A stretch of DNA of 64,000 bases from a virus (taxonomy: Duplodnaviria; Heunggongvirae; Uroviricota; Caudoviricetes). The notes under the pieces were generated by a model. It did not search any database and had not been told where the DNA came from. It was given only the letters and a program-made list of their open reading frames with translations. Made by a program: the position numbers and the translations under genes. The stretch lies in the IMG/VR virus record IMGVR_UViG_3300043467_001216; one strand, 5' to 3'. Of this stretch, positions 1 through 64,000 are shown one piece after another (position 1 is the stretch's first letter; every line of letters begins with the position of its first letter).

Positions 1-1454
1 TTACGAATATCTTTTTTAATTTCTTTAAATAATTCTTTAATAAAAATTCCGGCAATTTTAGATACAACATTTTTAAAAAATGTGGAAAATCTTTTAACAA
101 AATCTGAAAAAGATTTAATTGATTCTAAAATTGTGTTACCTAACGCTTTTAACATTACGGCTAACGGTAATAAAATTTTGGGTGAGAATAAAGATATTGC
201 CAATCCCATTATCATATTTTTTATGAAGTTCAAATCTAATTCGGCTTTTAAACTACCGTCAAGAGCAAACCCATTCCAATCAGGGTTATTTACAATATCG
301 TCAGTCAGTTTATCCGCAGCATCAATTTGTTTATCCTCATCCTCAATAAATGTGATATTATCTAACGCTTCAAAGATTGTATTAGTATCTAATGGTAATG
401 CAACATTATTACAGGTTACAAATTTAACTACACCATTCTTAATATTACTAACTCTTTCTTCTATCTTACGTAAATCCATACTATTTAATTCGTAAAATGA
501 ATTATCAGTATCGTCAATTTCAGATAATTTAGCAACACCACTAACATCAATAGTTTTTCTATTGTCAAAACAGATACCTAAGATTCTTTGAATTATAGCC
601 ATTACTTTACTAACATCTTCAACTTGTTTAAGACCAACATCCCCTTGAATTGAGATTGCACCTAACAAACATTCTAAAATCCACGCTAATGTTGAATTAA
701 AATCAACAACTTTAATTGTTTTATAATAATCTTGAATAAATTCTCCGACATTATTTAAACGGTTCAACGTAACCCTTTGTTGTAAAGTTACTTTATAAAA
801 ACTACCTGTTTCACCCAAATCATTTACTTCAGTATACTCAATGTCAAATAATGGTTGACCTGACCTACCCATATATAATGAACCCCCATTATCTGTTGAA
901 TATGGGTCGTTACTTTGGATACGTTGGTATAATTGTTTATTCATTGGATATGGATACGATTGTGTTGCACTTAATGGTTGTTTTTCATACAACGCTTTAC
1001 CCGGACTTGTTTGATAATCTTTTCTTAATAATTTACCTAAGTCAATTGAACTAACTTTAATATATAACACTTGTGGTGAGAACGCTTGTTGTTGGTCACA
1101 ACCAACAACCGATAAACATTCCGCCATTAATATGTTAGCAATTTTTGGCTCCACTTTACGTAGAGTCCTCATTAAAAGTCTTTTTAAATATTTTGTGGTA
1201 CTACCACCTTTACCCGAAAGAACTTTTTTAATATCAAGCAATTGTTCGAATTGATTTTTTAATTCTTTTTGATACTTTTTAGCATTCGCCTTTAAATCAT
1301 TGATTTTTTGTTCCGCTAAATCTTTACGTTCATCAAATGAATTACCCGCACTTTTCTTTAAGGAATCATATTGACTTTTTAAATCAGTATACGCTTTAGC
1401 CGAATTAATTTTATCTTTAACTTCTTTATAACTACTATCTAAATCTAACCCCAT
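1..1454 (-). CDS. Hypothetical protein, >484 aa, truncated by window edge (MGLDLDSSYKEVKDK...)
   Basis: Translated by hand; open from ATG at 1454 to the window start; missing from the ORF track because its stop lies outside the window. Confidence 0.8.
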   Translation of the reverse strand, partial: MGLDLDSSYKEVKDKINSAKAYTDLKSQYDSLKKSAGNSFDERKDLAEQKINDLKANAKKYQKELKNQFEQLLDIKKVLSGKGGSTTKYLKRLLMRTLRKVEPKIANILMAECLSVVGCDQQQAFSPQVLYIKVSSIDLGKLLRKDYQTSPGKALYEKQPLSATQSYPYPMNKQLYQRIQSNDPYSTDNGGSLYMGRSGQPLFDIEYTEVNDLGETGSFYKVTLQQRVTLNRLNNVGEFIQDYYKTIKVVDFNSTLAWILECLLGAISIQGDVGLKQVEDVSKVMAIIQRILGICFDNRKTIDVSGVAKLSEIDDTDNSFYELNSMDLRKIEERVSNIKNGVVKFVTCNNVALPLDTNTIFEALDNITFIEDEDKQIDAADKLTDDIVNNPDWNGFALDGSLKAELDLNFIKNMIMGLAISLFSPKILLPLAVMLKALGNTILESIKSFSDFVKRFSTFFKNVVSKIAGIFIKELFKEIKKDIR

Positions 1455-1455
1455 A

Positions 1456-1833
1456 TTATTTTAATTTATAAGAACCCTTTGATGTGTCAGTATCTTTATC
1501 AATCAAACTTTTAATAACATCATCATCTAAATCAATATCTGATAGTGTAAAATTGTCATTGTTTGTTGTTGTATTAGTTTTTTCCCAAATACTTGATTGT
1601 AATTTAGATAGAGAAAGTTTTTTCTCGACACATTCATTTATGATTTTTTGTTGTTTTTCAATAATAGGACCAATCAAAGTCATATCCTCAACCTCCTTCA
1701 TTAAGGACAACATTTTATTTTGTATTCTGATTGCAGTATTTCTTTGTTCCACAAGTTCATTGTAGATTTCTTGCATTAACGATAAGATAGATTCTTTAGT
1801 TAAATTAATTTCTTTTTTTGCCGGTCTTCCCAT
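1456..1833 (-). CDS. Hypothetical coiled-coil protein
   Basis: 125-aa ORF packed into the minus-strand operon; TATTTAT motif 6 nt upstream. Confidence 0.75.
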   Translation of the reverse strand: MGRPAKKEINLTKESILSLMQEIYNELVEQRNTAIRIQNKMLSLMKEVEDMTLIGPIIEKQQKIINECVEKKLSLSKLQSSIWEKTNTTTNNDNFTLSDIDLDDDVIKSLIDKDTDTSKGSYKLK

Positions 1834-1847
1834 AATAACATAAATAC

Positions 1848-2594
1848 TTATTTAACCATTTTCTGTATTAAGCAATAATATATGTTCTTGAACTTTTTCA
1901 TAGAACTTCTTATTTCTTTTGTTGATAAATTTGTCATCTCTCTTAACGATAGTAACACAATATTTTTATTAAATTTATTGTTATCATTACCGATAAAAAC
2001 TTCATTATAATTATCAAATAAATCATATAGTGCGTGTCCTAATTTAATTTCATTTTCAGATAAATTAGGTGACTTTAAAAATTCGTCTAACTCAATTAAA
2101 AATTGATTTATTATTGTTGTGGCATCAATCACATCACTTTCAATATGATACGCAAAATCATTACTATTTTCTAAATCATACGATATATCTTCATATGAAA
2201 TTTTTCGATTAGTCTCTTTTTGGTCTTTAATTATTTGACCCATCAAATAATTTTTACAGATAGTTCCAAAATAAGAATATGCCTTCTTTTCTTTTGAAGG
2301 TTTGAACTTATCTATTTTGGTCATTAAAAAGGAGTGTGTGTCTATATGTATTTCATAGAAATCCATATCTTTTCTATATAATTTATATCTTCGAATAATT
2401 GAAGATATCATCTTATCTAAAGGTTTACGTAAAAAGTCATTGTAAATTTTATTCTTTTCTTCAAATGAAGAAGCGGTTAAATAATTTATAACCGCTAACT
2501 CCTCTCTAACATCAAAATAATTTTCTTGTGTTGGTTTTCTACCTTTCTTTTTTAACTCCGTACTTGTTTCATTTACTACTTCATTAGTACTCAT
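1848..2594 (-). CDS. Phage late-transcription sigma factor (T4 gp55-like)
   Basis: NYF N-terminal motif and 'KIDKFKPSKEKKAYSYFGTICKNYL', resembling the sigma region 2 / gp55 NPFAYFT signature. Confidence 0.65.
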   Translation of the reverse strand: MSTNEVVNETSTELKKKGRKPTQENYFDVREELAVINYLTASSFEEKNKIYNDFLRKPLDKMISSIIRRYKLYRKDMDFYEIHIDTHSFLMTKIDKFKPSKEKKAYSYFGTICKNYLMGQIIKDQKETNRKISYEDISYDLENSNDFAYHIESDVIDATTIINQFLIELDEFLKSPNLSENEIKLGHALYDLFDNYNEVFIGNDNNKFNKNIVLLSLREMTNLSTKEIRSSMKKFKNIYYCLIQKMVK

Positions 2595-3397
2595 TAAATT
2601 TCTTGGGGTTCATATTTTATGGCTCTGTCATTAATGAAGAAATATTCTTTCTTAGCCGAATCAACCCAAAAACTAACCTCATCATCAGTTAACACATTCT
2701 CACCATTTTTGTAATTCCAAAAGATAGACCCCTCACGTAAATTTGTGTGTTTGTATCCTATTCTTGGAATTGACATAATTTTAACTGAGTTATATGTCAT
2801 ACGTAAGAAAAATTCATAACCAAACGTTAATTTGATTGAAGGTTTAATTAAACCAAAATCAAGAAATTTATCTTTTTTAATAACAATACCTGATGGTTGA
2901 AAGTTCTGATATGACTGTAACGTTTCGTTAGTTAATACTCCCATTTCACTACTGAAGTTAGCTGCAAATGTTGCCTCATTTGTAAACCCCGCAAATATTT
3001 CTTTATCTGTAGTATCAACAACTATTGGTAAAAACGCATCATACTCAGGATATGATTCAACATATTTTGCAACATTTTTAAACCAAATTGATGAATACTC
3101 ATCATCAAATTCGAATAAAGAAACCCATTTAGAATTTGCTGAACGAGCACCGTAGTTAATTTGTGATGCGTAATTGGGTTCTTTAGTCCATTCTACTTTC
3201 TCAACTTTAATATCACCAAAATCAAATGAGTTTAAATATTCAACTAATGACGTTTCATTTGTATGAACTATAATCAATTCATTGATTCCTAATTTTTGAT
3301 TTTTAATTGATTGAATTGCCTTATTAAAGTATTCATCAAAATTAAGATTTTTTGACGATTTAATAGGTAAGATTACTGATACATCAAATTTTTCCAT
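2594..3397 (-). CDS. Glycosyltransferase, GT2/GT-A fold
   Basis: VSVILP start, 'AIQSIKNQ', 'NYGA', EFDD (DxD-like) motif. Confidence 0.8.
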   Translation of the reverse strand: MEKFDVSVILPIKSSKNLNFDEYFNKAIQSIKNQKLGINELIIVHTNETSLVEYLNSFDFGDIKVEKVEWTKEPNYASQINYGARSANSKWVSLFEFDDEYSSIWFKNVAKYVESYPEYDAFLPIVVDTTDKEIFAGFTNEATFAANFSSEMGVLTNETLQSYQNFQPSGIVIKKDKFLDFGLIKPSIKLTFGYEFFLRMTYNSVKIMSIPRIGYKHTNLREGSIFWNYKNGENVLTDDEVSFWVDSAKKEYFFINDRAIKYEPQEI

Positions 3398-3398
3398 A

Positions 3399-4460
3399 TT
3401 ATTCTTCTATTGTTTGTAGTTTAGAGATTTGGTCTTCAAATGATTTTAATCTAATAGAAAAATATTCATCAAATAAAGAAACCGATTGTTTATTAAAATC
3501 TTCTTTAGATTGTAAAGAATTAACTGTTTCATTCATATTAGTGAATAATTCATCACTAATGTTGTCTTCTAACCAATTTTGTAAATGGTCAGCAATTACA
3601 TCAACTAAATGTGTTTTATTGTTAACCCAAATACCGTTATTTTCATTAATCCACGATGGTAATATATTAGGTACTAAACCAATTACAGGAACATTTGACT
3701 TCAATGATTCTAGTGGATATGTGCCATATGAACTTGTTTCATCAATCCAAACAGAAACAAACCCTTCACTTAATTTCTCAGCAAATTCATCTTTAGATAA
3801 ACCTCTTAAATCTCGTAATGTTATCCATCTATATTGTGGATATTTAACATAAAATGTTTTAATTAAATTAACAGTATCTCTTTGGTCTCTAGAATGAACC
3901 GATACAATTGGTTTTGCCGGTAATGAATTAGGTTTAAATTCATCAGAAATAAATGGTTTTAAAATATCAAAAGAAACATTTTTCATAATTTGTTGAATGT
4001 ATTCTTTTTGTTCTTCTGACGTAGTAATACATTTTAAAAACCCAAATTGAGCCCAAGTCTCACCTGGTTTTAAAGTTTCTAAGATATTATCATACGCTTG
4101 TGATAATACAATTTTACCGCATGGTAATTGTTTAATTTGTTCCATAACAAAACCAAATAATTCAGGAACCACAATGAAATCATCAGGTGCGACTTGTAAA
4201 GTACCACCTTCAATTGGTTGATGAGGTAATGATTCATACTTATTACCTAACCAAGATGATACACCTAAATAATCCGATTTTTCGTGTAAAATAACGGGGT
4301 TGTAATCATTTTCTTGTAATGCTAAAGCAAAATTATATATGTACTCAACAGATGCTTTAGCATTTCCTTTAGTGTCTTGTACAATAAAATAAATTTTAGA
4401 TGTTTTGTTTTTTAAGTTTTCAATAGATTGTTCGACCTTTGAAATTTGTTCTTGATTCAT
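3399..4460 (-). CDS. Glycosyltransferase-like protein, GT-B fold
   Basis: 'DDFIVVPE' and C-terminal 'SSYGTYPLESLKSNVPVIG' (variant of the GT4 E-x7-E region). Confidence 0.65.
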   Translation of the reverse strand: MNQEQISKVEQSIENLKNKTSKIYFIVQDTKGNAKASVEYIYNFALALQENDYNPVILHEKSDYLGVSSWLGNKYESLPHQPIEGGTLQVAPDDFIVVPELFGFVMEQIKQLPCGKIVLSQAYDNILETLKPGETWAQFGFLKCITTSEEQKEYIQQIMKNVSFDILKPFISDEFKPNSLPAKPIVSVHSRDQRDTVNLIKTFYVKYPQYRWITLRDLRGLSKDEFAEKLSEGFVSVWIDETSSYGTYPLESLKSNVPVIGLVPNILPSWINENNGIWVNNKTHLVDVIADHLQNWLEDNISDELFTNMNETVNSLQSKEDFNKQSVSLFDEYFSIRLKSFEDQISKLQTIEE

Positions 4461-4461
4461 A

Positions 4462-4722
4462 CTAGTACTTATTTATTATTTTTTTATTTATTAGCGTATT
4501 AAACGCGAGTTTAAAAGGGATAGATAATTCAGAACTTTTAGCTCCTAATGTTTCGTCAACCTCATCACTTTCTGTCACAAGAATTTCAACCATAGTTTTA
4601 TACATTTCATATTTAACTAAGTTAACTTGTGTTTCACCTGTTGACGATGATTTTTCAATGTTAACACATTCTTCCAATCTGTCAACATCTAAATAATAAT
4701 GTTCATTTAATACTTTTAACAT
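4462..4722 (-). CDS. Hypothetical protein
   Basis: 86-aa ORF coupled to both neighbours. Confidence 0.7.
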   Translation of the reverse strand: MLKVLNEHYYLDVDRLEECVNIEKSSSTGETQVNLVKYEMYKTMVEILVTESDEVDETLGAKSSELSIPFKLAFNTLINKKIINKY

Positions 4723-5333
4723 TTTAATAGTTGTTTTAATTTATCATCAAACTCGTTTAATGTTTTAACGGTATGTTCACAATCAACATTTTTGTTATAT
4801 TCTGTCTCATACTTAACCACAATCTTATCTGAAGGTTTATCTAATAATAATATAGGATTAGACGTAAGTAAAACATCTATCTCATCCCACATTGAATTTA
4901 TTGTTATATTACTATAGAATTTTATTTTTTCAATCTGACAAATAAACTTAGATAGGAAAAATAGTGTTGCCGGTTTTGATTTACCAATTTCATCAGAAAC
5001 AATAACTAAATCATTATTGTCCCGATATGTTAAATATAAATTGTGTAAATCATTAAATGTTGAATATTCAGTAGATTGTGCATGTCCAAAAATTTCCATA
5101 GCAAATTCTTCATACAAAAAAGAATAAAGTTCTTCATCGTTTTTAAATTTAAAATGTTCTTTTAACTCTAACGAAGTTACCGGTAAATTCATTTCATATT
5201 CGAAACTTTCATCATCGTCAATACCGTCGGTTTTTGATAAATAATATTTCTCATAGGTTTGTTCTATTTTACCAATGGTATTTCTTAAAACACCATTAAT
5301 ATCAAATCCGATTCTAAATTTTGGCTTTTCCAT
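4716..5333 (-). CDS. HAD-superfamily 5'(3')-deoxyribonucleotidase-like protein
   Basis: N-terminal 'IGFDINGVL' (DxDGV variant) and C-terminal 'TEYNK' typical of NT5C-like phage proteins. Confidence 0.6.
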   Translation of the reverse strand: MEKPKFRIGFDINGVLRNTIGKIEQTYEKYYLSKTDGIDDDESFEYEMNLPVTSLELKEHFKFKNDEELYSFLYEEFAMEIFGHAQSTEYSTFNDLHNLYLTYRDNNDLVIVSDEIGKSKPATLFFLSKFICQIEKIKFYSNITINSMWDEIDVLLTSNPILLLDKPSDKIVVKYETEYNKNVDCEHTVKTLNEFDDKLKQLLKC

Positions 5334-5372
5334 AATACCAATATATTTAGAATATTAAATTTGTAAACAATA

Positions 5373-6146
5373 TTATAATTTACCTTTATTTTCTTCGTAA
5401 TCGTCGAATTTTTGTTCGATGATTTTTATAATCTTGTTTCTTACAATTTCATCAGGATTATTTAATGAAACACAACCAAACTCAGACTCGTCTTCAAACA
5501 TTTTATAGACAATTTCTAATGAAGATTCTTTTTTATTTCTGATGTCTTTTTGTTTTGTATCACCAAGAATTACCATTTTAGAATTATCACCAATTCTAGT
5601 TAGTAATGTCTTCATATTTTCTAATGTTATATTTTGACACTCATCCGCAATGATAATTGAATTATCAATTGAACGTCCCCTAATAAAAGCTAATGGTTGT
5701 ATTTTTATAATACCGGATTCCCTTAACTTATTAGTAATTTCTTCACCAACAATTTTCTCAAAGTTATCAATAAATGAAATCATAAATGGTTCTAACTTTT
5801 CTTTAATATCACCGGGTAAGAAACCTGTTTCTTCACCTTTTAATTGTGTTACTGACTTAACTAAAATGATTTGTTTAAATTCGTGATTTTTAACCATTTT
5901 AAGAGCTTCAGCACACGCTAAGAAAGTCTTACCCGTTCCAGGTAAACCTGAGACGATTGTAATTTCTTTTTCCTTAATAGTTTTGATTAATTTTTTTTGA
6001 GTCTCGTTTTTACATTGGACTCTCACACTGATGTGGTCTAAAAGTTTAGCAGTATCAAATTCTTTTTTATCAACTACTAAAACTTTTGTTGGTAATTTCT
6101 CAACCTCAGATGTTGGGGTTGTAATTGGTTTTCTACCTCTACCCAT
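5373..6146 (-). CDS. phoH: PhoH-family ATPase
   Basis: GLPGTGKT Walker A, GFLPGD, 'PLAFIRGRSI', DECQN, 'LLTRIG', GDxxQxD. Confidence 0.95.
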   Translation of the reverse strand: MGRGRKPITTPTSEVEKLPTKVLVVDKKEFDTAKLLDHISVRVQCKNETQKKLIKTIKEKEITIVSGLPGTGKTFLACAEALKMVKNHEFKQIILVKSVTQLKGEETGFLPGDIKEKLEPFMISFIDNFEKIVGEEITNKLRESGIIKIQPLAFIRGRSIDNSIIIADECQNITLENMKTLLTRIGDNSKMVILGDTKQKDIRNKKESSLEIVYKMFEDESEFGCVSLNNPDEIVRNKIIKIIEQKFDDYEENKGKL

Positions 6147-6230
6147 ATAATTTTTTTTTATAACAATAAATAGTTAATATATTAAAAATACAATAACTAT
6201 TTAAATTCATCAATTTTTGATTCTTATTTA

Positions 6231-7745
6231 TTATTGTACAACGTCAATAAATTGTTTAAAATATTTATTGTTTTTATAAATAAAAGGTAATAACGTATTA
6301 TTTAAGTCTTTACCCATAGTTTCATTATGATTACTTAATTCTTTTCTTGTCTGACTTTCGTAATGATATGCAACTAAAGAACCGTCAAAAACATTTTCAA
6401 AACCTAAAATTATTAATTTTAAATTTAATTCAACGTCTTCAAAACAATTATTATAATCTTCATTAAACATTCCGGCATTTATAAATGATTTTCTTCTAAC
6501 ACCCAATAATGCACCTGTTGACCCGATACCGTTTTTATTACTAATTGTGTAATTAAAATAATTACCTAACCCATAATGTGTTAAACCTAAGCTATTATTT
6601 TTTTGATTGAAAAATATTCTTACACCGTCGTGTTGTACTGTATTATCCTCAAAATGTAATCGACAACCAATTGTACCGGTTTTAAGTTTTTCTTTAAACG
6701 TTTTTAACATACCATAAACAACATTATTTAATAATTTGATATCGTTGTTACAAAACAATAAAAACTCATATTCATCACCAATATGATTTTTAACCACTTC
6801 ATTATTAATTTTGGCAAAATTATAATAATCAAACTCAAGTAATTTGATGTTACCCATATTTAAAATATTATTTCTAATCCAATCTTTTTCTTCGTTAGTT
6901 GACCCTGTGTCAGCAATGTAGATATCAAATAAGTCAGAATTACAATACTGATAAAAAGAATTAACACAATTAAGTAACATATCAACTTTACCTTTTGTTG
7001 GTATAATAACCGCCATTTTACCAATATTTTTTAATGGTTTTTCATTAATTGTTGGTACGAAAATAGTTTCAGGTTTTAATTCTAAGGGTAGGTTTTTACC
7101 ATATTTTTTAAGGAATAATTCTTTTGATTGAAAAAATTCTTGATTTGGTTGACCGACTGATTGATGTGTTATTTCAAAGGACGATGTGACACCAATTTTA
7201 ACACCTGACAAATAATTTGGTAAACAAAATAAATGGTCGTAGAAATGAAATCTACCAATTGATTCATCGAATTGATGTTTAATTTTTGTTTTATCAAACG
7301 ATATAAATAAACCATCAATAGTTACTACTGGAATTAAAAATGGTAATTTTGGAGAGTATTTACTTAACCATTTTTTAGACCCATCAGGGTGATGATAAAC
7401 TTGACCGACCATTGTTTGATTCATCCTTTCCCAATAAACACCTGACTCAGGAAAATAACAACTACCCGCCTTACCAATAATCCCATAATCGGGATTACTA
7501 TTGAAATCCTCTAATAATTTTTTACCCCAATTTTTCTCAAGTTTAATGTCATTATGACAACAAACGATAATATTATTTTCCGAGATTTCTAACCCTAAAT
7601 TATAAACTGTCGACAATGAATATTCATTTCGATTTTCGACTTCTAAAATCTGAGGATTTTTAACACCGATAGATTCTAAAATATGTTTTTTAAATTTTTT
7701 ATTATACTCAGAGTCTTTGTGAGTTGAATATATAACAGTTATCAT
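6231..7745 (-). CDS. Two-domain GT2-like glycosyltransferase
   Basis: N-domain 'CCHNDI..IIGKAG..IDGLF..FHFYD'; C-domain 'VIIPT..ADTGS..NFAKINN..NNDI..EDVEL..HYESQTR'. Confidence 0.85.
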   Translation of the reverse strand: MITVIYSTHKDSEYNKKFKKHILESIGVKNPQILEVENRNEYSLSTVYNLGLEISENNIIVCCHNDIKLEKNWGKKLLEDFNSNPDYGIIGKAGSCYFPESGVYWERMNQTMVGQVYHHPDGSKKWLSKYSPKLPFLIPVVTIDGLFISFDKTKIKHQFDESIGRFHFYDHLFCLPNYLSGVKIGVTSSFEITHQSVGQPNQEFFQSKELFLKKYGKNLPLELKPETIFVPTINEKPLKNIGKMAVIIPTKGKVDMLLNCVNSFYQYCNSDLFDIYIADTGSTNEEKDWIRNNILNMGNIKLLEFDYYNFAKINNEVVKNHIGDEYEFLLFCNNDIKLLNNVVYGMLKTFKEKLKTGTIGCRLHFEDNTVQHDGVRIFFNQKNNSLGLTHYGLGNYFNYTISNKNGIGSTGALLGVRRKSFINAGMFNEDYNNCFEDVELNLKLIILGFENVFDGSLVAYHYESQTRKELSNHNETMGKDLNNTLLPFIYKNNKYFKQFIDVVQ

Positions 7746-8401
7746 ATTTTTTTAATTATAAATAAATTACTACTTTTTAAATAAGGACAATTTGTTTTTT
7801 GTATTAAATCATATTGAATACTACCTATTATTTTATATTCATTTGGATTTAAATTTCTAACAATATCATTAACCGCCCCGAAGACTTGAGGACAATACAC
7901 ATTATCCATATAATCATCAAAAACAATATAACCATTTTTTTTAACAATTTTTTCATAATTATTAAAATCATTAATAACGTAACTCTCACTATGGTCTCCG
8001 TCAATATATAAGATATCAACATTATTTACCTTCTCATTAACTAATTTAACAATTTCATCATTTGCCGAATCCCCTTCAATATGTTCATAAACACAATCAT
8101 TATGTTTAAATCTATTAACATTATTTATTGGGACTTCTTTATTGATTGAGTCTCCGTTATCTAAACTATACGACTTTTTAACTTTAGGGTTACTTGACAT
8201 TAATGACGCCGAAGCACCTGCATATGAACCAATTTCAAAGTATGTTACATCATCATGTTCAATTGAATTACAGATGTCATATAATATATGGTTATGATTA
8301 TGTAGTTGGTGAGCTCCAATATTATTAACAATATTATTTAATATATTTATTGATTCTTCAGTAATTTGAAACTCAAGTTCGTTTAATGTTTTATTCATCA
8401 T
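7742..8401 (-). CDS. Class I SAM methyltransferase (Methyltransf_24-like), copy A
   Basis: EIGSYAGAS motif I, IDGDH, GYIVFDDY. Confidence 0.85.
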   Translation of the reverse strand: MMNKTLNELEFQITEESINILNNIVNNIGAHQLHNHNHILYDICNSIEHDDVTYFEIGSYAGASASLMSSNPKVKKSYSLDNGDSINKEVPINNVNRFKHNDCVYEHIEGDSANDEIVKLVNEKVNNVDILYIDGDHSESYVINDFNNYEKIVKKNGYIVFDDYMDNVYCPQVFGAVNDIVRNLNPNEYKIIGSIQYDLIQKTNCPYLKSSNLFIIKKI

Positions 8402-8417
8402 TTTTATTTAAGGGTTA

Positions 8418-9077
8418 TTATATTTTTTGAATTATAAATTCATTACTACTTTTTAAATAAGGACAATTTGTTTTTTGTATTAAATCATATTGAATACTAC
8501 CTATTATCTTATATTCATCGGGATTTAATCCTCTAACAATGTCATTAACCGCACCAAAAACTTCTGGACTATACACTTCATCCATATAATCATCAAAAAC
8601 AATGTAACCATTTTTTTTAACAATTTTTTCATAATTATTAAAATCATTAATTACCGCATTTCTACTATGGTCACCATCAATAAATAAAATATCGACATTA
8701 TTTACCTTTTCACTCACTAATTTAACAATTTCATTATTGGTCGAGTCACCTTCAATATATTCATACACACAATCATTATGTTTAAATCTATTAACATTAT
8801 TTATTGGTATTTGTTTATTAATTGGAACACCAATATCTAAACTATATGACTTTTTAACTTTAGGGTTACTTGACATTAATGATGCCGAACCACCACCATA
8901 CGCACCAATTTCAAAGTATGTTACATCATCATGTTCAATTGAATTACAGATGTCATATAAAATATGATAATGGTTATGGAATGTTTTACCGTCCATTGTT
9001 GAGATAATCTCGTTTAAATTATTTATTGATTCTTCAGTAATTTGAAACTCAAGTTCGTTTAATGTTTTATTCATCAT
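8418..9077 (-). CDS. Class I SAM methyltransferase (Methyltransf_24-like), copy B
   Basis: EIGAYGGGS, IDGDH, GYIVFDDY; tandem paralog of 7742..8401. Confidence 0.85.
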   Translation of the reverse strand: MMNKTLNELEFQITEESINNLNEIISTMDGKTFHNHYHILYDICNSIEHDDVTYFEIGAYGGGSASLMSSNPKVKKSYSLDIGVPINKQIPINNVNRFKHNDCVYEYIEGDSTNNEIVKLVSEKVNNVDILFIDGDHSRNAVINDFNNYEKIVKKNGYIVFDDYMDEVYSPEVFGAVNDIVRGLNPDEYKIIGSIQYDLIQKTNCPYLKSSNEFIIQKI

Positions 9078-9095
9078 TTTTATTTTTATTTTTAT

Positions 9096-9800
9096 TTAAG
9101 GTTTATGATACCCCTCTTCATCATGTCGACATGTTAATTTATTAATAAAGATACTCTTTAAATTTGACGATTGTATCACCATTCGACATCTTTCCCATAA
9201 ATCCGCATCAGCTGGTAACCCAACAAAGTTATTTAATTCAAATAAATCACGATATCTAAGAGGTATTGTTTTAAAATTCATACAAACTGAAGAATGTATT
9301 AATCCCGCATTTTTGGGGAGAAATTCGTGATATAGTTCAGAACTTTCAATGTTTGGTAAATACGAATGTTCATACGTTGATTTAGTACAAATCCAATCAG
9401 CATTTGTTTCTTCAATACATTTATTAATCTCAAATAAATGATTTGATAACCACCAATCATCGTGGTCTAAATGACAAATGTATTCATAACCATCGTTTAA
9501 TGCTGCCTCAACCCCAATATTAGTTGCGTTTATACCCCCATATGACCATAATGCCCATTTATTATCAATGTATTTATCTCTTTCTTTTGCATATGGTAAG
9601 TTTTTAAAAAATAATCTATCTGAATCGTAAGTTGAAACCAAATCAATAAGTTCAGGTTCATTTTCATATTTATCACCAATTAAATATATTTTAAAATCTT
9701 GGTGTGTTTGATTAAACACCGAATCTAACGCTGTTTTTAAAAATGATATTGATTTTCCATCACTTCTATAATAGGTTGGTATGTTGATAGCTAATTTCAT
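9096..9800 (-). CDS. GT2-family glycosyltransferase
   Basis: INIPTY, 'ALDSVFNQT', LDHDDWW. Confidence 0.85.
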   Translation of the reverse strand: MKLAINIPTYYRSDGKSISFLKTALDSVFNQTHQDFKIYLIGDKYENEPELIDLVSTYDSDRLFFKNLPYAKERDKYIDNKWALWSYGGINATNIGVEAALNDGYEYICHLDHDDWWLSNHLFEINKCIEETNADWICTKSTYEHSYLPNIESSELYHEFLPKNAGLIHSSVCMNFKTIPLRYRDLFELNNFVGLPADADLWERCRMVIQSSNLKSIFINKLTCRHDEEGYHKP

Positions 9801-9804
9801 ATTT

Positions 9805-10365
9805 TTATTTTTTAATATAATTTAAAAAATCATTTTCTAATTTTATCAGGTTTTTATTTCTATTTTTAATTTCTTTTGCGGGAACACCAGCAACAATTTT
9901 TAATTCATCAACATCTTTATTAATTAAAGATAAAGCACCCACAGAACTATAATCATTTATTTTAACATTAGGTAATACTATTGTACCTGACCCAATAATT
10001 ACATGTTTACCAATATACACATCACCTGATATCACATTAGTAAATTTTTTATCTATAGTTGGGTTTGTCAAATAATTACCACTATAATCGTCGGTCGAAC
10101 TATAAATCGAAACTCTGGATGATAGACCTGAAAAATCATTCATAATGACACCCCCATTACCAATTATCGAACAAAACACCGCAATATGGATGTTGTTTCC
10201 TAATTTAATACCACCTTCACCTGCACTAATAACACAAAAATCATCAATCCTAACGTTATCGCCAATTTCAATATTTTTAGCATTATAAATAGTTGATTTG
10301 TCTGAGATTAGAACATTTTTACCAACGTTCTTAAACCCAATTGATTCCACATCTTTAATAAACAT
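9805..10365 (-). CDS. Hexapeptide-repeat (left-handed beta helix) sugar acetyltransferase
   Basis: IGDNVRIDDF and IGKHVIIG hexapeptide repeats, C-terminal AGVPAK. Confidence 0.9.
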   Translation of the reverse strand: MFIKDVESIGFKNVGKNVLISDKSTIYNAKNIEIGDNVRIDDFCVISAGEGGIKLGNNIHIAVFCSIIGNGGVIMNDFSGLSSRVSIYSSTDDYSGNYLTNPTIDKKFTNVISGDVYIGKHVIIGSGTIVLPNVKINDYSSVGALSLINKDVDELKIVAGVPAKEIKNRNKNLIKLENDFLNYIKK

Positions 10366-10367
10366 AA

Positions 10368-11234
10368 TTAATTAGTTTTATTTCTTAGTATATTACCCTT
10401 AATTATTGGAACATGATTTTCATCAACATCAATTCTAGTTACGGTTAATTTTAAGTCACCATTTATTTTGTCATTACATAAATCAATCAAACTCCTTTTT
10501 CTAGAAATTAAAAAACGTAACGATATTCTTTCTTTACTATTTTTAGTTGGTTGTGTCCCATGTAATAAACACGAATGCCAAAAATAACACGTACCTACAT
10601 CACCTGTTAAAACCAATTCTTCAGTTATTTGAGTCCCATTATATATGTAACTTTTATTATCTTCCGATGTTAAATCGTGTGGAAATGTGTGACATCCTTG
10701 GATATGGGTTTTAGGTAAAATGTATAATGGTGCGTCATTTTCACTAACATCATCTAAATAAACATAAAGTGTGATAAAATCAGTAACTCTATCTTTATAA
10801 TCTATAATGTCTTGATGGTAATCAATACCGTGAAAATAGGTTATATCTCTATATTCAGGTTTTATAAAAGCACCTAAATTAGGGATTGCATTCATATGTA
10901 TTTCTTCTTTAACATATTCAGGTAACCACGATTCAGGTACACCACAAATAACTTTAGGAAACATCATTTCAAAACCGTCACCTAAAACTTCAGTTATTTC
11001 ATCTTTTATTTCATCAATAATTAAGTCAATATTTAATTTCTCAGTTAAATTCCTACCAGGTTTTGGATTTGTCCCCCATCTAACTGTTTGGTTATTAAAC
11101 TCAGACTCATCTAAAAATAAATTAGGTCCGAAAATCCTATTATTTTTAATAATACTTAAAGACTCTTCGCATAATTCTTTTGAAATATTTTTTAATTTAA
11201 AAAATCCGTTTTCGATAAAAAATTCAGTATTCAT
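10368..11234 (-). CDS. 2OG-Fe(II) dioxygenase, PhyH family
   Basis: 'FFIENGF' start, HQD (HxD), 'YVYLDDV', distal 'LLHG', 'RISL'. Confidence 0.85.
   Translation of the reverse strand: MNTEFFIENGFFKLKNISKELCEESLSIIKNNRIFGPNLFLDESEFNNQTVRWGTNPKPGRNLTEKLNIDLIIDEIKDEITEVLGDGFEMMFPKVICGVPESWLPEYVKEEIHMNAIPNLGAFIKPEYRDITYFHGIDYHQDIIDYKDRVTDFITLYVYLDDVSENDAPLYILPKTHIQGCHTFPHDLTSEDNKSYIYNGTQITEELVLTGDVGTCYFWHSCLLHGTQPTKNSKERISLRFLISRKRSLIDLCNDKINGDLKLTVTRIDVDENHVPIIKGNILRNKTN
11202..11234. repeat. 33-bp direct repeat, copy 1 (5' end of the dioxygenase gene)
   Basis: aaatccgttttcgataaaaaattcagtattcat is identical to 12426..12458. Confidence 0.9.
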
Positions 11235-11283
11235 TTTATTTATTTATTTATTTATTTATTTATTCCTTTATATTAAAACAACA

Positions 11284-12408
11284 TTACCGGTGTAACATTT
11301 TATTGTTTATGAAATTAAAAATTTTTTCTTGATTATTATCGTAATCAAAATAGTCTTTAAAATAATCTTGACATTGATTTGATTTCTTGTTTAAGATTTC
11401 AACATCTTCAAATAATAATTTTATAATAGGTATTGAATCTTTATAATCATTTACTATGTAAAATTCATCATCAGTTAATGGTTTATATTCGTTTTTTATA
11501 TTATCAGGGTCAGTAGTTATTAACACACACCCTCTAATTACCGAATCTAAACCTAATGGCCACCCATTAAATGCTTCTTTTGTTGATAAATTAATATAAA
11601 TATCAACATTTTTCTCATAAAAATCAAGCAGAGAAATATAATCCATTGGACCATAAGTTGAGTTGTTATTACCTATAGTGATAAATCTAACATTATCATT
11701 AGGATATAATGATGAATATTCTGAAGATAATAAATGGTACTCAGTTAAACCCTTTTCATTCGCCGGACCCATACTTGAAAAACAAACAGTGAAGTCTCGG
11801 TTATCCCTATTTTTAGATTTGACAAATTTTTCATTTTTACCCATTAATGGGGCAGTCCAAGCATTAATAAAATTAGTATGGTTATTTAATTCTATTTTTT
11901 TAGTTGTTACTGGATGTGTTGAAATTAAATTAACGTCATTAGGTAATCGAGTAACGTCACCAAAAAATCCCCCACCTGGATATAAATGAATAAATTGTTT
12001 ATTTATATCATAATTAAACACTTGATTAAAACGGTCATAACACATCAAAAATATATGATAAATAAAATCATAAGAACTCAAATCAAAAACATTTTTTTTC
12101 GTTATCAAATATGAAAAACCATTATTTGTATTATACTGAGTACCATCCAGATTTGAGTTCCACATATTTATAAAGTTATATTTATTATCAAAAATAAGAA
12201 TATTATAATCTTGCAATAAGCCATCTGAGTTAATAAATTCCCAATCAAAATCGAAGGTAATACCCGCGTAACTGTTTACTTTACTAACTAAAATGTCAAC
12301 ATCATATTCTTGAATAAAATTTTTTATTTCTACGTTCCTCCATATAGAATATCTGTTTGGGAATAAAATATCAACAATTAATCCTCTATAATTTTTACTC
12401 ATTTTCAT
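11284..12408 (-). CDS. GT-B-fold glycosyltransferase-like protein
   Basis: 'EKGL', 'FYEKNVDIYINLS..EAFNGWPLGLDSVIRGCVLITTD'. Confidence 0.65.
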   Translation of the reverse strand: MKMSKNYRGLIVDILFPNRYSIWRNVEIKNFIQEYDVDILVSKVNSYAGITFDFDWEFINSDGLLQDYNILIFDNKYNFINMWNSNLDGTQYNTNNGFSYLITKKNVFDLSSYDFIYHIFLMCYDRFNQVFNYDINKQFIHLYPGGGFFGDVTRLPNDVNLISTHPVTTKKIELNNHTNFINAWTAPLMGKNEKFVKSKNRDNRDFTVCFSSMGPANEKGLTEYHLLSSEYSSLYPNDNVRFITIGNNNSTYGPMDYISLLDFYEKNVDIYINLSTKEAFNGWPLGLDSVIRGCVLITTDPDNIKNEYKPLTDDEFYIVNDYKDSIPIIKLLFEDVEILNKKSNQCQDYFKDYFDYDNNQEKIFNFINNKMLHR

Positions 12409-12425
12409 ATATTTTAAATTTAAAC

Positions 12426-12458
12426 AAATCCGTTTTCGATAAAAAATTCAGTATTCAT
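12426..12458. repeat. 33-bp direct repeat, copy 2; begins the orphan mini-ORF MNTEFFIENGFV*
   Basis: Identical to 11202..11234. Confidence 0.9.
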
Positions 12459-12464
12459 TATATT

Positions 12465-13175
12465 TTATTTATTTTTATATGTTAAAACAATATATTCTGA
12501 CACTTCATTATGTGTCCACAAATTATGAGCCCGATTTAATTTAAAGTTATGATACTCATTATCAACCTGATATAAATCCCAAGTTAAGTGTTTAACGTTA
12601 TTTTTTTTTGTTGCAACCCATTTTAAATCTTTACTTCTCATTTCTGAACACATTAATGAATCTAAAAATTTTATGTTTTTTATTATTTTATAATTTTTTT
12701 GCTTAATTGTTATAAAATGAACACCGGTGTTTGTGTTTATATAATCTTCGTGTATTGATATTGGTGCTGGAATCCAACCATTAGAACCTGGAACATTCGG
12801 TAAGTTATCCAAACATAATGAGGACGCACAAACACCAACATCTTCATAATCCAAAATTAAATAAATTTCATCTAATAATAGTTTAGAATTTGTAACAAGT
12901 AAATCACAATCAGAAAATGTTATATATTCGTAGGTTTCAAACAAATTCTCATAATCTTTTTTAATAATATCAACTGAGTTGTTGGTGATATTTTTTTCAA
13001 AACGAATGTGCCCTATAAGGTTTTGTTTTTTAAAATACGATTCAATCTTATCTGAGTTTTCTGAGAAATTCTCAACGATAAAAAAGTCCAAAGGTAAATT
13101 TTTTACCGATTCAAAACACTCAACTATATGTTCAAAATTATTGTAACATATAAATACACAAATATGTTTATTCAC
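12465..13175 (-). CDS. GT-A-fold glycosyltransferase-like protein (likely GTG start at 13175)
   Basis: 'VFICYNN..IVENFS..FSDCDL' DxD; GTG overlaps the upstream stop codon. Confidence 0.65.
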   Translation of the reverse strand: MNKHICVFICYNNFEHIVECFESVKNLPLDFFIVENFSENSDKIESYFKKQNLIGHIRFEKNITNNSVDIIKKDYENLFETYEYITFSDCDLLVTNSKLLLDEIYLILDYEDVGVCASSLCLDNLPNVPGSNGWIPAPISIHEDYINTNTGVHFITIKQKNYKIIKNIKFLDSLMCSEMRSKDLKWVATKKNNVKHLTWDLYQVDNEYHNFKLNRAHNLWTHNEVSEYIVLTYKNK

Positions 13176-13800
13176 CAATGTATATTTTAAATTTAGACAA
13201 ATCCGGATATGGTAATTCCAAATCCTCATTATGTTTAGGTGTACCATCAAAGTTGTAAAATTGTTTCATAAGTAAAACTCCTCTGGCCGCTAACTCAGGC
13301 ATCATATAAAAATTCCAACCAATCATGTCAAAATGGTCATCGTGATAAGAACATTCTCTTCTCCCACTATATCTAGCCCGTTTAAACCACAAATAAGCGT
13401 CATAATCATCAGTTAGTATTGCACCACCCTTTGATAATTTAAAGTGTTTATATGGACCCGTGAATGAAATACACATATGGGTATTTGGTTTATACATATT
13501 ATGGGTAAAGGATAATGCCGAATCCCAAACTTTTGTAGGACTTAATTGATACGAACCCTTTAATGTTTTACCTTCAACTTGTTTAAATTTAACCTTACCA
13601 CCAGCGTGAATTATCTCACAAGGAACTGAAGGATAAGTACGACAAGGTATTTCAATTTCAAGACCTTTTACTTTTTCATACATTAACGATAAAAACAAGG
13701 CGTTACTTTGATTATCAACTGTAACAACATAAGGTGCTCCCGTGTAGTCGGAAAGGTCTTTTTCAAAATCTTCGGTTATTTTATAAATCCCGTTTGACAT
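13168..13800 (-). CDS. DegT/DnrJ/EryC1/StrS PLP-dependent sugar aminotransferase, short form
   Basis: 'FEKDLSDYTGAPY', DSA, 'SFTGPYKHF..KGGAILTDD' with PLP lysine, GWNFYM. Confidence 0.85.
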   Translation of the reverse strand: MSNGIYKITEDFEKDLSDYTGAPYVVTVDNQSNALFLSLMYEKVKGLEIEIPCRTYPSVPCEIIHAGGKVKFKQVEGKTLKGSYQLSPTKVWDSALSFTHNMYKPNTHMCISFTGPYKHFKLSKGGAILTDDYDAYLWFKRARYSGRRECSYHDDHFDMIGWNFYMMPELAARGVLLMKQFYNFDGTPKHNEDLELPYPDLSKFKIYIGE

Positions 13801-13943
13801 ATGTTTAATTTATATTAAATAGTTTATTATTTTCATCATTTATCTCACTTAAAATTGTATTAAAATTTTTTGACATTTCAAAATAAAAAGGGGTTGCCAA
13901 ATCTTTAAGTTGATGAATATCTATAATTTCAGTTTCGGTTGGT

Positions 13944-14549
13944 TTAGATACCCGTTGAACCGAATCCATTTTCTCCTCGTTCTTTTTCGTTTATTTTTGT
14001 TTTCTTAACTAAATTAACCCATTTCCCATTAACAACAGGACATAAAACTGCTTGACCTACTTTCATCCCTTTAGGTATTGTTACTGTGTAATTATTTGTG
14101 TTAAATACAATTACTTGAACTTCTCCAACATATCCATTATCAACCGTTCCTGGTGAATTTAAAACCATTAACCCTTGTTTAAGGGCCAATCCACTTTTTG
14201 ACCTAACTTGTATTTCATAACCGTCTTTAATGTCAAAAGACAAACCCGTTGGTACTAATACTCTACCAAATGCCGGAATTTCCAAATCAGTTGTTGAGTG
14301 TAAATCAAAACCAGAATCACTGTCGTAATTGTATTTAGGTTCTACCGCATCAGTATGTGAAACCGTATATCCAAGTTCGAGTTTAGGTTGATAATTATTA
14401 AAACTTGTTTCAAGTTCTTTTAAATCAACACCCATTTTAGATAACTCAGAATTAATATCTAATTCTTCAGAATCACTAAATTCATTCCCTAATAATTTTT
14501 TAATTTCATCATCAGATAAAAAACTATTTAAATTTCCGTTAAAATCCAC
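13944..14549 (-). CDS. dut: Trimeric dUTPase with an acidic N-terminal extension
   Basis: SGFDL, RSKSGLA, PGTVDNGYVGE, RGENGFGSTG. Confidence 0.95.
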   Translation of the reverse strand: MDFNGNLNSFLSDDEIKKLLGNEFSDSEELDINSELSKMGVDLKELETSFNNYQPKLELGYTVSHTDAVEPKYNYDSDSGFDLHSTTDLEIPAFGRVLVPTGLSFDIKDGYEIQVRSKSGLALKQGLMVLNSPGTVDNGYVGEVQVIVFNTNNYTVTIPKGMKVGQAVLCPVVNGKWVNLVKKTKINEKERGENGFGSTGI

Positions 14550-15280
14550 TATTCTAATTCTTTTAATTTTATAATTATATCAATTAATACTCTAACATCA
14601 CGTTCACAGTATTCGGTGATTTCTTTTAATTTACCATCATTCCAATATGCCGTGTGTACTTTATCACCCGTAATCTCACCTTCTTTTGGTGAAGGAACAC
14701 CTAATGAAGTACAAAGTAAATCTAACGAACCTATCGCACTATAAGCACCATATTGCCAAACATCCTTAGTATCAATGGCCTTAACCTCCCAAGGTTTAGT
14801 ATCATATGACGGTAACATTGATGAAGGTGCTATCCCATTGATTATCATTCGTTTAGCCAACATTGGAATATCAAAATTCTTTAGATTGTGACCACAAATG
14901 TGAAAATCCAATTTATAACATTTATCTAACACTTTTTTACAATTACGTAATAATTCTTTTTCATCATCCCCCGAAAATGATTGTGATTTAACATCACCAT
15001 TGTCAGTAACAAACTGAACATTTACACAAACAATTTTTGCAAACTCAGGAACTAATGCGGTTCTTCTACTAAAAACCTCATTAATCCTTTTAGTTCGTTC
15101 ATCAATATTGTTTGGAGGATTAATATGGTCTTCAGGAAATCTTTTCTGAAACCAATCGTAATACTTCATAAATTGATTTGCCAATTCAGGTCTTTTTTCA
15201 AGACAAGTATCATAATCTTTTTCAATCCCAACAGTCTCAATGTCAAGAAATAAAATTTTTGTTAAAGGTATTTTTATCAT
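14549..15280 (-). CDS. Standalone PolB-type 3'-5' exonuclease (DEDDy)
   Basis: DIET ExoI, GHNLKNFD ExoII, YCERD ExoIII. Confidence 0.9.
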   Translation of the reverse strand: MIKIPLTKILFLDIETVGIEKDYDTCLEKRPELANQFMKYYDWFQKRFPEDHINPPNNIDERTKRINEVFSRRTALVPEFAKIVCVNVQFVTDNGDVKSQSFSGDDEKELLRNCKKVLDKCYKLDFHICGHNLKNFDIPMLAKRMIINGIAPSSMLPSYDTKPWEVKAIDTKDVWQYGAYSAIGSLDLLCTSLGVPSPKEGEITGDKVHTAYWNDGKLKEITEYCERDVRVLIDIIIKLKELE

Positions 15281-15282
15281 TT

Positions 15283-16500
15283 TTATTTAATTAACGATTT
15301 GTAAAATTCCGCCCTATCCTTAGTCACTTTATTTAAATCATATGTATCTTTCACCGTTTCATACAAACGATTACCCATATCCTCAATTAAGTTAGGGTTT
15401 TGAACTAATTTTTTTGTAAACTTAGCCCAATCACTATGGTTATTATGTTCATTCACTAATAAAGCATTTCCATCAACAAAGTTACCATTATTTAATGAAT
15501 GTTTCAAGTCAATTGTGTATGGACCAACATTAGAAGCTATTAAAGCTTTTTTATAAAATCCCGCTTCAATAACTTTAAGTTGTGACTTCATTCTATTAAA
15601 GATGTGATTTTTAATAGGTGCTAAAGATATGTCAAATTTAGAATAATTAATAGCATATGTATTAACAGGTAAAGTCCAAACACGTCGATACGGTAAATCT
15701 TGAAAATTTTCATAATCACCCTCCTTGAAGGTATTTAAAAATTTTAAGTATTCCTCGTCAATTATTTTATAGTTGTTTGTAAAAATTTTCTCATATTGAA
15801 CCCAAACGGTTTCTTCAGGTTTAATCGGTCTTTGTTTTTGCTCTCCTGTTTCTCTATTAAGTTCAGTCACAGTTCCTCGTGTATCAAATCCACAAATAAC
15901 GTATTGAACGTCGTCTTTAAGAGATGCGTTTTTATTAACCATACCATCTAATAATTTTAAATCGTGTAGATGTGAAGAACCACCTAACCAACCAATTCTA
16001 ATTCTATCTGATTTAGGTGTTGGTTCATTGAACTGTGGTTCTTTAGGGTTAATAGCGTTAGGGAAAACAACTACGTTTTTGTTAAATTTTTTAATTTCTT
16101 CAGCAAACACTATTGTTGTGGTTGTCACATAATCAGCAACTTTTAAGTTAGCTACTATTTTTTCGTGTAATTTATTAGCTAATATAATACTATGTATTGG
16201 GTGTTCTTTTGTTGGTAACCAATAGTCGTCGATATCAACGATAACAACAATCCCCATTGATTGTAAATTTTTAATTATCAAAGGCGATGAATCATAATCA
16301 TGCCCGATATTTCTGTGAACGTGAACTATTTGATAATTTTTCCAATAGTTTAAATCATTAATTTTTGGGTTATAATCAATATCAACGTGAAAATCTTCAC
16401 CATACATATCTTGCAAAAACGTGTGAGGGTCAACTGAACGGAATTTACCAACACCTGTTGTATCGGATGGGAGAACTAATACCTTAATTTTTTCTTTCAT
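15283..16500 (-). CDS. GT-B glycosyltransferase (GT4-like)
   Basis: DIDDYW, 'IGWLGGSSHLHDL', 'DISLAPI..FNRMKSQLKVIEAG'. Confidence 0.85.
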   Translation of the reverse strand: MKEKIKVLVLPSDTTGVGKFRSVDPHTFLQDMYGEDFHVDIDYNPKINDLNYWKNYQIVHVHRNIGHDYDSSPLIIKNLQSMGIVVIVDIDDYWLPTKEHPIHSIILANKLHEKIVANLKVADYVTTTTIVFAEEIKKFNKNVVVFPNAINPKEPQFNEPTPKSDRIRIGWLGGSSHLHDLKLLDGMVNKNASLKDDVQYVICGFDTRGTVTELNRETGEQKQRPIKPEETVWVQYEKIFTNNYKIIDEEYLKFLNTFKEGDYENFQDLPYRRVWTLPVNTYAINYSKFDISLAPIKNHIFNRMKSQLKVIEAGFYKKALIASNVGPYTIDLKHSLNNGNFVDGNALLVNEHNNHSDWAKFTKKLVQNPNLIEDMGNRLYETVKDTYDLNKVTKDRAEFYKSLIK

Positions 16501-16561
16501 AAATTTAATTTAATTATCCAAAATAATAATCATTAAATTTGTTAGAATAAAGATATCACAT

Positions 16562-16590
16562 AAAAAAACCCTCACTTTTCAGTGAGGGTT
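16562..16590 (-). terminator. Rho-independent terminator
   Basis: 10-bp stem aaccctcact/agtgagggtt, GAAA loop on the minus strand, followed by a U-run. Confidence 0.85.
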
Positions 16591-16596
16591 GTTAAG

Positions 16597-17244
16597 TTAT
16601 TTTACTTTTTTAATTTTGGTTACCTTACCTTCAAATACGTGAGAACCAACTCTAAATGTGAAGACATCGTTAGCCTTGGAAACTGATTCGGTAATTAAAC
16701 CATTTTCAGATAATACTTCTCTAACCGCCTCTCTAATCATTGTTTTTAAATCACCTGTAGGTTGGGTATATTGTTCCTGAACGGGTCTTCGTTGTGGTTG
16801 TTGTTCTCCTTTAGCATTTGTACCCATTAAACGAGACGCTTTCTCAACCAATTCATTTGAAATTTGAGCCCCACCTGATAATGGATTGTCAGGTTGATGT
16901 ATTGGATGTTCAATCATTAATTGTTTAATTGCATCAGGTAATTTTGATGACATAATTCTTTCACTAGGTGCTGGTGAATATGTTTTAGTTAAGTTTTTTT
17001 CGTTCATCGCACTCTCAGATAACAATGGGTAATCAATATCATCATTTTGTATATGTCCCATAGTCATTGACTCATTCATATATTCCTGTGGGATATTATA
17101 AGTCGCATTAGGTTGATTGTAAGTATCAACTCTTGGTGTTTCATTAATTGTTGTTGGTAAACCACCACGACCAATCTCATTATGTTTATTCATAATTTTT
17201 TTGGCGTTAACCAACTTCATCATTAAATCATTTTCATTTGTCAT
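16597..17244 (-). CDS. Hypothetical protein, possibly virion-internal
   Basis: 215-aa ORF in a late-type operon; several LxE motifs. Confidence 0.75.
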   Translation of the reverse strand: MTNENDLMMKLVNAKKIMNKHNEIGRGGLPTTINETPRVDTYNQPNATYNIPQEYMNESMTMGHIQNDDIDYPLLSESAMNEKNLTKTYSPAPSERIMSSKLPDAIKQLMIEHPIHQPDNPLSGGAQISNELVEKASRLMGTNAKGEQQPQRRPVQEQYTQPTGDLKTMIREAVREVLSENGLITESVSKANDVFTFRVGSHVFEGKVTKIKKVK

Positions 17245-17254
17245 ATTTTAAAAA

Positions 17255-17662
17255 TTAAACATTTTCATTATTAGGGTTATTATCAAAAATTGCGTTAATT
17301 ATAACTCTCGTCATACTTTTATCACCTCTAGGGTTATAACCAGGTCTCATTTCATTAAAATCCTCACCCGTTGGTTTAAATGAAAGTATCTTATCAATTC
17401 TAAAAATTCTCCATCCCGGTAATGGTTGTTCTCCTTTGTATCCTGTATGTGAAGCACCTTCATAATCCCAAGCCCTTAATATTGGGTTATCAGCCTTACT
17501 ATATCCAAAACAAACAGGTTCAATCTCACGTAATCCTCGACCACCAGGTTCATCACCATCATAGTAAATCACTATCTTCTTTCTTTTCTTAATAGCATCA
17601 ACTATCGAGTCAACTGACGCCACTTCTAAAATAAGAGATTTAAATGTATTGTAAAGTTTCAT
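17255..17662 (-). CDS. Standalone WYL-domain protein
   Basis: 'IYY..REIEPVCFG..LRAWD..WRIFRIDKI' matches the WYL pattern. Confidence 0.8.
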   Translation of the reverse strand: MKLYNTFKSLILEVASVDSIVDAIKKRKKIVIYYDGDEPGGRGLREIEPVCFGYSKADNPILRAWDYEGASHTGYKGEQPLPGWRIFRIDKILSFKPTGEDFNEMRPGYNPRGDKSMTRVIINAIFDNNPNNENV

Positions 17663-17958
17663 TACGCACTTGGTGTTGTATATGGTGATACAGATTTATA
17701 AAAGTTTAATTTTATTTCATTTTTACGTTCAACAATGTCAAGTAAAGTACCTGCCGATTCATTATGAACATCTAAATCACCACCTGTACCTCTACCTCTA
17801 GCATCACCATCAGCTAACGCATCAGGATTAACTGCCGAATATAAGTTACCTGTTTGGTTATAATCATTTTTAGGGATTAATCTTTTTCTTTCTGTTTCTG
17901 CAATTTCTGACAATCTATTTTTAGGTTGTTCAAAATTTAATGGTTCGTTTGATGGCAT
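17662..17958 (-). CDS. Hypothetical protein
   Basis: 98-aa coupled ORF. Confidence 0.7.
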   Translation of the reverse strand: MPSNEPLNFEQPKNRLSEIAETERKRLIPKNDYNQTGNLYSAVNPDALADGDARGRGTGGDLDVHNESAGTLLDIVERKNEIKLNFYKSVSPYTTPSA

Positions 17959-17959
17959 A

Positions 17960-18430
17960 TTAAATTATTTTTTTTATTAAATCGTTTATTCTACGTAAAC
18001 TTTCTGTTACGGCTAAATCATATTTTTCAAGATTTGAGTGATGGTCTTTACTTGGTCTATTTTGATTAACAACGTTGTTTTTTTCGTGAGGAGCAATAAA
18101 TTGGTTATCCAACCCTATTGATTTAATTTCTTTAGAACGATGAACGTCACCTCTCATAGATGTTAAAGTATTGTTAACCCAATTTTTCACATAATCACCA
18201 CCATTTAAAATAAAAGGTAAATCATTTTGATGTCCATTAAAGTTATCAAACCAATTCTTCATTCTTTTTAATTGTTGGTAAGAAATATTACCTTTATCCC
18301 TCAATTCTTTATTTCGTCTAAAACCTTCAGTTGAATCGTCAGCCCCAATAGCCGAGTTAAAACATTCATCTAAATATTTAAGAACGTCTTCAGGTAAATT
18401 AACAGTATTTCCGTATAAATCTTTATTCAT
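17960..18430 (-). CDS. Hypothetical phage protein
   Basis: 156-aa coupled ORF; 'ISYQQLKRMKNWF..LNGG..W' resembles a small phage head-associated domain. Confidence 0.7.
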   Translation of the reverse strand: MNKDLYGNTVNLPEDVLKYLDECFNSAIGADDSTEGFRRNKELRDKGNISYQQLKRMKNWFDNFNGHQNDLPFILNGGDYVKNWVNNTLTSMRGDVHRSKEIKSIGLDNQFIAPHEKNNVVNQNRPSKDHHSNLEKYDLAVTESLRRINDLIKKII

Positions 18431-19253
18431 TAGATTTTAAAATTTTAATTAATTCACTAACACTAATACCTTCTTTGTCGGCAATTTTTTTAATGGTTTG
18501 TAAATTTTTTGCTAATATTTTACTAACCGGATTTGATTTTGAGATAACATCAGAATCCGATTTATTTTTTTTAGTTAAGATATCTTCAACCATTTTAACC
18601 ATTTTCTGTCTTTGTTCTTCATCAAGTTGGTCTTTCTCAACTAAACGTTGTTTTAGGAAATTACCTTTTCTTTTAATTTTAGGTAATTTACCAAATTGTT
18701 TAGCCCTTTCCTCAGCATTTTCAACACCCATCTTTTTCAAAGTTTTTACGGTGTTTTTATAATCCATATCTTCAGTTTCCTCATATCCAAACGCGTCTGA
18801 GTAATCAACTTCTGACATAACATTATCACTATCTTCAACACTTTCACCATAATAAACACGATAACCTCGTAACACAGGATTACCCGCTTGTCTAGTCATA
18901 GCAATCGTTTGGTCCATAGTTTTATGAGGAGTTAATGTTTGATTTAAATTAGGTATTCTAGATGATAACATAGTACCATCAGAATCAACTAATTCATCAA
19001 TTTCACCTGATGGTTTTTTAGTTAATTCTTTTTTAATATCACTTTTGCTATATTTCTTTTTACTTTTTAAAATTTTTCTTAAAGAGTCAACAACTTTTTT
19101 AGCATCGTTCTTTTTAAAAGATTGTTTTTCAAAATCTTTTTTAGATTCATTTAAAGTCTCACCTGTTGAATAATATAGTGTAATATTCTCACTTCCCTCC
19201 TTTAAATAGAAGTAACAATTATTACCAAAATATCCAGTATTATACTTAATCAT
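18423..19253 (-). CDS. Hypothetical protein (likely ATG at 19253)
   Basis: The longer ORF-track start overlaps the divergent gene; TATTTAT motif at 19268-19274 precedes ATG 19253. Confidence 0.75.
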   Translation of the reverse strand: MIKYNTGYFGNNCYFYLKEGSENITLYYSTGETLNESKKDFEKQSFKKNDAKKVVDSLRKILKSKKKYSKSDIKKELTKKPSGEIDELVDSDGTMLSSRIPNLNQTLTPHKTMDQTIAMTRQAGNPVLRGYRVYYGESVEDSDNVMSEVDYSDAFGYEETEDMDYKNTVKTLKKMGVENAEERAKQFGKLPKIKRKGNFLKQRLVEKDQLDEEQRQKMVKMVEDILTKKNKSDSDVISKSNPVSKILAKNLQTIKKIADKEGISVSELIKILKSNE

Positions 19254-19267
19254 CTTCTTTTTTATTA

Positions 19268-19294
19268 ATAAATACCACGATATAGAGTATTTAT
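19268..19294. promoter_or_regulatory. Back-to-back putative late promoters (TATTTAT on each strand)
   Basis: ataaata at 19268-19274 and tatttat at 19288-19294, between divergent operons. Confidence 0.6.
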
Positions 19295-19307
19295 CATAAA
19301 AAAGATT

Positions 19308-22300
19308 GTGAGTCAAAATATTTATCAATATCAAAATTCAAGTGTGGGTTTAAAACTTAGTTTGGACTCATACGATATGTCTTTATCATCAGATGAGAGA
19401 GACTTCAATCAAGAAGTTGTGTATTCACCTTATTTAATCGCTCAAACATACGGTAATAGATTACCAATATATTTTGATATCAATAATACATTAACCGCCC
19501 AAAATTTAGTATTATCATATAAAAACTATAATTTTAATAACGTTTTTGTATCTCAAAATTTTAAAATAAATGATTCAGAGGATTTAAGTTGTTTCACAGC
19601 AAAAACATCTTGTGATATTGGTTTAACAGGAACTGATAACGGTTTAGTTACCGGTATGACCGCACAAACAATAACATTTACAAATGGTTTAGTTAATGAT
19701 TCAGATAAGTTCAATCGTTTAATTTTTGATAGACGATTCAAAATGTTTCAAGTTACAGGGTATACCAATACACCTAATTTTAGATTTTCAGGTTTTGAAG
19801 ACAATATTTTATATGAAGTTGTAAGTAAAAACAGTCCGTATATTGGTAGATATCACGAATTATATGGTGGTTTTTATCAAGGTTTCTATAAATTATTTGG
19901 GTACGATTATGATATTTTTCCTGAAAGAATGAATAAGGGATGGTCAGTTGAAATGCTATTGAAGCCAAGATTGGTTGATGAATACTCACCTGGTCCGGGT
20001 GAAACCACATTAAACGAAATTTACCCAAACAACAAAGACACATTTTTCTATTTTGGAGCAAGAGCCGAAAACAAATATTACCATCACGCTGATGGTTCAC
20101 CAAGTTCATTAACAGGTTATACTAGAATCACAAAACCTTTAGTTAGTCTTGAGACTTGTGCTTGTTGTAATACAGGTGTAACTAATAGTGACTGTATTTA
20201 TGTTTACCCTCCAAGGTCAAATGATGGTAAACACGACTCACATAAAAATTACGGATGTAATGTATGTGGTTGTGATACAAAAACTAATGGTGGTAATTGT
20301 TCAGGATGTGGTTGTCCACCTGAAGAATATGAAAGTTGTGGATGGGAATGTAAAACACATAGTTGTGGAACAGGTACAACCTCATCAATACAGAGTACTT
20401 GTGAAAGTAACCCATTAGATGACTCAATGTCAAATGCGTTATCATTTAAACTTTCGGGTGACCCAAAAAATCCAAGTATTTGTGTTAGAATATTAAGAAT
20501 TACCGGTGATTGTGAAACTAGCGGGTCTTGTACCACAACAGGGATTACGTACACCACAGGATACACAGTTGACGAACATTGTACTTTACCAATTTACCCT
20601 AGATGTCAAATTGAAAACCCCGCGTGGTTAGAAGAAGAACATTGGTTTCAATTTAATGCTGTATGGGAACGTTATACTTGGTTGGATGATTGTGATTTAA
20701 AATATAGAGGTGGATTAGACGATATTACCGAAAAATTATATTTAGAATCGTTAGCGAATAATTCACAGATATTAATAACCCCATTTTATAACCACGAAGG
20801 TGCTACACCAGCTAAAACAATTGATTTAGTTAAGTTAAATGAAAAATGGTTAATTAATAAAAAATATCGAAATGGTCGTTTAAAAATTTACATAAATGGT
20901 AAATTGTTTCAAACGTTTGAGAATATTGAAGAATTAATACCAAGAGCTTTACCAACTGAAAAAGAAAAACAAGTTGGTGTACCATTTAATATTTCTTGGG
21001 GTGGGGGAACTCAAGGTTTAAGAGAACATCTAATCCCAAAACAAGTACCTGTTTGTGACATTGTTGGTGGTGTGTTAATTAATGTTGTTTTGACTTCTGA
21101 AATTTTACCGGGTTCAATAAAAATTACTTACACGTTAACATCATCATCAATACTTAACGAAGATTTAACTGTTGATTTTAAACACATATTAGATGTTAAA
21201 ACAGGTAACCCAATTGAAATAATCACGGGTGTAACAATTAACTCAGGTCAAACTACGGGAACAACACTTGTTAGTTTACCCGATGATTATAATAACTTGA
21301 ATGGTATAACAACATTTACCTCTGTTGATGCAACAAACCCAACACTATCTAAATGTTGTAACATTAACGCTAACCCACCAATATTTGCAACACCAACACC
21401 AACACCAACTAATACTCAAACCCCAACAAATACTCAAACACCAACTAATACTCAAACCCCAACAAATACAGTTACTCAAACTAAAACACCGACTCAGACA
21501 ATAACACCAACTAATACTAATACTCAAACCATCACCCCAACAAATACTGAAACACCAACACCAACACCTACAAATACAATAACACCTACAAATACAATAA
21601 CCCCAACAAATACTGAAACACCAACACCAACACCAACTAACACAATTACACCAACTAACACAATTACACCAACTAACACAATTACACCAACTAACACAAT
21701 TACACCAACAAATACCGAAACACCAACACCAACTCCGACTAATACAATAACCTCAACAAATACCCCAACACCAACTAATACAATAACACCAAGTTCAACA
21801 TTAGGAATAACACAAAGTGGATTAATTTTAGATTGGGATATTCAAAATACGTTATCTTATAATGGGTCGGGGTCTGTTATAACTGATTTGGAAGGTAACT
21901 CTAATGGTGTTATAACAGGAACTATTACTTATAGTAGTGGAAGTCCTAATTATTTAACTATTGAAGGTTCAACAACCGAATATATAAGAACCGGAGGTCT
22001 TAATGCGTATCTATCACCTGTTAACACAGGTGAAGTAATGTCATTATTTATGTGGGTTTACCCAATAACTAATGGTATTTTATTATGTGAACAAGGAACT
22101 ACAACACCTGATTCATCTTGGTTTGATGCTCAAATACAACGAAATTCAAGTGGTAATTTCTTATTTGCAATTTGGCCATATGTTATAAACGGAACCGCAC
22201 TGATTACTTCACCTAGTATATACCCATTAAATAATTGGTACTATGTCGGTTGGACATATAATGGAACAACATTAACAGCGTACGTTAACGGTTCATCAGT

Positions 22301-22529
22301 TGGTACTTACACAGTGAATAGAGAAACACCATATAACAGTAATGGTTTAAATATGTATTATTACTTAGGATATCCAACGTCAACTAACTTGGTTACAACA
22401 CCTGGCGGTATAGGTCAAGGACCCGCATCAACGTTTAGATTTGGAGGATTTAATGTTTATAACAGGGGAATCAATTCATCTGAAGTAACCCAAAACTATA
22501 ATAGTAGTAAATCTAATTATGGTTTATAA
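19308..22529 (+). CDS. Putative virion protein: Cys-rich/LamG-like N-part, Thr-Pro linker, C-terminal LamG domain
   Basis: TPT repeats at ~21390-21790; 'GLILDWD..SY.GSG', 'WYYVGWTYNG..YVNG', 'YNRGI..EV.QNY..YGL'. Confidence 0.75.
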   Translation: MSQNIYQYQNSSVGLKLSLDSYDMSLSSDERDFNQEVVYSPYLIAQTYGNRLPIYFDINNTLTAQNLVLSYKNYNFNNVFVSQNFKINDSEDLSCFTAKTSCDIGLTGTDNGLVTGMTAQTITFTNGLVNDSDKFNRLIFDRRFKMFQVTGYTNTPNFRFSGFEDNILYEVVSKNSPYIGRYHELYGGFYQGFYKLFGYDYDIFPERMNKGWSVEMLLKPRLVDEYSPGPGETTLNEIYPNNKDTFFYFGARAENKYYHHADGSPSSLTGYTRITKPLVSLETCACCNTGVTNSDCIYVYPPRSNDGKHDSHKNYGCNVCGCDTKTNGGNCSGCGCPPEEYESCGWECKTHSCGTGTTSSIQSTCESNPLDDSMSNALSFKLSGDPKNPSICVRILRITGDCETSGSCTTTGITYTTGYTVDEHCTLPIYPRCQIENPAWLEEEHWFQFNAVWERYTWLDDCDLKYRGGLDDITEKLYLESLANNSQILITPFYNHEGATPAKTIDLVKLNEKWLINKKYRNGRLKIYINGKLFQTFENIEELIPRALPTEKEKQVGVPFNISWGGGTQGLREHLIPKQVPVCDIVGGVLINVVLTSEILPGSIKITYTLTSSSILNEDLTVDFKHILDVKTGNPIEIITGVTINSGQTTGTTLVSLPDDYNNLNGITTFTSVDATNPTLSKCCNINANPPIFATPTPTPTNTQTPTNTQTPTNTQTPTNTVTQTKTPTQTITPTNTNTQTITPTNTETPTPTPTNTITPTNTITPTNTETPTPTPTNTITPTNTITPTNTITPTNTITPTNTETPTPTPTNTITSTNTPTPTNTITPSSTLGITQSGLILDWDIQNTLSYNGSGSVITDLEGNSNGVITGTITYSSGSPNYLTIEGSTTEYIRTGGLNAYLSPVNTGEVMSLFMWVYPITNGILLCEQGTTTPDSSWFDAQIQRNSSGNFLFAIWPYVINGTALITSPSIYPLNNWYYVGWTYNGTTLTAYVNGSSVGTYTVNRETPYNSNGLNMYYYLGYPTSTNLVTTPGGIGQGPASTFRFGGFNVYNRGINSSEVTQNYNSSKSNYGL

Positions 22530-22551
22530 ACATATTTATAATTAAAAAGTA

Positions 22552-23940
22552 ATGGCATCAACAGTAGTTATAGGAACTAGAAATTATAGTGGTGAAACTG
22601 CCGAAATTACATTTTACCCAGAAACAGGCGGTACAATAAATGTTGGAATACAAGTTGTTCCTTACAATTATACAACTGATTATTTTTTTGGTAAGTATGA
22701 ATTATTTTTTTCAGCTTATAATTTCACTTGTGACTTTACCATTTCATCATCTAACCCTATACCCTCACCTCAAACAATAACGGCAACAACCGTTGAATAT
22801 GATTTATTTCAAAGGTATACTCAAGACCCTGAGAATTTTTCAGATATGGATTTAAGTCCAACCACATTTAGTGGTTTAAATACTAATATATTAATTAACA
22901 AATATTTTGCAGGTTCTTTTGAAGGTGCAATATCTCAATTTAGATTTTACACATCACCCCTATCCGCACCTGAAGTTAAACACAATTTTAGTTTATTGAA
23001 GAACCCATTTATAATGTTCAATCCTGATTGTCCTGATTGTTCTACAGACAGTTGTGCTATTAATGATTTTACATATGTAATTAATAACACACAAGAATTA
23101 GAACCACCGTTAGAAATTAAGCCGGATGTTTCACTATTAGGTAGAATGTATATCCCTGATATTAGAGATAAAAATTACCTAATTAAGGATAACTATGATT
23201 ATCTACTTAGTATTGTTCGTGCTAGACCTATTGTTAATAAATATAAAATAACACCAACACCAAGTAAAAGTAGACCAATATTACCAACACCAACACCAAC
23301 AAGAACACCAACAAGAACACCAACAAAATCTAAACCGGTATTAGTTACGCCAACACCATCAAAAACACCTGTTTATCAATTTAAGTATTGGGACTCAGAT
23401 GGTTGGTGGGGTAATCAACGTAATTTACCTCATTGTGTTGGTTATTCTTGGGCTCATTGGGTTGAAGATGGTCCTGTAGGTCACGAAGGTACTCCACCAA
23501 TAATTTCACCTGTTACAATCTATAACGAAGCTCAAAAAATTGATGAATGGCCGGGAGAAAATTATGCAGGTACATCAGTTAGAGCAGGTGCAAAATATTT
23601 ACAATCTAAAAACGTAATTAAATCATACTATTGGGGTTACGACTTAAACACGTTAATTAATTCAGTGTTTGAATTAGGCCCTGTAGTTGTTGGTACTTAT
23701 TGGTATTCAGGAATGTTTTACCCTAACTCAAACGGGTTAATTAGAGTGACAGGTGGTATTGTCGGAGGACACGCATATTTAATAAATGGTGTTGATAAAG
23801 AAAAAAAACTTTTTAGAATAAAAAATAGCTGGGGACAAACTTGGGGTAAACAAGGACACGCATTTATCTCATTCAATGATATGTCAAGATTAATATCAAT
23901 GAATGGTGAAGTTTGTTTAGCAATCGAAAATAATTTTTAA
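22552..23940 (+). CDS. Mosaic protein with a C-terminal papain-like (C1) cysteine peptidase
   Basis: NQRNLPHCVGY (Gln/Cys), GGHAY (His), KNSWG (Asn). Confidence 0.85.
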   Translation: MASTVVIGTRNYSGETAEITFYPETGGTINVGIQVVPYNYTTDYFFGKYELFFSAYNFTCDFTISSSNPIPSPQTITATTVEYDLFQRYTQDPENFSDMDLSPTTFSGLNTNILINKYFAGSFEGAISQFRFYTSPLSAPEVKHNFSLLKNPFIMFNPDCPDCSTDSCAINDFTYVINNTQELEPPLEIKPDVSLLGRMYIPDIRDKNYLIKDNYDYLLSIVRARPIVNKYKITPTPSKSRPILPTPTPTRTPTRTPTKSKPVLVTPTPSKTPVYQFKYWDSDGWWGNQRNLPHCVGYSWAHWVEDGPVGHEGTPPIISPVTIYNEAQKIDEWPGENYAGTSVRAGAKYLQSKNVIKSYYWGYDLNTLINSVFELGPVVVGTYWYSGMFYPNSNGLIRVTGGIVGGHAYLINGVDKEKKLFRIKNSWGQTWGKQGHAFISFNDMSRLISMNGEVCLAIENNF

Positions 23941-23944
23941 TTAG

Positions 23945-25111
23945 ATGAGTAATACAATAGTAATATCAAGTGTTAATTATGACGGTGAGTCAGCTAATAT
24001 ATTATTTAAACCCGACAATGATAATGTCACTATAAATTTAAATAAAGAATTCGGTCAAATTATATTACCATATACGTTTGACCCCTCAACTTTAATACCC
24101 CCTCGTGATGTATTTGGAACGTACACAATATTAGTTGATAATTCAAAATGTCCTAATTTTATGAACGTTGTTAGACCAACACCAACACAAACGCCAACTA
24201 AAACAATTACACCTACAGTAACTAAAACCCCTACTAAAACTCCAACTCCAACTATAACACCCAACCCTTGTTTAATTTCTCCAACACCAACATCAACAGT
24301 AACTCCAACAGTAACCCCAACATTAACTAAAACCCCAACTCCAACATTAACTAAAACCCCAACTCCAACATTAACACCGTTATCTTGTTTTCAAAAATAT
24401 AATAATTGGTGGAATACACATTCATTTTTATCATATTCATCAATTACTAATTATTATACTTATTCATACTTACCTAGCTCAACGTTTATTAGTACAGGAG
24501 GATTATCAATGTTTAATGTCGGTAATACCATTTTATTTAGTAACCCATTTCCAAAAGTCTATGGAACTGTTGGTACTGATTTTTTAATTAGTAAACCAAA
24601 TATTTGGCCTCAAATAACATTAATTAATTTAGGTACAACCATTAGTCCACATTCAATATCGGAAATTGGTTTACCGTCGATTATTTCAGGTAATGACCCA
24701 ACTTATGGACCATACACTATTACTCGTGAGGTTACATTAACCGAAGGAACTTATAGTTGTAATAACATCACTGGTAGTTGGTATCGTTATAGTAATATCG
24801 GTGTTAACCCTATATTTTTATCAGGACAAACACCTTGCCCATCAATCGAATATGTTTGGTTTACTGTTGAATCAACCGATTGGAATACAGTCATTTCTAG
24901 TGTTTCCGATAATAGAGGTAGCGTATCAAATCCAAATCAATTAGATTCGACCGTAACAGTCATAGGTGAAAATGGATTTATTGGTATGATATTATTATCA
25001 AAATATAACCCATCGTTACCGTCGACAATAATACCTAATAATCAAATTACAACATTTTTACAAAACACAATATGTGAAATGTTTAACAGTGTTAATTGTG
25101 TTGATTTTTAA
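23945..25111 (+). CDS. Putative virion protein with a Thr-Pro linker
   Basis: N-terminal domain paralogous to that of 22552; TPT repeats at ~24175-24380. Confidence 0.7.
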   Translation: MSNTIVISSVNYDGESANILFKPDNDNVTINLNKEFGQIILPYTFDPSTLIPPRDVFGTYTILVDNSKCPNFMNVVRPTPTQTPTKTITPTVTKTPTKTPTPTITPNPCLISPTPTSTVTPTVTPTLTKTPTPTLTKTPTPTLTPLSCFQKYNNWWNTHSFLSYSSITNYYTYSYLPSSTFISTGGLSMFNVGNTILFSNPFPKVYGTVGTDFLISKPNIWPQITLINLGTTISPHSISEIGLPSIISGNDPTYGPYTITREVTLTEGTYSCNNITGSWYRYSNIGVNPIFLSGQTPCPSIEYVWFTVESTDWNTVISSVSDNRGSVSNPNQLDSTVTVIGENGFIGMILLSKYNPSLPSTIIPNNQITTFLQNTICEMFNSVNCVDF

Positions 25112-25192
25112 TATTTAAGAATTTTAAAAAAAACTTATTATTTTAATAATAAAAATGTTAAAATATCAACTTTTTAGGTATTTATTTTTTAA

Positions 25193-28100
25193 ATGAGTGT
25201 AATATATATAACAAGTTTAACAGGTCATTCACCTTACGACATAACAATCTGTGATTTAACTAGAACATACTGTGAAGTTGTCTTAACAGGTGTCGTTTCG
25301 GTCCCCCCTGTATTGGAGATACCCGCGTTTGAACCTATTGAAGGTGAACCGTTATCTGAAGTCTTAGTTATTGTTACCGATTCAACAGGTTGTGAAGAAT
25401 TCTTATACTTATCTTGTGAACCAACACCAACCCCAACACCTACTAATACGGTCACACCAACAGTAACCCCAACACCTAATAAGTGTAAGTGTTACACAAT
25501 TATTAACCCAACGAATGACCCATTACCATTTCAAATAACTTTATGTGATGGTAATACATTAATTACTGATATTGACGGGGATACCACATTATATTATTGT
25601 GGTTATGATGTTGTCGTTGAGTCACCTGTGTATATTTTAACACCTAAATTTGGTTGTGATGTCAACGGATGCCCTGAACCATACCCAACGTCAACTCCAA
25701 CACCAACAGTCACACCTACTTTACCACCAGTTATTGGTAACTTTAGAAGTTGTTGTGATTCATCTTATGAATTTAGAATATCAAACATTCCTGGGTCGTA
25801 CTCACCATTAAATGGTACTTATTTTATTTCAAATACAAACTTTGAAGGATGTGCTCAATATATTGGGAGTACAACCTCACCGATAATATTCCAACACCAA
25901 TTTATGGGTCAATCAACTAATTGTTATGATTGTCAAATTGAAAACCCATCTTATTTGTGTTTAACCCCAACCCCAACCCCGACAGTTACCACCACTAATA
26001 CTGTCACCCCGACGGTGACTCCAACAAATACCGAAACACCAACTCAAACACCTACAAACACTAATACTCAAACACCAACTGTTACCGAAACACCAACTCA
26101 AACACCAACTGTTACCGAAACACCAACTCAAACGCCAACTGTTACCGAAACACCAACTCAAACTGTAACCCCAACTGTTACCGAAACACCAACGCAAACT
26201 ATAACACAAACTGTTACACCAACAAATACAATAACAAGAACACAAACACCGACTAACACAAGAACTCAAACACCGACTAACACAAGAACTCAAACACCAA
26301 CAAATACTAACACACAAACCAAAACACAAACTCCAACTAACACTAACACACAAACTCCAACTAATACTGAAACCCCTACTAACACACCAACCAACACAAA
26401 TACACCAACAAATACTATTACACCTACTAACACAAGAACACAAACACAAACGCCAACTAATACTATAACTCAAACACAAACCCCGACAAATACTAGAACA
26501 CAAACACCAACAAATACAAGAACACAAACACCAACAAACACAATAACATCAACACAAACACCAACAAACACAATAACATCAACCAACACACCAACTAATA
26601 CAAGAACACAAACTCCAACAAAAACACAAACACAAACACCAACAAATACTCGTACACAAACACCAACAAACACAATAACACAAACACCAACAAATACTCG
26701 TACACAAACACCAACTAATACTCGTACACAAACACCTACAAAAACACAAACACCAACTAATACTATAACTCAAACAAAGACACAAACACCAACTAATACT
26801 ATAACTCAAACACAAACACCTACTAATACTATCACACAAACCCCAACAAATACTAACACACAGACACCGACTAACACACAGACCCCAACTAATACTAACA
26901 CACAGACCCCAACTAACACTATTACTCAAACTCCAACTAATACTATCACACAAACAAACACTCAAACACAGACAAGAACTCAAACCCCAACAAATACTAA
27001 TACGAGTACACCAACAAACACAATAACACAAACACAGACAAGAACTCAAACCCCAACAAATACAAGAACTCAAACCCCAACAAATACAATAACAAGAACA
27101 CAAACAAGAACACAAACCCCAACAAATACGCCAACAAAAACACAAACACCCACAGTAACCATAACACCAACTAACACAAGAACTCAAACACAAACACCAA
27201 CAAATACTATAACCCAAACACCAACAAATACCACAACAAACACCCCAACCACAACTCAAACACCAACACCAACAACACCATATGATTTATTTATCGTTGA
27301 AAGTTGTTGTAATAATACAACAGGGTTTATGGAATTACCAATTAGTTTCACACCAACTTTTTTCCCAAGTTTTTCATCATTTGTTGTTTCAGATACTAAT
27401 GGATTTTGTTATAAAATCATATCATCAGGTCCTGGTGGTGAAACACCTGACTTATTTTGGAATGGTAATTATAACGACGTATACGTTGACACGGGTAACG
27501 GATGTGTGAATTGTATTTTAGTTCACCCTTGTCCTACCGCAACACCTACACCAACAAGAACACAAACACCGACTAACACTAAAACACCGACTAACACTAA
27601 AACACCAACCCAAACCCCAACTAACACTAAAACCCAAACACAAACACCAACTAACACAAGAACACAAACACCAACAAATACTAGAACACAGACTCCAACC
27701 CCAACATTGCCACCATTAATTTGTTTTAGATACACAAATAACATAACATCAGGTCAAATTCTGTACAATACAACTGCCGGAGGTTTTATCTATGGTAAAC
27801 CTTACTATGGTATTATAGATTCATTTACCGTTATTGGTTATGTTTGGTTTGACCCTACATTACAAATTTGGAAATATTCAGAATCAATTGGTAGTGGGAT
27901 AATATTCAGTATTTTAAATTTAGATAGTGAATATCCGGTAAGTAATTCTTTACATAATTGGACAGGTTCATTTGACGGTAATTCTATGTTATCCTCCAAC
28001 ATTGGTATTTGTTCCACACCAACACCAACACCAACAAATACTAAAACACCAACTAATACTCAAACACAAACCCCAACTAATACTCAAACACAAACCCCAA

Positions 28101-31100
28101 CTAACACACCAACTAACACACAAACTAACACACAAACTAACACTCCCACAAATACTATCACTCAAACACCAACCAAAACTGTAACACCGACTAACACTCG
28201 TACACAAACACCGACTAACACTCGTACACAAACATCAACTAACACATCAACACCAACCAAAACAGTCACACCAACAAATACTATCACATCAACACCAACT
28301 AACACCCAAACACCAACAAACACAATAACACAAACACCAACTAACACTGTAACACAAACTAACACATCAACACCAACTAACACTATTACCCAAACCCCAA
28401 CAAATACCATTACCCAAACCCCAACAAATACTATCACTCAGACACCTACACAAACTAAAACCCAAACACAGACAAGAACACAAACTCCAACTAACACTGT
28501 TACACCAACAAATACTAGAACACAGACTCCAACCAACACAATTACACAGACACCAACCAAAACTCAGACACAGACTCCAACAAATACTAGAACACAGACT
28601 CCAACAAATACTAGAACACAGACACCAACCAACACAATTACACAGACACCAACCAACACAATTACACAAACTCAAACAATTACTCAAACACCAACTAACA
28701 CTCAAACTCAGACTCCAACAAACACACCAACCAACACAAATACGTCAACGGTAACAAGAACTTCAAATGTTACCCAAACACCAACCAAAAGTCCAGGTGC
28801 AACACCCGCCTCAACTCAAACCCAAACACCAACAAATACGATAACCCCAACAAATACGATAACCCCAACAAATACACCGACAAGAACTGTTACACCAACA
28901 AATACTAGAACTCAAACACCAACAAATACTAGAACTCAAACACCAACAAATACTATTACTCAAACACCAACAAATACTAGAACACAAACACCAACAAATA
29001 CTAGAACACAAACACCAACAAACACAATCACACAAACCCCAACAAACACAATCACACAAACACCGACTAACACAGTTACACCAACAAACACAGTTACACC
29101 AACAAACACAATTACACAAACCCCAACAAATACTAACACTCAAACACCAACCAAAACTTCCACACCAACAAACACAATTACTTCAACACAAACACAAACA
29201 AGAACTCAAACCCCAACTAACACTAATACGCCAACAAATACTCGTACACAAACACCAACTAACACAATTACACAAACACCAACAAGAACACAAACACCAA
29301 CAAATACAATTACACAAACCCCAACAAAAACCATTACTCAAACACCTACTAATACAATAACACAAACACAAACTCCTACTAACACTATTACACAAACACC
29401 TACTAATACAAGAACACAAACACCAACAAAAACAGTTACCCCAACAAAAACAGTTACCCCAACTAATACAATAACCCAAACACCGACTAACACAAGAACT
29501 CAAACAAACACACCAACACAAACCCCAACTAACACAAGAACTCAAACAAACACACCAACACCTACAACGACACAAACCCCAACCCCAACAAATGCTTGTT
29601 ATCCAGGAGCTGATTATATTGTTTTGGTTTATAATTTCCCTCCGGGGTCAGGTTTTGGTTTAAATACTGAGACAACATTAATAAACCCATTAACCCAAGG
29701 TCCTTTAGGTTATTGTGTTACAGGTTCTCAACCTTCAGGTATTTATGGTGGTCCATATTTATTTTGGGGTGGTGATAATACTAACTCACAAGGTTCTGAG
29801 TCAATTTATGTTAGCGTTACTTCTTTAAAAACAGCATACCCCACACTATCATCAATACAATTAACCTCTAAAGCAAATTGGTTAACATCATTCACTACAG
29901 GAGCGTTAAACATTACTATGTACGCTTATTCTGGAGGTACTATGATTAGTAACACCAATTTTGGTTTCATAAATGTTGGTGGTGTTTTATTAGCTCAAAG
30001 AAATTTCCCACAATCAACAATCACAGGTTTAAACTGTCCTAATAATCAGTGCGTTGGAACATTCACATATGACATTTCCAGCGGATGTTTTAGTAAAATA
30101 CCTTGTATTGAACCAACGTCAACCCCTACCCAAACATCAACTCCAACTAACACTCAAACACAAACTAACACACAAACTAATACCCCAACTAATACCACAA
30201 CTCAAACCCAAACCCCAACAAACACAAGAACACAAACCCAAACCCCAACAAACACAAGAACACAAACACAAACACCGACTAACACAAGAACACAAACACC
30301 GACTAACACAAGAACACAAACACCAACTAAAACTGTAACGCCAACAAATACTATAACTAATACTAGTACACCAACAAATACTATCACACAAACACCTACT
30401 AATACAAAAACCCCAACTAATACTATAACTAAAACTAACACTAGTACACCAACAAATACTATTACTCAAACCCCAACAAACACTAACACACAAACCCCAA
30501 CAAACACAAGAACACAAACACAAACCCCAACAAATACAAGAACACAAACACAAACCCCAACAAATACAAGAACACAAACCCCAACAAATACAAGAACACA
30601 AACCCCAACAAATACAAGAACACAAACTTCAACTAATACACCTACACAAACTAAAACCCAAACACAAACTCCAACAACACCTTATTCAATCTTTAAAGTT
30701 TCAAGTTGTTGTTTTTCATCTCCGGTTACTTACTATATGTCGTTACCAACTATATTTCAACCTATCATAGGACCTCCTGGTGGTAATAGTTACTCATATT
30801 CAGTTGTTGACACAACCGGTCAGTGTTTTGTTGTTAATGAATTAATAACTTCACCATTACCCCCTAACAAATTTTGGAATGGTAACTACGGTCAAGTGTA
30901 TGAGGGTATTAACACCAACCCTTGTATTCAATGTAACACTTTCAATCCGTGTCCAACACCAACTCCAACACCAACAGTAACATCAACACCTACTAACACT
31001 GTTACCTCAACAGTAACATCAACACCTACTAACACTGTTACAAATACACCAACTAGAACTGTCACACCAACTAGAACTATAACACCAACTAGAACACAAA

Positions 31101-34100
31101 CACCAACAAGAACACAAACACCAACTAACACTATAACACAAACACAAACACCAACAAATACAATAACAAGGACAAAAACACCTACTAACACAAATACCCC
31201 GACAAGAACTCAAACACCAACCAATACCCCAACAAGAACAGTCACACCAACAAATACAATAACAAGGACAAAAACACCTACTAACACAAATACCCCGACA
31301 AGAACTCAAACACCAACCAATACCCCAACAAGAACAGTCACACCAACAAGAACAGTCACACCAACAAACACAATAACAAGAACAGTTACACCAACCAATA
31401 CAATAACAAGGACCCAAACACCAACTAACACAAGAACACAAACGCCAACAAACACAATTACAAGAACACAAACGCCAACAAATACAATTACAAGAACTAA
31501 AACTCCAACAAATACATCAACACCATCACCAACACCACCAATAGAATGTCATTGTTTTAACGCCACAAATACACCTTCAGGTATAATAATACCGTCTTTA
31601 GGTAACGCCTCACCTTACCCAATAACGTTTAACGTATCTGGTTTAGATTCACCTGTAACTAGAATTGAAGTTAGAATTAGTGGTTACTCACACGCAGACT
31701 CTAGTGATGTCGCAATGATTTTAAAATCACCAAACGGTAACACCGCTTTGTTAACAGGTAGACAAGGAACATCAATCCAACCTGTTAATAATGTTAATAC
31801 AATTTTAACTGACTATTCACCAACATTATGGGATGGTTATAGTTCAGGTACTTACACTAACGACACTTACGTGTATAAATCAATTGCGTGGAACACCTCA
31901 GGTTTACCTGATTATACCGCAACTCAAAATGGTAATAGTTTAACAACATTTATCGGAACCTCAGCTGCTAACGCAAATGGTACTTGGGAATTATATATTC
32001 AAGATTTTGGTATAAATGGGGGTGGTAATATTTTAGGTATCATTATATGTATTTGTGATTATACTATCCTACCATCTCAAACCCCAACTCAAACCCCAAC
32101 ACCAACTAATACCATTACAAGAACTCAAACACCAACAAATACAATTACAAGAACTCAAACTCCAACAAATACAATTACAAGGACTCAAACGCCAACAAAT
32201 ACAATTACAAGAACTCAAACGCCAACAAATACTTCAACACCAACTAACACACCAACAAGAACGGTTACACCAACTAATACAATTACAAGAACTCAAACCC
32301 CAACAAATACAAGAACTCAAACCCCAACAAATACACCAACAAGAACTCAAACCCCAACAAATACTCGTACCCAAACTCCAACAAGAACACAAACCCCAAC
32401 AAACACAATAACAAGAACACAAACACAAACTCCAACAAGAACACAAACCCCAACAAACACAATAACAAGAACACAAACTCCAACAATTACACAACCACCA
32501 TTAATTTGTTTCACAGTTTCAACAGGTTTTGTAACTTGGACTTCTAACGTAAGTTCTTTAGGATTTTTTAATGGTTACCCTTATTATCCAATTTATGACT
32601 CAAATTCAATTTTAATAGGGTATGTTTACCTCTCACCAGGTGCGGAGGAATGGTTTTTCTCCTCATTATTAAACGGTGGTGAAACCTATTCAGTTCTTAC
32701 AGGTGGTATCGGAACACCACAATACCCAATAAATAACACTCCTTTTTTATGGACTGTTGAGGGGGGTATTTATTATATTACTCAGTCAACATTAGGTGTT
32801 TGTCCGACACCAACACCAACACCTACAAATACCACAACACCTACAAATACCACAACTAAAACCCAAACACCAACAAGAACTCAAACCCGAACCCAAACAC
32901 CAACAAGAACCCAAACCCAAACACCAACAAGAACCCAAACCCAAACACCAACAACCCCATATTCATTATTTCAAATTCAAAGTTGTTGTAATTCATCATT
33001 ACATTTAATGTCATTACCAACAATTTACACACCATATTATGACAACCAACAATTTTTAACAATAACTTGGTCAGTTATTGCAACCGATGGTCTTTGTTAT
33101 AAAATACTTGGAGTGTCAACTGGCACACCAAATAAGATATGGAATAACGCCACACCAACACAAAATCTACCTTGGGCTCCTGACCCTTGTACATTATGTG
33201 TACCATCAAATGTTTGTCCAACATTAACACCAACACAAACACCAACACAAACACCAACTAAAACCCCAACACCAACAAATACAATAACAAGAACTCAAAC
33301 CCCAACAAATACAATAACAAGAACTCAAACCCCAACAAGAACGGTTACACCAACAAATACAATAACAAGAACTCAAACCCCAAGTGTAACAAAAACCCCA
33401 ACAAACACAATAACAAGAACTCAAACACCAACAAGAACGGTTACACCAACTAACACAATAACAAGAACTCAAACACCAACCCCAACAAAAACACCTACAA
33501 GAACACAAACCCCAAGTGTAACAAAAACCCCAACAAACACAATAACAAGAACACAAACAAAAACCCCAACTAGAACCCAAACACCAACAAACACAAGAAC
33601 ACAAACGCCAACTAGAACTCAAACACAAACCCCAACAACACCATACACATTATTCAACGTTATTAGTTGTTGTGATTTGGTAACTCTTCACAAAATGTTA
33701 CTACCAACAATTTACACACCAAGTCAATTCCCGTATTTTACTTATGTAGTTAAAGATACATTAGGACAATGTTATCAAATTTTTGAATCAACGACAGGTG
33801 TTGCAAATAAAATATGGAATGGTGCACAACCCGCTTATGACCCAATTGGTGAACAATGCGGTATCTGTTTACAAACAAATCCTTGTCCGACACAAACACC
33901 AACACAGACAAGAACACAAACCCCAACAAAAACACCTACAAGAACACAAACCCCAAGTGTGACAAAAACACCTACACAAACGCCAAGTGTGACAAAAACC
34001 GCAACAAATACACCAAGTGTAACAAAAACACCTACAAGAACACAAACACCAACAAAAACGCTAACTCAAACACCAACAAAAACACCAGTACCTCGTCTAT

Positions 34101-36580
34101 GTTCTATGAGTGGTTATGTTTATGAAATATCTTGTTCTTCATTATATTGTGTTGTACCTTGTTGTAGTTTAAATCGTGTTTATCCTGAGTCAAATTGTGT
34201 TTTACCTTCAACCTGTAATGACCCATCATATATGGTCAGTATACCAAATATTGATATAAACTTTTTAGATGACAGTTTCTTTCAGATTACTACCTCAGAC
34301 CTTGAATGTTTTGATTGTGATAGTAATTGGACTGACGTTGATGAGAACATCGCCATTAACAGAAATGAATTTTTACAAAAGTATCTTCAAAATTTAGATT
34401 ATAGATATAATGGTTGGACTACAGATGTTAACTCATTAACTTCTTATTACCAATTTTTTGGTAGTAATAGTTCCAAATTTTCCAGAACTAAACTTAGATT
34501 AGTTAATTATAAGTGGTATAGACCGTTAAATTATTATGAATCTTGGACCACACCAACTTTTTGTACAACATCACTATCAACAATATTTGGACCAATAACA
34601 GGTTTTACTTATTTACCACCAATTAACAACATATCATTAGCACCAACACCTAGTGTTAATGGTCGTTTAATTGTAACAACAGGAGCAACACAATCAACTT
34701 ATTTTTGGAATCCAACAACTAATACTTGGACTGACATTAACAATACTAGTTGTGTTGCACAAAGTATAAACCAATTATTACTTGTTATGAACCAAATTAG
34801 GAATATATCAAGTAGTAAAAAAAGCACATTATTATTAGGAAATTCCGTTTTTACCAAAATAGGATTATATTTACCAGCATTTCAATTTTTTAAATATAGA
34901 AATTATACATTACCATCAGGTCCATTAAGTTTAAGTGAGACCGAAAACATTGTTACAGAACCAATAATTGAACAAATAACCGAACCATTACAAATAAGTT
35001 GTTTAGCCAATAGTTATGTTATGGTATTACCTGAATCATTACCAAGCAATACGGTTGTTAAAGATAATAATGGTTTATGTTATAGAACAATACAAGAAAA
35101 CCCGATAAATAGCCCTTACATAGGACCAATGTTATATCAAAGTGGTTCTACAACATTTGTTGATTGTCAAAACTGTAGTAACTCAATTACAGTTCAAATA
35201 TTAGCACAAACTGATTTACCTTTATACGCCAATTGTGACATAGTTACCTCAACAAGTATGGTATATCGTGTTAATAACGGACCTTGGGTTACTTTATCTT
35301 CAGTAGTTGACGCTACCGGTACGACATACACAGTCTTAAATTCTATAACAGTTGGTGTAGGTGTTACTATTGATGTCTATTTTCCAGGAATCAAATGGGG
35401 TGTCGGATATTTATCAGGTGATTATACATCAAGATGTGATAACCAATATTACACATATTCAGTTTCTAGCTTAGCTAATGGTGTGATATATTTTAATTTA
35501 AAAAGTCAGGTAACAGTACTACCTGTACCGCCATTTATTCAATATCAATGTGGATTTGAACCTTGCCCCTCATTTACAATTCCCAATCCTTGGAGATGGA
35601 CATGGTATGATTCATTTACCGAAGATAATATCTTCACAATGTCAGAATCACCTGGTGTTTGGAATGGTAGAAGATATTATGAAGTACCTAATAATAATTA
35701 TACTTCAACAGTTTCTTATGTTTGGTATGATACCCCAACAACAAATTGGTATAATTCATCTGTGTTAGGTTCAGGTACTTTATATTCTTATTTAGAGAGT
35801 TCATCGCCTACACAACCAATCAGTGGACCATTTAATCAATGGGTTGATTTATCAAGTGGACCATATATTATGATTAGTTCAGAACCTCAATACCCAATTG
35901 AAGTGTCGGGTCTTGTAGTATGGTTAGATGCTGGTTCTGATTTATCTTGGCCTAGTTTGGGAACTGCGTGGAACGATATTACGGATAATAATAATAACTC
36001 AACATTTTACCAATCATTAGTACCAACAAATGCCGCAACGGTTTTTTCATCAGATAAAATGGGTAATTTTAGTTTTAATGGTAGTAATCAAAAATTCGCA
36101 ATTCCTAACACATCAACATTATCAGCAATTACTAACACAGTATCAGTTGAGGTTTGGTTGAAACCAACATTATTTGCCAATCGAGAAATTTTCAGTAAAG
36201 GTAGTAATGATGGGATAAGAATGAGAATTGACCCAACAGGTCACTTATGGATGTTGGGAGCAAATGCACCTGGAATTGGTTTTGGCACATACACAAGTAC
36301 AGGAACAACAACATTAAACCAATGGAATCAAGTTGTTGGTGTATGGACATCAACAGGTTTCTACACATATATTAACGGTGTTGATTCAGGATATGATTTA
36401 AACTTGTCATTATTAATACAAGACTATAACTTACCACTTGATATTGGTTGTTTTACAGGTGACAATTCTAACTTCCACTATCAAGGTTATATGTCAATAT
36501 TTAGAATATATAATAGAGCGTTAACTTCCGATGAGGTATTGTCTAATTTTAACAGTCAAAAAGATAGATTTGGTTTATAA
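25193..36580 (+). CDS. Giant 3795-aa mucin-like modular fibre/adhesin (Thr-Pro repeats, Cys-rich modules, P-domain, C-terminal LamG)
   Basis: Uninterrupted 11.4-kb ORF; P-domain-like '[28 protein letters not shown]'; LamG '[25 protein letters not shown]'. Confidence 0.85.
25960..34090 (+). repeat. Nine low-complexity coding blocks of TPT(N/K/R)T(R/I/Q)TQ-type repeats (A/C-rich, G-poor)
   Basis: Degenerate 18-30-nt units such as acaccaacaaatacaagaactcaa, separated by globular modules. Confidence 0.95.
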
Positions 36581-36632
36581 TTAAATCTTTATTTATATAA
36601 TAATAAACTTATTTTTTAAAAAAAAATGAAGT

Positions 36633-37880
36633 ATGAAAATTTTTGTGCAAATTGCATCGTATAGAGACCCTGAATTGGAGAACACAATTAAAAGCATGAT
36701 TGAGAATGCTAAAAAACCTAACAATCTTAGAATTGGTGTTTGTAGACAATACCACCCTGAAGATGGTTTTGATACCTTAAATGAATTTAGAAAAGATAAA
36801 AAATTTAGAATATTAGATGTTTTATATAACGAATCTAAAGGTGTTTGTTGGGCTAGAAATCAAGTACAACAATTATATGGTGGTGAGGAATACACACTTC
36901 AGATAGATTCACATATGAGATTTGAAAAAAATTGGGATGATGAATTTATTAAAATGGTTAAACAATTACAGAAAAAAGGATTTAAAAAACCTTTATTAAC
37001 GGGGTATGTATCATCATTTAACCCTGAAAATGACCCGGCTGAAAGAATTAAAGAACCTTGGAGAATGGTGTTTGACCGTTTTATCCCCGAAGGTGCGGTA
37101 TTCTTTTTACCTGAAACAATACCAGGTTGGGAACAATTAAAAGAACCTGTAACATCAAGATTTTACTCAGCTCACTTTGCCTTTACTGTAGGTCAATTTA
37201 GTACTGAGGTACAACACGACCCTGAATTTTATTTTCACGGAGAAGAGATTTCAATCGCCGCTAGAGCTTATACTCACGGATATGATTTGTTCCACCCACA
37301 TAAAACATTGATTTGGCACGAATACACAAGAAAAGGTAGAACAAAACAATGGGATGATGATAAAGAATGGGTAATGAGAAATAATGTGTCACATAGTAAA
37401 AACAGAAAATTGTTTGGTATGGATGGCGAATTATCTGATGTTGATTTTGGTATTTACGGTTTTGGTACTGAGAGAACACTTAAAGAATATGAAATTTACT
37501 CAGGTTTAAGATTTTCAAGACGTGCGGTTCAACAATACACGTTAGATAAAAACTACCCACCAAATCCATTTATATTTGAAACCGAAGAGGAATGGGAAGA
37601 TAGTTTTGCTACAATATTTAAACATTGTATTGATGTTGGTTATGACTCAGTACCTGAAACAGATTATGAATTTTGGGTAGTTGCTTTCCACGATGAAAAT
37701 GATGAAACAATTCATAGACAAGATGCTGATATTAACGAAATTAATCGTATGAAAAATGACCCTGACGGATATTGTAAAGTATGGAGAGAATTTCAAACAA
37801 CACATAAACCAAAGTATTGGGTTGTTTGGCCGTACTCGACATCTAAAGGATGGGGTGATAGATTAACAGGTAGTTTATAA
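36633..37880 (+). CDS. GT60-like polypeptide/hydroxyproline alpha-GlcNAc transferase (Gnt1 / 'GlcNAc' family)
   Basis: IFVQIASYRDPEL, GVCWAR, LQIDSHMRF..WD (DSH motif), 'FHGEEI..AARAYTHGYDLF'. Confidence 0.85.
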   Translation: MKIFVQIASYRDPELENTIKSMIENAKKPNNLRIGVCRQYHPEDGFDTLNEFRKDKKFRILDVLYNESKGVCWARNQVQQLYGGEEYTLQIDSHMRFEKNWDDEFIKMVKQLQKKGFKKPLLTGYVSSFNPENDPAERIKEPWRMVFDRFIPEGAVFFLPETIPGWEQLKEPVTSRFYSAHFAFTVGQFSTEVQHDPEFYFHGEEISIAARAYTHGYDLFHPHKTLIWHEYTRKGRTKQWDDDKEWVMRNNVSHSKNRKLFGMDGELSDVDFGIYGFGTERTLKEYEIYSGLRFSRRAVQQYTLDKNYPPNPFIFETEEEWEDSFATIFKHCIDVGYDSVPETDYEFWVVAFHDENDETIHRQDADINEINRMKNDPDGYCKVWREFQTTHKPKYWVVWPYSTSKGWGDRLTGSL

Positions 37881-37894
37881 AAATATTAAATAAA

Positions 37895-38674
37895 GTGAAT
37901 GTTATAGCATCAAAAATATTTGGAGGTCTAGGTAACACAATGTTTCAAATAGCAACAGGATATTCAAAATCATTAGATGAAAATTCTGATTTTATTGTTG
38001 ATATTACGGAACTTTATAATAATCATCACCCGATATCCAAATATGTTAACAATATCTTCCAAAGAATAAAATTATCATATAACAAAATACATTATGATGT
38101 ATATAATGTTCCACATTTTCATTATTGTGAATTACCTAATTTTGATAGAAACATTAAATTATCAGGATATTTCCAAAGTGATAAATATTTTAAGAAAAAC
38201 CGAGAAAAAATATTAGAGATTTTCGAGTGTAATAACGAAATTAAAGAAAAATTGTTAATTAAATATAATGATATTTTAAAAACTAAAACTTGTTCAGTTC
38301 ATATTCGAAGAGGTGATTATCTTCATTTAAATAATTACCACCCTGTTTTATCTTTTGATTTTTATGAAGAATCTTATAATATTATTGGTGAGGATTCGAC
38401 ATATCTTATATTTTCAGATGATATTGAATTTTGTAAAACCAACTTTGACTTCATTAAAAATAAAATTTATATTGAAGGTTTAGAAGATTATGAAGAATTA
38501 TACTTAATGTCATTTTGTGATAACAATGTAATTGCTAATAGTAGTTTTAGTTGGTGGGGTGCTTGGTTAAATAAAAAAGAAAATATCGTTATCTCCCCCC
38601 GTAAATGGTTTGGTCCGTCTTATAGTTCATACATAACAGACGACCTTTATCCTGATAATTGGTTAATAATATAA
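37895..38674 (+). CDS. GT11 alpha-1,2-fucosyltransferase
   Basis: GGLGNTMFQ, GYFQS.KYF, SVHIRRGDY, IFSDD, ANSSFSWWGAWL. Confidence 0.92.
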   Translation: MNVIASKIFGGLGNTMFQIATGYSKSLDENSDFIVDITELYNNHHPISKYVNNIFQRIKLSYNKIHYDVYNVPHFHYCELPNFDRNIKLSGYFQSDKYFKKNREKILEIFECNNEIKEKLLIKYNDILKTKTCSVHIRRGDYLHLNNYHPVLSFDFYEESYNIIGEDSTYLIFSDDIEFCKTNFDFIKNKIYIEGLEDYEELYLMSFCDNNVIANSSFSWWGAWLNKKENIVISPRKWFGPSYSSYITDDLYPDNWLII

Positions 38675-38687
38675 AAACACACATAAT

Positions 38688-39422
38688 ATGAACTTAAATG
38701 AAATACCAAAATTTGTCCTAAACTTAGAAAAAAGAACCGATAGATTAGAACATATTAAACAGGAAATGTCGTACATTGGGTGGGACTATGAATTATTTAA
38801 AGCGATTGACACAGGGTGTCATGTAGGATGTACATTATCTCATGTTGCCATTATTGATTTAGCGATTGAAAGAGATTATGAATACGTTATGGTAATTGAA
38901 GATGATTGCTCATTTTTACCTAACGCTAAATCATTTATAAAACAATTAAATGTTGTTTTAGAAAATACCGAATTTGGGATTCTAAATTTATCCCCAACAC
39001 ATAATCGACCTGTTGAAATTAGTGTGAAAGATAAAATGTTAATAGATATTACTAATTATCCACCAAAAGAAGAAATACATAGGGGTGTTTATGCGACAAA
39101 TATGATTGTATATCATAAATCAATATATGAGAATGTTAAGGGAATTATAACTGAAAATTTACATGGTTATTACCCAATTGATGAGTATATTTATCTTAAA
39201 GTATTACCAATCAAACAAAGTTATTGCCCAATATTACCAATAGCCCCTCAAAAAAGTGATTTCTCAGATGTTACCCAAGGTAATTATAGTAATTTTTATC
39301 TACAAACATACAATTGGAACTTATATTCCCCATATAAAATAGATTCAGAATTTTTAAATTACGAATCTAATCAACAAATAAAAAAGAATAATATACATAA
39401 AGAATTTAATTATGTCAGTTAA
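38688..39422 (+). CDS. GT25 glycosyltransferase (beta-galactosyltransferase family)
   Basis: 'VLNLEKRTDR', 'GCTLSH', 'VIEDD', 'PID'. Confidence 0.85.
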   Translation: MNLNEIPKFVLNLEKRTDRLEHIKQEMSYIGWDYELFKAIDTGCHVGCTLSHVAIIDLAIERDYEYVMVIEDDCSFLPNAKSFIKQLNVVLENTEFGILNLSPTHNRPVEISVKDKMLIDITNYPPKEEIHRGVYATNMIVYHKSIYENVKGIITENLHGYYPIDEYIYLKVLPIKQSYCPILPIAPQKSDFSDVTQGNYSNFYLQTYNWNLYSPYKIDSEFLNYESNQQIKKNNIHKEFNYVS

Positions 39423-40296
39423 AATTATAACATCAATTTATAGTGATTTATTTAGAACTAAATTTGGTGGTAGACCAAGTAGAGGTGGCCATTATAGATG
39501 GAGTTTATTATCATTATTAAAAATGTCTGATGCCGATTTCATTTGTTACACGTCGGAACGAGAAATTGAAGGATTAGAAACTTTTTTCTATGTTGAAAAC
39601 AACGTAGATAGGGATAAATTAAAATTAGTAACATACGATTTAGAAAATCATTATTTTTTAGAATTATTTAAAAAATACAAAAACTATGATGCGTGTGATA
39701 AAAATGGTAGTGATAGATGTATCGAAATCCAATATATGAAATTTATATGGTTTAAAAACGAGGACATGTCATATGACCATTATTTTTGGTTTGATGCCGG
39801 TTTATCTCATTGTGGATTAATACCTAATAAACATTTATCAAAAACAGGAATTCATAATAGTCAATATTATTCAAGTGATTTGTTTAATAATAACTTTTTA
39901 AGTAATTTAATATCTAAAAGTGAAGATAAATTCACTATTGTTAGTAAAGAAAACGACAGGAATTATTGGTCGGGTACTGTTAACCCAAAACATTTTATTA
40001 ATGGTTATGATAGAAGTAGACACGTAATTGGTGGTTTTTTTGGTGGTAAAAAAGAGTTATGGGTTAATGTGTTAGAATTATTTGAAAAGTATGTTAATGA
40101 GGTAACCGAATCGGATAATTACCTATATCACGAAGAAGATATTATGACATTAATGTTTAGAAATCATCCTGACTTATTTTTAAGTTATGAGTTTGACACT
40201 TGGTGGCATGAAGATGAAAGAATTGCCGGTCTTGTGATGGATGAACACTTAAAAATTAATAAAAGTTTTTATAAAATTTTAGAAGAATTAAATTAA
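39412..40296 (+). CDS. HtrL/YibB-like (GT-A, GT6-reminiscent) protein
   Basis: 'IITSIY', WFDAG, GGFFGG, 'HEEDIM'. Confidence 0.6.
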   Translation: MSVKIITSIYSDLFRTKFGGRPSRGGHYRWSLLSLLKMSDADFICYTSEREIEGLETFFYVENNVDRDKLKLVTYDLENHYFLELFKKYKNYDACDKNGSDRCIEIQYMKFIWFKNEDMSYDHYFWFDAGLSHCGLIPNKHLSKTGIHNSQYYSSDLFNNNFLSNLISKSEDKFTIVSKENDRNYWSGTVNPKHFINGYDRSRHVIGGFFGGKKELWVNVLELFEKYVNEVTESDNYLYHEEDIMTLMFRNHPDLFLSYEFDTWWHEDERIAGLVMDEHLKINKSFYKILEELN

Positions 40297-40297
40297 T

Positions 40298-42013
40298 ATG
40301 GAAAAACTAACAATCGTTACAGGTTTATGGGATATTGGTAGAGAACATTTAAATAATGATTGGTCTCGTAACTATAAACATTATTTAGATAAACTATCTG
40401 ATTTATTAAAGATTGATGTTAACTTAATCATTTTTGGTGATGAGAACCTTCAACAGTTTGTCAATAAAAACAGAGAAAATAGTAACACTCAATTTATTTT
40501 ACGTAACACAGATTGGTTTAAAAACAATGATTATTACGATAAAATACAAAAAATAAGAAATAACCCTGAGTGGTCTAATCAAGTAAGTTGGTTAAAAGAT
40601 TCTACACAATCCAAATTAGAGTTATATAATCCATTGGTGATGAGTAAAATGTTTTTACTTAATGACGCCAGAATTATGGATAAATTTAATTCTGATTATT
40701 TATTTTGGTTAGATGCCGGTATCACTAATACAGTTCATCCTGGATATTTTACTCACGATAAAGTATTAGAAAAATTACCTAAGTATTTAAAAAAATTCAC
40801 ATTTGTTGCGTTTCCGTATGACGCTGAAACAGAAATTCACGGATTTAATTATTCTGAAATTAACAAATACGCAGGGAACAAAGTTGAGATAGTTGGTAGA
40901 GGTGGTTTTTTCGGTGGTCATAAAGACACAATATCAAATATCAATGGTGTTTATTATTCATTATTAAATGAAACATTAAATAATGATTTGATGGGTACTG
41001 AAGAAAGTTTATTTTCAATTCTATTGTATAAACACCCTGAATTAACAAGCTTTTTTGAAATTGAAAAAAATGGTTTAATAGGTACGTTTTTTGAAAATCT
41101 AAAGAATGATAATTTAGAATTAAAACAAACAGTTCAAGTAATTTCTAACTTATCAAATAGTGTAACACCTTCAATATCACCAATTACATATCAAACTGTA
41201 GTTAATGATAAGGTTGGTTTATACGTTATCGGATTTAATAGTCCAAATCAATTACAAACATTAATTGATTCTATGTTAGAGTATGATAAAGATTTTATTG
41301 ACAAACCAAGAAAAATATTATTAGATAACTCAACTGATTTAACAACAACACCTATTTATAGTGAGTTGTGTTCTAAATATGGTTTTGAACACATTAAAAA
41401 AGATAATTTAGGAATCTGTGGTGGTAGACAATGGATTGCCGAACATTTTGAAAAATCTGATTTAGAATATATGTTCTTTTTTGAAGATGATATGTTCTTC
41501 TACCCTAAAAAAGGTGAAGTGTGTAGAAACGGGTTTAATCGTATGGTTGATAACCTATATGAGAAATCAATTAAAATATCTAAGAACGAAAATTTTGATT
41601 TTTTAAAATTAAATTTCAGTGAGTTTTTTGGAGATAATTCAGTTCAATGGTCTTGGTATAATGTACCTCAAGTTGTTAGAGATGAGTATTGGCCTGAATA
41701 CCCTAAGTTACCAGAACAAGGTACTGACCCTAACGCTCCTAAAGTGAGGTATGAAAATGTTAAATCATTAGATGGTGTACCATATGTTACAGGTGACATT
41801 TATTATTGTAATTGGCCTCAATTAGTCTCAAAATCAGGAAGTAAAAAAATGTTTTTAAATACAACTTGGGCTCACCCATATGAACAAACTTGGATGAGTT
41901 TTATGTATCAGGAGCTAAAGAAAGGTAATTTAAATTTTGGTTTGTTGTTATTAACACCAACCGAACATAACAGATTCGACCATTACAGTAGAGATTTAAG
42001 AAAAGAAAGTTAA
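40298..42013 (+). CDS. HtrL/YibB-like domain fused to a GT-A domain
   Basis: 'LTIVTGLWDIGR..WLDAG..GGFFGG..TEES'; second half 'LLDNS..NLGICGGRQ..FFEDD'. Confidence 0.65.
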   Translation: MEKLTIVTGLWDIGREHLNNDWSRNYKHYLDKLSDLLKIDVNLIIFGDENLQQFVNKNRENSNTQFILRNTDWFKNNDYYDKIQKIRNNPEWSNQVSWLKDSTQSKLELYNPLVMSKMFLLNDARIMDKFNSDYLFWLDAGITNTVHPGYFTHDKVLEKLPKYLKKFTFVAFPYDAETEIHGFNYSEINKYAGNKVEIVGRGGFFGGHKDTISNINGVYYSLLNETLNNDLMGTEESLFSILLYKHPELTSFFEIEKNGLIGTFFENLKNDNLELKQTVQVISNLSNSVTPSISPITYQTVVNDKVGLYVIGFNSPNQLQTLIDSMLEYDKDFIDKPRKILLDNSTDLTTTPIYSELCSKYGFEHIKKDNLGICGGRQWIAEHFEKSDLEYMFFFEDDMFFYPKKGEVCRNGFNRMVDNLYEKSIKISKNENFDFLKLNFSEFFGDNSVQWSWYNVPQVVRDEYWPEYPKLPEQGTDPNAPKVRYENVKSLDGVPYVTGDIYYCNWPQLVSKSGSKKMFLNTTWAHPYEQTWMSFMYQELKKGNLNFGLLLLTPTEHNRFDHYSRDLRKES

Positions 42014-42040
42014 AAGAGGTAGTAATACCTCTTTTGTTTT
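42012..42040 (+). terminator. Rho-independent terminator closing the GT operon
   Basis: aaaagaggta-GTAA-tacctctttt followed by a T-run. Confidence 0.85.
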
Positions 42041-42075
42041 TTTAATATCAAACTATTTATAATTAAAAATAGTAG

Positions 42076-42717
42076 ATGGATTTTTTTATAAAAAAAAATG
42101 CAACATTACCTTTATTAAAGTTACAAGTCGTTAATAACGGAAGAAGTGATTTTGATAATTTTATGAAAACAATAGAATTATCGGCAATCTTTTTTTCTAT
42201 GGTGGATGTTGATACGGGAATACCTAAAATAAGTTCTAAACCAGGAGGATTTGTTGAGAAAACATTTATAGACCCTAATGCGGAACCTGAATATTATATA
42301 TACTATCAGTTAACTTCAACTGACACTAACCGTGTTGGTAAATATGAAGGTCAATTTCTATTAAGAAGTGATGAGGGTGTTTTAATATTACCAATACGTG
42401 AAAAACTAAATGTTTACGTTCAGGAATCATTTATTGCTAACGATTTAACATACGAAAGTTGTTATGTGTCTGAATTCCCTTGTTGTGTTAATGGTCCTTA
42501 TGTTACAACAACAACAACAACACCTTGTCCTAGTTGTGGTCCTCAAACAACACCAACACCAACAATTAGTGTAACACCAACAACAACACCAACAAGAACA
42601 CCTACACCAACACCAACACCTTCATCAACACCAACTCAACAAGTATTTGATAATCCGGTTTTAATAGACCCTGACACTTATTTTGAGGTTGGTGAAAATC
42701 AATATTTAACATTTTAA
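42076..42717 (+). CDS. Putative baseplate/fibre adaptor (BppU-N-like) with a Thr-Pro tail
   Basis: 'FFIKKNATLPLL..YY..DTNRVGKYEGQF' followed by TPT repeats. Confidence 0.55.
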   Translation: MDFFIKKNATLPLLKLQVVNNGRSDFDNFMKTIELSAIFFSMVDVDTGIPKISSKPGGFVEKTFIDPNAEPEYYIYYQLTSTDTNRVGKYEGQFLLRSDEGVLILPIREKLNVYVQESFIANDLTYESCYVSEFPCCVNGPYVTTTTTTPCPSCGPQTTPTPTISVTPTTTPTRTPTPTPTPSSTPTQQVFDNPVLIDPDTYFEVGENQYLTF

Positions 42718-42753
42718 AAATTAAAATAATATTTATATAAAAAAATAGAACAA

Positions 42754-43449
42754 ATGAGTTTAACAGGGAAAACAATTAACGAATTACCTTTATTAGAAAG
42801 TTATAGTGCCGGTACTTATATACCTGTATACTATTTAGGTGAGACTTATAAATCAACACAAAATAATTTACAACCAATAACAAAATGGAGAGCGTTATTA
42901 ACACAAACAGGTCCTCAAACATTTACAGGAAGTACTGACCCCAATTTATATGGTGGTTTAGTATTAAACGAGATTTATACTATAAATTCTTACACATCAG
43001 GTGATAATTTTTCAAATATCGCACAAGTGTTGTCAGGAGTTATCAACACAACAGGTTGTGTATTTAAAGTTACAGGTTCAACCTATACTGATTATTTTTT
43101 CCCAACGACTTGGGTTAGTTCTCAAATCACATCACAAGGTGATATGATTGTTAATGTTTTAGAAAACACATTAGGTTTTGATGTTATTGTGGAATATCCG
43201 GGATTTGGTGTGTTAAACGGTGTGGTTGTTTTTTATCCGGACTTACCAACAGGTGGTTTTTTACCTGATAGGAGTTTCATAAATGCTCAACCAACAATAC
43301 CTTATGATTTTTCACCAACAATACCTAACATATTAACAACTATTGATAGACAAATATTAGCTGGTGTTATGTATATTTTAGACCCAGGTTCAGGTCTTGT
43401 ATCAAATAACCTAAATAACACACCTGTAGAAATAATCGTTTATAAATAA
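42754..43449 (+). CDS. Putative virion/fibre-associated protein
   Basis: 'KTINELP' N-terminus, beta-rich; TATTTAT upstream. Confidence 0.6.
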   Translation: MSLTGKTINELPLLESYSAGTYIPVYYLGETYKSTQNNLQPITKWRALLTQTGPQTFTGSTDPNLYGGLVLNEIYTINSYTSGDNFSNIAQVLSGVINTTGCVFKVTGSTYTDYFFPTTWVSSQITSQGDMIVNVLENTLGFDVIVEYPGFGVLNGVVVFYPDLPTGGFLPDRSFINAQPTIPYDFSPTIPNILTTIDRQILAGVMYILDPGSGLVSNNLNNTPVEIIVYK

Positions 43450-43456
43450 AAAAATT

Positions 43457-43651
43457 ATGTTTAAAAAAATACAAAGAAATATAGACCAAAAATTTTTATT
43501 GTCGTTAGATGAAAATATATGGGTTGATAATATTAATGAAAGTAAAATGTTTAATATTGACGAATTTAAAAATATTATGAGTTTACTATTAAACACATAT
43601 CAAGAAAATGATTTAAAAATATACACATCTTTTAACCTAAGAAGAAATTGA
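43457..43651 (+). CDS. Small hypothetical protein
   Basis: 64-aa ORF with an A-rich leader, same strand as neighbours. Confidence 0.4.
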   Translation: MFKKIQRNIDQKFLLSLDENIWVDNINESKMFNIDEFKNIMSLLLNTYQENDLKIYTSFNLRRN

Positions 43652-43676
43652 CAATGACCCATTTTAATCATATACT
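43648..43676 (+). promoter_or_regulatory. Sigma70-type promoter upstream of the DNA polymerase
   Basis: TTGACA(43648-53)-N17-TATACT(43671-76). Confidence 0.7.
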
Positions 43677-43738
43677 TTATTTAGTAAGGTAAATGTCGTT
43701 TGGTTACGACAGCTAATGGACCATTTAAAATAAAGTAT

Positions 43739-46681
43739 ATGATTAGTGAAGAAGAAATCAAATCATTCCTAGAAGGGAATGACCCTGAAGAACATATCGT
43801 CGCTATAGAATTTGACTATGCGGGTGATTGTGTTTACAAAATCAAAGAGATTCCTGGGAAAGGAAAAGAAATCAAAAAAGATACGTTTACCGCATTTGCG
43901 TGGGTTGGAGATTTAAGAGGATTAAATTTTTATAACTCCTCTAAACACGAACAAAAAGCCGGTATGTCAAAACATAACATCATCATTGAGCGTTTAAGAA
44001 CTGAGAATGAAGATGGAACCCCCAATGAAAGATTAGAAGAAGGATTAAAGTATTTGGTTAAATCTTTAAAAGGTTACCGTTCATTAATTCAATTCTTCAA
44101 AGAAGGTGGATTAGAACCTTGGGGTGAAAAATCAAAAGATAGAATTATGATTCTACCACCGGTAGAACAATACTTAATTTCACGAGAAAAAAGATTATTT
44201 AAAGGATTCGAAGAATACAATGACCTTACGAGGTTTGGATTCGACTTAGAGACGACCGCATTAGAACCTAAAGACGGTCGTATCTTTATGATTGGAATAA
44301 AAACCAATAAAGGATTCAAGAAAGTAATCGAATGTCCTGATGATGATTCAGAACGTAGAGGTCTTGTGGAATTCTTCAATATTATTGATGAACTTAAACC
44401 AAGTATTATTGGTGGGTATAACTCAGCAAACTTCGATTGGTTTTGGATATTCGAAAGATGTAAAGCTCTTAATATTGATATTAAAAGAATCTGTAAGACA
44501 TTAAACCCTAAACACTCAATTAAACAATCTGAGAACTTATTAAAGTTAGCGAATGAGGTTGAGAGATACAACCAAGTTGGTATGTGGGGATATAATGTTA
44601 TTGATATCATCCACTCTGTTCGTAGAGCTCAAGCAATCAATTCAGGTATTAAATCTGCGGGTTTGAAGTATATTACCAAATATATTGATGCTGAAGCTAA
44701 AGACCGTGTATATATCGACCACTTAGATATCGGACCTTTCTATGCGAAGAAAGAAGAATATTGGTTAAATGTTGAGAACGGTAACTATAAAAAAGTTGGG
44801 TTTAGTGAAAAGATTGATGAGGTTTGTGAACGTCATCCTGATGTTTACATTAAAACAACAGGTGATGATTTAGTTGAGCGTTATCTTGACGATGACCTTG
44901 AGGAAACGTTATTGGTGGATGAGGAATTCAACCAAGGAACGTTTCTATTAGCATCCTTAGTTCCAACAACTTATGAACGTGTATCAACAATGGGAACCGC
45001 AACATTATGGAAGATGATTATGTTAGCGTGGTCTTATAAACACAAATTAGCAATCCCCAAGAAACAAGAGAAAAGGGACTTCGTAGGAGGACTTTCTCGT
45101 CTCTTAATGGTTGGTTATTCGAAAGACGTACTAAAACTCGATTACTCGTCTCTATATCCATCAATTCAGTTGGTTCACGATGTGTTCCCTGAGTGTGACG
45201 TTACAGGTGCGATGAAAGGAATGTTAGCATATTTCCGTAACTCTCGTATTATGTATAAAAACTTGGCGAAAGAATGGGAAAGTAAGGATAAAAAGACATC
45301 ACTTAAATTTGACCGTAAACAATTACCGATTAAGATTTTCATCAACTCCCTATTCGGTGCGTTATCCGCACCACAAGTATTCGCTTGGGGGGATATGGAT
45401 AAAGGTGAGAAGATTACTTGTACCGGTAGACAATACCTAAGACAAATGTTGTTGTTCTTTAGAAAACGTGGTTACACTCCACTTGTATGTGATACCGATG
45501 GTATGAACTTCTCATTACCTGAAGGTGGTGTTGACGATAGAAAATATGTTGGTAAAGGTCTGAATTGGTTAGTTAAAGAAGGTAAAGAATACACAGGGTA
45601 TGACGCTGATGTTGCTGAGTTTAATGATTTGTTTATGAGAGGTGCTATGGGTCTTGACTGTGATGGAACTTGGAAATCTTGTATCAACTTAGCAAGAAAG
45701 AACTACGCAACTATGGAACACAAAGGGAAAGTTAAATTAACAGGTAATACTATCAAATCTAAAAAGTTACCATTGTATATTGAGAAATTCTTAGACAAGG
45801 GGGTTAACCATTTGTTAGAAGGTCAAGGTAAAGAATTTGTTGAGTGGTATTATGAATACGTAACTAAAATATTTAACCAAGAAATCCCGTTGATGCAAAT
45901 TGCCCAACGAGCAAAAGTTAAATTATCAATTAAAGATTATTTAACAAGAACAACACAAAAGACTAAATCAGGTGGGTCAATGTCAAGAATGGCACATATG
46001 GAATTGGCAATTAAACATAATATGAACACTCAGTTAGGTGATGTTATCTATTATGTTAACAATGGTATTCGTCCGTCTCACGGTGATGTTCAAAAAGTTA
46101 ACAAACCAAAAAATGGTTGGAAACAAGAACAACTTGATTTGTTTAACACAAATAATGAAAGTTATAAAGAAATGGAAAAATTTCTACTTAAAAATGGTTG
46201 GGAAAAATCTTGGTCTGAAGATAACTGGGTTCGTAGTGACGCGAATAATAAAGAAGCTAACACAGGTGTCCCTACGGATGTTGCTTATAGATTCGCAAAC
46301 GGTGATACTATGGAGTCGGCGGTTAAGTTAAATTGTTACATACTAAACACATCAGATATCGAGAATAACCCTGATATGTTAGGTGAATATAATGTTCCGA
46401 GAGCTATAACAACATTTAATAAACGTATCGAACCGTTATTGATTGTTTTTAATGAAGATGTTAGAAAAAACTTATTAGTTACTGACCCTGAAGATAGAGG
46501 TTTCTTTACTACTGACCAATGTCAGTTAACTAATGGTCAACCGTTTAAACCTGAAGACCAAGACACTGTTGAGGATTTATTAACAATTACTGAGAAAGAA
46601 GTTGAATTTTGGAATAACATTAATGTTAGTCCTGATTACATTTATGATTTGGCTAGTGATGGTTATGAGGTGTTTGTATAA
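43739..46681 (+). CDS. polB: Family B DNA polymerase (likely ATG at 43739)
   Basis: ExoI DLETT, ExoII YNSANFD; motif A DYSSLYPS, motif B KIFINSLFG, motif C CDTDG; RKNY. Confidence 0.95.
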   Translation: MISEEEIKSFLEGNDPEEHIVAIEFDYAGDCVYKIKEIPGKGKEIKKDTFTAFAWVGDLRGLNFYNSSKHEQKAGMSKHNIIIERLRTENEDGTPNERLEEGLKYLVKSLKGYRSLIQFFKEGGLEPWGEKSKDRIMILPPVEQYLISREKRLFKGFEEYNDLTRFGFDLETTALEPKDGRIFMIGIKTNKGFKKVIECPDDDSERRGLVEFFNIIDELKPSIIGGYNSANFDWFWIFERCKALNIDIKRICKTLNPKHSIKQSENLLKLANEVERYNQVGMWGYNVIDIIHSVRRAQAINSGIKSAGLKYITKYIDAEAKDRVYIDHLDIGPFYAKKEEYWLNVENGNYKKVGFSEKIDEVCERHPDVYIKTTGDDLVERYLDDDLEETLLVDEEFNQGTFLLASLVPTTYERVSTMGTATLWKMIMLAWSYKHKLAIPKKQEKRDFVGGLSRLLMVGYSKDVLKLDYSSLYPSIQLVHDVFPECDVTGAMKGMLAYFRNSRIMYKNLAKEWESKDKKTSLKFDRKQLPIKIFINSLFGALSAPQVFAWGDMDKGEKITCTGRQYLRQMLLFFRKRGYTPLVCDTDGMNFSLPEGGVDDRKYVGKGLNWLVKEGKEYTGYDADVAEFNDLFMRGAMGLDCDGTWKSCINLARKNYATMEHKGKVKLTGNTIKSKKLPLYIEKFLDKGVNHLLEGQGKEFVEWYYEYVTKIFNQEIPLMQIAQRAKVKLSIKDYLTRTTQKTKSGGSMSRMAHMELAIKHNMNTQLGDVIYYVNNGIRPSHGDVQKVNKPKNGWKQEQLDLFNTNNESYKEMEKFLLKNGWEKSWSEDNWVRSDANNKEANTGVPTDVAYRFANGDTMESAVKLNCYILNTSDIENNPDMLGEYNVPRAITTFNKRIEPLLIVFNEDVRKNLLVTDPEDRGFFTTDQCQLTNGQPFKPEDQDTVEDLLTITEKEVEFWNNINVSPDYIYDLASDGYEVFV

Positions 46682-46682
46682 T

Positions 46683-46714
46683 TTCACAGAGGGAAGTCAA
46701 TTTCCCTCTGTGAA
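46683..46714. terminator. Bidirectional terminator hairpin between convergent genes
   Basis: Perfect 13-bp stem ttcacagagggaa/ttccctctgtgaa. Confidence 0.8.
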
Positions 46715-46719
46715 CTTAA

Positions 46720-47076
46720 CTAGTTCAGTTTCAATCCGTCAGACGACACAATATACCAAGTCCCCTCAATATGTAAGAACTCAACACAAGAACCTATTTC
46801 CATTAATATTTCGTCGTATTCTTCATCAATACTACCAACTAATGGTGATACTAATATTCTCGATAACGCTTTAATTCTGATATGATTAGTAGTGTTTGAA
46901 TCAAGTTGTAATCGACAATTTTCAACATCTTTAACAACTATAAAATATTCACCATCAGTTTTATAAACCTCATCTCTAACAATTCGGCTAATAGGATTAC
47001 CAATCCCTCTTAAATAATATTTTTCACTAATTCGTTTTTTGTCAGTATTTCTTGGATGTTCCATATTAAATAACAT
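46720..47076 (-). CDS. Hypothetical beta-rich protein
   Basis: Coupled to the neck gene; ends 'WYIVSSDGLK'. Confidence 0.7.
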   Translation of the reverse strand: MLFNMEHPRNTDKKRISEKYYLRGIGNPISRIVRDEVYKTDGEYFIVVKDVENCRLQLDSNTTNHIRIKALSRILVSPLVGSIDEEYDEILMEIGSCVEFLHIEGTWYIVSSDGLKLN

Positions 47077-48193
47077 AGATACCTCTCGGCATCGCTCTAA
47101 ATTTTAAATGTTTATTTAAATTTTCAGCTAGTAAAGCTTCACGTTCCATAACTTTATCAGGTTTTAATCTTGTTAATTTACCTTCAGCACCCGTTAACTC
47201 TTCAATTAATTTAGTTTTTTCATCTTTACCTTCAGTTGCTAAAGTTTGATAATCCATAGTTAATTCAGAATCAGGTGTTTTTAAGTTACCACTATATTTA
47301 CCTCTAACTTTTGATAAAGTTTCTTTACAAGACGCAACAAACCAACGTCTAACCCAAACTTGTGCTGGTTGATTTAAATCTGTCCAATTCATTTTATCGA
47401 AAGGTACGTCTGACGGTAATTTGATTATATCAGGATTATCTTTTAAACACTTGTCTCTATCATCAGGACCCGCATCATAATAATGATACCAAACTTTACC
47501 TCTCATCATTGTGGAATTACCAAAGTCAAATTTACCACCCGGTGTATTCATTAAATGTAATGCTTTTTTACCATCAGGTAATGCGGTTATCTTATAAGTT
47601 AATTCACCTGTTATAATCCTTCTTTGTATATTAATCTCTTGCATTCTCAATAACATATCGAATGCCGGCATTAATAAGAAACTACCACCTGTATTACCCA
47701 TTTGAGCGAGACCACCCCCACCACCAAGTCCACCACCGGCACCTAAAGCACCGAAAGACCAAGGGTCAAACATTGCGTTATTTAATTCTGCTGGTGAAAA
47801 CCACAAAATTTCATTAATTTCTCTATTAGCCGGAATTTCGTATATTTGTTGATTTCTTTGTAATTCAATATAATCTTTTTTCAATACCCAATCACCACCG
47901 GCTTGTAAACCAACTATCTTAGAATATGCGTACGTATATCTTGTTTCATAATCAATACTTTTAGTAACAAACGCTTTAGATAACGATTGAGTATCTAAGT
48001 TCAAATTATTTAAGGAAGTCCATTGTGATTCTGTTAACCAATTTTGGATTTGCTCCGAATAATCATCAATAGAGAATTCTAAAAGAGTGTCCATTTGTTC
48101 ATCATCTAATTCGACTGAACGTAATGGTGCTCCAAGTAAGTGCCTAACTTTACGATATAACTCACTTCTATGTGGTTCTGAAATTACTGCCAT
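47066..48193 (-). CDS. Neck/head-tail adaptor protein (T4 gp13-like)
   Basis: 'LLGAPLRSVELDDEQ' start and 'KETLSKVRGKY..L..EGK.E' C-terminus. Confidence 0.75.
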   Translation of the reverse strand: MAVISEPHRSELYRKVRHLLGAPLRSVELDDEQMDTLLEFSIDDYSEQIQNWLTESQWTSLNNLNLDTQSLSKAFVTKSIDYETRYTYAYSKIVGLQAGGDWVLKKDYIELQRNQQIYEIPANREINEILWFSPAELNNAMFDPWSFGALGAGGGLGGGGGLAQMGNTGGSFLLMPAFDMLLRMQEINIQRRIITGELTYKITALPDGKKALHLMNTPGGKFDFGNSTMMRGKVWYHYYDAGPDDRDKCLKDNPDIIKLPSDVPFDKMNWTDLNQPAQVWVRRWFVASCKETLSKVRGKYSGNLKTPDSELTMDYQTLATEGKDEKTKLIEELTGAEGKLTRLKPDKVMEREALLAENLNKHLKFRAMPRGIYVI

Positions 48194-48215
48194 GATAGTG
48201 TTTTCTATATAAATA

Positions 48216-49754
48216 TCAATCTACTGTGTAAATTAAATTGTTTTCAGGAAAAACAAAAGTTCCATTAACAATTTTAGAATCACTATTTTTAAAAACTAAA
48301 ATCTGTTCTTTACTGTTCGCAAAAATTAATAAGTCGGTATTATATTTTTTAACATTACCAGAACCAAAAACAGTAACAAAACCGTTGATATTTTTTGTGT
48401 AAGTAAATGGTTTGATTTGTGCGGTGTTGTTTACTCCGTCAATAATTATTTCACAATCAATACCACCAATCATATCTTCACGACTACCTAATTGACCTAC
48501 CTTAGTAACATTTTTTTCACCAAAAATTGGTTTTAATTTTTTAACCACCAAATCTTCTCTAACATCACCCCACTTATTAGTTTGGTTTAAGATTGACATT
48601 AAATTTAAAAATGTTGATGATTCAGTGTTGAATATTCTTTCTTTAAATTTATCAATGATACTAACAAATTTATCTGTTGCATTATTTTGTTCTGTTTTTG
48701 ATTTACCAATTAAATAAATTGGACTAATACCTTTCTTTTTTAGAACTGTATTAATATCGTTTAATAACACACAGAAACAACTGTAATTAGTGTTTAATTT
48801 ATTAATAACGGACCTACCTTGATTTTCTAAGTCATAAATACCTGACATTTCACCTTCACCATATTCATTAACTCCATAGTAGTTATCAGGAAATACTTCT
48901 TTAAGAATTCTATCTATTGATTGTTTGTAGATGTATTTTACAGTGGGGTTTGAATTAAAAACCTTTCTAATTTCTTCAGTAATAGAAGGACTACATTTTT
49001 CAGATTTTTGTTCCATAATTAATTGATTAATCCTAACACTTTCAGTTAACGTTTTATTAGTTTTCATTGAGTAAAGTTGGTTAACAAATTCCCAATTCAC
49101 ACACTTCCAAAAGTTTTTAATATACTCGTCTCTTTTGTTACGGTATTTTAAATAATAGGCGTGTTCCCATAAATCAAGCCCTAACAAAGGATAACCCCCA
49201 TTCTTAATGATATTCATTAATGGATTATCTTGATTTGGTGTCGTTATAATTTTTAATGTCTTATTACTTGATAAAACCAACCAAACCCATCCTGAACCAA
49301 ACCCATCTTTAGCAACTTCCTCAAATTTAGTTTTAAAATTCGCTAAAGTTTTAAATTGTGATATAATTTTTTTGTAAACTTCACCTGATGGTTTTTGTGT
49401 GGTTGGTGTTAACATCTTCCAAAACAACGCGTGGTTAAAAGCACCACCGGCATTGTTTCTAATTGTTTTATTGTACTTACCAATATTTTTAATAATATCC
49501 TCAAGTTCCAAATCACCGTATTTCCCTTTTGATAACGCTTTATTTAACTTCTCAACATATCCTTTATAATGTTTATTATAATGGTATGACATCGTTTCCG
49601 CATCAATAAATTGTTTTAAGGCAGTATAGGAGTATGGTAACTTTTCAATTCCAATTTTCTTCATTTCAGTTAAGAACAATTCTTTGTTTTTCTTAACTTC
49701 AATCTCATTTAGTTGTTTATTTATTATTTCAACTTTTTTTTCGATTACATTCAT
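48216..49754 (-). CDS. sod: Fe/Mn superoxide dismutase fused to a C-terminal PD-(D/E)xK-like domain (likely ATG at 49754)
   Basis: LPYSY, HYNKH, GGAFNHALFW, FGSGWVWL, NQDNP, DLWEHAYY; C-terminal 'REDLV..DMIGGID..TAQIKP'. Confidence 0.85.
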   Translation of the reverse strand: MNVIEKKVEIINKQLNEIEVKKNKELFLTEMKKIGIEKLPYSYTALKQFIDAETMSYHYNKHYKGYVEKLNKALSKGKYGDLELEDIIKNIGKYNKTIRNNAGGAFNHALFWKMLTPTTQKPSGEVYKKIISQFKTLANFKTKFEEVAKDGFGSGWVWLVLSSNKTLKIITTPNQDNPLMNIIKNGGYPLLGLDLWEHAYYLKYRNKRDEYIKNFWKCVNWEFVNQLYSMKTNKTLTESVRINQLIMEQKSEKCSPSITEEIRKVFNSNPTVKYIYKQSIDRILKEVFPDNYYGVNEYGEGEMSGIYDLENQGRSVINKLNTNYSCFCVLLNDINTVLKKKGISPIYLIGKSKTEQNNATDKFVSIIDKFKERIFNTESSTFLNLMSILNQTNKWGDVREDLVVKKLKPIFGEKNVTKVGQLGSREDMIGGIDCEIIIDGVNNTAQIKPFTYTKNINGFVTVFGSGNVKKYNTDLLIFANSKEQILVFKNSDSKIVNGTFVFPENNLIYTVD

Positions 49755-49795
49755 ATCGCTTATTTTATATAACATAAATAAGCGGAAGGGTTGAA

Positions 49796-51553
49796 TTATC
49801 TCCTTTGATTTATGAGATTCATCATCTGTTCTACAATGTCACCTTTCTCAATATTATCCCCCATTACCGTTTCAAAGATATTTTTCTTGTTTGTTAACAT
49901 ATCGTAAATTATACCCTCAATAGTGTTTTCAAATATTGGGTAATAAACTGATACGTTAGACTTTTGTCCGTATCTATACGCTCGGTCTTCAGCTTGTGAA
50001 TGGTCTGAAGGGACGAATGATAAGTCATTCATAATACAAGCCTCACCAGCGGTGAGAGTAATTCCAACACCCGCAGCTTTCAAGTTTCCAACAAACACTT
50101 TGATTTTTTCGTTCTCTTGGAATTGGTCCACAGCATATTGTCTTTGTGGTTTAGTACAAGAACCATCTAAATAAACTGATTGTTTACCAAAGTGTTCGTG
50201 TATCTTTCTCAAAGTATCAGTAAAGTTAGTAAAAATAATAACTTTCTTACCTTGTTCTATAATATTTTCGGCTAGTTCTATTGTTTGCTTTATTTTCTCT
50301 TCCGCAATTATCTGTCTAACTTTCATTAACCTACTAAACTGTATTGTTAATGATTTAGACTCTTCTTTTTTATTTTCATACCAATCATAGTATTCCCCAA
50401 CTTCTGTTTCGTATTCTTTCGATTTTAATCTAAGATAAACGGGGGTTATGATTTTATCAGGTAAATCTAATACATCCTCTTTCAATCTCCTCAACACCTG
50501 TCTTGATGTACGGTCTCTTAGTTCTTCTAAATTAGACGCCCCTGACACATTCCAAATTTTTCGTTTTCCCGCATTAAATTGGTAACCTTGACAGTATCTA
50601 ATAGCATAAGCCATCCAATTTTGTGCCACGGGACTTTCGATTATATTTAATAGATTAAAATAGTTCATCGGTCTTGAGGTCATAGGCGTTCCTGTTAATA
50701 ACCAAACTCGATTGATGTCTTTTGCAAAACTATTAATTAATTTTGTTCTCTGTGCCTGGGCGTTCTGTATATAGTGAGCCTCATCAATGATAACTAAATC
50801 AAAATTACTTTGGGTAATTAATGAATTTTGTTTATCTTTGAGGTCGTAAAAGTTTTTAATAATGTCGTAATTAACAATCACAAAATCGTGTTCCGTTGAG
50901 AAATTCTTACCTTCACAAATGTACACAGGTCTGTCAGAATAATTCTCAATTTCTCTTTGCCAATTTATCTTTAAAGTTGCGGGACAGATAATCAATATCT
51001 TTTTTGCATCTGTTTCTAACGCCGCTATAATTGTTGAAGTTGTTTTACCTAACCCCATATCATCTGCTAATATGTATCGTTTAGAACCCGCTAATGATTC
51101 GATTGCAATTTTCTGATGTTCTAATGGGGGTCGGTGAGAATACTTCGTGTAATCAACATTAATATCTTCAGTTCTATGAGTTTTTAATAACGCACCTTTT
51201 GGTAACCACAAATCACGAATAGTTTCACTTTCAAAAAACTTACCCCAAACATGATATGATTTATCTTTCTCAACCAATAATTTCTCAACCCACATTTCTT
51301 TTGGAATTTCAGTGAATAAATTATCGTTAGCAATTTTTTTTGCAAAGTAAGGGTCTAACTCAACCCATTTTTTTGCAACTTTTGGTTGTGTTTCTGAATA
51401 ATTGATAATATAATCTGATTGAGACCTAGTTGGGTAAAAGTTTTTATTTTTTTCTTTTTGATTTTTTAACTTAATTATATAGTTGTTTGCTCCTGAGTAT
51501 GATTCAAGTAACTTTATCGCTTTCTGTTCTATTGTAATTATTTTATCTTCCAA
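49796..51553 (-). CDS. SNF2-family helicase (SMARCAL1/HARP-like)
   Basis: DDMGLGKT, DEAH, LTGTP, RRLKEDV, GITLT, QAEDRAYRYGQ. Confidence 0.92.
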   Translation of the reverse strand: MEDKIITIEQKAIKLLESYSGANNYIIKLKNQKEKNKNFYPTRSQSDYIINYSETQPKVAKKWVELDPYFAKKIANDNLFTEIPKEMWVEKLLVEKDKSYHVWGKFFESETIRDLWLPKGALLKTHRTEDINVDYTKYSHRPPLEHQKIAIESLAGSKRYILADDMGLGKTTSTIIAALETDAKKILIICPATLKINWQREIENYSDRPVYICEGKNFSTEHDFVIVNYDIIKNFYDLKDKQNSLITQSNFDLVIIDEAHYIQNAQAQRTKLINSFAKDINRVWLLTGTPMTSRPMNYFNLLNIIESPVAQNWMAYAIRYCQGYQFNAGKRKIWNVSGASNLEELRDRTSRQVLRRLKEDVLDLPDKIITPVYLRLKSKEYETEVGEYYDWYENKKEESKSLTIQFSRLMKVRQIIAEEKIKQTIELAENIIEQGKKVIIFTNFTDTLRKIHEHFGKQSVYLDGSCTKPQRQYAVDQFQENEKIKVFVGNLKAAGVGITLTAGEACIMNDLSFVPSDHSQAEDRAYRYGQKSNVSVYYPIFENTIEGIIYDMLTNKKNIFETVMGDNIEKGDIVEQMMNLINQRR

Positions 51554-51600
51554 AACAATCTGTTTGTTATAAAATAATAAATATTATGATATTTATCAAT

Positions 51601-52116
51601 ATGTCTAACAATAGAATTCCAATAAATCGTTTAGGTAAATTCTTCGGTGGTGAAGATTATAACCTTGATATTAATATGGGTGAAGAGTGGTTACACGGTG
51701 ATATGAACTTTACACTAGTATTATATCGTATTGACCGAATTAAAACTAAAACTGATGATGTTTATGGTGAAACGGTTAGTGATGGTATTAAATTTTTATC
51801 ACCTGTCGAGTTTAAAGGTTATGTTCAAGTATTAGCACCTGAGAACAAAATGATTGGTAATTCTAAGATAGAGCAGTTTGAACCGGGTAATATTAAAGTA
51901 GGTGTTTACCAAAAACATTTAGATGAGTTAGGTATTGATATTGATTTTGGTGATTATATAGCATATTACGAAACTGAAGATGTTGTTAGATATTACACGG
52001 TTAATAATGATGGTAGGATTGTTTCTGACAACAAACATACTTATGGTGGTTACAAACCATTCTATCGTAGTATTGTGGCGTCACCTGTTACTAATAATGA
52101 ATTTAGAGGGTTATAA
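51601..52116 (+). CDS. Putative head-closure/neck protein (gp14-like position; likely ATG at 51601)
   Basis: 'DDVYGE', 'GDYI..YYTV'; synteny before the tail genes. Confidence 0.55.
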   Translation: MSNNRIPINRLGKFFGGEDYNLDINMGEEWLHGDMNFTLVLYRIDRIKTKTDDVYGETVSDGIKFLSPVEFKGYVQVLAPENKMIGNSKIEQFEPGNIKVGVYQKHLDELGIDIDFGDYIAYYETEDVVRYYTVNNDGRIVSDNKHTYGGYKPFYRSIVASPVTNNEFRGL

Positions 52117-52123
52117 ATAACAA

Positions 52124-53167
52124 ATGGCATTACCAAAGAAAAATAATATTAAAAAGAATCTTCCATTAACGGAAGAAAAAACTTTATTACCAAGAAGGTA
52201 TGAATTATTGGAAAAGATTAATAGGGATGGAACTTACCTCCCTAAATCATTATTGCATGCCGATTTAGATAAAGGTTTTTTAGATTTTGTAAAAAATGAA
52301 TTGAAAACTGTTATTGAAGGTAAAACAATCCCAATGGTTGATATTTTAATAACAACACAAAATTGGTCTCAATTTGTTGAAACTTGGGATATCCAAAATC
52401 TCGATAAGAATGTTGAACCTCCATTTATAACTGTTGTTAGAATTCCTGAAGTTAAATTTGGGACTAACCCTTCCACCGTATATAACATTCCAAATAGAAG
52501 ACAATACTTTTATGCTCAAGTTCCAACTTGGGACGGTCAAAGAAATGGTATGGATATTTACAAAATACCTCAACCTGTTCCTGTTGATATACAATATCAA
52601 GTTAAGATTGTGTGTAACAGAATGAGGGAATTAAATAAGTTTAATCAAATTGTATTAGAAAAATTCGCATCAAGACAAGCCTACGCAAATATTAAAGGAC
52701 ATTACATTCCGATTGTAAATATGGGTATAAACGATGAGTCTGTTAATGATTTAGAAAAAAGAAGATACTATGTTCAAAGTTATGACTTTACAATGTTAGG
52801 GTTTTTAATTGATGAGGATGAATTTGAAGTTTCTCCAGCAATAAATCGTTTATTACAAGTTTATGAGGTTGACACTAATAAATCAAGAAAACAAAATAAA
52901 CCAAATACTAATCCTAACAGTACTGAACTAAATGTATTGTTTGTTGTTGGTAACAATACAATAACTCAATTATTTGAGTACAATGTTAATTTAAACTTAG
53001 GTGATATGGTTAACGTAACCACTTTTGAGGTTTATATTAATAACCAATATTATGGAAATGACGTTAGTGAAATTCAAATTAACTATGGTGATATATTGAG
53101 AATTGTTGTAACAAAAAAAGATAACACAATTGATTCGACGATTAAATTTAACAACGAGTTACTTTAA
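52124..53167 (+). CDS. Putative tail terminator/sheath stabiliser (gp15-like)
   Basis: 'PQPVPVDIQYQV' motif; directly upstream of the sheath gene. Confidence 0.55.
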   Translation: MALPKKNNIKKNLPLTEEKTLLPRRYELLEKINRDGTYLPKSLLHADLDKGFLDFVKNELKTVIEGKTIPMVDILITTQNWSQFVETWDIQNLDKNVEPPFITVVRIPEVKFGTNPSTVYNIPNRRQYFYAQVPTWDGQRNGMDIYKIPQPVPVDIQYQVKIVCNRMRELNKFNQIVLEKFASRQAYANIKGHYIPIVNMGINDESVNDLEKRRYYVQSYDFTMLGFLIDEDEFEVSPAINRLLQVYEVDTNKSRKQNKPNTNPNSTELNVLFVVGNNTITQLFEYNVNLNLGDMVNVTTFEVYINNQYYGNDVSEIQINYGDILRIVVTKKDNTIDSTIKFNNELL

Positions 53168-53328
53168 TTTTCACCGTAAATATCCTTTTTATCTTTACAC
53201 TTTTCAACAATTAATTTCTCTAAAAATCGGTATATTTTTATACCTCTTTTATCACAATAGTTTTTCAAAATTTCGTGAACCTCTTCACTAATTTTTAAAT
53301 TTTTTACTTTTTTATTATCTTCAGACAT
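53164..53328 (-). CDS. 54-aa ribbon-helix-helix-like DNA-binding protein (below the ORF-track cutoff)
   Basis: MSEDNKKVKNLKISEEVHEILKNYCDKRGIKIYRFLEKLI..: beta strand plus two helices; own TATTTATA motif at 53363-70. Confidence 0.65.
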   Translation of the reverse strand: MSEDNKKVKNLKISEEVHEILKNYCDKRGIKIYRFLEKLIVEKCKDKKDIYGEN

Positions 53329-53451
53329 AGTATAAAAAAGGAAGAAAATATTCTACCTAAAATATAAATAGTTCAATCAAAGTAAAGTATTTTGGTTTTT
53401 TTCTGAATATTTATGAAATAAATAAATCTTTTTAGAAAAAAACAAAAAATA

Positions 53452-56400
53452 ATGGCAACAAACAGTAAAGTATTCGTTTCGCCAGGTGTTTATACTTCTG
53501 AAGTTGATTTGAGTTTCGTAGCTCAAAGTGTAGGGGTAACTACATTAGGTGTTGTAGGTGAGACTTTGAAAGGTCCCGCTTTTGAACCTATCTTTATCCG
53601 TAACTTTGACGAATTCTCAACATTCTTTGGAGGAACTTCACCTGAGAAATTTGTAAACACTCAAATTCCTAAATATGAAGCAGCATATATTGCTAAATCT
53701 TATTTACAACAATCAAATCAATTGTTCGTAACTAGAATTTTAGGTCTTTCGGGTTATGACGCAGGTCCTTCTTGGTCAATTAAAACGGTTGCGAATGTTG
53801 ACCCAACAACGATAGTACCAATGTGTGAACCGGGTGCACTTCAAACAATTAATTGTGAGTTAGTATGTACTAATTATTTGAATTCAGCATTTACAATGAC
53901 TTTCACAGGTTGTACTAATGGAACATCAAGTATTTCAATTACAAATGTTTCACCATTCCCACCTGAATTAAACGCAAAATTAAATTTACCTTTTGAACAA
54001 TTTAATGGTGATGTTAGTACGTTGATGAGTCAAATTAAGACACAAGTGTTTAATACAATGGTTACACCATCAACATCAGGTAGTTCAATTTATTATTTTG
54101 GTGCTGTCCCTAATGAATATTATACAGGTAACACAAGTAATGGTTATAGTGCAAGAACTGATGTATTTGAAGTTACAAATCTTATTTCAGAAGAAATTGA
54201 TTATACTGATAGATTAAATGATGCTTGGTATTACGCTATGTTCGATAATATCGGTGGTGGTCAATACACAGGTTCATCTTTCTACACTTATGTAACAGGT
54301 TTAACACAAACATCAAGTGCTTCAAACTGTGCATCTTTCTACAATTATAGTGTGAACGGTCACGTAACTACACTTGAAATTAACAACGGAGGTTCAACTT
54401 ATTCAAACGCAACTAACGTTGCAACAACAACAACAGGTAATGGTGTTGGTTTAACAGTTAATATTGGTGTTGATAGTGGTGTAATAACAGGTGCAACTGT
54501 TTATTCTGCTGGTACAGGTTATCAAGTTGGTGATACTGTAACAGTGGCCGGTGGTGATGGAACGGCAATTTTAGATATAGTTGCAATTTCTTCAACAGTT
54601 GGTAACATTAATTACAATACAAAAGAAATATTTGTTTATCTTCCTGATAACTTATTAATTTCACCAACACAAATAGTATCATCATTCAGTGCTTGTACGT
54701 CAAATGTTAAAATAGGTGCGGTAGCACAAGTAAGTGGTGATACTTCAAATGATTTTACAACTTGTTTAACTTATACATTAACATCTGAGGATAATACAGT
54801 AACTAATAATTGGTTAGTATGTGTTACAAATGATGACCCTTGTAATCCAGCATCTACAGGTACAATAGGTAGTATTAACACAGGTACAATTACAAATTGT
54901 TTCACTGGTACAGTTGTTGGTAATTTAGTATATTATGACGGTGAATCGTATAAAGATTATGACGATTTAGTTGTTACAACTTTACGTTCAAGAGGTTTAG
55001 CTAATTATAGTGATGATGATGGTGCGGTTTATGAAGTATCTGGTTTAACTCAAGTAAGTTTAGATATGTCAGGTGTTTATTCAGGTGTAACTAAAAACCC
55101 TTACTTAACATTCTTAGTTAATGCAACAGGTAGAACAGGTACTCAATATTCATTTGAAACTTCATTATCTAATTCTGACGCTAAATACGTTACTAAATTA
55201 TTTGGTATGAGTAACTTTAGTAAAGATAGAACATCAGTTCCATTATTTGTTGAGGAAAGATATCAAGCTTTATTAAATTACGGTTGGAGAAAAGGTTTTA
55301 TTAGAGGTTTAAATCCTAATTTAACGGCTTTACCTAATGCTAGACAAGGTAGTGACCCATCATCAATAGGTTTCTATTTAGAGAAATATCAATCACCTGA
55401 ATCACCTTGGGTTGTTTCAGAATTAAGAGGTAACAAAGTTTACAACTTGTTCAAGTTCACTACAATTTCAGATGGTTACGCAGCTAATATGGAAATTAAA
55501 ATTTCTATTGCGAATATCTCATTTGGTAATGGTACATTTGACGTAATGGTTAGAGATTATTTTGATACCGATTCTGCACCACAAGTTATTGAGAAATTCA
55601 CTAACTGCTCGATGGACCCAAATCAAAATAACTATATCGCGAAAAAAATCGGTACACTTGACGGTGAATACCAATTAAATTCGAGATATGTTATGGTTGA
55701 AGTTAACGAGGAGGCACCAATAGATGCGTTACCTTGTGGTTTCGATGGATATAATACAAGAACATACAACGGAGCACGTTCACCTTTCCCAATTTTCAAA
55801 ACTAAATATGACTTTCCTGGTGAAGTTATCTATAACCCACCATTTGGTTTATCATCAGGTGCTGATGATACTATCAAAACTGCGGGTGATAATGTTAGAA
55901 GAACATATTTAGGTTTTTCAGATACAGTTGGTTACGATATTGATTTTGTTAATTATAAAGGTAAACAATTACCGTTAGATATTTGTACGGCAGTTTCAGG
56001 TAATATTTGGGATACTAAAACAAAAGGTTACCATATGGATAACAGAGCGTCAGCAATTACGATTAATAACACATTCTACGAAAAAGTATTAGACCCACAA
56101 ACTAACAAGTTTGTTATGTCAGCAATCACAAGTGCAACAACTAAGTTCTTTACTGGTAATGCTGAGTTTAGTTCTGACCCATCAAATGAATCTAACCCTT
56201 ACTACAGACTTTACGCACGTAAATTCACATTAGTAGTAGGTGGTGGTTTTGACGGATGGGATATCTATAGAGATTCAAGAACAAATACTGATAGATTTGC
56301 ATTAGGTAGAAATGGTTACTTAAAAGGCTCTTGTCCTTCAGTTAAATACCCTACAGCTACAGGTTGGGGAGCATTTAAACAAATCACTGTTGACGATAAC

Positions 56401-57306
56401 ACTCAAGATTGGGGTAATACTGACTATTACGCTTATTTATTAGGTCAAAGAACTTTTTCTAATCCTGAAGCGGTTAATATTAACGTATTTGCAACTCCTG
56501 GTGTTGACTATATAAACCATTCAGATATCGTTGAGTACGCAATTGATATGATTGAAAATGATAGAGCGGATTCAATCTATATCACAACAACACCTGATAC
56601 TCTAATGTTTACACCAACATTTAGTCCTGATGATTTAATTTACCCTCAAGAGGCGGTAGATAACTTAGAAGGAACCGGTATTGATTCTAACTACACCGCA
56701 ACATACTACCCTTGGGTATTAACGAGAGATAGTGTTAATAATACTCAAATTTATTTACCACCAACTGCTGAGGTAACAAGAAACTTAGCGTTAACAGATA
56801 ACATCGCGTTCCCTTGGTTCGCAGCGGCAGGTTACACAAGAGGTATCGTAAATGCGGTTAAAGCTCGTAAGAAATTGACTCAAGAAGATAGAGATACTCT
56901 TTATAAAGGTAGAATTAACCCAATCGCGACATTCTCTGACGTGGGTACAGTAATTTGGGGTAACAAAACTCTTCAAATTAGAGAATCAGCGTTAGACAGA
57001 ATAAACGTAAGAAGATTGTTATTACAAGCTCGTAAATTGATTTCAGCGGTTTCAGTGAGATTGTTGTTTGAACAAAACGACCAAAAAGTAAGACAAGATT
57101 TCTTAAATGCGGTTAACCCTATCTTAGATTCAATTAGAAGAGACAGAGGTTTATACGATTTCCGAGTTACTGTATCGTCAGACACTGCTGATTTAGATAG
57201 AAATCAAATGACAGGTAAGATTTTCATCAAACCAACTAAATCATTAGAGTTCATTGATATCACATTCTACATTACACCGACAGGAGCATCGTTTGAAAAC
57301 ATATAA
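53452..57306 (+). CDS. gp18: Contractile tail sheath protein with large insertions
   Basis: SPGVYTSEVD N-terminus; PWFAAAGYTRG, INPI, WGNKTL, DRINVRRL, IKPTKSLEFI. Confidence 0.95.
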   Translation: MATNSKVFVSPGVYTSEVDLSFVAQSVGVTTLGVVGETLKGPAFEPIFIRNFDEFSTFFGGTSPEKFVNTQIPKYEAAYIAKSYLQQSNQLFVTRILGLSGYDAGPSWSIKTVANVDPTTIVPMCEPGALQTINCELVCTNYLNSAFTMTFTGCTNGTSSISITNVSPFPPELNAKLNLPFEQFNGDVSTLMSQIKTQVFNTMVTPSTSGSSIYYFGAVPNEYYTGNTSNGYSARTDVFEVTNLISEEIDYTDRLNDAWYYAMFDNIGGGQYTGSSFYTYVTGLTQTSSASNCASFYNYSVNGHVTTLEINNGGSTYSNATNVATTTTGNGVGLTVNIGVDSGVITGATVYSAGTGYQVGDTVTVAGGDGTAILDIVAISSTVGNINYNTKEIFVYLPDNLLISPTQIVSSFSACTSNVKIGAVAQVSGDTSNDFTTCLTYTLTSEDNTVTNNWLVCVTNDDPCNPASTGTIGSINTGTITNCFTGTVVGNLVYYDGESYKDYDDLVVTTLRSRGLANYSDDDGAVYEVSGLTQVSLDMSGVYSGVTKNPYLTFLVNATGRTGTQYSFETSLSNSDAKYVTKLFGMSNFSKDRTSVPLFVEERYQALLNYGWRKGFIRGLNPNLTALPNARQGSDPSSIGFYLEKYQSPESPWVVSELRGNKVYNLFKFTTISDGYAANMEIKISIANISFGNGTFDVMVRDYFDTDSAPQVIEKFTNCSMDPNQNNYIAKKIGTLDGEYQLNSRYVMVEVNEEAPIDALPCGFDGYNTRTYNGARSPFPIFKTKYDFPGEVIYNPPFGLSSGADDTIKTAGDNVRRTYLGFSDTVGYDIDFVNYKGKQLPLDICTAVSGNIWDTKTKGYHMDNRASAITINNTFYEKVLDPQTNKFVMSAITSATTKFFTGNAEFSSDPSNESNPYYRLYARKFTLVVGGGFDGWDIYRDSRTNTDRFALGRNGYLKGSCPSVKYPTATGWGAFKQITVDDNTQDWGNTDYYAYLLGQRTFSNPEAVNINVFATPGVDYINHSDIVEYAIDMIENDRADSIYITTTPDTLMFTPTFSPDDLIYPQEAVDNLEGTGIDSNYTATYYPWVLTRDSVNNTQIYLPPTAEVTRNLALTDNIAFPWFAAAGYTRGIVNAVKARKKLTQEDRDTLYKGRINPIATFSDVGTVIWGNKTLQIRESALDRINVRRLLLQARKLISAVSVRLLFEQNDQKVRQDFLNAVNPILDSIRRDRGLYDFRVTVSSDTADLDRNQMTGKIFIKPTKSLEFIDITFYITPTGASFENI

Positions 57307-57322
57307 CAAACAACTCTATAAT

Positions 57323-57352
57323 AAAAAGGGAGACTAGTTCTCCCTTTTTTTT
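57323..57352 (+). terminator. Rho-independent terminator after the sheath gene
   Basis: aaaaagggaga-ctagt-tctcccttttt with a T-run. Confidence 0.85.
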
Positions 57353-57372
57353 ATAACATAATATTTATAGGT

Positions 57373-58329
57373 ATGAGTAATAGAAATTTAATTAAAAAAA
57401 TATTAAAAGAGGTTGCCGAAGAAAGAAATTTAAGATTATATGCTTTAGATTGGGATGATAATATTTTAGGAATGCCAACTAAAATTTATCTTAAAGATGA
57501 AGAGGGTAACTCTGTTGGTATGCCAACGGACCATTTTGCGGAATATAGACATTTAATAGGTAAAGAACCTTTTGAATATGAAGGGTCAACTATATTAGGT
57601 TTTGATGAAGACCCGTTTAGAGATTTTACACATCCAGAAACGTTTTTAAGGGACACTATTAAAGCGGTTAAAAATAATAGATTTTCCCCAAGTTTTGAGA
57701 AATTCAAAGAAACATTAATTTATGCAAATCCATTTTCAATTATCACGGCAAGAGGTCATAGTCCAAAGGTAATTAAAAAAGGTGTTAAATTATTTATCAA
57801 CATCGCATTAACACCGGAAGAAAAACAAGAAATGATTAGTAACATCAAAGACGTTTTGGACTTCGAAGAAATTGGAGGTTACTATAAAACAGGTGATTTA
57901 GACGATTCTCAATTGATTGACGTGTATTTAGATGAAAAAGGTGATTACTACCCTGTATCATCAAAAGAATTCGGTCAGAGGTTTAAATTGGATTCAAGTA
58001 AAGGAGCGTCTAGTCCGGAACATAATAAGAAATTAGCATTATCAGACTTTTTAGACCAAGTATATTATAAAGTAGGTCGATTAATTGATAGTGGTAAATA
58101 TGGTTCGGTTTCATTAGGATTTTCAGATGACGACATAAGTAATGTTAGGAGTATGGTTCAACACATAGAAGATGAACTTTCAAGAGTTTATCCTGAAATA
58201 CATTTTGTTGTGAAAGATACTTCTGAAGGTGGAATGAAAAAAATAGTTATAACTAGACTTAACAATGAGGCAGACTCTGAGTCTTTACTAGAAAATTATA
58301 TGATTAATAAAATATTAAGCTATTTATAA
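57373..58329 (+). CDS. HAD-superfamily phosphatase-like protein
   Basis: DWDDNI (DxD), ITARG, K, GFSDDD..NV. Confidence 0.75.
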   Translation: MSNRNLIKKILKEVAEERNLRLYALDWDDNILGMPTKIYLKDEEGNSVGMPTDHFAEYRHLIGKEPFEYEGSTILGFDEDPFRDFTHPETFLRDTIKAVKNNRFSPSFEKFKETLIYANPFSIITARGHSPKVIKKGVKLFINIALTPEEKQEMISNIKDVLDFEEIGGYYKTGDLDDSQLIDVYLDEKGDYYPVSSKEFGQRFKLDSSKGASSPEHNKKLALSDFLDQVYYKVGRLIDSGKYGSVSLGFSDDDISNVRSMVQHIEDELSRVYPEIHFVVKDTSEGGMKKIVITRLNNEADSESLLENYMINKILSYL

Positions 58330-58475
58330 TAAATTAATATATTAAAATAATTAACTAGAATATTTATAACTAGATTACTAGAATTATAAAAAAAATAAAA
58401 ATAAAAGTCAATAGAAAAATATTTCAAAGACTATTTATATACAAAAATAAACATAAAAATTAAAAATAAGATAAG

Positions 58476-58964
58476 ATGGCTGATTTATTAATGAAAATGC
58501 CGATACCATATGAACCTAAAAGACAAAACAGGTTTATTTTACGTTTCCCTTCAACATTAGGAATTAACGAATGGTTTGTGGAAAGTACGGCTAGACCTAA
58601 ATTAACTATTGGAGCAACTGAGATTCAATTCTTAAATACTTCAACTTGGGTTGCGGGTCGTTTTAACTGGGGTGATATAAATGTTAAATTTAGAGACCCA
58701 ATCGGACCTTCGGCATCACAAGCGTTAATGGAATGGGTTCGTTTATGTGCGGAATCAGTAACAGGACGTATGGGTTATGCTGCAGGTTATAAGAAAAATA
58801 TCGACTTAGAACTTTTGGACCCAACAGGTGTTGTTGTTGAGAAATGGATTTTAGAAGGTGCTTGGTTATCAAGTGTTGACTTTGGTTCGTTAGGTTATAG
58901 TACTGATGGTATTGCTGAGATTAATGCAACATTGAGACCTGACCGTTGTATATTAGTGTACTAA
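58476..58964 (+). CDS. gp19: Tail tube protein
   Basis: 'EPKRQNRF', 'YKKNIDLELLDPTGVVVEKWILEGAW..FG.L.Y'. Confidence 0.9.
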   Translation: MADLLMKMPIPYEPKRQNRFILRFPSTLGINEWFVESTARPKLTIGATEIQFLNTSTWVAGRFNWGDINVKFRDPIGPSASQALMEWVRLCAESVTGRMGYAAGYKKNIDLELLDPTGVVVEKWILEGAWLSSVDFGSLGYSTDGIAEINATLRPDRCILVY

Positions 58965-58969
58965 TTAAA

Positions 58970-59083
58970 TTATTCAAATATAATTTCAATCCACGTAACT
59001 TGGTTTGCGTGGATTTTTTTGTTATATACTTTATATAAAAAAAAAGTAAATTATATTAAAAAAAAAGATATAATATGGAAATG
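58970..59083 (+). repeat. 114-bp direct repeat, copy 1 (terminator + leader + codons MEM)
   Basis: Ungapped match to 59720..59833, offset 750 bp. Confidence 0.92.
58988..59022 (+). terminator. Terminator after the tail tube gene (duplicated at 59738-59772)
   Basis: aatccacg..cgtggatt stem followed by a T-run. Confidence 0.75.
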
Positions 59084-59701
59084 AGAAACTTACATGATTT
59101 AATCATACGGGACCAATATGATGGTGGTGGACGTTGTGATGACACTAAAGGGATTGTTATTAAAAACCTAATCATTGAAACTAATGCTCAATTATGTGTT
59201 GAAATTGGTGTTTTAAAAGGAGCTTCGTTAATGTACTTTGCAGAAGCATTAGAAATCACTAAAGGTAAAGTAATTGGTATTGACCCATATTCAATGGAAA
59301 CATTATATAATGAAATACCCGATAAAGAAATACAAAAATATACTTATGAGGTTTTATTTAACGAGCAAATTGTATTAGACAATTTGTATAATGGTTTGTC
59401 AAAAGTTATAAGTGAAAATAATTTAGAAAACACAATATCATTGGTTAGAAGTAAATCAGAAGATTACTATACCAATATAGAAAAAGAATCTATTGATATT
59501 CTTCATATTGACGGGAATCACGACGAAGAATTTGTAACTAAAGATATCCAATTTTACTTACCTTTAGTTAAGAAAGGTGGTTATATTATTATGGATGATA
59601 CTACATGGCCGGGAGTAATTAATTCAATTAACAATCATTTAAATAATCAAACAGTTCTAATTAATTCGTATAACGAATATTCGGTTCACAAAAAAATTTA
59701 A
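59075..59701 (+). CDS. Class I SAM methyltransferase (Methyltransf_24-like), inserted 'moron' gene
   Basis: VEIGVLKGAS, GIDPY, HIDGNH, GGYIIMDD. Confidence 0.88.
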   Translation: MEMRNLHDLIIRDQYDGGGRCDDTKGIVIKNLIIETNAQLCVEIGVLKGASLMYFAEALEITKGKVIGIDPYSMETLYNEIPDKEIQKYTYEVLFNEQIVLDNLYNGLSKVISENNLENTISLVRSKSEDYYTNIEKESIDILHIDGNHDEEFVTKDIQFYLPLVKKGGYIIMDDTTWPGVINSINNHLNNQTVLINSYNEYSVHKKI

Positions 59702-59719
59702 AATAATTAATACATTTAG

Positions 59720-59833
59720 TTATTCAAATATAATTTCAATCCACGTAACTTGGTTTGCGTGGATTTTTTTGTTTTATACTTTATATAAAAAGTATGTGAA
59801 TTATATTTAAAAAAAAGACATAATATGGAAATG
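59720..59833 (+). repeat. 114-bp direct repeat, copy 2
   Basis: Matches 58970..59083. Confidence 0.92.
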
Positions 59834-60583
59834 GATGAAAATACTTTAAAGGCAGCGACCGAAGGTTTAACTTTACCACACGACGTTATTAAATTACCAA
59901 CACAAGGTATTTTTTATAAGTCAAAAAAATCATCATTAAAAGTTGGTTATTTGACGGCTAGTGACGAAAACTATTTAATGAGTAATGATAATAAAGAAAA
60001 TATTGTAATTTCATTATTAAGAAATAAAATATATGAACACGATTTAAGACCTGAAGAACTTATTGAAAGTGATGTTGAATCTGTTTTAATATTTTTACGA
60101 AATTCATCTTTCGGACCTGAATATAAACTTAATTTGGTTGACCCTAAAACAAATAAATTGTTTGAGCATACTGAGATTATTGATACTTTGGCTTTAAAAG
60201 AATGTGAATTAAAACCAGATGAAAATGGTACATTTAGTACTGTCTTACCAAAATCAAATGTTGAGGTTAAATTAAGACCGATAACTTTTTATGAATCAGT
60301 TGAGTTGGATAAGTTATCTGAAAAATATCCAAAAGGGGTTACTGCACCAATTATTACACATCGTTTAATGAAAGAGATTGTTTCTATTGAAGGAAACTCT
60401 GACCTTGGAAACATATCTCAATTTGTTACTACACTACCTATTATGGATTCAAAACATATTAGAAAAATATTAAGAGAAAATGTTCCTCAATTGGATTTAA
60501 AAAGACAAGTATACGCCCCGTCAGGAGAATTGGTTACATTTAATGTATCCTTTGGGGTGGACTTTTTTCGCCCTTTCTTCTGA
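59825..60583 (+). CDS. Baseplate hub/tail assembly protein (T4 gp26-like)
   Basis: 'LPTQG.FY..LTASDE..LRNSSFG..LPKS..LPIMDS..DFFRP'; lies between tube and tape measure. Confidence 0.7.
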   Translation: MEMDENTLKAATEGLTLPHDVIKLPTQGIFYKSKKSSLKVGYLTASDENYLMSNDNKENIVISLLRNKIYEHDLRPEELIESDVESVLIFLRNSSFGPEYKLNLVDPKTNKLFEHTEIIDTLALKECELKPDENGTFSTVLPKSNVEVKLRPITFYESVELDKLSEKYPKGVTAPIITHRLMKEIVSIEGNSDLGNISQFVTTLPIMDSKHIRKILRENVPQLDLKRQVYAPSGELVTFNVSFGVDFFRPFF

Positions 60584-60725
60584 TTATGGAAAACATTTAA
60601 TAGAGGAATATTATTTAATGTCAAAAATATTAAGGACACAATATTCCGAATTCCTGAAAATCCCTACTTACATACGAAAATATATCATAGATAGAATAAT
60701 TGAAGATAATACACCAAAGACTTAA
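60543..60725 (+). CDS. gp51-like small tail assembly protein, possibly made as a +1 frameshift extension
   Basis: 'EYYLM..YSEFLKIPTYIRKY'; overlaps the upstream ORF by 41 nt in the +1 frame. Confidence 0.6.
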   Translation: MYPLGWTFFALSSDYGKHLIEEYYLMSKILRTQYSEFLKIPTYIRKYIIDRIIEDNTPKT

Positions 60726-60747
60726 ATTACGTCTTTGGTGTATTTAT
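60708..60747 (+). terminator. 14-bp hairpin overlapping a TATTTAT motif, before the tape measure gene
   Basis: aatacaccaaagac/gtctttggtgtatt. Confidence 0.65.
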
Positions 60748-60765
60748 TTATAAAACATATTAATT

Positions 60766-62670
60766 ATGGAAGATGAAGAATCAGTAGGCGGTATGGCTGA
60801 AGGATTGGCCGGTAAAAGTAAAAAAGTACAAGAAATTTTAGATAGTAATACCAAAATTGGGAGTATTATGAAAGAAGTTACTGCGGCGGAAGAATCTTAT
60901 TCTAAACTCGCGAAACAAATGGGTGTCGGTCGTGAATCGGCTGAGGGGATAAAACGTGCGATGACTGATGCGTATTCTGAGGTTGCTAAGTTAGGTGGTA
61001 GTGCTGAGAGTATTGAAGAAATGCACAAAGGACTCATTGAAGCGACAGGTAGGAACATATTATTAGCGACTGATTATCAAGACGATTTATTCGCAGCTGC
61101 TGAAGTTGCAGGTCAAAGTACTTCAACTTTAACAAAGGCGTTTGTTGATGCGGGTTACAGTGTGTATAACATTGGTGAAGAAATGAATGGTGTTTTTAAC
61201 ACTGCTCGTGAGATGGGTGTGAGTTTATCAAAAGTTACCGAACAAGTTTTATCAAATATGGGAAAACTTGATGACTATAATTTCCAAGGTGGTGTTGAAG
61301 GTTTAGCAAAAATGGCGGCAACCACTGCGACTTTACGTGTTGATATGGGTACGATAATGGGTGTTGTTGAAAAAGCATTTGACCCTGAAGGTGCTATTAA
61401 AATGGCGTCAGCATTCCAAAGATTAGGAGTTACCCAAAGTGAATTGTTAGACCCACTTAAATTGATGAATATGTCAATGAATGACCCTGAACAATTTGCT
61501 AAGTCACTTGGTGAAATGGGTAAATCTTTGACTGAGTTAGACGCTAAAGGTAATGTTAGAATTGCACCTGGTAGTATTCGAAAAATGAGACAATTGGCTC
61601 AGGAAATGGGTATTTCAACAGGAGAGTTATCTAAAATGTCTAAAGCAGCGAAAGAGGCTGAGATTAAAATGCAGAAAATTCAATTCCCAAGTGATTTAGG
61701 AATTTCTGAAGAACAAAAACAATTATTAACTAATGTTTCACAACTAAAAGATGGTGAAGTGAAAATTAATGTTAATGGTCAAATGCAAGACTTAAATAAA
61801 GTTCTTCAGGATATTGGTGGTGATAAAAACAAATTAAATGAATTACTTGAAGCCAATACACCAAAGACTACTGAAGAGTTGTTAAGAGAGTCAAATACTT
61901 ATGAAAAAGAACAACTTAATGCTTTAAACGCATTAAGAGGTAAAACAGGTAAAGCTATTGCTTCAAGTAGTACAACAGGTAAATTTTTAGAAGCTGAAAA
62001 TCAATTAGTTTTGGGTGTTGCAAATACATTCGATAAGGCGTTAAATATATCGAGTATCAGAAAAGGATTTGATGATAATGTTGGTGGTATAAGTACAGCT
62101 TTAGCTAAATTAGCAACAGGTGAAGGTTCTATGACTGATGTTGCAAACGCATTTAAGGACGCTGCCACAAAAACTGGTGAAGGTCTTACTAAAGTATATG
62201 ATGATGTTAAAAAATTTGGTACTGAAGAGACTGAAAAAATTATGGGTGGTAAAAATGAGTACGCTAAAGCGGTTGTTACCATTTTAGATAAATTTGTAGA
62301 GTACGCAGGTAAAGTTGAAAAAGTTGATGTTGATTTAATTGATAATAAAAAAAAAGAAACCATAAAAGAAATTTCCGAACCGACATTAACTAAAATAAAT
62401 CCCACAACGTCAACTGATGTTTTAAAAGACGTTTCTATTGGTTCAGGTATTAGTCAACAACAGTTAGAGAAAATATTGGATGTTGAAAGTAAGACTAATA
62501 ACATTAACGGTGAAATAACTCTTAAATTAGATGTTAATGCACCTCCAGGTATGGATGTTAAACAATTAGAAATTATGTTAAAAGACCCTAAAGTTCGTAC
62601 TGCGGTTATAAATGCGATACACGCGGCTAAAACTAATGACGGTGCTAAAGGATATATGGGAAGAAAATAA
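60766..62670 (+). CDS. Tape-measure-like helical protein
   Basis: Ala/Gly/Met-rich helical composition; follows the chaperone-like genes. Confidence 0.65.
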   Translation: MEDEESVGGMAEGLAGKSKKVQEILDSNTKIGSIMKEVTAAEESYSKLAKQMGVGRESAEGIKRAMTDAYSEVAKLGGSAESIEEMHKGLIEATGRNILLATDYQDDLFAAAEVAGQSTSTLTKAFVDAGYSVYNIGEEMNGVFNTAREMGVSLSKVTEQVLSNMGKLDDYNFQGGVEGLAKMAATTATLRVDMGTIMGVVEKAFDPEGAIKMASAFQRLGVTQSELLDPLKLMNMSMNDPEQFAKSLGEMGKSLTELDAKGNVRIAPGSIRKMRQLAQEMGISTGELSKMSKAAKEAEIKMQKIQFPSDLGISEEQKQLLTNVSQLKDGEVKINVNGQMQDLNKVLQDIGGDKNKLNELLEANTPKTTEELLRESNTYEKEQLNALNALRGKTGKAIASSSTTGKFLEAENQLVLGVANTFDKALNISSIRKGFDDNVGGISTALAKLATGEGSMTDVANAFKDAATKTGEGLTKVYDDVKKFGTEETEKIMGGKNEYAKAVVTILDKFVEYAGKVEKVDVDLIDNKKKETIKEISEPTLTKINPTTSTDVLKDVSIGSGISQQQLEKILDVESKTNNINGEITLKLDVNAPPGMDVKQLEIMLKDPKVRTAVINAIHAAKTNDGAKGYMGRK

Positions 62671-62705
62671 AAAACATTCTATTTATAATATAAAAGAAAT
62701 AAGTA

Positions 62706-64000
62706 ATGCCGAATAGTACACTATCATTTGCTTCATCTTCATCATTTAGAGATGCGTTAATGGCTAAAAATTTAGCCACATACAGTGTGACAGGTGTGTA
62801 TACACCACCTGCAGGTCCACTAAATTATGAAATTATTTTGAATCAATCAGCAGTGGTTGATTCCCCTAATGATTTAATTGCTAATGACCCATTCGCTGAT
62901 AAATTATATACTTTAAATCAATTTGGGCCTGATGGTGGTTTTGATAAGACTATTGGTTTTAACGGACCATTGTTACCTATTATTCCAAATCAAGGACCTT
63001 ACGCTCCACTTCAAAGTACTGTGTTAAGTAGTGGTGGTTTATATTTAAATATTTTACCAACATCACCATTAATACAAAACAAATTTATACCACTTACAGG
63101 GAATTATCAATATGTTATAAATGTTAATGACATACAAAATAATAATAAATTATTTTTACCATATGTTTTAGATAATACAGTAACACCAGCAACTTACATA
63201 GCGTCATTATATTCACCGTATGAAATATTAATATCTACTGACCCAACAGGTAGTGATGGTAAATTATCTAATGATTCTTACTTAGCCAGAATTGGTGCTA
63301 AACAATTAAACTTCTTATTTCAAGAAAGAGTTAATTTTGAAATTTATCAGAATACTGTTGGTGCGGTTAATTTACAATCATTATCAGACCCATTTGAGGC
63401 GAGTTTATTGGCTTCAGGTAAAGAACCTTTAATTTATCGTAATTGGAGAATTACAGTTCCTGAATCACCTGTGACAGCAGCCTTTGATTTTGCTACAAGA
63501 TTGTCAGGTGCTTATTGGCCTGTTTCTTTTATACCTGGTGATTATTTTGATGAAAATACTAGTGGAGGTCTTCAAACTCAACAAACCTCAAACGCGTTAA
63601 ATGTTATTAATCAATTAACGGGGGGGTTTTTAGGTCCGATATTAAATATTAAAAGAAATCCTTCACAAATATTTTTAGCAAACACAGGTAACGGTCAAAG
63701 GTCGGTATTGTTTAACAATATTGATTTAAATAGATATCAACCGGGTTATAAAAAAGACTTTGGTGGTATATTAGGTATTGCACAAGCGATAGTTAATTTA
63801 GCTGCGAGTCTAATTAATGATAATGGTACGTTATCGGGAGGTTACTATGTTGGTAGTGTTAATTCAGAACCTAGTACTATAACATCACCTTCAGATGCAA
63901 TACCTGTCAATCCTTATGGGGAACAAGTTGAAAGTCCTGTTTATGGGCCTTCAGAGTTAGGTATATTGTTTGAAGGTAATCAAAATGATTTAAATTTTGG
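62706..64000 (+). CDS. Partial large structural protein (MPNSTLSFASS...), runs off the window
   Basis: ATG at 62706 after TATTTATA at 62680; appears open to the window end. Confidence 0.75.
   Translation, partial: MPNSTLSFASSSSFRDALMAKNLATYSVTGVYTPPAGPLNYEIILNQSAVVDSPNDLIANDPFADKLYTLNQFGPDGGFDKTIGFNGPLLPIIPNQGPYAPLQSTVLSSGGLYLNILPTSPLIQNKFIPLTGNYQYVINVNDIQNNNKLFLPYVLDNTVTPATYIASLYSPYEILISTDPTGSDGKLSNDSYLARIGAKQLNFLFQERVNFEIYQNTVGAVNLQSLSDPFEASLLASGKEPLIYRNWRITVPESPVTAAFDFATRLSGAYWPVSFIPGDYFDENTSGGLQTQQTSNALNVINQLTGGFLGPILNIKRNPSQIFLANTGNGQRSVLFNNIDLNRYQPGYKKDFGGILGIAQAIVNLAASLINDNGTLSGGYYVGSVNSEPSTITSPSDAIPVNPYGEQVESPVYGPSELGILFEGNQNDLNF

Follow-up and report, generated by a model that had tools for sequence, protein, structure and literature searches.

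A GT60 glycosyltransferase operon beside threonine-rich tract proteins in an uncultured jumbo phage suggests phage-encoded protein O-glycosylation

Gene content of the locus

The window is the whole stretch of DNA that was analysed, 64,000 nt of IMG/VR record IMGVR_UViG_3300043467_001216. It derives from a giant lake bacteriophage, an uncultured jumbo myophage of ~300 kb whose clade is very abundant. ORFs are named here by their first position (Table 1). A five-gene glycosyltransferase operon, identified with Pfam, was bracketed by ORFs with Thr/Pro-rich tracts. The sequence-only reading had listed five such ORFs, and translation and tract mapping confirmed them; in all five, Thr occupied every second position of the tracts. 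In the window, the DNA pattern of eight alternating Thr codons had 864 matches; 100 dinucleotide-preserving shuffles gave 0.

Table 1. Features of the locus and the basis of their assignment
Coordinates	Strand	Feature	Length	Basis or remark
2594..16500	-	Second glycan-related gene set		Pfam, PHROG
19308..22529	+	Candidate substrate	1073 aa	Translation, tract map, Pfam, PHROG
22552..23940	+	Peptidase-domain protein	462 aa	Translation, tract map, Pfam, PHROG
23945..25111	+	Two-tract protein	388 aa	Translation, tract map
25193..36580	+	Main candidate substrate, beads-on-a-string	3795 aa	Translation, tract/module map, Pfam, PHROG
36633..37880	+	GT60-family glycosyltransferase, soluble	415 aa	Pfam, motifs, AlphaFold2 model
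37895..38674	+	GT11-family protein	259 aa	PF01531, E 1.1e-22
38688..39422	+	GT25-family protein, proposed variable extension enzyme	244 aa	PF01755, E 1.4e-15
39412..40296	+	HtrL-like GT-A protein	294 aa	Paralogy, AlphaFold2 fold
40298..42013	+	HtrL_YibB/GT2-like fusion, two domains	571 aa	PF09612, E 1.3e-15
42011..42036	+	Intrinsic-terminator-like hairpin, then T-run	11 pairs	Directly past last operon stop codon
42076..42717	+	Thr/Pro-tract protein, tract residues 155-190	213 aa	Translation, tract map

The N-terminal 689 residues of ORF 19308 were Cys-rich and matched no known family. They were followed by a Thr-X tract (residues 690-836, nt about 21375-21815). The C-terminus held a Laminin_G_3 (ConA-like lectin) domain (PF13385, E 2.7e-9) and matched phrog_8510, 'virion structural protein', with E 2.4e-9. 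In ORF 22552, an N-terminal domain and a short Thr/Pro linker (residues 241-263) preceded a C-terminal papain-family (C1) peptidase (PF00112, E 6e-6; phrog_16701 peptidase, E 1.3e-49). Its N-terminus resembled that of ORF 23945, which comprised an N-terminal domain of ~73 aa, Thr-X tracts at residues 74-108 and 110-145, and a C-terminal domain; no part of ORF 23945 matched a Pfam family. Thr-X tract made up 50% of ORF 25193 (1889 residues), with about 50% Thr and 12-21% Pro. These tracts alternated with small Cys modules, four of a six-Cys and three of a two-Cys type. The protein also held a proprotein-convertase P-like domain (PF01483, E 2.7e-5) and ended in a Laminin_G_3 lectin-type domain (PF13385, E 4.9e-19); its match to phrog_8510 had E 1.1e-14. 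Its DNA repeats were degenerate (64-94% matches) with a strong C-over-G skew, and 52 nt separated its end from the GT60 start.

The one line of evidence for virion placement, a thin one that counts against the proposed system, is the C-terminal lectin-type domain matching phrog_8510. In that system, the tract proteins would probably be displayed on the virion; the sequence-only reading went further and called the Thr/Pro ORFs virion proteins outright.

The glycosyltransferase operon

The GT60 enzyme, ORF 36633, matched PF11397 with E 5.3e-70 and 237 bits (cut-off 21) and is a true member of this family. The motifs IASYRD, QIDSH and GEE, noticed earlier in the letters, were present, and their residues Y10, D12, D92, H94, E204 and E205 were invariant or nearly so in a 32-sequence family alignment. 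The AlphaFold2 model had a pLDDT of 95.2. Its top 29 matches among solved structures were all mucin-initiating ppGalNAc-Ts (Z 19.1-22.6), superposing about 275 residues at 3.4 A, whereas other GT-A enzymes reached a Z of 18 or less. No hydrophobic segment was detected in the protein. Characterised GT60 enzymes are polypeptide alpha-GlcNAc-transferases, and their acceptors are Thr-rich mucin domains (Dictyostelium; T. cruzi, KPPTTTTTTTTKPP) or the hydroxyproline of Skp1 (PMC8724618; PMC3769586). Based on sequence and model, ORF 36633 is proposed as the initiating polypeptide HexNAc transferase acting on tract Thr, and the HexNAc added by this candidate is probably alpha-GlcNAc.

The GT11, GT25 and YibB assignments of the sequence-only reading were likewise right, as judged by Pfam. 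The GT11 translation contained HIRRGDY, a motif typical of alpha-1,2-fucosyltransferases, and the enzyme is probably one of these. ORF 39412 had no Pfam match. It was a paralogue of the HtrL N-terminal half of ORF 40298 and shared 28-31% identity with ORF332 of XacN1 and the homologue in Xoo-sp13. Its AlphaFold2 model (pLDDT 92.6) had a GT-A fold, nearest to GT8 XXYLT1, GT6 BoGT6a and alpha-1,3-GalT at a TM of about 0.45, and the protein is probably a retaining glycosyltransferase. The C-terminal half of ORF 40298 was GT2-like, with a weak GT-A match in residues 365-425. The predicted hairpin and its T-run close the operon, as had been claimed.

Long Thr-rich mucin-like proteins thus lie beside an enzyme of the family that initiates mucin glycans in protists, and the phage therefore probably glycosylates its own proteins. 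We propose that the window encodes a system of the phage's own for mucin-type O-glycosylation of proteins in the cytoplasm. The analysis shows the families and modelled folds of the enzymes, the presence of the tracts, the arrangement of the operon and the comparative association described below. No paper describing the combination of a phage GT60 with Thr-X tracts was found.

Conservation of the locus among relatives

At 127 related IMG/VR loci, the sequence upstream of GT60 reached 3 kb or more, and in 104 of these a Thr-X ORF on the same strand ended within 3 kb upstream of GT60. The shortest of these upstream ORFs had about 100 aa and the longest over 3300 aa, many relatives carried homologues of ORF 19308 there, and tract-ORF density was highest in the 2-kb bin adjoining GT60. 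Twelve of the 127 loci had no tract ORF within 10 kb of GT60. One 94-kb fragment had GT60 and lacked tracts, and one 91-kb fragment had tracts and lacked GT60, also at its usual site. All 160 IMG/VR loci fell within a single clade, with GT60s 55-95% identical, so the adjacency seen in them amounts to roughly one evolutionary observation. Three more tract ORFs lay on the contig of the window, 60-75 kb from the operon, which counts against the proposed system.

The adjacency bears on a different explanation, in which the operon glycosylates other phage proteins, for example capsid, sheath or tail-tube as in mycobacteriophages, and the tracts are plain extended spacers that merely share a late or structural region with it. 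The immediate upstream neighbour of GT60 is a tract ORF of any size in most relatives, and the characterised GT60s and the nearest structural relatives use Thr/Ser/Pro-rich unstructured peptide; both argue against this explanation, as do bacterial GT60/HtrL loci paired with proteins that are hardly more than a Thr/Pro tail. In its favour, the operon sits among structural-type genes (sheath at 53452, adaptor-like gene at 47066), the co-occurrence with tracts has exceptions and the glycoprotein bands of phage XacN1 (see below) carry no assigned protein identity. Thr/Pro linkers are also common as unglycosylated spacers, which counts against the proposed tract glycosylation. On balance, we consider it unlikely that the operon serves other phage proteins.

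Within the operon, conservation was uneven. Of 139 related loci, 132 had the HtrL/GT2 fusion, 44 the first HtrL-like gene (ORF 39412) and 35 GT25, and no GT11 homologue was found among 240 related loci. What is conserved is therefore the pair of GT60 and the HtrL/GT2 fusion rather than GT60-GT25-GT11, and the GlcNAc-Gal-Fuc scheme of the sequence-only reading was left unsupported. The interval between GT60 and the fusion was hypervariable (1.4-11 kb), with gene content differing even between close relatives; one relative with an 89% identical GT60 carried a GT10 fucosyltransferase, a GT2 and a sugar methyltransferase. Variability of this kind is typical of surface glycans. The GT11 gene is a strain-specific part of this variable extension cassette. 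ORF 42076 was kept in 123 of 139 related loci, 3' of the cassette and 5' of the DNA polymerase. No prolyl 4-hydroxylase was found in the complete relatives.

Cultured phages with GT60

Among cultured phages, full-length homologues of GT60 and of the HtrL fusion were each confined to the same four, which form a second phage lineage: the Xanthomonas jumbo phage XacN1, Xoo-sp13 and the Stenotrophomonas phages CM1 and RAS14. ORF 36633 was 47-48% identical to XacN1 ORF334 and its Xoo-sp13 homologue, and ORF 40298 was 40-41.5% identical over its full length to the four fusions. The DNA polymerases of the two phage lineages barely aligned (25% locally), whereas GT60 and the HtrL fusion were 41-48% identical. 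Three of the four phages were scanned for tracts. The Thr-X pattern matched 213 times in XacN1, 150 times in Xoo-sp13 and 15 times in RAS14, against 1-5 matches of the control pattern, and at least 10 XacN1 proteins carried tracts, among them ORF174, 180, 232-236, 325 and 384. In five GT60-negative jumbo phages, including the XacN1 relative RsoM2USA and the low-GC RaK2 and PA5oct, the pattern occurred at background only. The anticipated co-occurrence of GT60 and tracts was thus largely borne out by these phages and most relatives, and broken by the two fragments and the 12 loci without a tract.

XacN1 resembled the window phage in its GT60 (47%), an HtrL-like gene, an HtrL/GT2 fusion (41%), Thr-X tracts, and the position of the cluster near a giant virion-type protein and the DNA polymerase. 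It differed in belonging to a distant lineage and in encoding a carbamoyltransferase where the window phage has GT11 and GT25. The tract proteins of XacN1 were scattered, whereas those of the window phage cluster beside GT60. XacN1 virions showed at least two periodate-Schiff-stained glycoprotein bands, which the authors credited to two phage glycosyltransferases, ORF328 and ORF334, without connecting the enzyme to GT60 or the tracts (PMC5852040). ORF334 is the homologue of ORF 36633.

A T-even-style role, in which the enzymes glycosylate hypermodified phage DNA bases against restriction, is highly improbable. The fold of GT60 is nearest to polypeptide transferases, restriction-digest patterns of XacN1 DNA have been presented (Supplementary Fig. 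S6C of PMC5852040), and bacterial chromosomes hold the same GT60/HtrL module beside exported Thr/Pro-tail proteins. Each complete relative had one thymidylate-synthase-family gene; this could in principle be a hydroxymethylase, but a single ThyA-family gene per genome is most simply a thymidylate synthase. Compatible with DNA modification are the dUTPase and dCTP-deaminase-like genes and a weak match (E 6e-4) of the C-terminal half of ORF 40298 to the PHROG beta-glucosyl-HMC alpha-glucosyltransferase.

Bacterial GT60 loci

In some bacterial loci with GT60, HtrL-like and HtrL-fusion genes, where the fusion also adjoins GT60, small proteins with a signal or PqqD domain and a Thr/Pro tail directly adjoined GT60. 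Such neighbours occurred in two Gemmatimonadaceae loci and in one locus each of Vicinamibacterales, a Deltaproteobacteria MAG and Acidimicrobiaceae. Thr-X ORFs were absent from the surroundings of most bacterial GT60 loci, among them about 25 of Acidobacteriaceae, which counts against tracts as the acceptor. It agrees instead with a non-protein acceptor (host LPS core, O-antigen, another envelope glycan or a free oligosaccharide), in which case the Thr/Pro proteins would have no link to the operon beyond lying next to it. Bacterial GT11, GT25 and HtrL genes are mostly familiar from loci for LPS and O-antigen, as their Pfam descriptions also state, and this too counts against protein glycosylation. 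No hydrophobic or transmembrane segment was detected in any window glycosyltransferase or gene of the second glycan set; this agrees with the proposed soluble system, and LPS-core transferases lack transmembrane segments too. However, the first and most conserved enzyme comes from a family in which only polypeptide acceptors have been characterised, with a fold nearest to ppGalNAc-Ts, and GT60 and the tracts come and go jointly among the cultured jumbo phages. Membrane-linked glycan assembly genes (flippase, polymerase, ligase, undecaprenyl-phosphate transferase) were not found among the annotated window ORFs. A non-protein acceptor is accordingly given a low probability.

Proposed O-glycosylation pathway

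Soluble cytoplasmic O-glycosylation of the Thr-X tracts, initiated by GT60 and extended in a strain-variable manner, is in our judgement the probable function of the locus, held with moderate confidence. In this pathway, the acceptor and the donor sugars are inferred, as are the sequence of steps and the location on the virion. First, soluble GT60 would attach a HexNAc to tract Thr of the upstream ORFs 19308, 22552, 23945 and, above all, 25193, and of ORF 42076 downstream; the sugar is most likely alpha-GlcNAc, with UDP-GlcNAc as donor. The conserved HtrL/GT2 fusion would add the next sugar or sugars. The strain-variable cassette, here GT11, GT25 and the second HtrL-like GT-A enzyme, would complete the chain. 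This would yield extended spacers covered in glycans and bearing lectin-type, peptidase and small Cys-rich modules. The O-glycosylation put forward in the sequence-only reading keeps the support of families, fold, co-occurrence and the XacN1 bands; its sugar order and virion location do not share this support.

Comparison with known systems

The protist GT60s (Golgi Gnt2 and cytoplasmic Gnt1 of Dictyostelium; TcOGNT2) share the PF11397/CAZy family and catalytic motifs with ORF 36633. Gnt1 is soluble and cytoplasmic, as is predicted for ORF 36633. Gnt2 and TcOGNT2 use Thr-rich mucin-like repeats, and ORF 36633 has such candidate acceptors as neighbours. The Skp1 glycan is GlcNAc-Gal-Fuc-..., and some mucin O-GlcNAc of Dictyostelium is fucose-capped (PMC8724618), which is paralleled by the fucosyltransferase-family gene adjoining GT60. 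Unlike the protist enzymes, ORF 36633 is encoded by a phage (and its relatives by many bacteria), has an extra beta-rich C-terminal domain of ~90 aa outside the Pfam model, and is partnered by HtrL-type GT-A enzymes instead of the GT2/GT74 or GT77 enzymes of the Skp1 pathway.

The ppGalNAc-Ts (CAZy GT27; animals, Toxoplasma) are the closest solved folds, with GT-A architecture, a DxH metal motif and Thr/Pro-rich peptide acceptors like the candidate acceptors here. ORF 36633 shares 10-17% sequence identity with them, belongs to a different CAZy family, and has neither a ricin-type lectin domain, by sequence, nor a signal anchor.

Mycobacteriophages reportedly decorate their own structural proteins with cytoplasmic glycosyltransferases, as described by Freeman et al. 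in Cell Host Microbe in 2023. The enzymes are said to be of other GT families, with no GT60, and to target C-terminal extensions of capsid and tail-tube subunits; long Thr-X repeat fibres are not among the targets, in contrast to the window phage. In the serine-rich repeat adhesins of streptococci and staphylococci, GtfA/GtfB start with GlcNAc in the cytoplasm on very long Ser/Thr repeats, and strain-variable soluble glycosyltransferases encoded beside the giant fibre substrate gene extend the chain. Cytoplasmic initiation, a giant repeat protein and strain-variable extension are thus common to adhesins and the proposed system. The adhesin system differs in its GT4 (GT-B fold) initiator pair, its accessory Sec export and its bacterial origin. 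Mimivirus fibrils and chlorovirus capsids are glycosylated by virus-own nucleotide-sugar and glycosyltransferase genes, independently of the host secretory pathway. The window is similar in having a second amino-sugar-type cluster, whereas Mimivirus and the chloroviruses are viruses of eukaryotes and rely on other enzyme families and linkages. The chlorovirus PBCV-1 is cited in the XacN1 study (PMC5852040).

Second glycan-related gene set

The second set was broken up by PhoH, dUTPase and exonuclease genes. It comprised several GT2-type genes, one GT1-like gene, another phage-type glycosyltransferase, two CmcI/TylF-type sugar O-methyltransferases, a hexapeptide acyltransferase, a PhyH-type dioxygenase and a short DegT-like aminotransferase ORF. 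The set may provide or modify the sugars of the same glycans. The gene at 15283-16500 matched the glycosyltransferase phrog_7162.

Glycosyltransferase operon and its GT60 enzyme

The parent record of the window comprised 131,650 bp in IMG/VR, with an estimated completeness of 45%. The window itself had a G+C content of about 30% and encoded a tail sheath, an SNF2 helicase, a divergent family-B DNA polymerase and a head-tail adaptor-like protein. Based on these genes, it was assigned to a jumbo myophage. Complete relatives held genomes of 290-322 kb. The clade is very abundant. A relative of the GT60 glycosyltransferase of the window was encoded on 397 IMG/VR stretches, and the protein itself accounts for over 7,400 clusters (90% identity) within a collection of 5.8 billion proteins. 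Features of the window are listed in the table.

Coordinates and annotation of features in the window
Feature	Position	Strand	Description
Second glycan gene set	2594-16500	-	Several GT2-type genes, one GT1-like gene and one phage-type glycosyltransferase gene, two CmcI/TylF-type sugar O-methyltransferases, hexapeptide acyltransferase, PhyH-type dioxygenase, short DegT-like ORF
PhyH-type dioxygenase	10368-11234		Part of the second glycan gene set
Tract ORF	19308		1073 aa
Tract ORF with peptidase	22552-23940		462 aa
Tract ORF	23945		
Tract ORF	25193		3795 aa
GT60	36633		PF11397, 237 bits (cut-off 21), E 5.3e-70; confirmed on genome record
GT11	37895		PF01531, 81 bits (cut-off 23.9), E 1e-22; HIRRGDY in translation; predicted activity
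GT25	38688		PF01755, 58 bits (cut-off 24), E 1e-15; assigned by family
HtrL-like GT-A	39412-40296		No Pfam match
HtrL_YibB with GT2-like half	40298-42013		PF09612 at residues 4-251, 58 bits (cut-off 24.1), E 1e-15
Hairpin and T-run	42011-42036		After last operon gene
Tract ORF	42076		213 aa
Fe/Mn superoxide dismutase ORF	48216-49775	-	519 aa; complete SOD at residues 43-233, then ~285 further residues without assigned function
Tail sheath	53452-57306	+	1284 aa; last ~300 residues match sheath families, ~950 N-terminal residues extra

The five-gene operon at 36633-42013 was recovered with Pfam as the sequence-only reading had described it. The product of the first gene is an established member of GT60. 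The motifs IASYRD, QIDSH and GEE, on which that assignment had first been based, fell on invariant or near-invariant columns in alignments of 22 and 32 diverse homologues. Conserved columns were Y10, D12, D92, H94, E204 and E205, including the DxH metal-binding motif. The PDB, searched by sequence, contained no solved structure of a GT60 enzyme, and a fold search was therefore run instead. The AlphaFold2 model (pLDDT 95.2) was compared with the PDB using VIA-align. The first 29 entries were all polypeptide GalNAc-transferases, with Z of 19.1-22.6 and rmsd of ~3.4 Å over ~275 residues, and other GT-A enzymes had Z from 18 down. The model thus showed a GT-A fold related to the catalytic domains of the GT27 polypeptide GalNAc-transferases. 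Polypeptide GalNAc-transferases initiate mucin-type O-glycosylation in animals and Toxoplasma. GT60 comprises protist polypeptide alpha-GlcNAc-transferases of GT-A fold that are related to GT27 (PMC8724618). They act on mucin domains rich in Thr in Dictyostelium and T. cruzi, and on a hydroxyproline of the cytoplasmic Skp1 (PMC8724618; PMC3769586). The putative activity of the phage enzyme is the transfer of alpha-GlcNAc from UDP-GlcNAc to Thr/Ser or Hyp of a polypeptide, with indirect support from the Thr-X tracts that adjoin and accompany GT60 and from the glycoprotein staining of XacN1 virions. A hydroxyproline route, as in Skp1 and plant glycoproteins, was not adopted because PF13640 prolyl 4-hydroxylase was absent from five complete relatives.

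Residues ~325-415 of the GT60 protein formed a confidently modelled, beta-rich C-terminal domain beyond the Pfam model, which was conserved in bacterial and phage homologues. Two GalNAc-T4 alignments (VIA rows 12 and 29, rmsd 6 Å) ran through this domain into the ricin-type lectin region. The domain may serve to bind the acceptor or a glycan.

The HIRRGDY motif of the predicted GT11 enzyme corresponds to the HxRRxD GDP-fucose motif of GT11 alpha-1,2-fucosyltransferases. The HtrL-like protein encoded at 39412 was homologous to ORF332 of the cultured Xanthomonas jumbo phage XacN1. Residues 132-254 of the HtrL fusion protein matched the ORF332 region in tblastn, which ties the HtrL-like protein to the HtrL half of the fusion. 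The model of the HtrL-like protein (pLDDT 92.6) showed a GT-A fold, with retaining GT8 and GT6 transferases as nearest structures at a TM of ~0.45. No hydrophobic segment was present in any glycosyltransferase of the window. GT11, GT25 and HtrL proteins are reputed for LPS and lipid-linked glycans, and the operon may act on such acceptors. However, its most conserved enzyme comes from a family with polypeptide acceptors, and no genes for membrane-linked assembly were present among the annotated ORFs.

Thr-X tract proteins

All five proposed Thr/Pro-tract ORFs were present, with Thr at every second position. A DNA pattern of eight alternating Thr codons had 864 matches in the window and none in 100 shuffles. 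The 3795-aa ORF comprised 1889 tract residues, half of the protein, with ~50% Thr and 12-21% Pro. Its tracts of at least 55 residues summed to ~1850 of these and held 42-51% Thr and 12-21% Pro. The protein had the long Ser/Thr/Pro-rich repeat domains that characterise mucin-like proteins. Small Cys modules recurred between the tracts, four of a six-Cys type and three of a two-Cys type, and the protein also has a P-like domain of the proprotein-convertase kind and, at its C-terminus, a lectin domain of ConA type. The DNA repeats under the tracts were degenerate (matches of 64-94%); tract composition is maintained and does not stem from recent amplification.

The C-terminal lectin-type domains of the tract proteins matched phrog_8510, named 'virion structural protein', and these proteins are candidate virion components. 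Their N-terminal domains had no match in PHROGs, and the N-terminal 691 aa of the 1073-aa protein had none among cultured phages in tblastn. Three more tract ORFs were located on the parent contig, 60-75 kb from the operon. Tracts were defined by alternating Thr; an earlier threshold of at least four Pro per 20 residues missed Pro-poor tracts, for instance near the related locus L062.

Gene order and variable cassette in the clade

The clade set comprised 160 IMG/VR loci with GT60 proteins 55-95% identical to that of the window. Gene order was conserved, starting with a homologue of the 1073-aa protein, the peptidase protein, variable Thr-X ORFs and GT60. Variable genes followed, then the HtrL/GT2 fusion, a homologue of the 213-aa protein and the DNA polymerase. 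A Thr-X ORF on the same strand ended within 3 kb upstream of GT60 in 104 of the 127 loci that had at least 3 kb of upstream sequence. The density of tract ORFs per locus was 0.73 in the 2-kb bin adjoining GT60 and ~0.2 farther off. The ORF immediately upstream of GT60 ranged from ~100 to more than 3300 aa across relatives.

The interval between GT60 and the HtrL fusion was hypervariable in content and spanned 1.4-11 kb. Of 139 loci, 132 had the HtrL fusion, 123 the 213-aa gene, 44 the HtrL-like gene and 35 GT25. Relatives with GT60 proteins 86-95% identical to that of the window (L006-L010, including L008:1818-10660) held wholly different sets of two to ten genes before the HtrL fusion. In one relative, whose GT60 is 89% identical, a GT10 fucosyltransferase takes the place of GT11 and is accompanied by a GT2 gene and a gene for a sugar O-methyltransferase. 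From these counts, the conserved core is GT60 together with the HtrL fusion, and the extension cassette differs between strains, an arrangement resembling O-antigen and capsule loci. The fixed pathway of GlcNAc, Gal and Fuc that had been proposed does not match such a cassette, and a GT11 homologue was found in none of 240 related loci. This specific order is considered unlikely.

Exceptions to the association of GT60 and tracts were also observed. In 12 of the 127 loci, no tract ORF was present within 10 kb of GT60. Two partial genomes of the clade (G006 and G007, loci L281 and L320), each ~31% complete, were in conflict with each other. One, a 91-kb fragment, had Thr-X tracts but lacked GT60, even where the gene is normally found, upstream of the polymerase. 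In its counterpart, GT60 was present and no tract occurred in 94 kb. Loss of GT60 was checked through the DNA polymerase, and most seemingly GT60-negative loci had the gene more than 10 kb away. All loci belong to one lineage, and adjacency in the clade therefore counts as about one evolutionary observation.

Cultured phages

In a search of 50,697 phage records, GT60 matched four phages only, and these were also the only full-length matches of the HtrL fusion: Xanthomonas phages XacN1 and Xoo-sp13 and Stenotrophomonas phages CM1 and RAS14. XacN1 and the window had GT60 (47% identity), the HtrL-like gene and the HtrL fusion (41%) in common. Their polymerases gave only a local alignment with 25% identity. 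By sequence, the XacN1-like phages appear as a lineage independent of the clade of the window.

A six-fold alternating-Thr pattern had 213 matches in XacN1, 150 in Xoo-sp13 and 15 in RAS14, compared with 1-5 for a control pattern. Five GT60-negative jumbo phages, RsoM2USA, PA5oct, CBB, Atu_ph07 and RaK2, showed background counts only. By published G+C values, some of these five are as AT-rich as the window. Co-occurrence of GT60 and tracts, as predicted from the window, held in the cultured phages counted and for the adjacent genes of most clade loci, but not in the 12 loci and two partial genomes described for the clade.

In XacN1, ORF174, 180, 190, 232-236 and 384 contained tracts, as did the giant ORF325 close to its C-terminal end. 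ORF325 has homologues among virion proteins that mass spectrometry confirmed for other jumbo phages, including PA5oct. XacN1 virions contain at least two unassigned glycoprotein bands stained by periodate-Schiff (PMC5852040). The authors suggested the phage glycosyltransferases ORF328 and ORF334 as makers of these bands (PMC5852040). ORF334 is the GT60 homologue. Display of the glycosylated products on the virion has roughly even chances, and it is possible that the operon glycosylates other virion proteins and not the tracts. Virion proteomics data of XacN1 are public (PXD008065).

In XacN1 (AP018399.1 270523-280671, L166), the papain-family peptidase gene ORF382 was located two genes from ORF384, a 2823-aa Thr-X protein annotated as glycerophosphodiester phosphodiesterase. 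The pair parallels the peptidase-bearing tract protein of the window.

Bacterial GT60 loci

GT60 homologues were widespread in Bacteroidota, Acidobacteriota, Gemmatimonadota, Verrucomicrobiota and Proteobacteria. Gene context was taken from a scan of genome contigs, as the contigs of distant GT60 representatives were mostly 2-4 kb and too short. Most bacterial loci had no Thr-X ORF within 10 kb. In contrast, loci with an HtrL-like gene and an HtrL fusion beside GT60 had proteins with Thr/Pro tails nearby. In Gemmatimonadaceae (L235 and L245), a PqqD-domain protein with such a tail ended 49-64 nt before GT60. In two MAGs, one of Vicinamibacterales (L209) and one of Deltaproteobacteria (L198), proteins with a signal peptide and a tail of the (TPTETPTQ)n type were encoded 2.5 kb upstream. 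In Acidimicrobiaceae L214, a Tat-signal protein that has a Thr/Pro tail was encoded immediately downstream. In these high-GC genomes, the pairing is taken as supportive only.

Decoration of phage DNA by the glycosyltransferases is unlikely. Each complete relative held a single ThyA-family gene, the GT60/HtrL module is also located beside exported proteins in bacteria, and restriction-digest patterns of XacN1 DNA are presented in the supplement of its description (PMC5852040). DNA glycosylation was rejected as main reading.

Two bacterial loci had further genes beside GT60. In L198, a gene for a TMEM260-like protein O-mannosyltransferase (L198:2562-4019) adjoined the Thr/Pro-tail gene and the GT60/HtrL cluster. 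In Chitinophaga fulva (L172/L185), GT60 at 10001-11302 occurred with a radical-SAM enzyme, a 62-aa ORF, a C39-peptidase ABC exporter and a GT2. Such an arrangement resembles a modified-peptide (RiPP-like) locus and hints at a glycosylated secreted peptide.

Proposed O-glycosylation system

The tracts and the operon read from the sequence were confirmed, and the mucin-type system proposed from them is supported in part; the fixed sugar order gave way to a variable cassette. O-glycosylation of the Thr-X tracts initiated by GT60 is somewhat probable. A wider picture is put forward tentatively, as doubtful in its entirety. The freshwater jumbo clade and, independently, the XacN1-like phages would build a viral glycocalyx of bottle-brush fibres of up to ~3800 aa. 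A GT60 initiator would bring about dense O-glycosylation of the Thr-X tracts in the host cytoplasm, and the glycans, with fucosylated, blood-group-like caps among them, would be exchanged between strains as cassettes, like O-antigens.

Self-glycosylation of phages and giant viruses and mucin-type initiation by GT60 and GT27 are already known. To our knowledge, few cases of glycosylated phage particles have been described, and mucin-type O-glycosylation begun by GT60 or GT27 is regarded as a eukaryotic trait. A literature search that covered GT60/PF11397 in phages and Thr-tract glycosylation in jumbo phages gave no account of such a system, nor any paper that connects phage GT60 with HtrL proteins and Thr-X tracts. 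The authors of the XacN1 study came closest. If the glycocalyx reading is true, prokaryotic viruses and bacteria would possess a counterpart, possibly an ancestor, of the mucin-type O-glycosylation of eukaryotes. If the system functions as proposed, a highly abundant group of lake phages would bear a self-made, strain-variable sugar coat that could affect adsorption of the phage, stability and aggregation of its particles, grazing and antigenicity. A class of prokaryotic and viral substrates would be added to GT60, and HtrL_YibB, a family without known function today, would acquire a role as protein-glycan extension enzyme.

Further glycan genes and host affiliation

In the second glycan gene set, genes for PhoH, dUTPase and exonuclease were scattered. 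The match of the DegT-like ORF was limited to ~75 N-terminal residues, and the ORF overlapped the next one. Full-length genes of the GDP-mannose-4,6-dehydratase type were present in three complete relatives, G002, G003 and G004 (PF16363, E 1e-118 to 1e-124), adjoined in G003 by a second short-chain dehydrogenase. None was detected in the 45%-complete record of the window. Based on these genes, clade members may synthesise their own deoxy-sugar nucleotides.

Contigs with GT60 proteins 52-82% identical to that of the window were mostly assigned to Bacteroidota MAG bins (genome contigs L178-L193, L197, L202 and L221). The bins were affiliated with Saprospiraceae, Lewinellaceae, Cytophagaceae, Arcticibacterium and Ginsengibacter. 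The binning of these contigs gives a weak hint at Bacteroidota as host phylum.
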